Below, in pieces: positions 1 through 64,000 of a stretch of DNA of 64,000 nucleotides. This DNA is from Laetmonice hystrix. Taxonomy: Eukaryota. Position 1 is the stretch's first letter. Each line of letters begins with the position of its first letter. The position numbers and the translations under genes were made by a program. The notes under the pieces were generated by a model, which worked only from the letters and a program-made list of their open reading frames with translations, had not been told where the DNA came from and searched no databases. The stretch lies in the NCBI GenBank assembly GCA_965235115.1, contig OZ249436.1:18850001-18914000 (forward strand), written 5' to 3'.

Positions 1-808
1 TTAGAAGTATCCTGTAAAAGCGACCTTTATAACCCAGCAGGGCCATAACAATTCCTCCAACCTCCATCTGGGGGGTTTCAGATTGCAACTGGGTCATGAC
101 GTCAAAAGTGGGCAGCAGCACTGGCCTCAATTAGTTCTCTATAGTCTTTACACTATAGGCTCTACTTGGCTGTCATCCCCTTACCTCATTTAATTTTCAT
201 TGTACAACATCTATTTTTGAGTTTACCGTGATTTTTTTTTGTGCTGCAATTGGCTGCAGCAAAAGATCATCGTCTGGAAGAAGTTTTTTTAAATTCCCAG
301 TCACTGCTGCCGGCTGAGCCTTCAGCACCCTGCGGGGTCCGTGAATCACACCCCTCCCTGTCCGAGACCTGGGGAGATTTATTCCATCCCGGGTGCTGAA
401 TCTGGAGTCCTCAGTCGATTCAAAAGAATTGTCCTTCTCTTGTACATTTTGGGGCCTACATGGCTCATACATGTAGCCCTGAATGGTGGTTGGTTGGTGG
501 TTTAGCCCTGAAACATGGACACATACACCTGTGTGTGAGGTTGGGTCCAACGTTAGACCTTTCCCTCTGTGTGTTTATGAGCTCCAACAACAGGCTGACC
601 ATTTTTGATGTCACAACACCACCTAGCGGTGTACATGTGAAAATCAGCTGAGATGTGGGCCTCTTCAGAACGCGTTATAGTTTCACAAATCACATAAAAA
701 CAACTTTTCCGTGTTTGCAACTGATAAAACAGTAAGAATCCATGGATACTTAATCACCAACATGTTGAAAATCCTAAAATAGTGAGAAAAGCGTGGAATG
801 TGATCTTT

Positions 809-1437
809 AAGCCAGTATCTCACTGGGCTGCAACTGTTGGCGACAAATCGCGAACGGCATTCGCGAGGGAGTTTCCAAAGTGTCCGAAACGTTTGTGGTG
901 GTTCCCAATTTCCTCGCGTGAGTCGCAGGGCCTCTCACTCGTGTTGCTGGAATTCGGAAGATGTTCAAAGAATTTGTGCAACAAATTTTCTCTCAAAATA
1001 GTCGTAAAGTCGTCGCGGGTGTCTCGAACCCATCTCGAACCCTTCTCAATTTAGTTTCCGTGAGTCAGAAACTGCAAGAAATGTGAGACAACTTTGTGAG
1101 GGGTTGGCGACCTATGAAACTAAATTGTGACTGATTGGAGACAAATTTGTGAATCATTAGAAAATAAATTGGGAACAATTTGCGACATAACTAAGACACT
1201 TTATGACTAAATTGGGACAAAAAACATTGCACCACATTTGCACGAATGTCGGACGAATGTCGTGTGGATGTTGTACGAATGTCGCAATTTATTCACAGTG
1301 CGACATACGCAAATGTGTCCTAAGTACCAATTCAGTGTGATTCCAAGTGAAAATTGTCGCTAATTTGCGTATTTTCTCACAATTTTTTTTATCTCCAACT
1401 AGTCACAAGCCGTTGCAGCCCAGTGAGATATTAGCTT
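809..1437. mobile_element. MITE, PIF/Harbinger-like
   Basis: 26-bp TIRs AAGCCAGTATCTCACTGGGCTGCAAC / GTTGCAGCCCAGTGAGATATTAGCTT (24/26 match). Confidence 0.75.
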
Positions 1438-1669
1438 GAGTCTTTCACTTCGTTGAGGTTTTACAAACGGTACCCTGTAAGCAAGTAAAGAATAACATAA
1501 TACTTAACCTTATCTAAGAACAGATTCTGTAACGGCTTCAAGACAGATGTTTAATACTGAAAGTCACCGTACATTGTGAAAATTTGTAAATGTTTATGCT
1601 GTGTGTAAATTTCATTTGTAAAGTTTAGGTGTGTGTAAGGCTTATAGGGTACCTCAAGGATTTATACTA

Positions 1670-2400
1670 ATACAGGGGGATACGTGAAGTTACACAAGAC
1701 TAGGTGAATGATACAGGGGGATACATGAAGTTACATCAGACTAGGTGAATGGTACAGGGGGATACCGTACATGAAGTTACATAAGACTACATGAATGAAA
1801 TAAGGGGATACATGAAGTTACACATGACTAAGGAAACATGAAGTTACATAAGACTAGGTGAATGATACAGGGGGATACATGAAGTTACACAGCACTAAGT
1901 GAATAATACAGGGGGATACAAGAAGTTACACAAGACTAGGTGAATGATACAGGGGGATACATGAAGTTACACAGCACTAGGTGAATAATACAGGGGGATA
2001 CAAGAAGTTACACAAGACTAGGTGAATGATACAGGGGGATACCGGTACATCAAGTTACATCAGACTAGGTGAATGATATAGGGGGATACCGTACATGAAG
2101 TTACATAAGACTACATGAATGAAATAAGGGGATACGGTACATGAAGTTATACAGGACTAAGGATACATGAAGTTACATAAAACTAGGTGAATGATACAGG
2201 GGGATACATGAAGTTACACAAGACTAGGTAAATAATACAGGGGGATACAAGAAGTTACACAAGACTAGGTGAATAATACAGGGGGATACAAGTACTTGCA
2301 CAAGACTAGGTGAATGACACAGGGAGATACAAGAAGTTACACAGGACTAGGTGAATGACACAGGGAGATAGAAGAAGTTGCACAAGTCTAGGTGAATGAT
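1670..2400. repeat. Minisatellite, about 41-bp unit
   Basis: TACAGGGGGATACATGAAGTTACACAAGACTAGGTGAATGA repeated about 17 times, diverged. Confidence 0.92.
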
Positions 2401-3224
2401 AGCAGATCATCTCAATTGTTTTGTGAACCTTCTCAGATCGTGAGTGATGCTGATTTTATTATTACGGTACCTTTTTAAATGGACGAATCTCGTAGGTATT
2501 ATGTAACAGAAAGTGATTTCGTGAACTTATGATTGTTTCAAACTCTGTTGAGAGCTACGGTATATAGTGTGTCAGCTTCAACATGCCAATCATGATCATC
2601 CACCCTCGGTTAATCATCTATGAATCATAATTGCTTGTAAAAGAAATTAAAGTCGTCATTTTTTCGCAGTCTGGCTTTAATGCTCTACCTTGGATATAAT
2701 GGAATGTAACTGCAAGATATGCAAATTTGTTGTTCATTTTTATGTGTGGCGTTTTCCTATATGCAGTTAAATGTACACTTGTATTGTAAGTAAAGGGGGG
2801 AGGGGGGTAGCATAAGTTAAATTCCTTCCAAAGTAAATAATACAAAACCAAATCGGTGATGAAATGATGTGTTTATTCTAGTGAATATTGCAGCTCCCAT
2901 AAGAAGTACAGCACCAAGTCTGGGTTTCACCTCGTCACCTTTCACGACATTACATTTCCACTACATACCGTGCCCCAATCCTGGGTACAAGGAATACTCT
3001 GATCTGACATGCACAATTCAGGAGTCAAAGTTTTCAAAATTAAAGTTGTTTGTAATGATAAATATACTGGTACTACATGGAATATTATAGTACATGGTTT
3101 AAAAAAAGGTTAAGTTGAGCACATGTACATTACCACCGTGTCTACATAAAACTTCTGACTTAACGTCGACGACGTACACTCAATAAGCGCCCCCCCCCCA
3201 ATGACACACACACACATAGGGCTA

Positions 3225-3772
3225 CAGACAGCTGTCTGCAAGGCTTGCATTCATGACCATGTTATTTAGTGATTTCCTTCACAATGGCCTCTCCTCCACT
3301 GGATTCACACATACACACGCGCACAGCTGTCTGGAGGCTTGCATCCATGCTCAAGTTATTTAGTGATTTCCCTCAGGATGTACTGGCCTCTCCTCCACAG
3401 GATTCACACATACACACACAGACAGCTGTCTAGTGATTTCCCTCACGATGTACTGGCCTCTCCTCCACAGGATTCACACATCCACACACAGACAGCTGTC
3501 TGGAGGCTTGCATCCATGCTCAAGTTATTTAGTGATTTCCCTCACGATGTACTGGCCTCTCCTCACTGGATTCACACAGACATACACACACAGACAGCTG
3601 TCTGGAGGCTTGCATCCATGCTCAAGTTATTTAGTGATTTCCCTCACGATGTACTGGCCTCTCCTCCACAGGATTCACACATCCACACACAGACAGCTGT
3701 CTGGAGGCTTGCATCCATGACCATGTTATTTAGTGATTTCCCTCACGATGTACTGGCCTCTCCTCCACTGGA
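3225..3772. repeat. Tandem repeat, about 99-bp unit, in the presumed ASH2L 3' UTR
   Basis: CAGACAGCTGTCTGGAGGCTTGCATCCATGCTCAAGTTATTTAGTGATTTCCCTCACG... about 5 copies. Confidence 0.9.
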
Positions 3773-3885
3773 TTTGATTGACTCCAACCGGACCTAGAAG
3801 CCTCTAGACCGGTTCCTTGTCCCATATTTTTTCAGCCTCTACACTGGAGGAGTAAAGTTTTCTGTCCCCGGGAGGCTGCCTTCGG

Positions 3886-3981
3886 TTAGGAGAATTCTGG
3901 GAGTCTTCCTTCATGTTCAACGTGGTAGAGGATATCAGCGAGAGCATGTTCCACGACGGCCACGTGGGCTGCTTCGGACAT
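3886..3981 (-). CDS. ASH2L: ASH2L last coding exon ([31 protein letters not shown])
   Basis: Acceptor ccgccag, stop TAA at 3888-3886; SDI/DPY30-binding motif. Confidence 0.95.
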   Translation of the reverse strand: MSEAAHVAVVEHALADILYHVEHEGRLPEFS

Positions 3982-6900
3982 CTGGCGGGAAAAACGTCAA
4001 CTGAACATTACTATACTGTCCTCCCCTGGCCTGGGACGACCGGGTAATGTCAACAAGGGCCGACATATGGGATACCGCCCCACCCACCCACCCATCCCCG
4101 ATTTGAAGAAGGTGGACAGACAGAATAAGCCATCCCTTGCTTAAATAATACTATTATATGGGTACAATAAGGTACACTTTGGGGGTTATTTAATGAAGGT
4201 TTAGGGTCATGTCGAGAGGGCTATTTAATGAAGGTTTAGGGTCATGTCGAGAGGGCTATTTAATGAAGGTTTAGGGTCATGTCGAGAGGGCTATTTAATG
4301 AAGGTTTAGGGTCATGTCGAGAGGGCTATTTAATGAAGGTTTAGGGTCATGTCGAGAGGGCTATTTAATGAAGGTTTAGGGTCATGTCGAGAGGGCTATT
4401 TAATGAAGGTTTAGGGTCATGTCGAGAGGGCTATTTAATGAAGGTTTAGGGTCATGTAGAGATCTAAGGTCCTTGGTTTCCCTGTGTTCCCCGTCCTCTC
4501 CCTCACATGATCCATCCCCAAACTGGTACATATCAAGTCATCATCCTCTTTAATGAGGGTAGTCACGGTTATGTAGTAAAAAAGTAAAAAAGAATTTTTA
4601 AAACTACAATACAGTGTACATAATTCTTACCGCTAAACACTCAGCATCTTTGGGCGGGAACTTGAAGTCGGGGCCAAAGTTCATGACAATCTGGACAAAG
4701 GATATAAAACAGTTTTCATAAAATCATAAGCCAGAGCTAGTTTTTACGGGTTGTCTGAAAACTGACTCATGACTTTTATGTTTTCTAACTGTGATCAAGT
4801 CGAAAATGTAAAAGTCATGAGTCCACTGGCTTCTACTCCCCTTACCCTCACCCCTAGTCCTGGTACATAGACCTCTCCCAAAAAACTTACCCCTAACCCT
4901 AACCCTGTCCTTTACCCTAACCCCCAGTCCTGGTACATAGACCTCCCCCAGAAAATTTACCCCTATCCCTGAACTTTACCCTAACCCCCAGTCCTGGTAC
5001 ATAGACCTCCCCCAGAAAACTTACCACTATCTTTATCCTTTACCCTTACCCCTAGTCCTGGTACATAGACCTCCCCCAAAAAACTAACCCCTATCCCTAA
5101 CCCTGTCCTTTACCCTTACCCCTAGTCCTGCCCCCGGTTTCAGAAAGGCTCTAAGCAGCAAGCTTTAAGCTAAGCAGAGCTACGGCAGCCCATAGGGACA
5201 TATACCTTTAGTGTTTTTAAATTTCTAGATTGATTTTCATCGACATTTTGACAGTGATAATAATTTAAACGTGGGGGTAATATTTTCACCGCGGTGATAT
5301 TTCAACTACCATGAAAATGTCCATGAAAATCAATGTAGAAAGTTAAAGTGTCTGTGTACTTATGGGCCACCGTAGCCCTGCTTAGCTTCAAGCTTGCTGC
5401 TTAGAGCCTTTCTGAAACTGGGGTACATACACCTCCCCCAGAAAACTTATCCCTAACCCTAACCTTTACCCTACCCTTCTCCTCCCAATGTCGTGTGAAC
5501 GCCACCAGGGGGAGACAAACCTAAGTTGATTAACCCCTTGATCACTGACCGAGGCGTTCCTGTAGACGGACACGGCAGGATAATACGTTCCGTCAAAGAT
5601 GTCCTCGAACGCTGTGCCCATACACTCTCCATTTCGGTACATGACCAACTGAAAGATACCACCGCCAGATGGAGTTAACATCAACTATTTGCTCGGGTTC
5701 CTTCTCTGAATACTTTAGCAAACGAATAAGTCTGGTTATCTACTGTCTGAGCTACCAGAAACATGTTTACCTAATGCTATACAAATTTAGTTTCCCATCC
5801 ACAACGCCTTTATTTTCCTCTGTCACAATCTACATTACAGGGTTCCCACGTTGGCTATATTGAAATTTCGTGACTTCTCCATGACTTTTCCAGACTCTCA
5901 AATTTCATGATCAATTCTGGATAAAATTAACAAAATACACTAAAATCCCAGAATTGTCCCCTATATAGTACGTCGCGGAACTCTACACTTTAGACCTAAC
6001 ATGCAAAAACTGAAATGTGGTTCAAATGAAATCTCAAATTCCATGACTTTTCCATGTTTTTCTATTTTCCATGACTTTTCCAGGCCTGAAAAAACAAATT
6101 TCACTTTCCATGACCGTGGGAACCATGGACACAGAAGTCTCTGACCTCTAATTGAGCTCTATCTCTGAACGCTCACAACATTCTTTAGGTTCTTACCTTA
6201 CTGCCCTTGATACTCTGAAGATTTTTCTCTGTCTCTGTCACGTAATCCTTCTCCTCGAAGTACAGGTGCGACTTGAACTTCACCAAGGGCTGAAAATCAC
6301 GGAAATATACTCGAGATTAAAACAAGACAGAATCTAGTTCTGTTGCAACCCATGACGTGGCGACACCAGTATGTGCCCCGGAGTGGAGTGACCGGTTGGA
6401 CGAATCGTCAGTGACCTCATACATAATGTAGATTTACTACCTGAGTACAGGTAGAGATATATAATATATGAGATCATCTACACAGTACCTGTGATCAGGC
6501 CATTCTACATCAGTGTCGTTTCTACTCATGTTTACCAGGAGACATGTAAAGACTGGCCTTGTTTGTGTTGTTGATTTGTACCTCGTGTCAATAATTAAAA
6601 AAGAAAGGTAAAAGCACCCCCTCCCCTCCGGTTAATGGACCGCCAATTAAGAATCCTTATTTGAGAGTTCTGTCTCTACCTTTTTGCAGGTTTATGATCA
6701 TGAGGAGGGGAACTCTAAATTGTTTCCTCCTGCTAGGGCTTGCAGGAGTCTTGATCCATACTTCCAAGGCCCGTCCTACTCGCCTTTTAACTCGGAGTCC
6801 CAGCCAGTGTTGGGCGGTAGATCACAGAGGTTCGCACAGACAGACCACAATACGAACTCGTTTTTTTAGAGGCTCTGTCAATTTCTCCAGTGAATTTGAT

Positions 6901-9900
6901 TTGTTGTTATTACCTCTCTGAAAACACCGGTCCACCCAGCCACCCCTCCTGGTGCGAACTACAATGGACTGGTCGCTGGATTACGGCTGGCAGTGCTGGA
7001 GGCTGCCGTATCTCGTGGCCAACCCATCCCCCCCTGTGGATCGATAATGGTAGCGCGTGCATACCCACACCTTGGCATCACATTGGCCGCGCTAACTCCG
7101 CACCACCACCAGCAGCAGCATTAGAGGCAGCGTGCTGCAGTGTTATATACGCAGACGATGAAACCCCAGCCTTGAGGATCCCAGGCGGATGGGAGGGAAT
7201 ACCACAAACATGGCGAGATTACACGTCCTAAGTAAGTACACCTTGGGTTCGTGGCCGGCCGGGAGTCCCCCTACCTCCTCCCCGGGGCAGCAGTGAGGGC
7301 CGGGCGATGGGACGGCCTCAGTCCCTCCCTCCCCGTACGTTCGTGTCGTCGCCAGAATGGCCAACCAATGGATCGATTGTCATTCTCTCGGCCTGCCCAG
7401 TTCGACAATTAGCTGCTGCGAACTGCTGCTCTGGTGCTGGCCACTGCCTGTGGCCAGTGCATGTGGCCAACGACTATGGCCATCAGAGCCCGTGGCAATC
7501 CAGCCTGTCCTCTTTAAGACCGCCATCCTGTTTTTGGCTGACCTGTGGCCGGATCTCTTGCCGACTGTCAATACCATCATCCTGGTATACTGACTGAGAC
7601 CCATATATCACGTATCCTCTTTACGACCCTCTCTTACCAATATATCACAATATCAGAGTACTACTGACTTGTACCAATACAGCACGTAAAATGACTGTTT
7701 CTTGAAAAGAAAAATTACACATTGCAGACGATGTTTCTACATGTTTTATCAACGCATAAGATATTTGTGATTTCCACAGGCAGTTAATGAGGTTAAATAA
7801 TCACACAATAGAATTGACATGGCCTTGATGCGAGGTGTGAGTGTGACGGACAGTCACACTATGAATGACGGTTATAGTGGGCGTGACAGGTATAGCTGGG
7901 TACATGAGTGTGGTTGGTGTCAGGTGTATAAGATCAGGGGGTGCAGACTTTGACGGGTAGGAGGGGAGACTTGAGAACAGAAATAGACTCCTCGTTATTT
8001 ATGGTACATGGATAAAGACCGCAGTCCGACATTAGCTCCTAGAATAGATTAAGGATGGTGCTTTATACAAGATTTCTGAATGCCCCTTGGGAATTCAGGA
8101 CCACAAATTTTAACAAATCCGAGCCTCAAGCCTCATACATTTTTAAGACTTCTGACTGAGACTACTTATATCCTAGTTTGAGGATCATGGCACATTATAA
8201 AACAGTTCTGACTGGTCTGGAGTCGGGATGGCAAATTTCATGAATATATAAAACCCGATTCTGATTAAAGATGTCAGAGCCTATACTTGATAAAAGACCC
8301 CTGACTGAGACTCTCCCACTCAGAACATCCTGCATATACACACTCCCCCACTCACAACACATCCCGGATACAGTAGGCCACTCTCCCACTCAGAGCATCC
8401 CGGATATACAGGCCACTCCCCCACTCACAACACATCCCGGATACAGTAGGCCACTCTCCCACTCAGAGCATCCCGGATACAGGAGGCCACTCTCCCACTC
8501 ACAACATCCCACTCACAACATCCCGGATACAGGAGGCCACTCTCCCATTCACAACATCCCGGATACAGGAGGCCACTCTCCCACTCAGAGCATCCCGGAT
8601 ACAGGAGGCCACTCTCCCACTCACAACATCCCACTCACAACATCCCGGAAGACCCGGATACAGTAGGCCACTCTCCCACTCACAACATCCCACTCACAAC
8701 ATCCCGGAAGACCCGGATACAGGAGGCCACTCTCCCATTCACAACATCCCGGATACAGTAGGCCACTCTCCCACTCAGAGCATCCCGGATACAGGAGGCC
8801 ACTCTCCCACTCACAACATCCCACTCACAACATCCCGGAAGACCCGGATACAGGAGGCCACTCTCCCATTCACAACATCCCGGATACAGTAGGCCACTCT
8901 CCCACTCAGAGCATCCCGGATACAGGAGGCCACTCTCCCACTCACAACATCCCACTCACAACATCCCGGAAGACCCGGATACAGTAGGCCACTCTCCCAC
9001 TCAGAGCATCCCGGATATACAGGCCACTCTCCCACTCACAACATCCCACTCACAACATCCTGGATACAGGAGGCCACTCTCCCATTCACAACATCCCGGA
9101 TACAGGAGGCCACTCTCCCACTCACAACATCCAGGATACAGGAGGTCACTCCCCCACTCACAACATCCCACTCACAACATCCCGGAAGACCCGGATACAG
9201 TAGGCCACTCTCCCACTCAGAGCATCCCGGATATACAGGCCACTCCCCCACTCACAACACATCCCGGATACAGTAGGCCACTCTCCCACTCAGAGCATCC
9301 CGGATACAGGAGGCCACTCTCCCACTCACAACATCCCACTCACAACATCCTGGATACAGGAGGCCACTCTCCCATTCACAACATCCCGGATACAGGAGGC
9401 CACTCTCCCACTCACAACATCCAGGATACAGGAGACCACTCTCCCACTCACAACATCCCTGATGTCTTACTGACTGACCGTCTTCTGGACTGTCTGTCTT
9501 ACTGACTGACTGACAGACATCTCTACTGCACATCAAAGTACGACAAGAGATTTAAGAATTTCCTAAGTTTTCCTTCCATTTGAATATACATGCATCTAAC
9601 ACTCCGACCATATTTATGTTAATCATACTGCCTACTATCTGGTCTTTAGGCCTAGACTATCTGGTTACCTAAAGGTAACTCCCCCGAGTTTGGCCATTAA
9701 GACTAAGTTCCCAGTTCATCAGGCATGCCGATAGATTTACTCCCCCCCCCCCCGCAGTGTACCTCAGTGTATTACTGTACCCATGACCTCCGCGTTACCC
9801 GATTACCAATGATTAGTAGTGACGTAGATGTGGTCTGTTCCAGTTTTCCTGTGACGTCACACACGGACCGTGACGCGGAGTACGATTGGTGTGGATTCGA

Positions 9901-12900
9901 TCTTTGTGACGTCAAACACTTTACGTAGCAGGTGAAGATAACACTGATAAACAAACGGTAAATATTAAACTCTTACAAGTAAACTTTAAGTAATAAATAT
10001 CTGTATGCAGTCATGTAATGCCCCTAGATTTTATTGTTTATGTCCCAAGTCATCTGTGCGTTCATATGCTGCGATTGGTCAAGACCAATATCGAAGGTCA
10101 ATCCCCGTCTCAAGGGTCAAGAGTTGCCAGAGGATGATCTGACATTCGCACATATTGGTGGGGGGGGGGGGGGGTCAACATTTACCCCTGTTTGCCGCCG
10201 ACCTAGGTTTTCCTTATTATTATTATAGGTGGATCCTGTTTAATTTTTGCTGCCGACCCAGGGCACCCCCCCCCCCCCCCCCCCGCCCCTAGAAAATTCT
10301 GGATTCGCCACTGCCGTAGGCCGACAATCTCGGTGTAGGACAGCCTGGCAATCACGGTTCTATCTTACAACCGCCTCTCAATCCGACATGGTGATTGATG
10401 TCATGAGCTACTAATTACAACCCTCACGTGGCCCCCATGTTCCCGGAATGCACCACGAGCCCGAGTCGGTTAGATCCCAGCCCCGCGCCGCAGGCCCGAC
10501 CCGCCAGGCTATTTTAGGATGGTAGTTCCGAGAATAGCCGCGAGGTGGTGTTGCTGGTGGTTATCCTATCATGGTTCGTGGACCAGTTATGACTGAACCC
10601 GCGTGATTGACTGCTGACTGAATGCTGGGGGCCTGGACGCGAGGAAACTACTAGGCTGGTCAGAGGAGGCGAGAGACTCTATTGATCAAACCCGAATACA
10701 GACTGATACAGACTGACCAACCCCGAATACAGACTGACCAACCCCGAATACAGACTGACCAACCCCCAATACAGACTGACCAACCCCCAATACAGACTGA
10801 CCAACCCCCAATACAGACTGACCAACCCCCAATACAGACTGACCAACCCCCAATACAGACTAATCAACCCCAATAGAGACTGACCTACTCCTAATAGAGA
10901 CTGACCAACAGACAGACCATACCCGAATACAGACTGACCAACCCCCAATACAGACTGACCAACCCCCAATACAGACTGACCAACCCCCAATACAGACTGA
11001 CCAACCCCCAATACAGACTGACCAACCCCCAATACTGACTGACCAACCCCCAGTTTCCCATGGTTTTAAACGTTTGACACAATCACAAGTTTGTGAAAAC
11101 CAAGCATCCTGCCGACAGCCCTGCATGGCGAGCCGGTTCTCCTTGACCAAAAACATAGACGTCCAAAGTCCAGAGTTTCAAGGGGTTGGGTAAAGTACAA
11201 ACTGGCCAATGTCCCACACCATGATACCCCTGTGTGGGGCAGTGACCTTGCAGGTGGCCCCGAACTGGGACACGCGGTCCGGATCGTCCGGGGGGTGGGG
11301 GTTGTAGGTGGCCGCCACGCATAAAGCATGACTGAATCACGTCAGCCAGACTCCAGCCAGACATTTACCTTCTGGTGGGAGGAGGTGGGGGGTATGTGAG
11401 GGCGGTCTGGCCTCTAGACTCAACCTTCAGTCTCCAACCGTTGCCATCCGCAGGCCCTCAGTCAATGAGATGCTTCAAGCGAAAGGGTGGAGGCTTTAGG
11501 AAATAACTTGACGTGTGGCGTTGTAGGGGCTGATACAGGTAAGCTATGACAGTGGCTATTACAGCACGATATCATTAGATGTGTAGTGGCTGACACAGAA
11601 TGGCTTAAGTGTACCTAGTAGCTGATGAAGATTTGTTAAATGAGGCCCTGTGGGTAGCGGCTGGTACAACTTGATGTGTCTAAACAGCGGCTGATACATG
11701 ATAGAACTCAGCGGCTGATACATGATAGAACTTAGCGGTTGATACAATGACACAAATGGGCCCAATGCTTCCTACACCCCGTCAACCCCCACCCCAACAC
11801 TCCCCATACCGGTCCTACACCCCGTCAACCCCCACCCCAACACTCCCCATACCGGTCACCCCACCCCCTCCCCGGCTCTGTGGCCCCTGCCACTGCCTCC
11901 ACAGGTGTCGGGTTGTCAGGTACTGACACGATTAGAGTCGGTGAGTAATAGTTGTGTTAGAACACTGAATAGTAAAACGGACCTACTCTATCCCGGGTCC
12001 CAACTGCTGAAAGACATCAAACAAAAGAACTCTTGGACTAAGCTACTGCTCATAGTCTGACACATTGTTGGCAACACAGGGCATCTACACAATGAAGATT
12101 AAACCACTGAAAGATGGAACTCTAGTTGAATAACCTTTACATGCTAACATTTCCGTGTAGGTGAGAGCGGGGTGGCGGCGAGAGTAAGGTGGGAGGTTGC
12201 TCTCCAATGGAGGAATAACAATCTTACAAATTCCTACAAGGGCTGGCTCCGTCAGAGACATGCACTCAGACCCCTGCTCCGTCAGAGACATGCACTCAGA
12301 CCCCTGCTCCGTCAGAAACATGCACTCAGACCCCTGCTCCGTCAGAGACATGCACTCAGACCCCTGCTCCGTCAGAAACATGCACTCAGACTCCGGCTCC
12401 GTCAGAAACATGCACTCAGACCCCGGCTCCGTCAGAAACATGCACTCAGACCCCGGCTCCGTCAGAAACATGCACTCAGACCCCTGCACCGTCAGAAACA
12501 TGCACTCATACCCCGGCTCCGTCAGAAACATGCACTCAGACTCCGGCTCCGTCAGAAACATGCACTCAGACCCCTGCACCGTCAGAAACATGCACTCAGA
12601 CCCCGGCTCCGCCAGAAACATGCACTCAGACCCCTGCTCCGTCAGAAACATGCACTCATACCCCGGCTCCGTCAGAAACATGCACTCAGACTCCGGCTCC
12701 GTCAGAAACATGCACTCAGACCCCTGCACCGTCAGAAACATGCACTCAGACCCCGGCTCCGTCAGAAACAGGCACTCAGACCCCTGCCCCATACTCAGAC
12801 CCTGGCTCCGTCAGAGACATGCACTCAGACCCCGGCTCCGTCAGAAACATGCACTCAGACCCCTGCACCATCAGAAACATGCACTCAGACCCCGGCTCCG

Positions 12901-15900
12901 CCAGAAACATGCACTCAGACCCCTGCTCCGTCAGAAACATGCACTCAAACCCCGGCTCCGTCAGAGACATGTACTCAGACCCCCGGTCCGTCAGAGACAT
13001 GCACTCAGACCCCCGGTCCGTCAGAGACATGCACTCAGACCCCGGCTCCGTCAGAGACATGCATAGACCCCTGCTCCGTCAGAGACATGCACTCGAACCC
13101 CGGCTCCGTCAGAGACATGTACTCAGACCCCTGCACCATCAGAAACATGCACTCAGACCCCTGCTCCGTCAGAAACATGCACTCAGACCCCCGGTCCGTC
13201 AGAAACATGCACTCATACCCCTGCTCCGTCAGAAACATGCACTCAGACCCCTGCACCGTCAGAAACATGCACTCAGACCCCGGCTCCGTCAGAAACATGC
13301 ACTCAGACCCCTGCTCCGCCAGAAACATGCACTCAGACCCCGGCTCCGTCAGAAACATGCACTCAGACCCCGGCTCCGTCAGAAACATGCACTCAGACCC
13401 CTGCTCCGCCAGAAACATGCACTCAGACCCCTGCACCGTCAGAAACATGCACTCAGACCCCTGCTCCGCCAGAAACATGCACTCAGACCCCTTCTCCGTC
13501 AGAAACATGCACTCAGACCCCTTCTCCGCCAGAAACATGCACTCAGACCCCGGCTCCGTCAGAAACATGCACTCAGACCCCGGCTCCGTCAGAAACATGC
13601 ACTCAGACCCCTTCTCCGCCAGAAACATGCACTCAGACCCCTTCTCCGCCAGAAACATGCACTCAGACCCCGGCTCCGTCAGAAACATGCACTCAGACCC
13701 TGGCTCCGTCAGAAACATGCACTCAGACCCCTGCCGTCCGACCACCTACAACATACACCTGTCGGTACGCGTAGGGATGAGGTGGGGGTGGAGGGTGGGG
13801 GGTGGGTATTAGGGTCGGGTGAGGTGGGGTGCTTAATTACAGCTCACGGCCCTCTCGCATGTTACCTGGCCATTCACGAGTTACGCAAGTCGGCCCGGCT
13901 GCTAACAAAAAGGTTTTTATGGTCTACTGAGATCCACTCCAAGCATACGATACGTGTACCGAGATCGATTGAAAGGTTCCAATCACACCACAGGTGTAGT
14001 CGTACTCGTAATGATCCAAGAACTCGTTCTGTATCGGCCACTCCGACTTGGTGTGAGAAATCGGTTCATGGTAACTTCCCAACGGATTTTTTCGGTAGGG
14101 GTTTAGGGTTATGTTTTTAGGAGGTCTAGCAGGGTTCATACAAGCACGACCTCAGAAATTTCCAGGCCATTTCCAGGCTATTCCAGGCCCCAAAACATCA
14201 AATTCCAGGCCACCATGGGCTGGAATTTCATGTTCAAATAACATTTCACTGGACCAAATTATCAGGCTACCAACCTGAAGTACATGTACATTCTATTATT
14301 TTGGTAGCCGGATATTACTCAGGGCAATTTTATAAATTTCTATTTCAAAAAAGCTGAATTTCAAGGCTTTCCAGGCCTGGAAATAGGTGTTGTCAAATTC
14401 CAGGCTATTCCCGGAATTCCAGGCCATGTGCGAACCCTGTCTAGGGATGGGGGATAGGGGTTAGGGATAAGGTCAGGGCTAGGGATAATGATAGATCTAG
14501 GTCAGGGCTAGGGATAGTCATAGATCTTTACTTCCGCCCCAATTTCGTTACCATGAATTATATACCGGGAAATCCTGGGTTCTGGTCTGTATCCTGGGTT
14601 GAGCTGGTTACACTTTGTGTTCCAGTCTGTGCAGTGGTCAATGGCTTCAGATCGGTTACACTGTCTTCATACAGGTGACTCAACAGTGGATAAGTTCAAC
14701 CACGGGAGTTTGACACATGCATTGGCTGTGTCAGACTCCTGTGGTTCAAACCCAGTAAAACGTGCAATTTCGTTGCGGCTCCAACATGAAGACGAAACCA
14801 AAGCCTCGCGAAGGTGGCATGGTGGTTACTTCGACTGTTTGCCACCAGAGGGCAGCACTACGACTACTGTTGCACACGTGTGTGGTCTGTTTTGACCTCC
14901 ATCAGGTTGGCTATACCAATAAGCAAGGTCTTCTGCTTGGATCTCCAAGCTTTGTGTGTGCCGAGGGCTCTCCTTCGGCCTTCCTGATGTCCACCTGGTG
15001 TTCACTACAGGAAATACTCCGCGGCCATATCTGGGTATGTTTTGTAGCCGGCGGGGGCGGCGTGGGCCTAGTAATGCCTTCTCCAGTAAGCAAGAAAGGT
15101 GAAACTGCTACTTCAGTAGGTGCCCGTGTTGTTCTAACATGAATGCGGTGCCCTTTTGTAACAGGTCAGAATGACGGGCACTCTCAGGTAGGCAGGGGTG
15201 AAGCTGTAGTTTACTCAGTGTGCTTGGTTAGATCCTGTGCGCACTGGGCCACGCAGAGGTCAACGTTTGTGACAAGACCTATATTAGGTACCGCGTGTGT
15301 ATGTCACTAGGATGTTAAACTTAGGCGAGGATCCTGTACATAATCACTGGCAAGGTCGGGACGGTGGCCTTAAACTGGGGGACATCCCTTCCCCTATCAG
15401 TGGCCGGTCTCACAGGGCGTGACGTCACTTAACAGGGGGACCCCTCTCCCTATCAGGGGCCGGTCTCACAGGGCGTGACGTCACATGCCCGGTCATGGCG
15501 TCACATGTGACATCCTTTCTAAAGGGCAGATAAACAGGACTTACTTCATGGACTGTTTCAGAAATCTTACGTTTCCCTGTATGACATAATGAGAAGTCAT
15601 GAGGAAGGCCATTATTAAGTCCTGATTACTGAGTCATGTCCAGCGCTGGGTGGGCTGGCCGCTGGCGCAGGGCCCTGGTTGGGAGGGGGGCTGTCCCGTC
15701 CCGCCCGGCCGGTGCCGGTGTCGCGGTCTGTTTTCTCCGCGGTCTGAAATCTCCGGGAGGTTGGCTGCAGAGTCGTGTGTATTTGTATCGTTCTCGGTAA
15801 ACTATCCGAAATATCAGGTCAGGATTGAGTCTCACGTAATAACCCTTTTCTCCTCCGTCAGTTTTGGTCCATAATTTGCCTCTCCAGGCTGTCGTTTATT

Positions 15901-17148
15901 ACTGTTTGTAAGAAAACTCCACCGCCCATCAGACGACCGGAGGTGTGAGCCCAAACTGCGACACGCGCGTGCTCACCCGGTCTAGGTCGGCCTCTAAACA
16001 ATAGGAAACCATGCGCCCGGAGATTACAGACCGCCGGAGAAAACAGACCGCGACACCGGACTGGCGGCATTTACCACCAGTTGGCACATCTCAGCAATAC
16101 GTAGGCTGTACGATGGCGAGGCGGGCGGTGACTCAGGTAGCAGTGACTTGTAACTCGATACGTAACTACCTGGTTAGTAAGATCCCGCGCGGCTGCTGGA
16201 CAATAGTATAATAACAAAACGTCAGGTGTAACGACCACAGGTAAGCAGTTGTTGTACCAGTTAGTGGACCCCAGTTAATGGGTTCTCATCCTGCCAGCAG
16301 CGCACGCCTCGGCGACTTCAGTGGCTCACCGTGCAGTCTGTTAGGTCATGGACAAACTGGCCTAAAAACAGCTCGGCGGTGGATCTCTAGGGGCAGACCA
16401 TCGGACGGCAGACTTCACACGACAGGTCTATGACGAAGTGAAGTACAACTGTGACGGAGAGAAAGTACAATTGTGACGGAGAGAAAGTACAATTGTGACG
16501 GAGTGAAAGAACTGTGACCAGATAGTATCTGGAGTTGGTCAGACTGCGAGGATACGTTGGAACTGGTACGTAGACTATAGCCCCGTTTACATTACCAAAA
16601 AATAAGGGTGCTCGGTCCGGACCGAGAACGGTACCCCTAAAAAAGTGGCAATGTAAACCTGTCAGTCCGGACCTAAAGTGGACCGGTCCGAGACCCCCAG
16701 TAGGAGGTGATCTCGGTGCGGACCGAGGACGGTACCCCGTCCATAAGTGGCAGTGTAAACGTGTCACACGATCTGTCCTCTAACATATCGTCAAGAGATC
16801 GATGTTTTCCCGCAAAACGATGATGAGCATTTCACATTGGTTTCATTCACTTTGTGTAAAAAAAAAATCTGATTACGGTACCAAAATAACAACGACGCTG
16901 GAAATACCTAATTCTGACACTGTCTCAGGAAATGTCTTTTTAATAGCAGTAACCGGGTGATAACAGTACTACTATAATGGACAATGCCTTGCTTCAGTTG
17001 ACGGTAAGTCACGGGACATACCCCGGGGGTAGCCCTGGGGTTCCACCATTGTGTATGAATTATAAACCTTTCCCGTCCTCTTACTATAAGGGGTGGTTAC
17101 GCCCGTTTCCTGACTGTCACGATGGCCGCCTGCAGACCTCACTGTCCG

Positions 17149-17179
<31 letters not shown>

Positions 17180-20100
17180 ACACTGCCCAGGGGTAGACGG
17201 GATCCAGGGCCAGGCTGCATGGGACGGCCTGACTCGGGGCGGTCCACTGACGGAAGCTGGACCAGCTGGACCAGGCTGAGGGTACGTATAGCATGGGACG
17301 GCCTGACTCAGCGCAGTCCACTGACAGAAGCTGGACCAGGCTGAGGGTACGTATAGCATGGGACGGCCTGACCCGGGGCGGTCCACTGACAGAAGCTGGA
17401 CCAGCTGGACCAGGCTGAGGATACGTACGGTTGGGCAACAGGTAGGAGCTACCTGGATTAACGAGGGCTCGGCTAGGACAGGTGAGACCACCTGGCAGTA
17501 ATCCTAACAGATTAAAAGGGACCTGCCACTCATAAATGCCTTTAATCTGACACCTGCTGGGAGCACACCTGGGCAGGGTGGAAGTACTGTTAAAGGTATG
17601 CCATACACCTGAGCAGGTTCGGCGGGGGTGCTGCTGGAGGTGTGCCGTGCCGGGAATAATGTTTTATTCCTCCAATGTACACACCTCCGGTTGGGTGCTA
17701 CTAGGCGGACAGAGATATATTGGAGATAAGAGTTGACTATTTTCAGGTTATCTGCCGGCAGGGTGTATTTTGTGTGAGATTTGGTTATCAAACTGGCAAT
17801 GACCTAATTAGGCTTGGAGTGGATTATTAGTGCATCTTGTTAATTTGAATTAATTGCAACCTCGTTTTAGGCTGGGAGTGGACCGTCAGGTTTGACATTC
17901 GATTATCCTCCAAGGTACACACGTCACCTGCTGAGAGCTGGAGACACTATAGCAGTGTCAGAACCCTGATTTTTATGACGTCACGACCCCCACCGGGAAC
18001 CTCTCACAGAAGGCGGGTGCAACCCGTGCACAGTAGAGATAAGAGTCCCTATCTCCCCTAAAAGAAGTCACACATCCATCTAGGTGTCTGTGGGGGCTGT
18101 GCTACCGGTACACATACCTCATCATCCCAGGGACCGAGGTAGGTTGGTGGGTGACATGTCCCGACTTGTCCGGGAGGGACGGGCAAGGGGAGGGAGTCAG
18201 CCGGCGTGGAAAAAGGGGATCAGTCTGCGTGTAACTGGGGCTCAGTTTTCAAGTTAACCGGTGTCTGCATGAAAATGGGTCCAAGTCTGCATGTAAACTG
18301 TGTTAAGGTAAGTTGTTAACGGGGGGCTTTTATTAGTACTACGTACATCATATGAACATATGACAGCTACAGCAATTAAAGAATGTAGTGTATCATAGAA
18401 GCGCTGCAGTACACGTGTATCACTGAAATAGTTAGTCAGTGTAAGATACCGCAAATCAGTGTAGAATATTGTGTATACCGACAGCCAGTGTAGAATATTG
18501 TATATACCGGTAGTCAGTGTAGATACCATGCTATACCAGTACACTAAGTTTCACATTGCAGCACTCATCGCTTACATCATGAAAGTGTTTTTTTTTTTTA
18601 CAAAATGTACATGAACCACACCGGCATAGCGTGATGTCAGCTGGTATCTGGCTGGGTTCTACATGTATTTGGGGGAGGATGGATCATTCTGTTAGGGTAA
18701 TTAGTGGAGGTAATGTATGAAACATCCTGGCTGAAGGTGAAACCGCATGACCTCATATGTGGATCCCATTAGGGGCCGTTCAAAAATTACCTAACGCGCG
18801 GGGGTGGGGGTGGGTTATGTCCAAACGTTACGGACAGTGCTGAAGTACCATTGCAGAGCGTTATGGGGGGTGGGGTGGGGGTTCAGATTTGGCCCAAAAT
18901 AGCGTTACGTAATTTTTGAACGGCCCCTTAAAGGTGCTATTCGTGGGGAAAAGTTCAATTCTTTTATTTTTAATTTTGTTGACGTTTATGTGATCCCACC
19001 TATCATTGATATAGATTCACAACTAAGGAAATCAAAATTTTTCATGGATAACGGCACCAGTAGGGCTATCTCAGAAGGGCTGTGAAGACCCTGACACGCC
19101 CCCTAGACTCGACCACGGGAGATGGCGAGATAGGTTTCAAATGCTGCACACAGACTAATAGAAGGTTCATCAGGCCAATGGTATCGGTAGGAATTTGTTC
19201 TAGTGGTATGTGCATAATGTATGATAGGAGAAATGCCATTCTGAGCGAGACGAATAGCACCTTTAAGACCTAACTTGAGTGAAGTACCATGGCCTTGGTA
19301 GGGTGTAATACGGTGTGTACGATGTTGATAGGGTATCATGATACGGTATGTACGATGTTGATAGGGCATCATGGTACTTTCTTTCTTGATCGTAGGGTAT
19401 ACGATATGGACGATCTTGATAGGGTATCACTATTCAGCATGTATGATCTTGATAGTGTATCATAATATACGGTATGTTAATGAGTTTAAGAATTGACACC
19501 CACAGATCCTGTAACCGGTCATGTGACCCATCAAACCGGAAGTACTTCCGACAGGAAAACGCCACTTCTCTTTAAGTTTCTCACTGAGGAACTCGGTTCG
19601 CATTAAACACGTTTCGCTAAAAGAAAAGTCACCCTCTTTCCTGTCACGCAACATCGGCATTCTCTTCCCCTACTGGTTGTTTGATCAAGGGGCCGTGTCA
19701 TAAACTAGCTTAAATCTCCACAGAAAATACATAAGAACTTAGATACTGAAGGTTATGACACGCCCCCCTACAGATGAGGTACATGACATTCTCTGTTGAC
19801 CTTCCTCCTGTGTGTATCATTGTAAACCTGCTGCACCACAGCCGCCTTGCGAATGGAGACATGGAAATCTCTTTTTATCCTCCCCGCTGGTATTCAGGCA
19901 AAAAACAAGCATACCGACCGTATTTAAAGAAAGAAAATAAATTGTTAAGGCGCCGTTAGTTAAAAACGGTTCCACCAGAACCCTGCCATAGGTAAGCCCT
20001 CCACGCATTAGCTATAACTCTCATTGTATATCTAGAGCTGGGCTGGCGTTAAAAGCATAACTAGCATACCTGATTCAGTGACTGGGCCTCCGGGGTAGAC

Positions 20101-23100
20101 CCCCCCCCCATCCCCCATACAAAAAAAGGCCAACCACTTGCATCTCCAATTAACAGAGATAGTACAGGACAGTTCTTCATGGTCTAGACCCGTGTGTCAT
20201 AGAAATGTACTGATGCACAAAAAGGGGGCCAGGCCAGTCAGGCCCCGGCTGACATCTTCACGCTGGCAGTCTCCCGCTGTGAGTGGATCACGATGACCTA
20301 CTTACAACGGGCACGTGCTTGCCCTCCGCCCGGGCCGTCAATGTACCGGGGAGACGAGACCTTCTACCAGCTAGAGTAGACAACTCTAGCGGGCTCTCAC
20401 CTCCCGTCAACTCTGTCCGTACCCAGGGTGTAGAACACAGCCGGGGCAGTGTAGATCTGGCACACCTGTCTACCCTGGTCTACACAGGTACAGGCTCATC
20501 TTACATCAAAGTGCCAGTAAAGGTATGTAAGCCATGAACGTAAGATGCTGCGCCGCTACATACTTATGATATCCCGACTACATGATGACGAGATTCATAT
20601 ACAGTGTACGAGGATATTCGCGTGCCATGGACAAAAAAAAACACGATGTAGTTGTACTTCTCATTGCGGAAAATTGTTCTTCCAGCCGTAAGGCCTACGT
20701 ATTGCCCGTTAATCATCAGACTTCACCAAATGCAGTTCAGCGGGGATCCAGGATTTTGATAAGGGGTGGGGGGCACCTAAAAAGATTTTAGCCTCGTTAC
20801 ACTCGGCATGATTTGATTGCGACTGTACGGTACTAATGCATCGTCATAAAAAAAAGAGGAAAATCTAAGGGGGCTGGACCCCGGGCCAGGGCCTCCCTGG
20901 ATCCCCCACTGCAGTTCCAAAGATGACAATGTACCCACCAAAAAAGTCTGAATGTGAATGGTCGCTGACAGCATGTGTATAGACATGGTCATTGAGACCT
21001 ACATATTATATTCTTAATGGTCACTGACAGCATAATGTAGACATGGTCATTGAGACCTACATATTATATTCTTAATGGTCACTGACAGCATATGTAGACA
21101 TGGTTATTGAGACATACGTATTATATTCTTAATGGTAACTGACAGCATATGTAGACATGGTTATTGAGACATACATATTATATTCTTAATGGTCACTGAC
21201 AGCATATGTAGACATGGTTATTGAGACATACGTATTATATTCTTAATGGTCACTGACAGCTTATATATAGACATGGTCATTGAGACCTACGTATTATATT
21301 CTGAATGGTCGCTCACAGCATATTTTTTTCCAGTCGTTTATTTATACTGGACATTACAATTTATAATACGTAGACATGTATGATGAGGGATATGTAGACA
21401 TGGTCATTGAGACCTACATATTATATTCTGAATGGTCACTGACAGCATATATAGACATGGTCATATTCTGAATGGTCACTGACAGCATATATAGACATGG
21501 TCATTGAGACCTACATATTATACTCAAGGTTGAAGTTTCAGTGTGTTCTGTTGAGAGGCCAGTAACATGGGCCATATATTGATGCGAGGAGTTGATGGTA
21601 GGTGGCACCACTGTCCACACCCGCCGTCCTTACTGACCGCTAGGGACCGTTTCACTAAACACTGGTATTTTACGAACTCGTATTTCGCAAAATGTATGAG
21701 ATTTGTTCCGGCCGGCCCATGGCGACCCACTATTCCTAGTAGTAGCAAGCCCCAAACCTTACAATAACCGCCAGACCTCTACAGTCGGCGACAGACAGGA
21801 CACATAAAGACTGTACAGAGTGCTGGCCCATGGCGACCCACTATTCCTAGTAGTAGCAAGCCCCAAACTTTACAATAACCCCCAGACCTCTACAGTCGGC
21901 GACAGACAGGACACATAAAGACTGTACAGAGTGCTGGCCCATGGCGACCCACTATTCCTAGTAGTAGCAAGCCCCAAACCTTACAATAACCCCCAGACCT
22001 CTACAGTCGGCGACAGACAGGACACATAAAGACTTTACAGAGTACAATAACCGCCAGACCTCTACAGTCGGCGACAGACAGGACACATAAAGAGTGTACA
22101 GAGTGCTGGCCCATGGCGACCCACTATTTCTAGTAGTAGCAAGCCCCAAACCTTACAATAACCGCCAGACCTCTACAGTCGGCGACAGACAGGACACATA
22201 AAGACTGTACAGAGTGCCGACCCATGGCGACCCACTATTCCTAGTAGTAGCAAGCCCCAAACCTTACAATAACCCCCAGACCTCTACAGTCGGCGACAGA
22301 CAGGACACATAAAGACTGTACAGAGTGCCGGCCCATGGCGACCCACTATTCCTAGTAGTAGCAAGCCCCAAACCTTACAATAACCCCCAGACCTCTACAG
22401 TCGGCGACAGACAGGACACATAAAGACTGTACAGAGTGCCGGCCCATGGCGACCCACTGCCACTCGGGGAGGTGGGGGTGGGTTGGGTCTGCTGTGGGGG
22501 CGGGGGGGGGGCACAGATGTCCCTGATGAGTACCGAGGGCTGCACGGCTGGAGTACTCCAAGTTCATTCCCCCACTCCTCCCTGGCATACCTCCCCCACT
22601 TCAATCTGACCTAGATACGGAGAACGCTACTGGAGCAGCTGGCCGGGTGGGTCAGGCCGAATGAATGGTCGGCGGGCGGGTTAGTGTTGGACTCCAGGTG
22701 GACCTGATCGTGACGCCGAGCAACCCACAACCAGACACACCAACTCTCTCTGAGCAGAGGGCGGACTTTGGCTGATTTGCAGACCTCGAAGGTTGTAGGG
22801 ATCAGCTCTACCGGAAGGGTGGAATGCCAAAAGTCGCTCTTCGTGCGGAGTGATTGCAGTCTGAGTGTCCACTCGAACAGTCCCGGTCACCCGCCCGGTG
22901 AGGGTCTGGATGATCAAGACTGCCACTCGAAGGACTCCCCAACACAATGGCCCCTCTACCCTACTCGGCCTGCTCCTCGACACCCCAACCCTCCCGACTG
23001 GAACCCCAGCCATGTCGTCAACACAGAACGCGACACAGGTCATATCTGTCAACACTTTCACACATTCCAAAGACAACCGAAAAAAGAAGTTTCCGGTCAC

Positions 23101-26100
23101 GTGACCCAACCCAGAAAATGGCGCCGACCATCTATTATCTCCTGCAGTTTTCCCTTTGAAGTTATGCCACTAATAACATTCATGAAGTCAAACGTAACAA
23201 AGCCAAAAACAAATTTCAAGGAGAACGTAAGCAATGCTATGACCTATGTGCACATGTCTGAAAATAATCTTTAAAAGTAAAATCAGGGTGTAAAAAAGGG
23301 ACGAGAGAAATAATCCGACATTAACGACATCCAGATTGTTAGTTCGAGTGGAAGTAGTAAGTACTGAGACCGCACAACATGAATACCTGGGGAAGTATTC
23401 TCTGTATCCCCCTCTATAAGAACACTGCTCCTTGTTTTCTGATCGGTGACCTCCGGGGTCACGACCTTTGACCTCAATACCTGTCACCAGCTGTGTCAGC
23501 CGTGACAGTGACAGGCCACGGCCGATGCCACACGCTTCACAATGCCACACAGTTCTGGTCACCAACTGCCACATGCCACAGAACATCAGCCGCGGTTTTT
23601 CCTATCAAGTAGCAGACGACTTTGAAGTGCCCATTTTGAGAAAAAAGAAAAAGAAACGCCAGCCGTGAACGTCTATCTTGGAGCGGGAAGCGTGCCACCT
23701 TAGCTTAGGCCTTCACAGCATTTTATGAGGTCTAACGAACATCTGGCTGGTAATAGCTTAATTACAAAAAAATCAAAATAACTACACAATTAGCAAAAGA
23801 ACAGATGCCCCTCGTCCCCAGCACATACCCCTGGTTTTCTATCAATGGAAGTTATGGGGAATGACTCTTGGTGTGGTCTGTGAAAGAAGCAACAATCTGC
23901 ACTATGTAGATCTGATCCCGCTGATGGCTTCCTAAAGTTTGATTACGCGAGTAGGTTTTCCATTTCCCTCCTTGAGAATAAACCGGTGAACTTTTCTCCC
24001 CCGCACGACAACTTGTACCTGTAACGCTGTAACAGAGCCAGCCATAACTAGGAGATGAGTGATTGTAAGGATGTCTGAAGGCGGTGTACGTGTGTGGGTA
24101 GTGCGAGCGCTGCTTCCGTACGCCGGGTCGGTGAGAAAGATAGCGCCCCAATCTACTGTCTGATGACACACGCGCATCCTGCAGTATGTGCAAGGAGGAG
24201 AAAAGAGGTGGATAATCTGGCCCTCTCAGTCAGTCAGTCATTCAGTCGCCAGTCGGTCAGTCAGTGGGACTGTTCGTTCACAAGCCAGTCACTGAGCATG
24301 TGGTAGCTCGGACGATAGCATTGCCCTGTCTTATTAGTGACTGACCAGCCTGGAGGTCTGCCCGCCGGCTGTCTACCGGTCACAGCCCGCCTGTCTGCCG
24401 GTCACCGCCTACGGTCACAGATCGTCTCTCTCACCGCTGTCGGGGGGAGGGTGTGGGGGAGGATGCCAGGAACCTTCACTCCACCATCCACTCACTGACT
24501 CCTAGCATCCCACTCACTGGAGCTGCCCAGCCTGGCACACAGCCGTCTGTCACAAAGCTCCTTCAATCACTCAGACGAGGGGCAGAGTTTTTTTTACCCC
24601 TGCGTTTCCCGTGGTTCAAGTTACCCCCTAGGGCACGGGGTAGGTACTGTGTGACCATTGGGTTTTACCGTTAGGACTATAGGGGAGTGGGGACCTACGG
24701 TTTTGAACGTCTCCCGGTGGTAACGGACCCTGGCCGCCGGGGCTGACACCGGCCCCAGCCCGGACCCCGCCCGTCTTCAGCGATCGCCGGCCGGGCACGC
24801 CCGCTGACACCGGGGATTCCCCAAGACAATGCCGGGCTGCTGCCCTGCTCCGGGCTGCTGCCCTGCTCCCTGCACCACGCTCTCCGAGCACGGGGACACC
24901 ACGCCCGCCTGCCCAGTGCTCACTCCTCCTGCTCATGCATTCCTTCCCCACCCCGGGCCCCGCCAGCCGGGTGCTTTTTCTCTCATCACCAGCCAGTCGT
25001 GTTCAGATCGCAGGAAGCAGGATTTACCAGTGGCACTATGACCCAGGAAGTTCTGTTAACCTCAATGATACTGTACTCCGGAAAGTTGTGGCACTCTCAG
25101 TGACCCATCCTGCTCTGTTGGAGGTGAACCATTGAACCAGTGACCCTCTGCTCCGGGAAGTCGTGTCAATCTGTCTCAGCATACCTCCGTGAAACCGTTA
25201 CACCAGCAAAGTCAGCCTCAGGGTCACCGTGCTTTGGGAGGCAGTGGTAACTTGGATGTGCTTCGAAAAGTAGGGTTCATCTCAGCGACATTGTGCTTCA
25301 GGAAGGGCTAGCTACAGTATGACTTTAGTTTGGGAAACATTGCTACCTCCTCTACACCCTTGGATTACATAGTGGTACCAGACATTATACATAGGAATAT
25401 TTGATATTACGTCAACTTTGAATGACGGTGTTGTGTGAGAAACTGTGCTACATCCAATGAACCATAGGATTACGTTATGTCACGCCAACCTAGAATGACA
25501 ATGTGGTGTGAAAAATTGTGATGCGGCTTTGTACTGAATGACCCCGGGCCCCCCAGGATGACCCGAATTCCCCCTGCCCTGACCATGTCGCCTTGTAACC
25601 ACTCCGGCGTGACGAGTAAGATAATCCGGCTTGTTGCCATGGCAATAACCTGTATCTTACTCCCTGTGTCTTTTTCCAGAGCCGCCTCAATCGCTACCTC
25701 CGAAGATGTGAATACCGGAAGTGACGTCACGCAGGCCGTCCTTGACTACCGTCATCATGGTAACCATGACAACGCGGCCTCGTCTCCAGCGAGCGTGACG
25801 ACGAACGTGGGCCGGTTCCACATCACCTGGCACCAGTACATCGGGCCCGGCTCCGGCCCAGCACCATCCACAGCGCCATCTGGCGTCACGACTGGAGCGC
25901 CATCATCGGGCGACGACATCACGACTGATCCTGACCTGGGCCCGATCGACGTGGTCCACTCAATCCAGGTGGCAGCACCAGCGGCAGTGTTAGGACCTCC
26001 GAGCTTGGACCACCAGACGACGACGACCACCACCACCACCGCCACCACCACCCAAACCGACGCGGCTCCACCAACCTCACCTGTGGATTTACCTGGACAG

Positions 26101-29100
26101 GTGCGACATTTCCCCTGGAGTGCGGTTCCCTCCGTGGCAGGTTGGAACCCTTACCCCGATGTGAACCAGCCCACGTTTCCGAACTCGCTGTACCAACTTG
26201 ACCCCGACACTACAGTACGTCAATGGGATAAGGACAATGACGTTGTTACCTCCGAGTTTGATGGATTAAATAACGTATTAGTGACCCTTGGACTAGGCGA
26301 TGAGATTACTGAGGGCTACGGTGTATCATCACCGCCACCTGAGGAGAACGAACCCCCTGGCTCAGACCAGGAGACATATCCTCCAGACGATGGCTCCTCA
26401 TACCACCGACCCGACCACGACCCAGCGACTCGATCGCTGACGACGATGCTCTATGTGGTCGAGTCGTCCGAGCAGCAGTCGACCCCCAAGTCGGTGTTGA
26501 GTAGTGTTCAGCACGATCTGAGTGGGAAGTTACAGTTTCAGCTGAAGGACATTATCCTCGCAGTGTGTGGCACGGTCGCGTGTGTCTTCACTATCTGTAT
26601 GTTGGTCACATTTACACGGTGTTGTTGTAAGAAACAGAAAGATGAGAGCGACGAGGAGCAACAACCTCGGTCGCAACATCGATCAATATGGCGGAGGTCA
26701 TGGAAACGCCCCGTGGACTCTGCTGCGTCTACGACTCAAACACAGGAGAGTTCCACATCCGAGAACGTCACACAGGTCACGATAGAACGTCACGGTGACC
26801 TTGAGAGTGGGGATGATGAGGATACCGGAGGGTTTACCACTGGCAAAGTTCACAAGGACTCCACCAGGAGTGGGTGCGTAAATTCTTATGTAACTTCTTA
26901 TGTCTAAAATCTGTAGTGGGGGGGGGGGGACCCCCCCCCCCCCCCCAAAAAAAAAGAAGAAAACCAAACCTGACGTAAATAGGTAATTCATCATGGAGCA
27001 ATGTTAAATATTATGTGCCCTCGTAATCACCTTGGGGATAATATATTTCCTTGTGCATAACTGTTGCAGAGGATGTTTCAAATTAGCAGTCTTGTAATTC
27101 TACAATAGGTAAAGTTACAATGGTTAGGCCATGGTACATCAAACTTTCTTAGAAGCTCCCCTGTCCAAACTCATTAACGTGATTAATTTTAGTGAAGACA
27201 TGTCTAAATGTTATCTTGTGAAATTTCTTCATGTCATATGCAGCTGATCTCTTTTCATTTATGTTGTGCCAATTTCTATAAACTGCAACCGCAGGAAATA
27301 ACGTTGCCATTTTGATTAATTAACCTAATTAAAACTGTCACTTTACTTGGAGGGGAGATGGACAAAGATAGACGTGTGTGTCCCTCCAAAGACAGCGACC
27401 AGAATGAAGGGATCTTTTGTTACCTACCATTCTCTCTCGCTGTTACATTTAGAAATGAACTCCATCTCATTTCAGCGCCTTGCTCCATTCTGGCGCTAAT
27501 TATTCCATCTCAGATCTCTGTAAACAATGAGCACGTCTGTGATGGGAATAGCGAACACTGCCTTGTACAGGCATTCAATCTCTACCAGTTCAGGTTGACG
27601 ATGGCACGACAAAATGTTTCATTATTACATTCTGGGCCTGGCTTTCCTTTCTCAGGCTTCCCGTAGTGGCTTCCTGGATACATATGGCTTCCCATATCTG
27701 CCCTCTCATATGTCGCTTCCCGTATATGGCTTCTTGTTCTAGAATTCTTTGGCCACATCCGTCTGCTTCAGACCAAAAAGAATTCGGATTGAAGTTAATG
27801 AGCTCCCTCCCAACCTCCCAGCTTTCAGACCGCTCCATGTTTCCGTCTATTTCAGGTGAACCATGTGGTCCAAGGGTGGGGTGGGGGTGGGGGTATCATC
27901 TCAACCGTCTCTCATCACAAAACGTCATTTCAGGTCAGCCCACTCCCTTACCTCTGCCCCATACCCCCTGCCCCACGGCCGCCCCTCATACCAGACCATG
28001 TGCAGGCCTTACGCCGCTCTCAACATCAAAGTTCCTGGAACCTGCCATCCATATTGAGCTGGAGACGGTTTTCTGGGCCCCGACTCGGCCATATGGACAC
28101 AGTCAGGGCTCCATCCGAAACCTCATCATCCGTGCACCGCTCAGACTGCACCCACCGCTATCTCTTCATCACTACATTTGTACCTCAATACTTCCTTTCT
28201 CCAATTCTCTCTCACACATCGCTACCTCTTCATCACCATCTCAATACTTCCTCTGTCCCATTCTCTCTCACATATCGCTACCTCTTCATCACCAATACCT
28301 CCTCTCTCCGATTCTCTCTCACACATCGCTACCTCTTCATCACCATCTCAATACTTCCTCTGTCCCATTCTCTCTCACACATCGCTACCTCTTCATCACC
28401 ATCTCAATACTTCCTCTGTCCCATTCTCTCTCACACATCGCTACCTCTTCATCACCATCTCAATACTTCCTCTGTCCCATTCTCTCTCACACATCGCTAC
28501 CTCTTCATCACCATCTCAATACTTCCTCTGTCCCATTCTCTCTCACACATCGCTACCTCTTCATCACCATCTCAATACTTCCTCTGTCCCATTCTCTCTC
28601 ACACATCGCTACCTCTTCATCACCAATACTTCCTCTGTCCAATTCTCTCTCGCACATCGCTACCTCTTCATCACAATAATCTCTCTCCTTCCTCTATCTA
28701 GTTCTCTCTCATGTTGGCCATGTCTGAGAATATAGAAGTTAAATATCAATGGAAGAAACTAACGATGCTTAGAGTTAACGGCGACGAGAAAGCAATTTAA
28801 GTGCCATCTTCTGCCATCGGCATCATATCGGATACTTATTTGTGACAGTTGTACGGTAGACTAGAGTATCAGTGGATTCACAAGGGAGGGAGCCGTGTGG
28901 CTGTCCTTTCAGTCAGCGCTCCTACAATCGCCAGCACACGACCGCACACTATTCTGGGTAATTACATTGTCCTTGGCGGCAGTAATGAGAAAACGAAGGT
29001 AATCACGAGTGTCATTCACGTGATATTGGCTTCAAGGGATTCCGCAACACGGACTACATGGGGGGCCACGTGGGAATAGGGGCCACGTGGGGGGAGAGGG

Positions 29101-32100
29101 TTAGACGGAGGGGCCACGCCAAAATTAGTTCTTACTGTTGCTTATTTCCAACCTGCCCTCATTCCAGGTAAATATGGTGACACAAAAACTCCAGTCAGGA
29201 CACTGGCGTGGTTCAAACAAGAATTCCGAGATCAGGAGTGAATGTCACTGGCGGCCGCTAGGACGTCAGCTGGCGCTGTAAACAGCTGGCTCTCCCCTGT
29301 TCCGTGCGTCACACAGTCCGTCACATCTGCCACACACAACCATTCTTGTCGTTGAGGGAGACAAAGCAATGCTCCCGGACATACCTTGACCCAACACCTG
29401 ACCTCCGCGATCTCGGGTTGACCTCAACAGTCCATCTAAATCTCTCAGATTTATCCAAAGTTTGAGTCAGGCACATTTCCGATCAGTCCCGTAACTAAAC
29501 ATAGGGAATTGTAGTTTACGAATCTCCCACCAGGTGGCTGGTATTTGAACCATAGCTAAATTTTGTAGGCGTAGGGTGCGCGGGAGTATGTCAACTTCAT
29601 TGTCTCACAGGAATGAATGACCCTTGTCAACGTTAAGCAAGTTATCAGTCACATATTTCCCGCTCCAGAGCAGTGAGTGTTAGATTAGACATAGTTAGAA
29701 TAGATGAAGTGGTTTTAGCATAGCATTTACTCTAGTCAACGAGTATAGAATACTCGTTGCTCTAGTTGAGATGAGCGAGGCAGGGCTAACAAGGGGCTCT
29801 AAGTCACGTGACATGGCGTGTGGGCCACGCCACCTGGCGGGGGTCAGTCAATGTTGGTTTGGTCCTGGCTTCTGTTCAATTTATTTACGTACGTCTTTCC
29901 AACAACCAAGGTCACAACATCGAGATGTGCCGGTGTGGGGGGGGGGGGGGATGGGAGCTGAGGGAGTATCCAGGGAAAACCCTGGACCTGCAGCAAGTAA
30001 CTAACAAACTCTATCACAGATGTTTCAGACGGGATTTTATTGAAGATCAATGCTTGAGACTTTTTAAACAGAGAGGTCAAAAGTCAGGTAGTGACCACCA
30101 ACGAGTGGTCATCGTTCCACAAACAGTGGTCACTCATTGGTGACGTTGGTGTTTGTGGCGCGTGACTCCTCTCTAAGTGAACAGCTGGTTCAGTCTGCTA
30201 GAGACTGTGACCGTATTTACATAAAACCATGGTATAAAATAATATAAGACTGTCGTCACAGGCGTGTGGACAGAAGGAGAGAAAACATCTGTGGACCAGA
30301 CCAGATGTTACGTGTACTTTCTAAAGCCTCTCTCTCCTCGCCCACCACACTGAACTGTGTGACACTCGTCTCCCCCTTCAGCCCTCCAGACTCCCTCGTG
30401 ACCAGTCGAAAATAGATTGGTCGCTGGCCAGACTAGGTTAGACCAATCAAGTCTATATTATCGGCTCCGTTATGTAACGACCAGAGTGACAGATTTAGGT
30501 CACACGTGGCTCAGATTACGTAACATAAACACGCTGCCCAGGACATGGCCACGACTGCCTCCGTCAGGATGTATGTCATTGTCCAGGTTTGCACTGGTCC
30601 ATGCCGACCGGGGCTAGCGTGGCAATGGTGGGAGTGCCAACAGGGGAATGCCAACCGTACCAGCTGGTGGTGGTCAGTCCGTGTCACGGTTCGACCTGTC
30701 ACATTCACAGCTCATCCCTTGTTATCTAAGGCCACAGTTAACCTCCTGCGCTAACTGTGTGAGGAGAATCATAAAATAGTCACACCTCCACGACCCTCTG
30801 ACCTTCTATGAGTCTATTATTCCGACGTCTGACGAGAAACGCTGACCGCAGCCACATCATTACGGCAATCGGCGTTTCATGCATGGCCGTTTTTCAAGAA
30901 CTCCCAGGCTTCCCCAATTATCCCCTCCAAGTTTTCTGGGTGTACTTTTTGTTCAACATGTCTAGATCTAAGCAAGCCCAATCCAAAGTCCTTCAACTCC
31001 CCGCAAAAGGTGACCTCCTTCAGGAAAGCCTGTCCATGTGTCTTTCCCCACAGGTGATTGTGACAGGACATGATCTGAAATCACCACTCTGACAGGACAC
31101 TGTCGGCATCACCGGATGGTGATCAGGTGAGGGATACAGTTCCCCCTGGTGGCAAACAGCGGAACTAAAGTCGGACGTAGATCCCGTATCTGATCCTGGG
31201 ACACCGCGCGTCTACCATAATGTACCCTGCGACGATCTCATGTCAGGTGTGTCTGGACGGACACATGACGCTACAGGTAAAATTATACCTGTCCGCCAGG
31301 TGTGTAACCTCCACTGGGAGGGAGTCACAACGGTTCGGAGAGTGTGCCAGGTAGACACTCAGCATTCAGAGGTCCTTTCAGAGGTGTTCACACCTGCCTG
31401 GAGAGTGTCAGGTGTACACTCCTCACTCGGAGGTCCTTACACCTGCCTGGAGAGTGTCAGGTGTACACTCCTCACTCGGAGGTCCTTACACCTGCCTGGA
31501 GAGTGTCAGGTGTACACTCCTGACCTGACTCCTGACCTTTCAGAGGTGTTCACACCGGCCTGGAGAGTGTCAGGTGTACACTCCTCACTCGGAGGTCCTT
31601 ACACCTGCCTGGAGAGTGTCAGGCGTACACTCCTCACTCGGAGGTCCTTACACCTGCCTGGAGAGTGTCAGGTGTACACTCCTCACTCGGAGGTCCTTAC
31701 ACCTGCCTGGAGAGTGTCAGGTGTACACTCCTCACTCGGAGGTCCTTACACCTGCCTGGAGAGTGTCAGGTGTACACTCCTCACTCGGAGGTCCTTTCAG
31801 AGGTGTTCACACCTGCCTGCAGAGTGTCCACCAGGTGTGTCGGTTAGAGTACCGGACTCCAACACGTCGGTGAGCCACGGCCCTTCCGGGCGTGCTGCTT
31901 CACGTTCTCAGTAATGGCATGATGCCCTGCATCAGTTTAATAATGAACCCGTCAAAAACTATGTATTCTAAACATGAAGGTAACATTAAATCAATAAATA
32001 AAATATTTTTTAAAATGTCTCAAAATTCGACGGTCGGGAACGGGACCTGCGACTGGAAACTCGGCTTGCAGAACGATCGGCGGTGGTGCCCTCACGCGGG

Positions 32101-35100
32101 GAGTCGGGGAACCAGTCAGGATAATGATGATGGTGTCTGTTACCTGGGGCGGTCAGTTCCAGCCAGACTGATTGTCATTCTCAGGTGTACACAAGGTAAC
32201 CAGGTGGGATAATGATGGGGCCACACCTGGTGAATATCATCCCCAGTCAGTCTCACAAAGTCATGATGTTTACACATTCTCATCGTTAAAAAAACTGAAC
32301 TGACTCCAGCTGGTTGGAAACCTGTGACTGGTTAAATGTAGGTTAATGTGAGCGTTTAGCATGAACCATACCTGTGACCGGGGGTCAGAGGGACGCTGGA
32401 CGCAGATCGCCTCTTACCTCTCTCGTCACACACTCAACACCAGACACATGAAACAGGTGTCCTGAATACAACCACCAGACACATGGAACTTAAATATTAC
32501 ACCGGACAAGTGGAACTTGTGCCTTGAGTATTACACCGGACAAGTGGAACTTGTGCCTTGAATATTACACCAGACAAGTGGAACTTGTGCCTTGAATACG
32601 ACACCAGACAAGTGGAACTTGTGCCTTGAAAGACTACATCAGGCAAGTGGAAAATGTGCCTTGAATACATCAGACAAGTGGAACATGGGCCTTGAATATT
32701 ACACCAGACAAGTGGAACTTATGCATTGAATAACACACCAGACAAGTGGAACGTGTGCCTTGAAATACTACATCGGACAAGTGGAAATGTGCCTTGAATA
32801 CGACATCAGACAAGTGGAACATGGGCCTTGAATACGACACCGGACAAGTGGAACATGGGCGTAGAACCTCCAGACAAATGAAACATCAGCTTTGAGTTTA
32901 CTATTGCAGACAAATACACCTACACCCTGAATGGTTTGCAATCTATGGAAGGGGGGAGCCCCTCCCCCTCCTTCCTACACACGGCCTAAGTTTAAAATGA
33001 CATTGGTCGCCAAGGTAGGGCCGGACATGTCGACTATGGCATACCGACACCGTGACCTTTGACCTCTCCCGGTGAGAGCAATCATATCATGTACGTATCC
33101 TCCTACCACTACAACCCCCCAGCCTCCACCCCCCCCCCCCCCACACACACACATGTATGTACTCGTACAATGTATACCTGTTGCTCCCTCCCCTCCAGAT
33201 TACATCTCACCTTGTGATTGCTCCAGGCACAGCAGCCGCAAGGGTCGTGAGAGTGCAGACAGTAAGAACGCTCTCTCCGTACGGGACCGTATCAAGGCGT
33301 TCGAGGTCAGCAAACCTGACCTCCAGGAAGTCAAAGTTCGCGAGGGCGCCAAGCCCAGGAAAAATAAACCCACCAGTAAGGCGTTTGAAGAGTTTGAGAG
33401 CAAGGGCATCCTCATAGGATTTGTAAGTACCAGGACATTATTGGTAAATGTCGTCCCCTCCCAGTAATTATTAAACTTCATGACTGATCACCAAACCAGA
33501 TTCAATTTTGTATTCTAAAATATTCAATAGGACCCTCCCCCTAATTATATAGAATTTATTAAATTTCCGGAACTGATTATGATTGTGGTAGTGGTGAATG
33601 AGGGGAACACAACTGACGCGATGCTTCGCGATTATGGAAATCTAATAATGATCTTCAGTGAGTGTGAACACACCTGAAGCTGCACGTCGCTGAAGCTTCA
33701 GGTGTGTTCACACTCACTGAAAACCATTAGGAGCTTTTCAGAATCGCGTCGCATCGCATCATGTCTGTTCACCGCTTAAGAAAAATATATCTCTATTACA
33801 GCTACCAAACCTAACACTAACTTCTAGTCCCGGTCCCCAGACCTCTCTGCCCGTAACCCCTACCCCTACACCCCAACCCCATTTCACATGGGAGTAACAT
33901 GCCCCTTACATACGTGTTACAGGGGGGCGGCCCGCGCAGACGCCGCGGAGAGGATGGCGAGGACGAGGACGAGGCTGAGGACCCGGATGGCGGCGGTGGG
34001 TCACGTGACTCGCCCACCCTCGGTATGGTGTTACCGAGTCCGACATCAGGCCTCAGTCAGGAGGACACGCCCACCTCCAGCAGGTGAGAGACGCCGCAAC
34101 CCGCAACCCCCCCCCCCCCCCCCCCCAACCCACTTACCCGCCAGTGTTCGCTGTGGTTCTATTGACCCTCCCTTTCTACGTGTCAAGATCATGTCACCAG
34201 GAGGACAGCGTTTTAAACCCCAATCCTGTTGACCCAGTTGACCCACAACAGGACCCTCAGACTGTGGGTTTCGTTGAGCCTGCTGTCTTACACGTATCTC
34301 CAGGTAACTGATGCTATAACCGCTAACAGATTCTCACACAGATTAACGTGAAACGCTAGATGATTCGTGGAAGGTATGCTAAGAGCTACGAGTCGGGCAG
34401 GTGAACAGCGGAGTTGTGACAATGTCCCAGTCTCTTTGTCTGACTGTGTCACAAGTCAGGCAGAGAGATTGGGACATTGGCAGCCGCGCCCCCTCCTAGC
34501 GCCATTAAAATTTTATCACGGGAAATATAAATGTCACATGCAAATTATGTGAGCGTGGCTGGCCGTGACCCAGATGCTGGTGTGTGGGGGCGGTACAGTA
34601 AATATGGGATGGCCCCTGTGAGTCTGAACGCAGTAGGACATTTATGGAACGGACCCTGACAGTGACTGTGTCCGAGATTTCCATCCCAACCACCCAGTGC
34701 CCGTGTAGACTGACAAAAACCTTCCATGCCTTGTGAGGTCAACTGGCAGATATAACCGCGGTACATCAGTGGTTAAAATACCTGTGGGTTCAAACCTTGC
34801 TTTCCCTACTCTTTCGACCCTGGATATGAAAGTGGTGATATAACTGGATCTGGATATGAATCTGAATGAAGACCGTGGTTATTTTCGGATTATTTCAGAG
34901 GTCTGGATGAGGATGAAGGCGTGCACACGATGGAGAGTGAGGAGGATGAGCTGTCAGCCGTTCAGAGGAACACAGACATTCTCAAGTCGGTAAGTTACCG
35001 GAGTTTTACTCAAGTCGGCAAGTTACCGGCGTTTTACTCAAGTCGGTAAGTTACCGGAGTTTTACGACATGGACTGATGCCGGTAGCAGTCAGTCAAATA

Positions 35101-38100
35101 ACAGACAGCGATACAGAAATTGACGTGTTAATAAATCTGTTTTCATACGGACTGAGTGAGTGATTGAGTGAGTAATGGTGGTTTTATGCTGCGTCGGCAT
35201 CTAATGCCATCTTCACAGCGAAAACAGAGTTAGAATACTGAAGAATAAAAGGGGCCTATTTTATCCCGGGTTACAACACGACCCAGAAACCCCAAACGGC
35301 AGGTGGTAACATTAGATGAATGCCGCTGTATTAACTTTCCTTTTTTTCTGTTTCAGTTCCGGAGAGCTCCTCCCCCGAAGAATCGGTCCAAAGCGAGGAG
35401 ATCTGGACGAGGGAGGAGACCGCTGCGACAGGTGGGAGTTTCTTTCATTGATTCCACATAGTAATTCTTTCTGAGGCTTGTTCAGTAGATGTTAAGGGAT
35501 GACACTGAGACTGACTCAACATCAGCCAGGTCTTGGTTTGTTTGTGGTGGTGGTGGTGGTTGTTGACCAACTTCAGGACAAGAAGTCTTTCTTCCATTTA
35601 TTCAGTCCCTTTGGGTGAAGACGGTAATGAAGACGATGATGAGATAATAGAAGAAGAAACCCGCACACTAGGGCAATGTCCTAACTCAGTTCAATAGGTT
35701 TCACGAAACAGTTACCCTGAATCAGCACAGTCTTGGTTTGTTTGCAGGACTTGAGCAGCTCGGAGCAGATTGCGGAGGAGCCCAGCAGTGGAAGTTTCGG
35801 AAGTCGACCGACCAGTGGAATCAACAGTCCCGAGACTTCAGCGACCCCTGACGAAGAGGAACACGACTCGTTCGAGGCCAGCCTACACATGCCGACGACC
35901 GAGTCGCTGAGTGCTGCGAGGTCTTCAAGCATCAGCCAGACTCCACAGAGTTCGCTGGACAGCATGGACAGTCCTAAGAGACAGGCAAGTCTCAGTAGTA
36001 GGGACAGTCCTCTTAGGACGAGTCTCACTGACAGCCCCAAACGTCAGGGCCTCCTCGACAGCCCCAAGTGGCCTCCCAGGGAGAGCCCCAAGCGGACTCC
36101 TCCAAGGATGACGGACGTGGAGAGTCCGACCACCGGTGTCGCTAGTGTCCGTCCAGGGGTTGGTGTTGGGGTGAGTCCGGTGTGTGGTACCGGTGGCGAC
36201 TTACAGTGGCAGCAGACACAAACACAGAACGGTCACACTGAGTTTAGTCTCACCATTCCCAAGGAGTTCCAGCAGCAGCGACTCGGAGGCCACCTCACCC
36301 CAGAAACAGGATTCTCTGGCGTCAAACCACATCGACCAAAATCTTACCACATAGACGTGGCAACCAGTCGCGCTGACCCACACATACCTGTTGAGAAATT
36401 CCGCCCCATTCGTCCATTTTCACACGTCCAAATCGAGGCTGACCCTGGCACGAGTTCACAAAGAGACAGTACTGGTTCTCAGGACAGGAGGTTGCACGAC
36501 CAACCCAAGTCTCAAGAGAGGTCACATGACTCGAACAGGTCACGTGACCCCAACAGGTTACACAGTAAGAGACCACACGAGTCTATATCTCGCTCACATG
36601 GACACTTGGCTCGTAATACGACTTCTCCTATAGGCCGCGGAGTGCCCTACCTACCACGGTCTGGGTCCCCTGCAGCGCTCCGACGCTGGGATAGTGAATA
36701 TTCTTACCTAAAGGATGATGTAGATGGTGAAAGTAAAAGTAGAGACTATAGAACCGACTCAGTGGGCTCCACCCCGGAATACCGCCCTGTGGGCCGCTCC
36801 AAGACGGACAGACACAAGTTAAGGTATGGTCGTTATATCACACAAATTATACTGCGACAACAGGCTTTAAATATCTGCACTAACGTTGGGTTTCTACATT
36901 AAATACAACAAACAAAAGTTTTGAAACTATCTTGTAATAACCTCCCATAAAAATCTCCTCTCAGTAGAGGAATACAGCATGGTTGACCGGTGGAATTATT
37001 TTATCTCACAGACCCAAGGAAGATTCTCGAGTCAAGGAACATCCCCATTCAGAGAAACTGGAGAGGAAGGTCTTGTAAGTACTTCTCTATGTTTTCTGTC
37101 CTTTCACGTAGAGAATCAACGACACCAGAGAATGACTCCGGTCCACATCATCTCACACGTCTTTGGTCCTTTGTGAGGGACCTGATAAGTGACCCATCTA
37201 GTCGGCTCTAATGGTCGTCATGCCAATCAGATCCAGACACTGTTGTCATGACAACCATATAAAAAACAGATCCTCAGGAGAAATAATGACCCATCTAGCT
37301 TTATCAGTGGTCGTCATGGCAACCAAGACCTGTCTGTTACCGGGTTCAGTGTAGTCTGTATTCAGTGTAAAGACTAAAGAAGGTAATTTTCCCACACCGG
37401 TTAACAGTGAGTGGGGTTTGCCGTCAGGCACCCCCACCCCCCAATTAGAGCCGATATATGTTGGCTGTAGATGCCATTCTATAGGTCTGTCTGTGATGGA
37501 GCATCATGACCTCCTGGGCTGACCCCTGACCTGACCTGAGGCGTGCTGCCCCTCCCTGCATGGTTGGTCGTACCTGAGGCATTTGCTGGAGACATCTGTT
37601 GATTCTACCATGTCTCGGTTTGTTTGTGTCCTACTGCTTCTATGGAAAGACGTATGTTCCTGGTGGTTTAATTTACAAACTTGAGACAGAACAAGGAATT
37701 TATTAATTACCAGTCCATGTCACTCTCAGTTGATAAGCATGTTTTGATGAGGCATGTGGAAGTTTTTGATGAGTAATGGTATGTGTTTCTTTGTTACCAG
37801 TTTACCCACAGAATTCTGGTAAGGTCAATCTAGCAATAAATTAATACCAAGCTCAAGTAGAGAGTCAAGTGCATAGCTTTGTATGAATGAACAAGTTTTT
37901 CTAGCTTAATGGCATTAATTTAGATTACATTATGTTGTATTCTGGGGCGAAGGGCGATGGCAAAACTAGGTCCTTCAATAAATCAAAGTAAATACATTCA
38001 AGATATTGATGAGTAACCGGTAACCATCCCTGATCATTCCGGCGCTGCAGTACTTCACTTCATTATTTTATATAATTTTTATATTAAAAAAAAATTATTT

Positions 38101-41100
38101 CACATCTATAACCCCGTTTGTATTTATAGTTCAGATTTATGTAAATCAAGTTGTCACATGATTGTCTTGAGGCAGATTTTGCCATCCCTCTACCACCAAA
38201 TTATGCTACAATGAATTCGATTGTAATGATGTTGTCATAAAGTGTTGTAATTAGTCTAGGGAAAGGAGTGTTTCTGATTTTGATTAAGTTAAGGTTGACT
38301 AAGTTGAGAGAAACTTACAAACGTAGATAGCGTAAGAGTCTGTGCATGGGACTGGGTGTATGTAATATATAAGTAATACCCTTACCAAATCGACAAGGTC
38401 GTCGCCAGGATCAGTAACCCTTACTCTACACCAGCTCAACAACCAATCCCAGAGAGCCCCACCCTAATTAATTACGGACAGTAGCAACCCAGGCATTTAC
38501 TAAGAATTGTGTTTTGTTTTGAGATTTACCCCACCCATATTTTTTCGGTTGTTTTTACAGTACGTGTACATATTTCGTACAGCTCAAAGGTGTTGAAATT
38601 ATTTGTCATTTAATCAGATTTATGACTTTTTTGCAACACTCCGAATATTTGTTGAGCAAAACTTGGAAAATTAAGTCCCTGCCCGAAACTGAAGCCCCGC
38701 CCCTGCCCTGACCTGACATCACACACCCCACCCTAGCCTGGACGCCCACCTTGACCTGACGCCCCATCCCCACCCTGTCCTGGACGCCCACCTGACCTGA
38801 CGCCCCACCCCCACCCTGTCCAGGACGCCCACCTTGACCTGACGCCCCATCCCCACCCTGTCCAGGACGCCCACCTTGACCTGACGCCCCACCCCCACCC
38901 TGTCCAGGACGCCCACCTTGACCTGACGCCCCATCCCCACCCTGTCCAGGACGCCCACCTTGACCTGATGCCCCACCCCCGCCCTGTCCTGGACGCCCAC
39001 CTTGACCTGACGCCCCACCCCCACCCTGTCCAGGACGCCCACCTTGACCTGACGCCCCACCCCCGCCCTGACCTGGACGCCCGCCTTGACCTGACGCCCC
39101 ACCCCACCCCGCCCTGACCTGGACGCCCGCCCTGGCCCGATGTCAGCCCCCGCCCTAACCTGACACCCCACCCCTGCCGTAACCTAAAGCCCCGCCCTGA
39201 CCCGATGCCAGCCCCCCCCCCCCCCGTAATGACAACCCCCTGCGTTGATCTGACTAGAACCACTAATTGAATGCAGCAGTTGTGGCATGGATTCTGCCTG
39301 CTGTATTGTGCATGTCGCTGTCTTCTGACTGTGTCTATAACTTTGGTTCGTTGTAGGCCGGGGCAGACTACTGCAGCACCACCTTACTACAACCCCGACC
39401 AAAGGCTGCAAGGTTGGAATGCCGCATGGCAGGCGACTCCATTCAAACCCTCCCTCTCACTGTCTCTCTGTACAATTCCCCTTTGTTATGGTTCACTGTT
39501 TGTCATGTATGCTTCATTAAATCATGTAACATGTTAAGGGATAATACGATGGCTATACACCGACCATAATATAATAAACTGTACAATTAACACCAGAGCA
39601 ATGGGCCGGCCTCTAGCATAGCAATGGGCCGGCCGCCAGCACAGCAACGGCCCGGCCTCTTGCAATTCTGCGGCCGCGCCTTTATCAATGCTACGGCTTC
39701 TCCCTAAGCAATGCTACGGCCACGCTTTTCATACCGCGACTGCCACACTAATGACTTACAATAGACATTACATCACTACATAAGTAATATCAGCTTTAAA
39801 AATTATCTGTTCATTTTTCATAATACATGTATACATACATATTTTAAAGCGGTAAGGAACTGTGATAAAATATTTCTAAGCCATTCCTGTTTTTTGTTTT
39901 AAACGGTAAAGGTATGATAGCACATGGTTGTGGGGTGTCGGTGTTTTTACTAGGATAGTGCGGGAAACATTATCAGCAGAAGGGGGTGTGTACATGTCTG
40001 TGTAACAACGAATAACTTGTAAATCAATGTACAACACAATGCAATAATGCACTGCTTCTCATGTTCTATCTCTGGATGTAGAAATATGCCCTATCTTCCT
40101 CTCAATCTCAGACTTAAAACATTTCATCAACTTTAAATTTCTTGCAACAAACTATTCCTCTTCTCCAAGAAAACATTCACTCTTTGAAGATCACGAATAA
40201 CGTCCTGATGGTATTTATTTGTAGCACTGGATCAGTGATATTTTAGTTTCCACAAATTACATCTATCCACTTGTGACCACCTCACAGTATGTTATACTTA
40301 TTCTCAACACTACTGTCGCTTTAGACCCCTCACACCAGCCTGAAACACTTACAACACCACCATCACACCAGCCTGAAACACTTACAACACCACCATCACA
40401 CCAGCCTGAAACACTTACAACACCACCATCACACCAGCCTACAACACCACCATGACACCAGCCTGAAACACTTACAACACCACCATGACACCAGCCTGAA
40501 ACACTTACAACACCACCGTCACACCAGCCTGAAACACTTACAACACCACCATCACACCAGCCTGAAACACTTACAACACCACCATCACACCAGCCTGAAA
40601 CACTTACAACACCACCATCACACCAGCCTACAACACCACCGTCACACCAGCCTGAAACACTTACAACACCACCATCACACCAGCCTGAAACACTTACAAC
40701 ACCACCATCACACCAGCCTGAAACACTTACAACACCACCATCACACCAGACTGAAACACTTACAACACCACCATCACACCAGACTGAAACACTTACAACA
40801 CCACCATGACACCAGCCTGAAACACTTACAACACCACCGTCACACCAGCCTGAAACACTTACAACACCACCATCACACCAGCCTGAAACACTTACAACAC
40901 CACCATCACACCAGCCTGAAACACTTACAACACCACCATCACACCAGACTGAAACACTTACAACACCACCATCACACCAGCCTGAAACACTTACAACACC
41001 ACCATCACACCAGCCTGAAACACTTACAACACCACCATCACACCAGACTGAAACACTTACAACACCACCATCACACCAGCCTGAAACACTTACAACACCA

Positions 41101-44100
41101 CCGTCACACCAGCCTGAAACACTTACAACACCACCATCACACCAGCCTGAAACACTTACAACACCACCATCACACCAGCCTGAAACACTTACAACACCAC
41201 AAGACAGTTGTTGTGAAGAGTTCACGAAGTTCATGACCTCTGTTAATGTGTTTCAGGAGAGAACGCAGCCCTGACTTCTGATACCACCCAAGATATCACT
41301 GACGATGTAAGTGGCTGTACACATAACCAATGTTTTACACACAGAACAAGTTGTGCATTATTTTACTGAAAAGTTAAAAAATGGAATTCACAATGGTGTT
41401 CTGTATAAAATTATTATAAATAACCAGGATGCATTAAAGACTTAAAGAAATATTTGGGGTGTGTTTGAATCACACTGCTTCACGATATGTGACCGTATCT
41501 GTGACCCCTATAACGTCTGTCTGCTGTAGGAGGCGCCACCCCGTCCACCCCCGCCATGTTGGCGTCAGGCAGGCGTCACCCTCCTCCAGCCTGACGCCTG
41601 GCCACGTCCGCGTCACAATACGCCCACGTCTTCGGCAGACGCCCACCATCACCACAGTCCTCCGACCACCCCACCACACCAACATCACTACACACGTCGG
41701 CTGACACATGACCAACATCATTACGGTGGGAGGGACCCGAGTCCAGGTGGTACACCACACCGTTACACAAAGGACCCACTTTTCCCTGCTCTGCACAGTT
41801 ATGACGCTGATCTCTCCTGGCGGCGGCCAGGCCAGGCGGACCACAATCGCCACCTGGTGGCCGATAAAGAAATCAACAAAATGTCGCCACCTAGTGTCAG
41901 AGACGACACTGAGTCGGTGTTGGTTTCCAGCAGTTACTCCGACTTCCCACAAGCCTCCCAGTTCCTACGGCCTGCATCCTACCGACACTCGAAGGAAACT
42001 TCACCATTTAAAGATTCTGATACCGTTGACGGCATTAAGGATAGTGTTATACGAAACAAGAGGTATTACAGTACAGCTGTGAAAATGGAGGCTTCAAACC
42101 CTGAACTCATAGCACAACAAAACAAACCCTTCCCACTGCTAACTCCTCCCTTAGTTGTAAAAACTGTGGAACCCAATTCTCCCGATGGTCATATCTCTGA
42201 AACGCATGCCGTATGGGAAAAGTCGAAGGAACTTCAACCCCCGACAGAGAAAAGGTATTTGCCTGAATCTGTGACTGAGAACAGAACTGGGCTTACTGCG
42301 AGCTGGAGAGATTTCAAGTCAAAACAATTCCCTGGACAGGAGCCTGACCAGTCCCTGCCTGGAGGAAGGGAAGATGGTATTAATAGGAACAAAACAAGAA
42401 CAGCCAATTACAACCAAACTGTAAGACAACCGGAAGGTCGTCTGCTGAACATCAGCCAATCAGCACAGCCGTTACATTTCCATGGTCCTGACTGGGCCCC
42501 CAGGACTAAACATCATACCCATTGGAGGCCATCAAGTCCAATCGAAACAACTCAAGGACAAGAACTCTGGGAAACAAGTACAGCCCAGTCTGTTCAAGGT
42601 CATCGTTCAAGGTCACACACAAGCTGGAAAGACTCGGCCCCAAGGTCACCTCTTGAGTACAAAAAACATCCTTGGACAGTGTCAGGGCCTGAGCAAGGAA
42701 GGACAGGTGGCTGTCAAAGGTCAGCTGGTGATCTCCATGTTAAAGATGTCGATACTCCGGGCCCTCGGAGGTCAGCTGTTGATCTCCATGGCCCAGATGG
42801 CAGTACTCCAGGCCCTCGGAGGTCAGTTGTTGATCTCCATGGCCCAGATGGCAGTACTCCAGGCCCTCAGAGGTCAGCTGTTGATCTCCATGGCCCAGAT
42901 GGTGGTACCTCCGCAGGTCCTCAGATCTTGGCACGACTCACTCATGGACCGTTGCTGTTTAAGCCAGAGCAACGACCAAGCACAGAACTTAGTGGAGAGC
43001 AATCATTTCCAGGTCACAGTGCCCTGTACAAGCTGACCCGTGACAGTAGACAAACAGACACAGAGTGCGAAACAAGAGACCCCCAGGACCACCCGTATCA
43101 TCAGTCTGGGGAAGAGCCCTCGAAACTGGTGCACCTACCAGATCGACGACTACAGGCTTCACTTCAAGATAAAGAGGTTCAAAACCTACCTTTCTCCAAC
43201 CAGTCCAAGCAGGGTCACCAGACTAAGGTACACTTTGATGATCCTAATGATTACAGCCAGCATCCAGCAATAAAAGGTGGAGAACCCGGGAACTCGCCCC
43301 TGTCCCACATGCAGTGGGACAACTATAATAAACAGCCCCAGTACCCCAATAGACAGAGATTTCTCACTCATACTAGCATCGTCCATCCATCAGATTTACT
43401 TGAGGATGAGTTGGCTGTCCGGTGGCATGGTCTGCGGCGGAGTCAGCCTCCTGTCCCGCGAGACAGTGTCCCGTCAGAGCAAGGGATTGAATCAAATGTT
43501 ACCACTACCCACCCCAAGCCTCTCCAGCACCCACACCTCAAGCCTGTCCGCCAGTACCCTCTGGAAGAGTCCTCCAGAGCCGATCGCAGTGATGATGCGG
43601 ATAACCACCAAACATCGGATGACTCCGTGGACCGTGGGTTGCCATGGAAAGATTTACCAGGAGGTCACCACCAAGAGCACGTGTTTAGGTTCAACTTTGA
43701 TACCAAACCAACGGAAGTCTAACAGTAGTGGACATGAAGGGCCAGACTATATTTTTAGAGTGAGCCCCACAGCTTTTCTTTTAGGGGGTGGGGACAAACA
43801 CTAAGGAAACCGGGCAATGCCCAGAGGGATATGTCGGGAAGTGTCCCTTGTGTTGCTTCATATGCTGCGAGTCAAGTGTCCAGTCGCTGACATGAATTCA
43901 GCTGTTCTATGTTACACGCAGGCAGTTGTTCACAAACTACAATTCAGTGTTGCCTTCTTGTACTCCCATTTGTCAGTCCACACTAAAGAGGCACACTAAA
44001 CGTAGACTTTTTATCAAATTGCTCGCTTGTCGGCAGGGGAACTATCTTGAGTTTTAGCACATATCGTCCCGATAAGGGCATCATTCTCCACAATAAATAT

Positions 44101-47100
44101 CAGTTATATTTTAAGGATGACTGGAACGGGGAAATGAAATGGGAAATCTAGCTTAAGTAAGTCTACAATTGCACAAGAAGCTTTGCTTTTTAAACAAGAG
44201 TGATTGAAAACCTTTGCAAAGTGTCGATCCGACACTTTGTTGTAGAGTCAAGTTGATTTACCTATTAAAGAGGCTGCTGGTAATGTCTCACACCTTTAAT
44301 TACTGTCTGCTTGGGCAGCAGTACATTTAATAAACAATCATTTAATAAAAAAGGGAATGTTCAATAGAAAATTTCGCCTTGGCTTGGCCATCTGACAGCC
44401 AACATCTCTAATGTGTTACAGATTTGAGCAAATATAATGGAGATGAGATAGTTTGAGATGGCACTGCAGGGATTCAAGACTTGACGCCCACCTGTAATCA
44501 CTGAAAGCAAAATGTGAATGACAAGTAAAAGATTTTCAGGGTTTGAGGAAGAAGCACACACATTAGATGCCTCAAAAACAATAGTGATATTAGAAATAGT
44601 TGTCAGTTGTTTCTTTGTTTTTATATTATCGACTATGCAAAATCTGAACCACCACAATAGGTTGAATCGCCACTTGCCAGATGATCACAAACTGGCGTTT
44701 GATGAAAGGTCCCATGCACTATTTTGTCGGATAAGGTGGCCCAGACTCGGTGGCAATTTTCTTGGGTTCGGGGTTGATATGTGAATAGTGTTAAATATGT
44801 ACATAGTCATCAGTATTTATAGTGTAAGAAAGGAGCCATTTTTGCTGGTGCTTTAGGCATTGCCCTTTACAACTTAATCCGCCCCGTGAGTCAGTATTGT
44901 TGAAGGATAGAATCCATTTCAACAGAGTGTGGATCTCTGAATATCAACACCTTGTGCAGCTTTAGAAAACAGAAAACCAAAGTTTTTTCTCCAGAGCCAC
45001 GCTTATTTATAAACCTGGACGTTTTCTGATAAACCACTGCACAATCACAGAAACATATCACGAGGTCTCCAGTATCCAATCACAATGCTCAAGTATTGTT
45101 GAAGGGGTAAATAGGGAAGATCAAAGTCCATGTCTTCTGGAGATAAATATGAACACAAACCAGATGGAAATCGTAAGAAATCGTAAAAAGATTTGAGAAA
45201 TTCTCCTGCAGAGTCAAATGAAACAATATGAGAAAGGTGTGGTTCAAATCCAATATTTACTCAAAGAAGGTGCACTGATGAACAAAAGGTACTTATTTAA
45301 GAAAATAAAACTACTTAAGAAGAACAGTTTTGTATGTCAAATGGTCGTACAGTATCTGACCTGTTCATTCAGATTTCTATAAACCAAAGACATATCAAAA
45401 CAGAGAAAAATAAAAACTGGCACTGGTACAAATTATAGACCTCTACATAATATCCTATCAACCCAAAGTTAACTTTCTGATCCAACCAAAGTTTATCTTC
45501 CTGATCCAACTAAAGTTGATCTTTCTGCTCCAACCAAAGTTTATCTTCCTGCTCCAACCAAAGTTTATCTTCCTGATCCAACCAAAGTTTATCTTTCTGA
45601 TCCAACCAAAGTTATCTTCCTGCTCCAACCAAAGTTTACCCCCTGATCCAACCAAATTTTATCTTCTAGGTCAAACCAAAAATGATATTTCTAATCTGAT
45701 ATCTTATGAGAAAATCTAAACATCGAGTCCTCATCACAATGCAGTAATACAGCATGTGTTGCAAACAAACATTCTCAAACTGAATTCACTCTGCTTTGCG
45801 TTTCACCAATCTGGGAAACCTTGTTGGAGTTTCTTTAGTTTCTAATGCAATATCATGTTATGTGTTTGCTGAGCAAGCTGTTACACTAATTAAACTGTGT
45901 GGATCGTCCGTGCAATAAATATTGATTACCACGGTACAAACGTTTTTAGGTAATCCTTGATGAGACTAGAAGTTGGACTGCTATATTTTGTATGTAATAA
46001 AGAGACAAGAATACCTGTTGTATATCTTGGTGTCCAACCCATATCACAGCTGAGGAGAAAACTCGCATATCGAAAATCAGGTCCCAAACAAAATTACTGT
46101 TCTATAACATGTATATTTAACGATTCTTTCCTCACTAAAAAGGTACTACATAATCCAAATATGATATTGACCTATTTTCATAACTGCACACGGTAGTGGC
46201 TGTAGTAGTAGGAGGGAAGAACCAGACCAATACCTGGGCCCAAGTGGGATGGGTTCAGGGAAAGTTCATGTTGAAGTCAAAAGTCAGGTAACATTTGCAG
46301 CCAGAGTTAATCAGTGGAGCAAAGTCTCACCAAACTCCAGTCACAAGACACCCCTATCACTCTGACGCGCCGCTGTAGCTGGTAGCCAGAATCCTTCGTT
46401 GTGAAGGATAACTAATAAAATTGTTGCCATGTTAAACAGGATGCAGTTGAGTTGTGTTTTTATACAGTTCTATTTTGCCACATCTCATGATATATTACTA
46501 TTAGTTTAGAAATGCACACACAAATACAATAGTTCAATCCATGCACCAACACAATAGATACTTAAGTAATCAATTAAAATAACCCAGAAATATTAAGCTG
46601 TCAAATAAGATAATGCTCCTCGCTGCTCCCTACAATTTAATCCTTGTTACGGCACATGATTACAAACCTTACTTCTATAACCTGATCAAAGAAACTACCT
46701 TACAAGCAGTCCATTTTGTGTTAGGTCCATTTTTCAAACATCAGGAAGCCATTACAGAAGGTTAGTCTCATTTAAAATGCAAACCTTCGGTATTGTCCAT
46801 TTTGTGAGCAAAGTACAGAGGTAAAGAACCCTGCTTTGGTGTCTTTTTATCACGCTTGTGTTTTTTGTGTCAAACATACAATGAATGTGTCAATACTACT
46901 GAAAACTGTGGACAAAACATAGCCAACAGTCAACCCATTTCTGGCAATGATATTACAAACTACTTTTGGCCGGCATTGAATTTCTTCCGTTTTCAAAGAA
47001 AATGTTAAGCATCTTTCCAAGTCCTAAACCTGATACTTTAGACCTGTAAATGAAAACTGACCTTATCCTTGGAAGTTTTGGGCAGTATCTTGTGTGGGTC

Positions 47101-50100
47101 CTCGGGATCAGGGATACTGATGAAGAAACCAAGTACGTCGCCCTCCTTGTATCCTTCCTCACAGTAGTGCTTGCCCCGACTCTGATGGAAACTTGTTCCT
47201 TTCCTTGACCGCCATGAATAACTAAACTTGTCGTAACCACACGGTGCTTGCAGGTTGCCTGTGAGAGAATCATTCTGATCTGTAGTGATCTCCACACTCC
47301 ATGCTTCAATGTACCTTGAATGCATGCTTGAGCAGATTTTTAAGTTTTCTATGTTCATTAAATGAAAGATCTATCAATCAAAAATTTGATCTACACAACT
47401 GAACTTCTATTCATATATTTTCACACGACCAATACGGGGGTTTCCCTAAACTAGTTTATGTACAGTCACTGTGCTTGTTTGCTGAGTGGTCTGCAATCAC
47501 TGCTTCTTCCAGTTCAGTGAGTCATGGCCTGGCAGCAGTGAAAGAATTAGGGAAGTATTTGGCAGAAAGAGCTGTGTCATACAACAGGAGGACCAAAGGG
47601 CAACTTGTTTCACTGGCAACTGTGGCAGAGCAGTATATTCCCATTGAGCCCGTCGATCATGTATACTCGGACAGACAATGGTGGTGTGTCATACTGGATG
47701 TTGACACCGGAAGTCCCAGTGATTGCAGAAGTAGGCTTAAGGCACTGGCAGTGCCTAGCAGGTTTTGCATGAACTAGTTTATTATACATTATACATTGCG
47801 ACAGACCTTGAAATACAATTCTTATAATCCAAGACTTTTGAGGTCCTAGAAAATGACAGCATAAATTTCCTAATTTGGACCTCTGCGATTCGTGGTTGCA
47901 CAGAACTAGTCAGTGAGCCTACCTAGTTGTTGAGCCCATCCTATTCGTGTGGCTGCATCCTCTGGCATAGCAGACACCGTCACCTCGTAATACCATGATC
48001 CACGACTCACACCTGAGGGAATTAAACACACTCAGTGGTTGCTTGTCAAACAAAGTACTGTCAATGAAATCCTGAAATCACCTAAACCTGCAGTAAATCT
48101 CAGAGGAAATTGATAAAGTAATATGTTTAAAACCTAACTCCATAAAATCAAGGTTACCCTGAAATGACCATAAGAAAAGCACCCCAAACTCACCATGTGT
48201 CTCTCGCACCATGACCCTAAACTCACCATGTGTCGCTCACACCATGACCCCAAACTCACCATGTGTCACTCGCACCGTGACCCTAAACTCACCATGTGTC
48301 TCTCGCACCATGACCCTAAACTCACCATGTGTCTCTCGCACCATGACCCTAAACTCACCATGTGTCTCTCGCACCATGACCCTAAACTCACCATGTGTCG
48401 CTCGCACCATGACCCTAAACTCACCATGTGTCGCTCACACCATGACCCTAAACTCACCATGTGTCGCTCGCACCATGACCCTAAACTCACCATGTGTCGC
48501 TCGCACCATGACCCTAAACTCACCATGTGTCGCTCGCACCATGACCCTAAACTCACCATGTGTCGCTCACACCATGACCCTAAACTCACCATGTGTCTCT
48601 CGCACCATGACCCTAAACTCACCATGTGTCGCTCGCACCATGACCCTAAACTCACCATGTGTCGCTCGCACCATGACCCTAAACTCACCATGTGTCGCTC
48701 ACACCATGACCCTAAACTCACCATGTGTCGCTCACACCATGACCCTAAACTCCCCATGTGTCGCTCGCACCATGACCCTAAACTCACCATGTGTCGCTCG
48801 CACCATGACCCTAAACTCACCATGTGTTGCTCACACCATGACCCTAAACTCACCATGTGTCGCTCGCACCATGACCCTAAACTCACCATGTGTCGCTCAC
48901 ACCATGACCCTAAACTCACCATGTGTCGCTCGCACCATGACCCTAAACTCACCATGTGTCGCTCGCACCATGCAGTATCCTTTTTCACCAGACAGTATGG
49001 AGAGTCGATCATCAGACAATTTGAGTTGTGGAGCTAAAGTAAAAATAACCCTGATCAGATTGACAGAACAGCCCGATGCTGTCAAACATTTCATTAATAA
49101 ACGTTGCATGTTTTAATGGCTCTCTTAATGATTCATTACAGTATGACTGTTCAGACATCTTAAGTAATATTTTCATGCTTAGTGAATTTTTTTTATAAAT
49201 AAAGAATTATCCCTTCACTAAATCAAAGCTAAAAATACATTATGGTCATGATTTTACTGGACACTAAGCCACTTCAAACCATTTGAAAACATGAGAAGTT
49301 GGCTGCTAATCCATTCCATCATTCTCTGTAACATTCTACATAACAGCAGATAATTATCAGACAAAGACAAATGTCCAGACCTCGGTCGTGGAGGGCCATT
49401 AGAACCTGTGAACTCAGCCAGGTACGGTAGAGATAGCCAGGAATAGGTTTCCCTGCCCACTCAAGGCTGGCATCAAAGGCATCTCGGTTTGGTGCGTGTG
49501 GATCAGGTTCGGCCAAGATGTAACGGTAGCCGTCTTTGTTGTGAGGGTGTTCTGTTGGATAACCATTGGGGGCAACTCGCGTTGACATCACCTCCCTAGG
49601 AATGTCAACCAAACTTAATACACTTGGTGAACAATACTTGGCAAACAATAATCAAATGTCATGATCTGGTGTCCTGAACGCATCCAGTAACAATTGTTTT
49701 ATAATTATACAGGATGCCAACAGCAAGTCACTGCCAGGCCCCCATTGGTTCCAAGAGCTGAAAAAATGTGATTTCCTCAGTTCCACAGAATATTGGTATC
49801 CCTGTATAGACTCACAGTGACAGAAATTATCTGTAACTTGCAGTAATTGCTGTTTACTATACGACTCACCCTTTCTTTGGTTTCATTCCATATGAAGTTT
49901 GGAAAGTATCTCCTGGCAGTTTCCTCTTAGTTCCTCTTGTCTTTGTTTGTGATGGGACTAGAATATTAAAAAAGGACCATATTACCAAGCAAAGTTACAC
50001 AGATTTTTTTACGACTAATACAGAATCATTGCCATAAAAAAAATCCCCAGGAATGCCCCTCTAATTTAAGGGAAAAAAAGAACAAGGATGTGGTGGAGCT

Positions 50101-53100
50101 CAGGTTATTCAGTAGATGTGTCTGACCTCAGGTTATTCAGTAGATGTGTCTGACCTCAGGTTATTCACTAGATGTGTCTGACCTCAGGTTATTCACTAGA
50201 TGTGTCTGACCTCAGGTTATTCACTAGATGTGGCTGACCTCAGGTTATTCGATGTGTCTGACCTCAGGTTATTCACTAGATGTGGCTGACCTCAGGTTAT
50301 TCTATTCACTAGATGTGTCTGACCTCAGGTTATTCTATTCACTAGATGTGTCTGACCTCAGGTTATTCACTAGATGTGGCTGACCTCAGGTTATTCTATT
50401 CACTAGATGTGTCTGACCTCAGGTTATTCACTAGATGTGTCTGAACTCAGGTTATTCACTAGATGTGGCTGACCTCAGGTTATTCACTAGATGTGGCTGA
50501 CCTCAGGTTATTCACTAGATGTGTCTGACCTCAGGTTATTCACTCGATGTGTCTGACCTCAGGTTATTCACTAGTTGTGGCTGACCTCAGGTTATTCTAT
50601 TCACTAGATGTGGCTGACCTCAGGTTATTCACTAGATGTGGCTGACCTCAGGTTATTCACTAGATGTGTCTGAACTCAGGTTATTCACTAAATGTGGTGA
50701 AACTCTAGTCCTACAATCTGAGGTTTTGGGGGAACATGTTCTTATACTTACCTTCCTTGACATCAAATGTTCCTACTTTGAAGTCTGATCTGTACAATGT
50801 GGTTGGGGCCTTGAACATTGCTTCATAATTTGGTCCAATCCTTTCCAATTCCTTTTGTAGAAAGACATTATACAATTCAGCCACTTGGTAGACATTTCAG
50901 AATTTTCTGCGATGACTGCCACAATAACTGGAATGTTATTTCTATCACTGTGCTCCGTTTACTGTGCCCGACGGAAATAGTCTAGAGTTGGTAGCTGTTC
51001 ACACACAATGAATAGAACAAGGTCTATCTACTGGTCATTAGTTCCTCAGTGCCAATGCCTTATATTGATTATTCAAAATGCCTCTTGTTTTCAACTCAAT
51101 GTCTTACCGTATTAAAAAGGGCAAATTTCACATCTGTTGGGTCCTCTTCATTGCAAATAAAAGTGTCAATCTCTTTCACCTGAAAAAAAGTGACTTGGTC
51201 AACTGCATTAACATCCATGTACTTTGTTTTGGATATGACATTTTACAAACAATCCATGAAGAATTAATGTGCAGAATTCGGTGATTACTATCAGTGATTA
51301 CGAGAAGTAAAAATAAACTTACCATGGTTTTGACGATGGTTGTGTGCCAGGTTAACTTTATACGGCGAGGGGTCGTTGTCAGGCATTCCCAATTCTTTTC
51401 AATATATGGAATTATCTCCTACATTGGGGGAAGGAATCAAATGTTTCAGAATTGTGATTCCTTTTTTTTTTAGCCAAAGGGAAAATGGCAACATAGCAAC
51501 TTTTACAGAGAAACATTTATTCAAGATATACTGTACTTGTGCAACTGACAACTTCCAGTTGAAGTCTACAGCTATTTCTTTGGGAGATAAATGACAAGTT
51601 ACTTACTCGGTCTTTAGAGAAATAGGTTTGATCAGGATTCTGACTCAGCAAGTTAGCAAGGGTTGTTTGACACATCTGGCCAAAAGCTGCAAAAAACAGT
51701 TCACCAAGTAGGTTATGCAGTAAAGCAAGGACCCAATTTAATTTCATTTTACTTTTGAAGAAATAATTACAAAGTTTTTAGTAAATAACTTTTCATGCAG
51801 ATAATCAATCAGACATCTTGACAGACAGTGTATTTTAAGAGAACAAATGGACACTAGACAGCCTATTTCTACAAGATACATTTTTTCAAGATATTGAAGA
51901 TATGCTGTATTCTGAAAATGTAGCTACAACATCACATAATTTCTGAGATGAAATTTGGGGAATTTCACAAAACCCATCAATTTCTGAGATGGCACAAAGA
52001 ACATGATCATAATAAATCAGTGTAAGAAAATACTCACTGGCTTGTTTTTTGTTAAAACTTTCAATCCCAGACATGTTGCATCGTTTACAAAAGAACTGAT
52101 AATTCATCATAAATGGCACAATTTTTCTGAAAAAAACAAATTTCAATGCATTTAATTACCTGACTTGTCGAGAACATGCATGTCTAAATTCTTATGCTGA
52201 TTTGATATTTTATTAAATTGAATATCAAGCAGTCTTGAAATGATAACTTTCCTTCTATATAAGAAAAGGGCATTTCCGTAGAAGGGAGCCGGGCATATTT
52301 TCAATGAGACATAAGGTGTTATCCATTTTAGGATTTTGGATTTTAAAATAACTGTTGTGTGCATGTCTTAAGACATTTGGAGTTACACATATATCAATAC
52401 TAGCTGTTTCATAAACAGAGAGAAATTCATAACATTACCTACCCTAAGTAGCAACTGACACATTCAGCATGAAAGAATTTGAAACAAATTCCACAGAGCA
52501 GTTCCAATGTGCCAACTCGCCGAGGCACGCCACTGTGTATAAATAAAGGGGGGCATCAAAATATAATAGGGGCTACTTTTTTCAAATACTGCCTCTTGAA
52601 AGAGTTTTGTTAGAACTTCCGATTCCCTACAAAAGCAGATTATTGTATATATATATATGCAAGGTTTTCTAACAAATTGCATTAATAAATATTTTACAAA
52701 GGTGCTAAAATATATTGCACTTTTTTTAATCTTTAAATAACAACATGTATAAAAACATGGATTTCAAAGGTAGTGTCTAATGTAGAATATATATCCTTAC
52801 CAATAACAACCATTCTCTTCAATATCTTTTTCTGAACATTCACTCTCAATGATCACTTTTGGTTTCTCCAAAACATCCACTTTTACTTCCTGTTGCTCTG
52901 GTTCTGGCTCAACTTTTGGGGGCTCCTGAACAACTGCTAAGGGAGCAGGTTCCTCTTCTTTGGTCGCAGCATCTTCAGTAGGTTCATCCACTTCCATCTT
53001 TGACTCGGCTGACTCCTGAGAGGATGGAGCAGTGTCTGGTGTTGGTACCGGATCACTTTCATTTTTATCTGATTCATCCATAACTGCCTCTTTCGGGGGG

Positions 53101-53115
53101 TCTGATGCTGGTTCC
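3886..53115 (-). CDS. ASH2L: ASH2L, Set1/MLL COMPASS histone H3K4 methyltransferase complex subunit (16 coding exons traced; first exon not located)
   Basis: Manually spliced exons have GT-AG ends and consistent phases, 1861 nt in total. The translation shows an atypical PHD ([12 protein letters not shown]...[13 protein letters not shown]), winged helix ([20 protein letters not shown]), [24 protein letters not shown] ([15 protein letters not shown]...[15 protein letters not shown]) and a C-terminal DPY30-binding motif ([13 protein letters not shown]). Confidence 0.97.
4187..4461. repeat. Minisatellite, 35-bp unit
   Basis: CTATTTAATGAAGGTTTAGGGTCATGTCGAGAGGG, 7-8 near-perfect copies. Confidence 0.95.
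4631..4690 (-). CDS. ASH2L: ASH2L exon ([20 protein letters not shown])
   Basis: tgtccag / gtaaga, phase 0-0; NFGP end of SPRY. Confidence 0.95.
4838..5475. repeat. Tandem repeat of about 60 bp with CCCTAA-like motifs, interrupted by a MITE
   Basis: CCTAGTCCTGGTACATAGACCTCCCC...CCCTAACCC units resume after 5423. Confidence 0.8.
5131..5423. mobile_element. Foldback MITE
   Basis: Long TIRs CCCCGGTTTCAGAAAGGCTCTAAGCAGCAAGCT... / ...AGCTTGCTGCTTAGAGCCTTTCTGAAACTGGGG. Confidence 0.85.
5550..5648 (-). CDS. ASH2L: ASH2L exon ([33 protein letters not shown])
   Basis: tttcag / gtcagt, phase 0-0; SPRY. Confidence 0.95.
5838..6127. mobile_element. hAT-like MITE
   Basis: TIR CAGGGTTCCCACG / CGTGGGAACCATG; internal TTCCATGACT repeats; no clear TSD. 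Confidence 0.65.
6197..6289 (-). CDS. ASH2L: ASH2L exon ([31 protein letters not shown])
   Basis: ttttcag / gtaaga, phase 0-0; KFKSxLYFEEKD is characteristic of ASH2. Confidence 0.95.
8310..9460. repeat. Complex minisatellite (about 36-bp core with higher-order structure)
   Basis: CACTCACAACATCCCGGATACAGGAGGCCACTCTCC variants. Confidence 0.93.
10690..11052. repeat. Minisatellite, 21-bp unit
   Basis: AACCCCCAATACAGACTGACC. Confidence 0.93.
12245..13732. repeat. Minisatellite, 30-bp unit, about 49 copies
   Basis: CCCCGGCTCCGTCAGAAACATGCACTCAGA variants. Confidence 0.96.
14130..14439. mobile_element. hAT-like MITE with 5-bp TSD
   Basis: CAGGGTTC...GAACCCTG ends, TCTAG on both sides, internal TTCCAGGC repeats. 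Confidence 0.75.
15715..16059. mobile_element. Inverted-repeat element (putative MITE)
   Basis: About 44-bp inverted repeats CCGGTGTCGCGGTCTGTTTTCTCCG... / ...CGGAGAAAACAGACCGCGACACCGG. Confidence 0.6.
16580..16765. mobile_element. Small MITE, Harbinger-like
   Basis: GCCCCGTTTACATTACC / GGCAGTGTAAACGTGTC ends; internal CTCGGTCCGGACCGAG palindromes. Confidence 0.5.
17215..17425. repeat. Tandem repeat, about 70-85 bp, 3 copies
   Basis: GCATGGGACGGCCTGAC...GGACCAGGCTGAGG repeated. Confidence 0.8.
18772..18927. mobile_element. PIF/Harbinger (Tourist-like) MITE
   Basis: TIR GGGGCCGTTCAAAAATTAC / GTAATTTTTGAACGGCCCC with TTA TSD on both sides. Confidence 0.85.
18932..19262. mobile_element. Kolobok-like MITE
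   Basis: TIR AGGTGCTATTCGT / ACGAATAGCACCT flanked by TTAA. Confidence 0.8.
20955..21522. repeat. Minisatellite, about 57-bp unit
   Basis: ATATTCTTAATGGTCACTGACAGCATATGTAGACATGGTCATTGAGACCTACATATT. Confidence 0.92.
21712..22457. repeat. Tandem repeat, about 111-bp unit
   Basis: GGCCCATGGCGACCCACTATTCCTAGTAGTAGCAAGCCCC...ACAGAGTGCT, 6-7 copies. Confidence 0.93.
25558..26907 (+). CDS. Nested single-ORF gene: mucin-like type I membrane protein (uncharacterised)
   Basis: 449-codon non-repetitive ORF. It has a hydrophobic signal-like segment ([21 protein letters not shown]), a Ser/Thr/Pro-rich ectodomain with a poly-Thr run, a TM helix [21 protein letters not shown], juxtamembrane RCCCKK and C-terminal TSYV. 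Confidence 0.8.
   Translation: MTRIPPALTMSPCNHSGVTSKIIRLVAMAITCILLPVSFSRAASIATSEDVNTGSDVTQAVLDYRHHGNHDNAASSPASVTTNVGRFHITWHQYIGPGSGPAPSTAPSGVTTGAPSSGDDITTDPDLGPIDVVHSIQVAAPAAVLGPPSLDHQTTTTTTTTATTTQTDAAPPTSPVDLPGQVRHFPWSAVPSVAGWNPYPDVNQPTFPNSLYQLDPDTTVRQWDKDNDVVTSEFDGLNNVLVTLGLGDEITEGYGVSSPPPEENEPPGSDQETYPPDDGSSYHRPDHDPATRSLTTMLYVVESSEQQSTPKSVLSSVQHDLSGKLQFQLKDIILAVCGTVACVFTICMLVTFTRCCCKKQKDESDEEQQPRSQHRSIWRRSWKRPVDSAASTTQTQESSTSENVTQVTIERHGDLESGDDEDTGGFTTGKVHKDSTRSGCVNSYVTSYV
28155..28680. repeat. Pyrimidine-rich minisatellite, 56-bp unit
   Basis: CACATCGCTACCTCTTCATCACCATCTCAATACTTCCTCTGTCCCATTCTCTCTCA. Confidence 0.93.
31365..31830. repeat. Minisatellite, 49-bp unit with paired E-boxes
   Basis: ACACCTGCCTGGAGAGTGTCAGGTGTACACTCCTCACTCGGAGGTCCTT. 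Confidence 0.92.
32440..32885. repeat. Minisatellite, about 33-bp unit
   Basis: ACACCAGACAAGTGGAACTTGTGCCTTGAATA variants. Confidence 0.88.
33199..33422 (+). CDS. Nested gene exon ([10 protein letters not shown]...[13 protein letters not shown]...[15 protein letters not shown])
   Basis: cctccag / gtaagt, phase 1-0. Confidence 0.78.
33199..43722 (+). CDS. Nested multi-exon gene, large Ser/Pro/charged disordered protein (uncharacterised)
   Basis: Phase-consistent GT-AG exons 33199-33422, 33923-34083, 34899-34989, 35357-35431, 35748-36823, 37012-37074, 39357-39412, 41257-41306 and 41530-43722 (stop TAA, ends KPTEV). AATAAA at 44092 and 44329. Confidence 0.8.
33654..33721. repeat. Perfect hairpin (28-bp stem, 12-nt loop) inside a larger imperfect palindrome
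   Basis: TTCAGTGAGTGTGAACACACCTGAAGCT-12 nt-AGCTTCAGGTGTGTTCACACTCACTGAA. Confidence 0.9.
33923..34083 (+). CDS. Nested gene exon ([20 protein letters not shown]...TPTSS)
   Basis: gttacag / gtgaga, phase 0-2. Confidence 0.72.
34899..34989 (+). CDS. Nested gene exon ([30 protein letters not shown])
   Basis: tttcag / gtaagt, phase 2-0. Confidence 0.78.
34981..35064 (+). repeat. 28-bp triplication of an exon end and splice donor
   Basis: CTCAAGTCG|GTAAGTTACCGGAGTTTTA x3; the middle copy has GC instead of GT. Confidence 0.9.
35357..35431 (+). CDS. Nested gene exon ([25 protein letters not shown])
   Basis: Long pyrimidine tract + tttcag / gtggga, phase 0-0. Confidence 0.75.
35748..36823 (+). 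CDS. Nested gene large exon ([12 protein letters not shown]...TDRHKL)
   Basis: tttgcag / gtatgg, phase 0-2; 358 open codons, SP-rich. Confidence 0.82.
37012..37074 (+). CDS. Nested gene exon ([20 protein letters not shown])
   Basis: ctcacag / gtaagt, phase 2-2. Confidence 0.7.
38700..39200. repeat. C-rich minisatellite, about 42-bp unit
   Basis: CCCACCTTGACCTGACGCCCCACCCCCACCCTGTCCAGGACG. Confidence 0.9.
39357..39412 (+). CDS. Nested gene exon ([18 protein letters not shown])
   Basis: ttgtag / gttgga, phase 2-1; needed to keep the frame into the next exon. Confidence 0.55.
40330..41200. repeat. Minisatellite, 33-bp unit
   Basis: TCACACCAGCCTGAAACACTTACAACACCACCA. Confidence 0.95.
41257..41306 (+). 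CDS. Nested gene exon ([16 protein letters not shown])
   Basis: tttcag / gtaagt, phase 1-0. Confidence 0.68.
41530..43722 (+). CDS. Nested gene terminal exon (EAPPRPPPP...[12 protein letters not shown])
   Basis: ctgtag acceptor, 731 codons in the frame of ORF 41857..43722; includes a 17-aa internal repeat. Confidence 0.82.
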   Translation, partial: EAPPRPPPPCWRQAGVTLLQPDAWPRPRHNTPTSSADAHHHHSPPTTPPHQHHYTRRLTHDQHHYGGRDPSPGGTPHRYTKDPLFPALHSYDADLSWRRPGQADHNRHLVADKEINKMSPPSVRDDTESVLVSSSYSDFPQASQFLRPASYRHSKETSPFKDSDTVDGIKDSVIRNKRYYSTAVKMEASNPELIAQQNKPFPLLTPPLVVKTVEPNSPDGHISETHAVWEKSKELQPPTEKRYLPESVTENRTGLTASWRDFKSKQFPGQEPDQSLPGGREDGINRNKTRTANYNQTVRQPEGRLLNISQSAQPLHFHGPDWAPRTKHHTHWRPSSPIETTQGQELWETSTAQSVQGHRSRSHTSWKDSAPRSPLEYKKHPWTVSGPEQGRTGGCQRSAGDLHVKDVDTPGPRRSAVDLHGPDGSTPGPRRSVVDLHGPDGSTPGPQRSAVDLHGPDGGTSAGPQILARLTHGPLLFKPEQRPSTELSGEQSFPGHSALYKLTRDSRQTDTECETRDPQDHPYHQSGEEPSKLVHLPDRRLQASLQDKEVQNLPFSNQSKQGHQTKVHFDDPNDYSQHPAIKGGEPGNSPLSHMQWDNYNKQPQYPNRQRFLTHTSIVHPSDLLEDELAVRWHGLRRSQPPVPRDSVPSEQGIESNVTTTHPKPLQHPHLKPVRQYPLEESSRADRSDDADNHQTSDDSVDRGLPWKDLPGGHHQEHVFRFNFDTKPTEV
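45460..45665. repeat. Minisatellite, 24-bp unit
   Basis: TCCAACCAAAGTTTATCTTCCTGA. Confidence 0.88.
47062..47258 (-). CDS. ASH2L: ASH2L exon ([31 protein letters not shown]...LPKTSKDK)
   Basis: ctcacag / gtcagt, phase 1-0; SPRY core. Confidence 0.96.
47923..48012 (-). CDS. ASH2L: ASH2L exon ([29 protein letters not shown])
   Basis: ccctcag / gtaggc, phase 1-1. Confidence 0.95.
48181..48971 (-). repeat. 33-bp minisatellite built from the ASH2L exon end and 5' splice site, 24 units
   Basis: Minus-strand unit ATGGTGCGAGCGACACATG|GTGAGTTTAGGGTC. Confidence 0.96.
48953..49033 (-). CDS. ASH2L: ASH2L exon ([26 protein letters not shown])
   Basis: actttag / gtgagt, phase 1-1; its 3' end is the first unit of the 33-bp array. 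Confidence 0.94.
49381..49595 (-). CDS. ASH2L: ASH2L exon ([35 protein letters not shown]...ALHDR)
   Basis: ttcctag / gtctgg, phase 2-1. Confidence 0.95.
49870..49957 (-). CDS. ASH2L: ASH2L exon ([28 protein letters not shown]), basic NLS-like
   Basis: attctag / gtgagt, phase 1-2. Confidence 0.88.
50098..50697. repeat. Minisatellite, 28-bp unit
   Basis: CTCAGGTTATTCACTAGATGTGTCTGAC. Confidence 0.94.
50752..50851 (-). CDS. ASH2L: ASH2L exon ([33 protein letters not shown])
   Basis: Weak aaag acceptor / gtaagt, phase 0-1; IGPxY motif. Confidence 0.85.
51108..51179 (-). CDS. ASH2L: ASH2L exon ([24 protein letters not shown])
   Basis: tttttcag / gtaaga, phase 0-0. Confidence 0.9.
51323..51418 (-). 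CDS. ASH2L: ASH2L exon ([32 protein letters not shown])
   Basis: atgtag / gtaagt, phase 0-0; winged helix. Confidence 0.95.
51607..51686 (-). CDS. ASH2L: ASH2L exon ([26 protein letters not shown])
   Basis: tttgcag / gtaagt, phase 1-0. Confidence 0.94.
52038..52126 (-). CDS. ASH2L: ASH2L exon ([29 protein letters not shown])
   Basis: ttttcag / gtgagt, phase 2-1; PHD-like. Confidence 0.95.
52443..52532 (-). CDS. ASH2L: ASH2L exon ([29 protein letters not shown])
   Basis: tacacag / gtaggt, phase 2-2; PHD-like. Confidence 0.94.
52801..53115 (-). CDS. ASH2L: ASH2L acidic N-terminal exon ([17 protein letters not shown]...EENGCYC)
   Basis: ttacag / gtaagg; open acidic frame joining in phase to the PHD exon; internal ATG at 53081. 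Confidence 0.88.
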
Positions 53116-53654
53116 CTGTAATGTAAACACAAACACTATCTTTGAAAGTTCTATCTACCTGGGAGTTGGAAGGATTAACTATAGGGAACAGTGCAGTGTT
53201 CTCCACAAGACGAAAATTCACAGCGGTGGTGAGCCGGGGGTCTGGGGGCCACATGCCCCCAGCGGGGTCCAGGGGCAGTGCCCTTGCAGGGGTCCAGGAG
53301 GCAGAGCCCCTGGGAGATCCTGGATTATAAGGATTTGGGGGGGGGGGGGGGGTAAAAGATTCACAAAGTCATCCTCAGCAGCTCAATTACGGTAAAACAT
53401 CAGTTGATTAGGTAAATAAATTATAGCACAGCATACCGGCGGCCACCTTGGGCACTCAGTACACCGGCAGGAGACAAAAGTACTTTGTATGTGTGGAGAA
53501 CGCAGGGAGATATAGTCTAGCATTCTGATGGTCAGAGCGTCCGGCAAGCCAATGCATCCAACAGATAGACAGAGGACCTGGGGGGGGGGGGGGGGGGGGG
53601 TTTGTAAAAGTGTCTGGGGCACTGCGACACCGGACCCTTTGACTACTGCAATGG

Positions 53655-53931
53655 ATGCTTTAACCATCTGTTGATTTCCACTGTGACGTCACAATATCAA
53701 CACATGCTTATTCCAAAGTCTACTGTGACATGACAATATTACCATGGTCGTCATAAGACGACAAAAGGCGTTGCTAAGTGACCTGTCACTCCCGGCGCTG
53801 ACGTTTTCTCTATTCTTTGGCCTGACTTGGCGGACACCTGTATCATTATCAATGACTACGGAAAGCTGAAACAAAACTGTAGTAGCTAGCCTAACATAGA
53901 TAAAACTGCGCTCGCCCTTGGGTAGCACCTA
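53655..53931 (-). mobile_element. Dispersed repeat, copy A (inverted relative to copies B and C)
   Basis: Reverse complement begins TAGGTGCTACCCAAGGGCGAGCGCAGTTTTATCT, as at 54079 and 61558. Confidence 0.7.
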
Positions 53932-54187
53932 CGTCATATTAGCGTTGTATTCATTGTTGTAAGCCAGGCTTTTACTTTGACGTACCTCCGTACTTGGTAA
54001 TTAGTTCCCGATTATACCACAAGAGGCACAAGCCAAGAAGAACCAGCCCTACCTAGGTACCTAGCATAAAATATGACTTAGGTGCTACCCAGGGGCGAGC
54101 GCAGTTTTATCTGCTTTGTTTTAGCTTTCCATAGTAATGATACAGCCTATAAAACGCAGGTTTGATCGAGTTACCGGGAGTGATATA

Positions 54188-54763
54188 TTATAGGAATAGT
54201 GAACGTTTAGGATGCGTTGGCGGTGACATAGGGCACGACGGCCGAGGAGGCCCAGGGTGGCGCAGCCAGCCGGGGGCCTCCAAGGCCGATTGCCCTATCT
54301 CACCGCCAACGCATCCTAAACGTTCACTTTTCCTGTTATGAAATGGCCCCACATTAGCAAACAAGAATTTAGACTAATAACAATAATTGTTACCGTTTAC
54401 CATCCATAGGCCTACCATACCATCGTCACCTACTTCCGAAATGTGAGGCATGAATGACCTAATTGCCCACTGCAAGACCCTTCCTTTTTAGTTAATGCCA
54501 AAACGTCACAATTGTTACAATTAAACGTCACAATTGTGACGTCACTGATGACGTTGTTTTCACTTTGTTTAGTCATGGAGCGACACAATGGTATTATCCA
54601 TTGTCAAGTCTCCGTTCGATTCCGTGATCTATCAGTAGGATAGATCACGTTACTATGGTGAAATGTAATTACGTATGCTCGGCCGGTTTCCGTACGCTGG
54701 CCGGAACATGTGTTTTCGTTTGTGACGTTGCGGGACCGGATAGTGCACGCCAGCCATTTTATA
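54188..54763. mobile_element. Insertion with TTATA ends and a long internal hairpin (Crypton-like, tentative)
   Basis: Absent from copy C; hairpin 54192-54334 (AGTGAACGTTTAGGATGCGTTGGCGGTGA.../...TCACCGCCAACGCATCCTAAACGTTCACT). Confidence 0.55.
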
Positions 54764-55051
54764 ACACTTAGTAACGCCATCCTAGACGACCATGGTGATA
54801 TTGTGACATCGCAGTAGACTTTGGAAAAAACATAGATATTGTGACGTTACAATGGAAGTCAACAGATCGGGTTCTAAATCTACGGTCTGGCAGGCTGCAT
54901 TTTTCGCCGTTTTCACTTCGGTCAAGCGGCTGTAAACGGGAGTGATTGGCCGTTCAGTGATGGCCGATTCCTAATGCCCGACACCCGAGCAAGTTGATTA
55001 CATGGTGGGACGAGTCCAACAGACCAAAGACAAGAGCCCGATGGCTAGTGC

Positions 55052-55625
55052 TCTGGGAGGCCTTTCACTAACGTTGATTTTCGCCAATATCATCAACTTT
55101 CGCCACCATCGTCGCCAATCTGGCGATATAGGGAACGGGAGGTGTTTCACTAAGAATTCTCGCCAAATATTCTTGCCAAATCGGCGATTTTGCCGGCGAA
55201 ACGTCGGAGCACGTCCCACCATCCCCAAACGTGATCAAAATCCTACTTGCATACAGAAACCTTCACTCTTTTACACGGCTGCATTCTTGAAATGATTAAT
55301 CAAGTGCATTTCGTGCAAGGAATAACCTAACAAACCTGTAGTTGTTTAATTTCACGGGTGTAGAATTTCAAAGTTTTGACCCGAGTTTGTTTACGTGCGC
55401 CATTTTGACGTCAGTGTTTGTCACCCACAATGAGGCTCTGTGGCAGCGAGGACTTTTAGACAAGCGGGAATGGCAAAATAGATGCATAATTGTGACGTTG
55501 GCTGGCAACGGTGGCAACGGTGTTAGTGAAACAGTCTGACGGAATCGTCGCCATGGTCGCCAGATTTGGCGAGAATTATATTCCCTAAAATTAGCGATCG
55601 CCAATCTTAGTGAAACGGGCCCCAG
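55052..55625. mobile_element. Harbinger-like MITE
   Basis: CTGGGAGGCCTTTCACTAA / TTAGTGAAACGGGCCCAG ends; internal TCGCCA/TGGCGA motifs. Confidence 0.6.
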
Positions 55626-56302
55626 ACCCAACAGACTCAATAACAAGTATAGAGGACATGTGGATGTCACAGCCGGGCAAGTGGAATTTTGTAGTCCACT
55701 TGTCCTGTGGCAAGTGTTTAATTCGAAAAATTGGCCACCCCTGCCGTTACGTTTCTGACAGGCAATTTCACGTGAAGAGTAGGTAGAATCCAAGGGAAAA
55801 GTTACTAAATGTTTGGAATCTGTTTATAGAAGTGGCAGATAAGGAAGTGGTTTGTAGATTTCCATGCATTTGGGAAATTTGAATTTCGATGCAGTGCAAT
55901 TTAAGCGAATCAGATTGCTCCGATTTTGCCGGCACCGTAATAAAAGCAAAACCTCCACGGATTTCCACATCCGATCGATGCACCATAATGCGGTTCCTAA
56001 GGTACAGAGCTCGCTTCGCGAGCCGCATTGCGGCTCGCTGCGCTCGCTATAACTATAAGTCAGTCAGAAAATCGGACAGACCTCTGCTTGGGAGAATAGG
56101 GTCACTCCAGAGGAAGTTGGCTAGGCGCGCAAAGTTTTAACTAATCTTATAGGTAGGCGCTCAGTCTTTTGCACGCCTTGGAACAATTTTTAGGTGCGCT
56201 ATGGCACGCAAGTGCAATTGCGCACCTCAAAAGACAAGCCCAGCCCTGCTTAGTTATGCACCCAATCGCAAGCAGCAGGGCTCTGCCACACACGGCAGCA
56301 GG

Positions 56303-57690
56303 TAGCGATGGCAATGCTCGCTAGGTGTCGCGCACAACCCAAAATGTCGGAACTCAGAATTCCTGACCCAGAAAGACACCCGGCCAATTACGGCCGATTG
56401 TGATGAAATATTAGGCTGAATGGACTAAAAAACTAAGGGGATCGAAGGAGAAATGAATATAATTTGAGTAAATACGCATGTCAAACGTTCTGCCCTGGAA
56501 ACACGTGCTGGTAAATGATTTTGAAGTATTCGACGCCAGGTACTTTATCGTTATAAGTAATATACGCTCCTTTTACATAGATCAGAGGGCAATATTGGAT
56601 GTCTAGTTTTAGCAGGAAGTATCGTTTTGGAAGTAAATTGACGTATTCAACATTTAAATGTCAGGCAAAGACATCGTGTCCGTCCCGCCAAGTTGAAGAG
56701 TGTCATGGCTGCCCCCATGAAATTCTCTATTATCGCTCATACTCAGGGGCCTTCGATTCGGTATTTGCCCCGGTCGATTCACCCCACTCGAAAAGACGAT
56801 TCGCCCCACTGGTAGAAGACTATTCAGCCCACTCGGAAAGCCATTTCGCCCCAGTCCAGACTGGGTCGGCGGGGAGCAAGCCGCTAACTCCCGGCTGTAC
56901 TGTGTAGGCGGGTTCGCGTAGCCCGCAACCGGGGCGGGAGCGACCGGGCTCCCGACCTTCACGGCCCCGCCGCAGGCAGCCGGCCTGCCCGCCTGGCCTG
57001 CCCCTGTCCCACTCCGCCGGGCCAACGCAGGCTCCGCCTCCGACCCTGACGCCCAGCCCCATCGAACGGGTGCCGGGACGTCCCGGCCCGGCCCGCTCCT
57101 CCCCTCCCCGGGCTGGTCAGTGGTGGGAGTTTAGCTTGCCTGCCTATAACAACTGTAAGGTCCCCTAGCCCTAGGCCTAAAAATATGTTCATCAGATTGT
57201 AACATCTGAGCAAATTCTTGCTTCTATTATTCTAATTCCTGAAAAAGTTTTTTTTAAAGCAATTTATTAACAAAGATTGGCTTATCTGTTGCTATAATGT
57301 ATAAAAATGTATGAAAAGAGTGTTCGGGCGCCGTTTTTCGATGGAGAGTACCCTATTTCTACAGTTATTGTGATGACACTGATATGGTATTTATAATTTT
57401 TTGGTTTTTCATTACCATGTACATGTCCCAGTGAATCATCTTAATATAAATTTGGCCATAATAAAAGCATTTTTTACCTTGAAAATTGATTGGGTCACTT
57501 TTTTTCCGTTTTTGAAAAAAATGCTCATTTTAAAGTCCAATTCTTGAGAGAGAAAAACGTGTGTATCTCATTTAATATTTGGGCTAGGGACAAAATTCAA
57601 AATGATTTTTCATATTAACATCATGGTGAATAAAATGACATCTTTAAAAAAATTATTTTTGTGACGTTTCAAAATGGCTTGCCATGGCTA
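56303..57690 (+). mobile_element. Non-autonomous DNA transposon (hAT-like), copy 1, 7-bp TSD CAGCAGG
   Basis: TIRs TAGCGATGGCAA / TTGCCATGGCTA; CAGCAGG at 56296-56302 and 57691-57697. Confidence 0.9.
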
Positions 57691-57745
57691 CAGCAGGGCT
57701 GGGGGTGGGGATGTAGTGATCCAGTGTGAATTGATGCGCTAGTAT

Positions 57746-59145
57746 TAGCCATGGCAAGCCATTTTGAAACGTCACAAAAATAATTTTTTTAAAGATGTCA
57801 TTTTATTCACCATGATGTTAATATGAAAAATCTTTTTGAATTTTGTCCCTAGCCCAAATATTAAATGAGATACACACGTTTTTCTCTCTCAAGAATTGGA
57901 CCTTAAAATGAGCATTTTTTTCAAAAACGGGAAAAAAGTGACCCAATCAATTTTCAAGGTAAAAAATGCTTTTATTATGGCCAAATTTATATTAAGATGA
58001 TTCACTGGGACATGTACATGGTAATGAAAAACCAAAAAATTATAAATACCATATCAGTGTCATCACAATAACTGTAGAAATAGGGTACTCTCCATCGAAA
58101 AACGGCGCCCGAACACTCTTTTCATACATTTTTATACATTATAGCAACAGATAAGCCAATCTTTGTTAATAAATTGCTTTAAAAAAAACTTTTTTTCAGG
58201 AATTAGAATAATAGAAGCAAGAATTTGCTCAGATGTTACAATCTGATGAACATATTTTTAGACCTAGGGGGCCTTACAGTTGTTATAGGCAGGCAAGCTA
58301 AACCATCTACCTATTCTGTGGCTAAACTCCCACCACTGACCAGCCCGGGGAGGGGAGGAGCGGGCCGGGCCGGGACGTCCCGGCACCCGTTCGATGGGGT
58401 CGGGCGTCAGGGTCGGAGGCGGAGCCTGCGTTGGCCCGGCGGAGTTGGACAGGGGCAGGCCGGCTGCCTGCGGCGGGGCCGTGGAGGTCGGGAGCCCGGT
58501 CGCTCCCGCCCCGGTTGCGGGCTACGCAAACTCGCCTACACGAGTACAGCCGGGAGTTAGCGGCTTGCTCCCCGCCGACCCATGCAGTCTGGACTGGGGC
58601 GAAATGGCTTTCCGAGTGGGCTGAATAGTCTTTTACCAATGGGGCGAATCGTCTTTTCGAGTGGGGTGAATCGACCGGGGCAAATACCGAATCGAAGGCC
58701 CCTGAGTATGAGCGATAATAGATAATTTCATGGGGGCAGCCATGACACTCTTCAACTTGGCGGGACGGACACGATGTCTTTGCCTGACATTTAAATGTTG
58801 AATACGTCAATTTACTTCCAAAACGATACTTCCTGCTAAAACTAGACATCCAATATTGCCCTCTAATCTATGTAAAAGGAGCGTATATTACTTATAACGA
58901 TAAAGTATCTGGCGTCGAATACTTCAAAATCATTTACCAGCACGTGTTTCCAGGGCAGAACGTTTGACATGCGTATTTACTCAAACTATATTCATTTCTC
59001 CTTCGATCCCCTTAGTTTTTTAGTCTATTCAGCCTAATATTTCATCACAATCGGCCGTAATTGGCCGGGTGTCTTTCTGGGTCAGGAATTCTGAGTTCCG
59101 ACATTTTGGGTTGTGCGCGACACCTAGCGAGCATTGCCATCGCTA
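57746..59145 (-). mobile_element. Same element, copy 2, inverted, 7-bp TSD CTAGTAT
   Basis: Near-identical reverse complement of copy 1; CTAGTAT at 57739-57745 and 59146-59152. Confidence 0.9.
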
Positions 59146-59331
59146 CTAGTATAAGGCTGCACCGCCGGTAAACGCCGGCTTACTACCGCTTAGGTAGGCC
59201 CTTACGGCCTTAGCCTTACTCAGTTTAGAGTTAGACTCTACCAGGCTAAACTGCTGAGCCTGGCTTAGCATATTAATGCTGAGCCTGAGGCTGAGGCCGA
59301 GCCTGAGCCACTCAGCCAGGCAAGCTCCGAC

Positions 59332-60145
59332 GGTAAATAGTCGATTCGCCCCACTTCCGATTCGCCCCGGTCGATTCGCCCCACTCGAAAAGACGATTCG
59401 CCCCACTGGTAGAAGACGATTCGCCCCACTCGGAAAGTCGTTTCGCCCCAGTCCAGACTGGACGCTAACTGACTCTATCATTCTATCAGTCTACGTTTTT
59501 ATTGTCTCTTGAGTCTTGATACTATCCAGTCCAGTAAACAAGTCGTTTTGTGGACCAATTAAGGCCGACCGTCCGGCCCGGAGCGAGCTGCTAACTACCG
59601 GCTCTGTACCGCGTGCTGTTGCCGGCCCGTACCGGGCTCCCCACCTGCACGGCCCGGCAGGCAGGCGGCCGGGTAGCGAGCCGCTGACGACCGGCGGAGC
59701 TGTGTCTGTAGGCGGGTTCGCGTAGGCCGTATCGGCCTAGTGCCCTAGACGGGATCGTGAGCCTGCAACCGCCGCAGCCACCCGCCCGCCCGCCCGCCGG
59801 CAACCGGCCTGCCTCACTCCACCCAGTCCCCGCTTTCGACCCTGACGCCCGACCCTTCGAACGGGTGCCAGGACGTCCCCGCCCGGCCCGCTTCTCCCCT
59901 CCGAGGCCCGGTGGCGGCGAAGGCCCATCGAGACGAGACAGTATTAGTAATGGCCTACCAACTAACTATAAAAGCTCCAGTGTGGTTAAAGAACTTAGGT
60001 TAACTTAAATTAACTTCGAGATCATCGATGGGGCGAAACGACTTCAAGTGTGGGGCGAAACGACTAGGGGTGGGGCGAATCGACTAGGTTGTGGGGCGAA
60101 ACCGACCCGGGTCGAAACCGACCTGGGGCGAATCGACTATAATTC
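59332..60145. mobile_element. Non-autonomous TIR element with subterminal CGATTCGCCCC repeats and 8-bp TSD
   Basis: ATAGTCGATTCGCCCCA / TGGGGCGAATCGACTAT; GCTCCGAC at 59324-59331 and 60146-60153; MULE- or Merlin-like. Confidence 0.82.
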
Positions 60146-60499
60146 GCTCCGACTCTTGAACTGTTGAAGTTGAGGGGGGATGGGGTACTATCTTAGCAGA
60201 CAGAGCATCACAACTAATGTCATCTACACCAAATGAGCCACACAGTTTTCTAAAGTTCAACTCTCTGCCTTTTTTCTTCCGCCTTTACATTAACTCGAAA
60301 CTCAGAAAGTTATACAAACCCGGGGCCGGGGGTTTTGTTATGTCCCGCGGAATCCGCCATTTTTATTTTTATTCTCGTCTCGTGATAACTGAGGTTTCGA
60401 TTTAGGCCCGATAAATATTCAATAACGTGTTCTTAGATAAGAAATTAATAGCAATATAAGTAGGATCTAATATATATTGCTTTTAAAGAAAATATTTCA

Positions 60500-60986
60500 A
60501 CAATATTAAATTACAAGATTATCACGTATTCCGTGAGAATCTAACGAGAAGAGGAAGTCGCCATTTTGTACTATGAATGTCAGTGAGTGCCGAAAGAAAC
60601 AAACTCTTCCGTGTATGTCAATTGGCAAACAGGGGTGAGTTAACAAAAGAATTCTACCACAAGGAGCTGTGTGATAACTCGGTTTGCTCTCCATTCATCA
60701 GCTAGGATATTAGACAGTAGACGTTTTCATAAAGTGCTGAGTTTATGTTGACAGCCGACGGTTCAAGTCGCTTGCCGTGTTGGCCGACACTCCCCTCCTA
60801 CACTGACCGGGGGGGTTGATGGAAGCTGCCGCCGCCTGGCCTACCAACACGGTCCACACCCAAACGTTCACTGAACACTTGCATTCCGGTTCAAGGGACA
60901 AGTCCGATGAAACGTGTTCCACTGATACCACTGTTACGGGTTGAGTCGTGAGCGCTGGCAGCGCGCTGAAACGTGAAGAGAACAAG
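60500..60986. promoter_or_regulatory. Candidate promoter of the NAK kinase, possibly bidirectional with ASH2L
   Basis: CpG-containing unique DNA upstream of the ATG at 60987; YY1-like AAAATGGCG on the minus strand at 60559-60567; GGAAG motifs. Confidence 0.4.
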
Positions 60987-61101
60987 ATGAAGAAATTCTT
61001 GACAAAAATCGAAAACACCTTTGATGCCCAGCAGACATTTGCTGGGAAGGTTTTCAATGTGGGGAGGTATTCAGTGACGGTTGAAGATGTAATTGCTGAA
61101 G
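60987..61101 (+). CDS. AAK1: First coding exon of a Numb-associated kinase (AAK1/BMP2K family)
   Basis: MKKFLTKIENTFDAQQTFAGKVFNVGRYSVTVEDVIAEG then gtcagt donor. This matches the NAK N-terminus pattern MKKF...G(K/R)VFx(V/I)GRxxVTV(E/D)xV(I/L)AEGGF. Confidence 0.9.
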
Positions 61102-61749
61102 GTCAGTATTAAATAATTAAATAATCATTGCTTTATTTTAACTTAAGGCAGTGTACATTTAGCAGGCAACGGCTAAATAAGATTATCTTAGTTTGACTAA
61201 TTACTAAATCCAAACAAAATGCTTGGGTTATGGTTAGGGTCAGTCCTACGGTTAGTTTTATTGCAGTGTTGCCAATCTGCCTGAATCATTCGGGAGTCTC
61301 ACGAAAATTTAAAGCAAGTCCCACCCTCCTCCCGAATCACTCCAAGAATCTCCTGAAAATCACAAAAAATGTCTAAAGATTTTGAAGATTATCACTGTGA
61401 TAATGCCTACGAATGCTATGCTCAAAAGTTAAAATCTAGAAGATGGATTAAAAAAATGGCAAAAGCCTGTTATAATCACACTTGCCATGACTTTTATTTT
61501 CAATCAAAGTCCCCTTCAAATGGCACGAAAATGCATATTTTAATGTCTAAAATGACTTAGGTGCTACCCAGGGGCGAACACAGTTTATCTGCTTTGTTTC
61601 AAAGGCTTTTCGAGTGGATACGGCCGTCAGGCCAAAGGCAAAGTAAGTCTACAAAACACAGGATCGATCAAGTTACCGGGAGTGACATATCACTTAGTAA
61701 CGCCGTCTTATGATGACCATGGTGATATTGTTACGTCACAGTAGACCTG

Positions 61750-61875
61750 GGCCCGGTTCACAAACAAAGTCAAGTCAATTTTAATTAACTTGAAATCCAT
61801 TTTAACCAATCAGATTCAAGTAAAATTGACTTCAAGTCAATTAAAATTGACTTGACTTTGTTTGTGAACCGGGCC
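61750..61875. mobile_element. Hairpin MITE, Harbinger-like (CWG target)
   Basis: GGCCCGGTTCACAAACAAAGTCAAGTCAATTTTAATT and its exact reverse complement. Confidence 0.85.
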
Positions 61876-62216
61876 CAGGGCTCTCAAAAGAAGCCGGTCT
61901 GCGGCGGCAAAACACCGTCTAAAACCAGTTTGCCACTGCCTACTTTTTGTTGAATGACAAAAAATCTTTTTAACAATGTTCTTTTTTCACTTTTCTGCAT
62001 ATAGGATCCGCACACGGCCTCAGCATGTACCAAAACAACATGTCAGTGATGACCAATTGCCCCTCTCAGATGCCAGGAAATTGCATCTCAGGGGGGCATT
62101 TTTTCAATTTTTTTTCCAGAGGAGGGCCCTCGGACCCCCTCCCAGGGCTGTACCCCGCTGTACCCTGCTACTTTCTCTTCTGTACCCTGCTACTCCTGCC
62201 AACTTTGAGAGCCCTG
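61876..62216. mobile_element. hAT-like MITE with 6-bp TSD GTAGAC
   Basis: CAGGGCTCTCAAA / TTTGAGAGCCCTG; GTAGAC at 61741 and 62217; empty site in copy B at 54814. Confidence 0.8.
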
Positions 62217-62751
62217 GTAGACTTTGGAAAAAGCATAGATATTGTGACGTCACAATGGAAGTCAACAGATCGGGTTCTAAATCTACGGTCTGGCAGGCTG
62301 CTTTTTTCAGTGTTGTGAAGTGAGGGAGTGATTGGCTGTTACCTTTCCGACAGTCGATTTCATGTGAATAGTAGGTAGAATCCAACGGAAAAGTCACTAA
62401 ATGTTTGGAATCTGTTTATAGGAGTGGCAGATAAGGTAGCGGTTTGTAGATTGCCGTGCGTTGAATTTCGATGCAGTGCAATTGAAGCAGATTGCTCCTA
62501 TTTTGGTGGCTCCATAATACCAGCAAAACCAGCATTTCCATATCTGATCGATGCACCGTATGCAGTTCCTTGGGTATAGAGCTCGCTTTGCGGCTTGCTG
62601 TGCTCGCTATTATTAAAAAATTTTCCCCAGGGCGTGCCCACGGACCGCCCTGGCAGGGCTTCGCGGCTGACGCCGCTCACAATTCCTAAACCTCCAGAAA
62701 TTCAAGCTCTACCAGGTTGGCAACACTGTTATTGTGTAGCTATGTGGGAAC

Positions 62752-63330
62752 CTGGGGCTCGTTTCACTAAGCTGGCGACATCGCCCGTCATAAATGTGGC
62801 CCCCTGCGGCCAAAGTTAAAGCAATGGGGCATGTTGCCAGAATGAGCAACATTATGTGACGTGCCATACCAAAACCAGGTGGAATTCGCATGTGTGAAGT
62901 TCTAAGCTAGGGGGGTCAAAAGGTCAGATTTCGGTGATTTTGAGATTTTTCAAGAAATCAAAGGCCACATTAGAAATTATAAATTTATGTCGAAAACCCG
63001 GTCTATGTTGATAAAAAATGGAATTATTTGGGCTTGTTTCACATGACTAACCTCAGAAATAAAGGCCGAAAAATTTCAACATTCAGGGTCAAAGCTGTTT
63101 TTTAGCCTTTTTTTCAAAATCAGCAACTCATAAACTGTCACACGTTCAAACTTCGATATCTTCAGATATATTTTGAAGCTTGTGACCTGTACGTTTTGAT
63201 TATTCAATAAAACACACATCAATTTTTGCTGACTTCTGCCTGGTTTTGGCATGGCCCCTCACATATTACCTTATAGGGGGTGGCGAGGTCCCATTTGGCG
63301 ATGTCGCGGGCTTAGTGAAACAGGGCTCAG
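62752..63330. mobile_element. Harbinger-like MITE containing a TA-flanked TIR element (62855-63263)
   Basis: CTGGGGCTCGTTTCACTAAG / CTTAGTGAAACAGGGCTCAG; inner TGTGACGTGCCATACCAAAACCAGG / CCTGGTTTTGGCATGGCCCCTCACA. Confidence 0.72.
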
Positions 63331-63624
63331 CGGGTGCGTCCCCACCCCCCCCCCCACCCCATTCCCCCAGACACAATGTTGAAACAGGTCTATGAAAGTT
63401 ATGTTTCACATGATTTGGGGTCTAGGTGACAAAGTTTTAGTTTCTGTACAAGAAACTCCCAACAATATATAGGTTTACTCTTAATGTAATGAGAGTGATT
63501 TCAAGAAAGGCTCAACTTCTGGAAACATGCTCCTTCCTGACATATTGCCCCAACATTCTGGGTAGCAGGCCACTACGTTGATTTAACTAATTTAGACCAC
63601 GACACTGTCTTTTGAACAGTGTAG

Positions 63625-63761
63625 CAGGGCTCGAAAACTGAGTTATCAGATTTTTAAAAGCAGTAATAGACAATATTCTGCAACTCATCTCTTAATTTGA
63701 TTCGTAATAGACTGATTTTGGGATGCAAATTGCAATGCGAATCCAGTTAATTCAAGCCCTG
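63625..63761. mobile_element. Small hAT-like MITE with 5-bp TSD
   Basis: CAGGGCTCGAA / TTCAAGCCCTG; TGTAG on both sides. Confidence 0.7.
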
Positions 63762-64000
63762 TGTAGTGTTAAAAACTTGTCTACAGAATTTAACAGAACC
63801 CACAGGAATACTAGTAAAAAGTTTAACATTCACTGTCCAATTTAGTGAACCTTTCTCATCTGGCTATAGATCTAGACTGCAAGATTAGGCTCTAAAATAG
63901 CCTAAATTACCAGAGCTTGAGAGCGGGGAGGGGGGGGGGGCTTTGCTCCTCCTGTGCCCTGTGCCCCTAACCAGGGCGCTGGCTTTGGTTTGACCTTGAC

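Follow-up and report, generated by a model that had tools for sequence, protein, structure and literature searches.

An old antisense membrane-protein gene probably lies nested in the 40.8-kb intron 13 of ASH2L in Laetmonice hystrix

Introduction

The nested fraction of genes is about 6% in flies, 2.1% in worms and 0.5% in humans (PMC3786989). Published surveys, as summarised in two papers, regard gene nesting as common and mostly neutral (PMC3786989, PMC3488318), and one of them presents the view of a neutral gain of nested genes (PMC3488318). The closest described system is the Drosophila timeless2 (timeout)/2mit pair. It combines an essential nuclear housekeeping host with an antisense guest in one large intron, and the guest is a membrane protein that crosses the membrane once and carries a disordered cytoplasmic tail. 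That nesting has been kept in flies and the honeybee and lost in Lepidoptera (PMC3786989).

Here we analyze a 64,000-nt stretch of DNA (the window) that contains the chromatin gene ASH2L with an intron of 40.8 kb. The arrangement resembles timeless2/2mit in the nature of host and predicted guest, and apparently in a nesting long kept and lost in one lineage. It is nevertheless not the tim2/2mit pair, as host (ASH2L) and guest both differ: 2mit carries an LRR ectodomain, whereas the ectodomain of the ASH2L guest is of low complexity, and the guest has ten coding exons and matches no Pfam family. Like metazoan nested genes in general, the guest has its whole coding sequence in one host intron, on the opposite strand, with the host spliced normally. 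Only 20-34% of fly nestings are conserved even within Drosophilidae (PMC3786989), whereas the ASH2L pair appears to be shared by animals with ASH2L proteins about one change per site apart. Within the reach of our literature search, beyond which most subscription journals lie, no publication was found that pairs ASH2L or ash2 with a nested gene or intron, and none matched nested gene with annelid and mollusc or with recursive splicing. The pair is apparently a new, undescribed host/nested combination of a common kind.

Results

ASH2L is encoded on the minus strand, and its intron 13 occupies 6290-47061 (40,772 bp, GT-AG, phase 0), with the donor GTCAGT after 47062 and the acceptor TTTCAG before 6289, both on the minus strand. 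The flanking exons match residues 352-415 and 416/417-441 of human ASH2L (534-aa chain) without gaps, and tblastn with 16 relatives detected no ASH2L piece inside the intron above noise. Homology is continuous through the N-terminal PHD/winged-helix region, the SPRY domain and the C-terminal segment. The 17-exon model (Table 1) yields a single intact frame of 633 aa, 55-61% identical to most named lophotrochozoan ASH2L proteins. Compared with human ASH2L of COMPASS/MLL complexes (chains 6kiu_T, 9yl3_T and 3toj_A), the product is a full-length, unaltered orthologue. Splice ends, frame and a spliced contig (see below) agree with a sequence-only reading of this DNA, which had joined 47062 to 6289 in phase 0 across a 40.8-kb intron with no ASH2L coding sequence missing. 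The same reading had placed all other introns below 1 kb, which is true between exons 2 and 17 (143-940 bp, intron 13 excepted) but not of intron 1, for which the tentative first exon would give 7,204 bp. It had also described the intron as splitting the SPRY domain; the junction in fact sits in an insertion loop outside the domain core, a loop omitted by the crystal constructs 3toj and 6e2h.

The position of intron 13 is shared across animals. Among 77 related loci, 34 carry an intron of 48-4,110 bp there, many of these loci being close kin, and compared with these the window intron is 10-800 times longer. On sequence comparison, the intron position is ancestral.

Table 1 Positions of host and nested-gene features in the window
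Feature	Positions	Strand	Basis or content
Tentative ASH2L exon 1 (start codon)	60320..60360	-	phase fit with exon 2 only
ASH2L exons 2-13	47062..53115	-	tblastn with relatives; continuous frame, GT-AG ends
ASH2L exons 2-5	53115-52801, 52532-52443, 52126-52038, 51686-51607	-	
ASH2L exons 6-9	51418-51323, 51179-51108, 50851-50752, 49957-49870	-	
ASH2L exons 10-13	49595-49381, 49033-48953, 48012-47923, 47258-47062	-	
ASH2L exons 14-17	3886..6289: 6289-6197, 5648-5550, 4690-4631, 3981-3886 (stop)	-	homology, frame
Repeat-rich stretch upstream of nested coding sequence	6290..25557	.	no recognised gene
Nested exon 1 (first coding)	25558..26873	+	leader, ectodomain, transmembrane helix, stop-transfer
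Nested exon with most conserved cytoplasmic motif	33227..33422	+	27 homologue matches, E<=0.001
Nested internal exons	33923-34083, 34899-34989, 35357-35431, 35748-36823	+	AG/GT, in phase
Nested internal exons	37012-37074, 39357-39412, 41257-41306	+	phase and splice signals only
Nested last coding exon	41530..43722	+	ends in class I PDZ-ligand-type Thr-x-Val
Probable nested 3' UTR	43723..46420	+	last AATAAA at 46414; X4 contigs

Sequencing runs X1-X4, which come from one sample and one study and possibly also underlie the assembly, were compared with 41300-48100 only, a stretch that includes the donor end of the intron. One X4 contig of 1,536 nt spans 47062-47257 and continues in a loose end identical to window 6260-6289 at every position, joining both ASH2L halves across the junction that the sequence-only reading had singled out for a transcript check. 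By length, the 495 nt before 47062 in this contig fit 348 nt of coding sequence plus ~147 nt of UTR. Further X4 contigs show the ASH2L joint 47257>47922 and a loose end into the exon at 48953. The library type of X4 is not on record, and we took it as RNA because of the spliced joints in its contigs; on that assignment, the host transcript splices across the whole interval. DNA-like contigs of X1-X3 tile 41.3-48.1 kb piecewise and cross the donor at 46988-47340, bridging it in all three such runs. X4 lacks cover at 46521-46974 and in several further bins, an observation that carries no evidential weight.

These data bear on an assembly artefact or trans-splicing, with the ASH2L halves not 40.8 kb apart and part of 6.3-41 kb misplaced. 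Long tandem arrays are abundant in the region, a spliced contig is unable to separate cis from trans, and among the contigs listed none spans 41300-48100 end to end. The bridged donor, nested-gene exons that are ordered and in phase over 18 kb, and a like neighbourhood in independent assemblies nevertheless make this explanation very improbable.

The sequence-only reading had counted at least two plus-strand coding units inside the intron. Plus-strand coding sequence is present, but the units most likely constitute one antisense gene, as they join in phase and the homologue P0152 carries both parts. The modelled gene comprises ten in-phase exons at 25558-43722 with a single frame of 1,758 aa, the whole coding sequence lying within the one host intron. 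Counterparts of its exons at 34899, 35357 and 35748 are present in the related loci L062 and L065. The last exon scores -17.4 in the coding model, below background, yet holds a 730-codon open frame. X4 contigs cover pieces of 41597-42652 within this exon and, behind it, 43869-44247, 44552-45421 and 45463-46372; their strand is unrecorded, and no nested-gene splice joint was seen in X4 contigs within 41300-48100.

Alternatively, the interval could contain two or more genes, with a membrane protein encoded by a single exon (25558-26907), a disordered protein encoded separately, and possibly a third gene somewhere in 7-23 kb. The frame at 25.5 kb has its own stop at 26907, a possible start exon (7210-7231) fits the phase of an acceptor at 33199, and a segment of the ORF at 22714-23271, the best coding-like one of the upstream stretch, scores 33.6, like true exons. 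Against this stand the single chain of P0152 with both parts, the phase-2 donor at 26873 that suits the acceptor at 33227, the identical exon order in L062 and L065, and the lack of any Pfam match, transposon domains included, in 135 intron ORFs. We regard several genes as improbable.

Hydropathy of the nested protein indicates a hydrophobic leader (windows at aa ~17-28) and one transmembrane helix (aa ~327-358), followed by a Cys-Cys-Cys-Lys-Lys stop-transfer and a tail of ~1,400 aa; the ectodomain is rich in Ser/Thr/Pro (34%). Leader, single helix and a conserved C-terminal S/T-x-V/L/I, a predicted PDZ ligand, were all found, and the PDZ-type end is conserved in the window, L020, L062, L064-L066 and P0152. 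The product is most likely a type I membrane protein with a PDZ-type C-terminus. Syndecan, neurexin and podocalyxin are likewise single-pass membrane proteins with PDZ-binding tails. The nested protein resembles them in its Ser/Thr-rich ectodomain, one helix and C-terminal end, but the likeness is one of architecture only, and its tail is ~1,400 aa long.

The 27 matches to the motif exon were retrieved among 1.84 billion representatives, and most share the same 3' exon end. P0152 (827 aa) matches residues 327-606 of the model, spanning the join of exons 1 and 2 (E=6e-18), and ends in the same kind of C-terminal motif. Homologues of membrane and motif exons also occur on contigs of equal size (P0125/P0132, 4,379,780; P0122/P0142, 5,454,185). 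Pfam gave no match above cut-off, LRR included, for the nested ORFs or for their homologues, ESM Atlas matches for the nested protein all scored under 0.9, and a word-based search with exon 35748-36824 accepted 0 of 4,097 candidates. Given its homologues and the lack of Pfam matches, the nested gene is a real conserved gene, neither a chance ORF nor a transposon.

Besides this gene, the intron contains 22 minisatellite arrays, in keeping with the more than a dozen noticed earlier. They make up 19% of the intron compared with 15% (8 arrays) in the remainder of the window, and they are not special to the intron because cover is similar inside and outside. The several MITEs of the sequence-only reading correspond to three hairpin or terminal-inverted-repeat elements (15715-16059, 18771-18928, 33602-33773), which are MITE-like. 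Rfam and ARAGORN gave no RNA family or tRNA match. The stretch at 6290..25557 presumably holds promoter, 5' UTR exons and regulatory DNA of the nested gene. A giant transposon or endogenous virus, suggested by a GC content of 49% versus 41-44%, was dropped because no long terminal repeats bound the interval and it contains no mobile-element domain.

The length of the intron lies within the range where flies use recursive splice sites, and the sequence-only reading had raised recursive splicing as a possibility. A splice-site model trained on 25 acceptors and 24 donors identified one AG|GT ratchet site on the ASH2L strand and one on the opposite strand, versus 1.7 expected from 100 shuffles. 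The one passable site, near 14275, has a donor score at threshold and is no more than chance would provide. Sequence support for recursive splicing is absent, and we consider it highly improbable.

Five of the 77 related loci (L020, L062, L064-L066) show traces of the nested gene, antisense and behind the ASH2L donor that precedes intron 13 in the window. ASH2L exon 14 lies outside the fetched part of all five, so nesting in them is inferred from the 5' side only. In L062 and L065, the membrane and motif exons, the middle exons and the C-terminus follow one another as in the window, antisense and behind the same donor; two HMMs of the nested gene matched no other locus. In 912,632 bases scanned, the C-terminal pattern matches only the window, L062, L064, L065 and L066. 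Since it was built from the window, L062, L065, L066 and P0152, only L064 is an unplanned match. L020 carries a C-terminus of variant form and, on the antisense strand, a large exon rich in Ser, but its link is weak (best blastp E 1.0-2.8, no HMM match), and because it shares a WGS prefix with L062 the two may represent two animals or two paralogues. For 20 of the 27 motif-exon matches (looked up or fetched as L065), no size-matched contig was present among the ASH2L fragments listed. The distance between the nested stop codon and the ASH2L donor is 0.4-3.6 kb across the window and the five loci with antisense traces.

The ASH2L proteins of the animals that appear to share the nested pair differ by about one change per site. 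In trees of this one gene, in which fragments fill 11-36% of columns, the host of the window groups with Capitella and Helobdella (support 97/96), a placement with molluscs was rejected (p-AU 0.015), and so was a single clade of nested lineages (p-AU 0.024). L064-L066 fall with bivalves in a quick tree and with annelids in careful trees, the bivalve placement not being rejected (p 0.065); L062-L066 as bivalves was a quick-tree reading that fell in the careful trees. These patterns suggest an old nesting, lost in one lineage. As the nesting appears to be shared with five related loci, it is probably not a recent move peculiar to this genome. Of the proposal that genes had moved into ASH2L, the antisense position in a real intron stands, with probably one gene.

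Discussion

We hold with good confidence that ASH2L is cis-spliced and carries one old antisense nested membrane-protein gene in intron 13. ASH2L would be an ordinary minus-strand gene whose intron 13, at an old and widely shared position, is long because one antisense gene and its upstream DNA sit inside, and it would have been swollen further by minisatellites and small elements like those elsewhere in the window. The nested gene would be independently transcribed, antisense to ASH2L, from its own promoter into a full mRNA. Its product may be mucin-like outside, with juxtamembrane cysteines that are probably palmitoylated; its tail, long and disordered, would carry a single conserved motif and end in a PDZ ligand. 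It would probably work as a surface adaptor held by PDZ scaffolds. Entry into the intron may date far back, probably to a time when the sampled main annelid lineages had not yet split, and one lineage or more would have lost or relocated the gene, with shrinkage of the intron there. A nested gene explains the odd ASH2L intron without exotic splicing.

Persistence would most simply reflect inertia, without a functional link to ASH2L, because un-nesting requires clean relocation. The pair might instead be kept by selection, either through nested-gene enhancers in the 19 kb towards exon 14 or because convergent transcription tunes ASH2L output by collision, pausing or premature polyadenylation in cells expressing the membrane protein. 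Such selection would bear on the reason for persistence and does not conflict with a single nested gene. The arrangement appears on both sides of a deep annelid split, the nested stop lies close to the ASH2L donor in all six cases, and an intronic enhancer has been proposed for tim2/2mit (PMC3786989). We nevertheless rate selection as unlikely. The short introns of the 34 loci leave no room for a nested gene, and blastn of the intron against the loci gave three matches at E<=1e-5, all in coding exons, in a comparison that barely covers the relatives' DNA upstream of start codons. For 109 human and 752 fly nested pairs, PMC3786989 cites an absence of correlated expression.

If its age holds, the nesting is a genomic character of a rare kind that bears on annelid or lophotrochozoan relationships, being present in some lineages and lost in others. 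It also offers a natural test of whether nestings of great age persist as neutral relics or under constraint. The guest represents an unnamed membrane-protein family with clear conserved motifs. A practical warning is that ASH2L models in such genomes can break off at intron 13.

A bolder extension, to which we assign a rather low probability, is that the nesting was already present in the ancestor shared by the main annelid groups, or by annelids and molluscs, and that a regulatory constraint has held it in place. If ancestral and constrained, it would rank with the oldest protein-coding nestings known and point to a lophotrochozoan family, so far unnamed, of surface proteins anchored through PDZ domains. 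In Batillaria and Nucella the annotated ASH2L model ends exactly at the intron 13 junction, and in Elysia it skips the exon after it; taken with the bivalve placement of L064-L066, which was not rejected, these models are hints of a wider range.

The long ASH2L intron is spliced out and leaves the host protein intact

The exons flanking intron 13 of the host gene ASH2L match adjoining stretches of the human protein with no residues missing between them, and the 17-exon model forms a single 633-residue reading frame. When 16 of the 120 relatives listed served as tblastn queries, no further ASH2L piece was detected between 47062 and 6289. The sequence-only reading had the intron split the SPRY domain and all other traced introns shorter than 1 kb. 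The 47062/6289 junction falls in a loop omitted from SPRY crystal constructs, outside the domain core; the remaining introns measure 143–940 bp across exons 2 to 17, whereas the tentative intron 1 spans 7,204 bp.

Reads over window 41300–48100 derive from four runs (X1–X4) of one sample and one study, none recorded as RNA. Of the joints and loose ends listed, those with spliced forms all belong to X4, which is therefore taken as RNA. A 1,536-nt X4 contig skips from 47257 to 47922 with GT-AG ends, extends into the 48953 exon and, beyond 47062, continues with 30 letters exactly matching window 6260–6289, so that the anticipated transcript junction is present in a spliced contig of presumed RNA origin. 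Contigs of X1–X3 cross the donor unspliced (46988–47340). The intron is removed normally and the host protein is intact. Stepwise removal via recursive splicing, suggested earlier, is unsupported, since the site model yields one recursive-type site vs 1.7 in shuffles.

Elsewhere in the host gene, a minisatellite unit comprising the end of exon 11 plus its donor yields a row of decoy donors. Tentative intron 1 contains a near-perfect, foldback-element-like inverted repeat. A probable AAK1-like kinase exon lies head-to-head with tentative ASH2L exon 1, ~630 bp apart; six of six PDB matches are AAK1, all weak (E 0.23–0.41).

Features of the ASH2L locus (window coordinates)
Feature	Position	Strand	Remarks
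ASH2L exon 14	6289–6197	-	preceded by pyrimidine-rich AG acceptor; human residues 416/417–441
ASH2L intron 13	6290–47061	-	
ASH2L exon 13	47258–47062	-	closed by GT donor; human residues 352–415
Start codon and donor	7210–7231	+	good context, then perfect donor
Upstream ORF	22714–23271	+	186 codons; no Pfam match
Promoter-like motifs	~23090–23125		
Guest frame	25558 to 43722	+	ten exons; 1,758 residues
AATAAA	46414		
33-bp minisatellite	48181–48972		24 copies
Inverted repeat	56302–59146		2.85 kb; arms 97–99% complementary; 55-nt centre
Ends related to inverted repeat	59337–60140		
AAK1-like kinase, probable first coding exon	60987–61100	+	

The intron probably houses a single antisense gene

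The plus-strand ORFs within the intron, initially read as at least two coding units, join in phase via canonical splice sites into one frame, hereafter the guest. Its predicted product starts with a hydrophobic leader and a Ser/Thr/Pro-rich ectodomain, followed by a single membrane helix, three cysteines with basic residues, and a long, low-complexity tail ending in Thr-x-Val. Searches returned three homologues for guest exon 1 (8,000 candidates scored) and 27 for guest exon 2 (1.84 billion representatives). One of the latter, P0152, combines leader, helix, cysteines, motif and matching C-terminus in a single 827-residue chain, its alignment spanning the modelled join of guest exons (E=6e-18). 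No Pfam family or Atlas cluster naming the guest was found. X4 contigs, strandless, also lie on parts of 41597–42652 and 43869–46372.

The 19 kb from ASH2L exon 14 to the guest start contain repeats and no recognised gene. The upstream ORF has the best coding score of this stretch, exon-like in value, and is overlapped by promoter-like motifs of E-box and ETS/YY1-like type. The start codon and donor at 7210–7231 could form an alternative first exon. Tandem arrays occupy 19% of the intron vs 15% of the remaining window.

Guest transcription would start at a promoter within the intron, head towards the host donor and end near the AATAAA, ~650 bp short of that donor. The intron is probably long because it houses the guest and its upstream DNA, which together would make up its length.

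Nesting apparently extends to relatives and may be old

Among 77 metagenome loci fetched with ASH2L exon 13, 34, many of them close relatives, carry an intron of 48–4,110 bp at the 47062/6289 position, 12 lack a gap there, and 26 stop too early or are unclear. In diverse animals, raw gene calls run into an intron at the identical ASH2L codon. The position of intron 13 is, by these comparisons, old. Exon 13 itself is split by an extra intron after approximately codon 31 in L062, L064, L065 and L066 (also L069–L071). Among annotated models P0008, P0029 and P0024, those of Batillaria and Nucella stop exactly at the junction and that of Elysia omits the following exon, a hint that gastropods may have a long intron here.

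As to synteny of intron content, guest traces occur in five of the 77 loci, where the fetched DNA stops short of ASH2L exon 14 and nesting is read from the donor side. Behind the ASH2L donor of locus L062, a complete antisense guest CDS fits into ~9.2 kb; L065 carries one, likewise antisense, that lacks its start. In both, as in the window, the membrane exon comes first, followed by the motif exon, the short middle exons and finally the C-terminus. A scan of 912,632 bases with the C-terminal pattern gave matches in the window, L062, L064, L065 and L066 and nowhere else; of these, L064 alone played no part in building the pattern. L020 is a weaker case: its guest end is a variant, and it has a large antisense exon rich in Ser. 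Nesting appears common to the window and these loci. L020 and L062 share one WGS prefix and represent two distinct ASH2L types, both with a nested gene behind the donor, from either two animals or paralogues.

In a careful tree built from 25 ASH2L proteins, the window shares a group with Capitella, Helobdella and an unnamed transcript (97/96); a group uniting it with molluscs was rejected (p-AU 0.015). L064–L066 stand beside bivalves in a quick tree and beside the window in two careful trees, and their position among bivalves was not rejected (p 0.065). L020 and four short-intron loci fall on the Capitella/Helobdella side. A single clade of nested lineages plus P0006 was rejected (p 0.024) under LG+G4, using fragmentary rows, 8 of the 77 loci and a group defined after seeing earlier trees. 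The simplest reading is that nesting would be old and subsequently lost in the short-intron lineage; the main annelid split dates to the early Palaeozoic.

Persistence of the nested pair

Regulatory constraint possibly maintains the nesting; neutral persistence is favoured, because one lineage manages without nesting and the literature shows no general host–guest link (PMC3786989; PMC3488318). The closest described case is Drosophila tim2/2mit, a similarly working but distinct pair whose guest contains LRRs (PMC3786989). No description of an ASH2L-hosted gene was found in literature coverage that largely excludes subscription journals. The ASH2L/guest nesting is real and a new pair, of a kind that is common; its apparent age and unnamed guest family raise it slightly above routine nesting.

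Follow-up and report, generated by a model that had tools for sequence, protein, structure and literature searches.

Two opposite copies of a non-coding transposon form a long near-perfect palindrome near the probable ASH2L promoter of Laetmonice hystrix

Two full copies of one non-coding transposon (copy A and copy B) lie in opposite orientation only 55 bp apart and together make up a long near-perfect palindrome in the window, the whole 64-kb stretch of Laetmonice hystrix DNA that was analysed. Very probably the structure goes back to two opposite insertions of a non-autonomous cut-and-paste family near the ASH2L promoter. The preliminary description of the locus had proposed two separate insertions 55 bp apart, each with its own terminal inverted repeats (TIRs) and its own 7-bp target-site duplication, and its coordinates and motifs turned out to be exact (Table 1).

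Anatomy of the two insertions

The target sites of A and B are 48 bp apart (the non-palindromic spacer contains both inner duplications). Two exact 7-mer duplications would be expected by chance at ~4e-9, assuming equal base frequencies. An 8-bp reading of the duplications was rejected as the eighth letter is mismatched at both A and B, and a 5-bp reading is compatible with A only and contradicted by B. Symmetry of the arms ends exactly at the element termini, beyond which the outer flanks differ (CAGCAGG and CTAGTAT). Alignment of A with reversed B gave 1352 matches, 17 substitutions (14 of them transitions) and 7 indels over 1419 columns, an identity of 98.8% without gaps and 95.2% with gaps, in line with the near-identical arms and few indels noted earlier. 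The innermost 87 bp of the arms match perfectly, and the longest perfect run measures 263 bp. A generic TIR and duplication scan demanding five identical terminal letters misses both copies and is not counted as evidence.

Two local features of the arms were also seen. A 24-bp insert private to B (58304-58327) consists of 18 foreign letters and a 6-bp duplication, and is possibly repair filler or the footprint of another element. The motif TAGGCCTA, at 57172-57179 within A and one letter different in B, occurs three times in the window.

Table 1. Coordinates of the palindrome, its neighbouring element and the ASH2L exons in the window
Feature	Position	Strand	Details
Copy A, left target-site duplication	56296..56302	+	CAGCAGG, 7 bp
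Copy A	56303..57690	+	1388-bp non-coding TIR element; longest stop-free frame 158 aa, Pfam negative
Copy A, TIRs	56303-56314 and 57679-57690		12 bp, 11/12 identical
Copy A, GC-rich internal segment	56763..57107 (A 461-805)	+	Related to 814-bp solo element
Copy A, right duplication	57691-57697		CAGCAGG
Spacer	57691..57745		55 bp: A right duplication, 41 bp host DNA, B left duplication
Copy B, left duplication	57739-57745		CTAGTAT
Copy B	57746..59145	-	1400 bp, inverted relative to A; ends supported by sample S1 copies
Copy B, TIRs	57746-57757 and 59134-59145		12 bp, 11/12 identical
Copy B, right target-site duplication	59146..59152	+	CTAGTAT, 7 bp
814-bp element, other family	59332..60145	+	Non-coding TIR element; 8-bp duplication GCTCCGAC at 59324-59331 and 60146-60153
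ASH2L exon, winged helix	51323..51418	-	Pfam PF21198, E 1.8e-14
ASH2L exon, PHD finger	52039..52125	-	Pfam PF21257, E 1.3e-8
ASH2L acidic exon, taken as exon 2	52801..53115	-	Open frame and splice sites
ASH2L predicted first coding exon	60320..60360	-	13 codons, phase 2; predicted from start context

The element and its probable transposase

The element has no coding capacity: its longest stop-free frames span 108 and 158 codons, Pfam gave no match in the two element frames scanned, and Rfam gave none across 52000-64000. Its GC-rich segment, present in B as well (about 58349-58685), resembles the neighbouring 814-bp TIR element (for A, 93% over 102 bp and 72% over 251 bp), a likeness that marks the interior as filler derived from another transposon family. 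Near the element ends only A/T-rich words are enriched. Exact end patterns had zero matches in metagenome contigs and zero in viral contigs, and six matches in prokaryote genomes, all restricted to 19-20 letters, were set aside as chance. No transposase was found within the element, and scans of the prokaryote, metagenome and viral collections were empty or gave chance matches. The family is probably undescribed.

Several features of the termini point to the hAT superfamily, as had been proposed. The TIRs (12 bp, 11 of 12 letters identical) fall within the 10-25 bp given for hAT elements (PMC3942097), and of the two ends the 5' one, TAGCG, fits the hAT terminal motif YARNG, the opposite one, TAGCC, fitting it at four of five letters. 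The 5' end shares 9 of 12 letters with the TIR of the lizard element hAT-HT1 (PMC3014272) and 8 of 11 with that of Ac (PMC3260210). The duplication length does not follow the canonical hAT pattern (Ac/Buster/Tip), being 7 bp at both of the family copies in which it is readable (A and B only). Eight bp is indeed usual for hATs (PMC3942097), as the preliminary description held, but 7 bp has precedent: groups with 5-, 6- and 7-bp duplications have been published (PMC12730594), and some Repbase hAT families are annotated "7-bp TSD" (PMC4455052). Repbase classification asks for equal duplication length and for terminal 11 bp with at most one mismatch to a classified family (PMC4455052). Against Ac, the terminal 11 bp here match at eight positions. 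The animal group hATw may likewise give 7-bp duplications; the literature consulted on this group, including the Repbase supplement, PMC12905397 and PMC8721813, gave no confirmation of that length.

Judged by these ends, the mobilising transposase was probably of hAT type, acting in trans. The element thus seems to behave like a non-autonomous hAT, but we do not file it as a hAT member, because its duplications depart from the 8-bp rule and no transposase was found for it. It is unlikely that the enzyme was instead of the P superfamily (Galileo-like) or of a Mutator type with 7-bp duplications, which would leave the anatomy unchanged. Galileo duplications are 7 bp like those of A and B (PMC4168063), and a Mutator/foldback family has reportedly been described in 7-bp terms (PMC3169594). 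The TIRs of Galileo, however, are long and foldback-like, and its preferred target is GTANTAC (PMC4168063), whereas the TIRs here are 12 bp, start with TAG and resemble hAT ends, and both targets misfit GTANTAC.

Absence of copy B from a haplotype of another individual

Four runs of sample S1 (X1-X4) contain the region, and their assembled contigs only were compared, over 57691-61150, a span that starts just after A and runs through the spacer and B into the flanking DNA on the right. Word share with the region was 0.58-0.63 in three runs, corresponding to a difference of about 1.5-1.7%, so that S1 is probably another individual than the source animal. An S1 contig of depth 1060 has 59145 as its exact starting point, and a diverged copy sets in precisely at 57746, preceded by 31 foreign letters, which confirms both ends of B. 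Six listed S1 element contigs are 11-22x deeper than the unique flank, a rough hint that each haploid genome contains some 10-20 near-identical copies, contig depth not being the same as copy number. A search for family copies, suggested in the preliminary description, had as its yield a multi-copy family with both ends matched; the 7-bp length of the duplications was read at A and B (2/2).

A joint from 57741 to 59145 that skips B is present in one contig each of X1, X2 and X3 and in none of X4. Depths of the three B-less contigs are 44, 26 and 30, against 60, 26 and 56 for unique sequence. Copy B is polymorphic between animals, at least one haplotype of the other individual being without it; this answers in the affirmative the earlier question of presence/absence polymorphism. 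Compared with a clean empty site, the joint has four additional letters; it retains the entire right duplication and three letters of the left one, and further letters may intervene; in the X2 contig 29 letters are unaccounted for. It may represent the scar of an excision or a small indel of unrelated origin and, not being a clean empty site, does not amount to textbook proof of insertion. Contigs of X1 and X3 have their start precisely at 59145, which hints at a second S1 allele, possibly with B, entering at this position.

Order and age of the two copies

The 23 difference events between A and B were sorted against the neighbouring 814-bp element and the S1 family contigs. About 11 are private to B and 6 to A (p = 0.33), with 6 of the 23 unsorted; two of the 17 sorted events depend on an assumption about one contig, and the 15 firm ones split 10:5 (p = 0.30). 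A much greater age of B (about 9:1 private changes) was considered and rejected, as the difference table behind it showed only changes relative to B. Four differences were found in the 720 bp of B that lie under listed high-depth contigs, all placeable at positions that distinguish A from B. No derived change shared by A and B is visible in those 720 bp among the matches listed, so each of the two copies seems to have descended separately from the family consensus. Substitutions per quarter from the palindrome centre number 3, 4, 6 and 4 (KS p = 0.33), a spread with no sign of a gene-conversion gradient from the centre or of arm homogenisation.

The recent activity read from the locus earlier can be upheld in a relative sense only, with about 5-11 private changes per arm. 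Cut-and-paste transposition can move an already mutated copy, and the 1.2% divergence therefore dates the copies and not the palindrome. With 15-100 copies assumed in a genome of 0.5-2 Gb, random placement would give 6e-6 to 1e-3 pairs within 60 bp per family, which makes pure chance unlikely and calls for some clustering mechanism. Local hopping, invoked in the preliminary description, is documented for hATs (PMC2753552). A late hop would leave shared derived changes, and their absence from the 720 bp speaks against it. A local hop at an early stage of the burst of this family has not far from an even chance of having produced the second copy, and an independent landing in an insertion-prone region is a serious, if tentative, possibility; the surroundings of the palindrome, probably close to a promoter, are dense in other elements.

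Position in the host gene

The host gene is ASH2L, as identified by the Pfam matches of its PHD-finger and winged-helix exons. Protein database searches with two ASH2L exons, the acidic one included, returned no homolog. The acidic exon requires a phase-2 partner, and 3 of 67 candidates tie for the best start context. One of them, the predicted first coding exon, lies in a CpG-rich stretch, head-to-head with another gene; the stretch is nearly invariant in S1 (1-2 differences per about 970 bp). Run X4 showed no coverage of this predicted exon, a result that carries no weight either way. A second, at 55403, scores equally in start context and was rejected for lying within a TIR-bounded repeat (about 55058-55621), and the third is at 54757. 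Given the predicted exon, the palindrome quite probably lies inside ASH2L intron 1. Of the conditional placement in this intron made earlier, the gene is borne out by the Pfam matches and the intron number is probable.

The two head-to-head genes are about 630 bp apart, at 60360 (-) and 60987 (+). The plus-strand first exon (60987-61101) has no Pfam match, and we take it to resemble the start of an AAK1/BMP2K-type kinase. Two minus-strand AAAATGGCG motifs, presumably YY1-like, are found at 60363 and 60567.

How the palindrome may have arisen

We propose that the family consists of non-autonomous cut-and-paste DNA transposons of 1.4 kb with 12-bp TIRs and an interior of other-element filler, for which a transposase supplied in trans would cut the target with a 7-bp stagger. 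Two insertions at sites 48 bp apart and in opposite orientation, in a promoter-proximal ASH2L intron, would then have created the palindrome as a functionless by-product, to be lost from the population upon excision of one arm. Direct support for this comes from the two separate duplications, the family ends, the multi-copy nature of the family and the absence of B elsewhere; from these and the arguments above we infer the transposase type, the closeness of the second copy and the intron-1 position.

A more far-reaching version, which we regard as quite unlikely, would have a hAT-like lineage of animals that cuts with a 7-bp stagger and is attracted to the ends of its own copies. The palindrome would be long-persisting, its arms diverging without gene conversion, and would segregate with an allele that had lost one arm by excision and kept an atypical scar (the complete right duplication preceded by one extra letter, and three letters of the left). 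If true, the intron of a housekeeping gene would offer three natural alleles in series (empty, single, palindrome), which would measure the cost of long intronic dsRNA and of widely spaced palindromes in an invertebrate, and the B-less scar would read out the cutting chemistry behind 7-bp duplications.

Very unlikely, in our judgement, is that A and B sit on different homologues and that a haplotype switch inside the spacer produced a palindrome carried by no chromosome. B is missing from at least one haplotype of the other individual, the species is polymorphic (as seen from the word share in S1), and no read was seen crossing the entire palindrome, the S1 material being contigs over the span compared; but a switch within 41 bp of unique sequence requires reads ending there, and long-read assemblies seldom switch haplotype in so short a unique sequence.

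Predicted folding and expected consequences for genome stability

RNA folding of the inner 641 nt predicts a single stem of -476 kcal/mol (z -63), and G-U pairing would accommodate 7 of the 17 arm mismatches in RNA of the ASH2L sense strand, so that the palindrome is predicted to form a hairpin in the pre-mRNA. That the pair is retained because such intronic dsRNA tunes ASH2L, through editing, small RNAs or slowed splicing, would draw on the stability of this predicted hairpin; every inverted pair folds likewise, however, B is absent from another haplotype and arm homogenisation is not seen, and we hold the idea to be highly improbable.

Inverted Alus in yeast recombine ~40-fold less with a 20-bp than with a 12-bp spacer, and 300-fold less at 100 bp, while single-stranded DNA removes the protection that a spacer gives (PMC10164571, PMC8053094). 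By analogy with the yeast spacer effect, a spacer of 55 bp should strongly suppress the extrusion of a cruciform and make it rare, and hairpins in single strands (pre-mRNA, lagging strand) would be the likelier hazard. The earlier label "cruciform-prone" was, on the same data, an overstatement. As to the suggested role as a substrate for alternative transposition, the A/B pair does have the required geometry of the inverted Ds type, equal to that of an inverted Ds pair in rice, and any activity would be expected by analogy only.

Comparison with known systems

The rice OsRLG5-161 inverted Ds pair and maize double Ds share their geometry with A/B (PMC3239180). Unlike those, the present pair is natural, from an animal, flanked by 7-bp and not 8-bp duplications, 55 bp apart and with arms 1.2% diverged; and whereas the rice pair underwent sister-chromatid transposition and inversions (PMC3239180), no rearrangements were observed at A/B. 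Transposon dimers in Drosophila likewise result from same-family insertions side by side during activity, P-element dimers in wild strains being inverted in 8/85 and head-to-tail in 55/85 (PMC5932611). In those dimers, as defined by McGurk and Barbash, both insertions use the same target site, whose duplication occurs once, at the junction (PMC5932611), whereas A and B occupy two sites, and 41 bp of host DNA separate their inner duplications. A 7-bp duplication combined with hAT-type ends is shared with hAT7 (PMC12730594) and the Repbase families mentioned above (PMC4455052); hAT7 is fungal and defined by its transposase (PMC12730594), whereas the present family is known from non-coding copies only. 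Ds2 and Ds-like elements resemble A and B in size (1-1.5 kb), short TIRs and unrelated filler interior (PMC3260210), but the filler of A and B comes from another TIR element.

The A/B pair is hence a real, polymorphic natural example of a known arrangement, and not a new kind of element. A narrow literature search on natural close inverted pairs, with Repbase outside its scope, turned up neither this locus nor this family. Near-identical transposons that lie close together in inverted orientation are believed to be purged. A polymorphic pair that probably occupies intron 1 of an essential chromatin gene makes their cost measurable, and with this family the combination of hAT-like ends and 7-bp duplications gains an example from animals.

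The locus also carries a warning for annotation, in that a seeming foldback element can be two independent insertions. For all the palindromic look and the high identity of its 1.4-kb arms, a single foldback element, a repair-made inverted duplication or a fold-back read artefact is exceedingly improbable here, since the outer ends have no duplication in common and each outer flank equals its inner copy, the symmetry reaches precisely to the element termini and no further, single copies occur away from this site, B alone can be absent, and comparison with the family assigns some of the arm differences to A and others to B.

Neighbouring elements in the window

The 814-bp element lies 186 bp beyond B and has GATTCGCCCC subterminal repeats. 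It is absent in S1, where it is skipped at full depth in X1, X2 and X3, and its family is far more abundant than that of the palindrome (listed S1 contigs at 33-73x unique depth). Many long minisatellite arrays, with units of 21-57 bp and 111 bp, occupy 1600-50800, and a 730-codon open frame without a Pfam match is found at 41530-43722. Related repeats at 55743-56058 and 62335-62618 (78% over 316 bp) share a GC-rich hairpin end and are presumably Helentron-like. Elements at 55058-55621 and about 62750-63330 have GGCCC..TTTCACTAA-type ends, which we take to be Harbinger-like.
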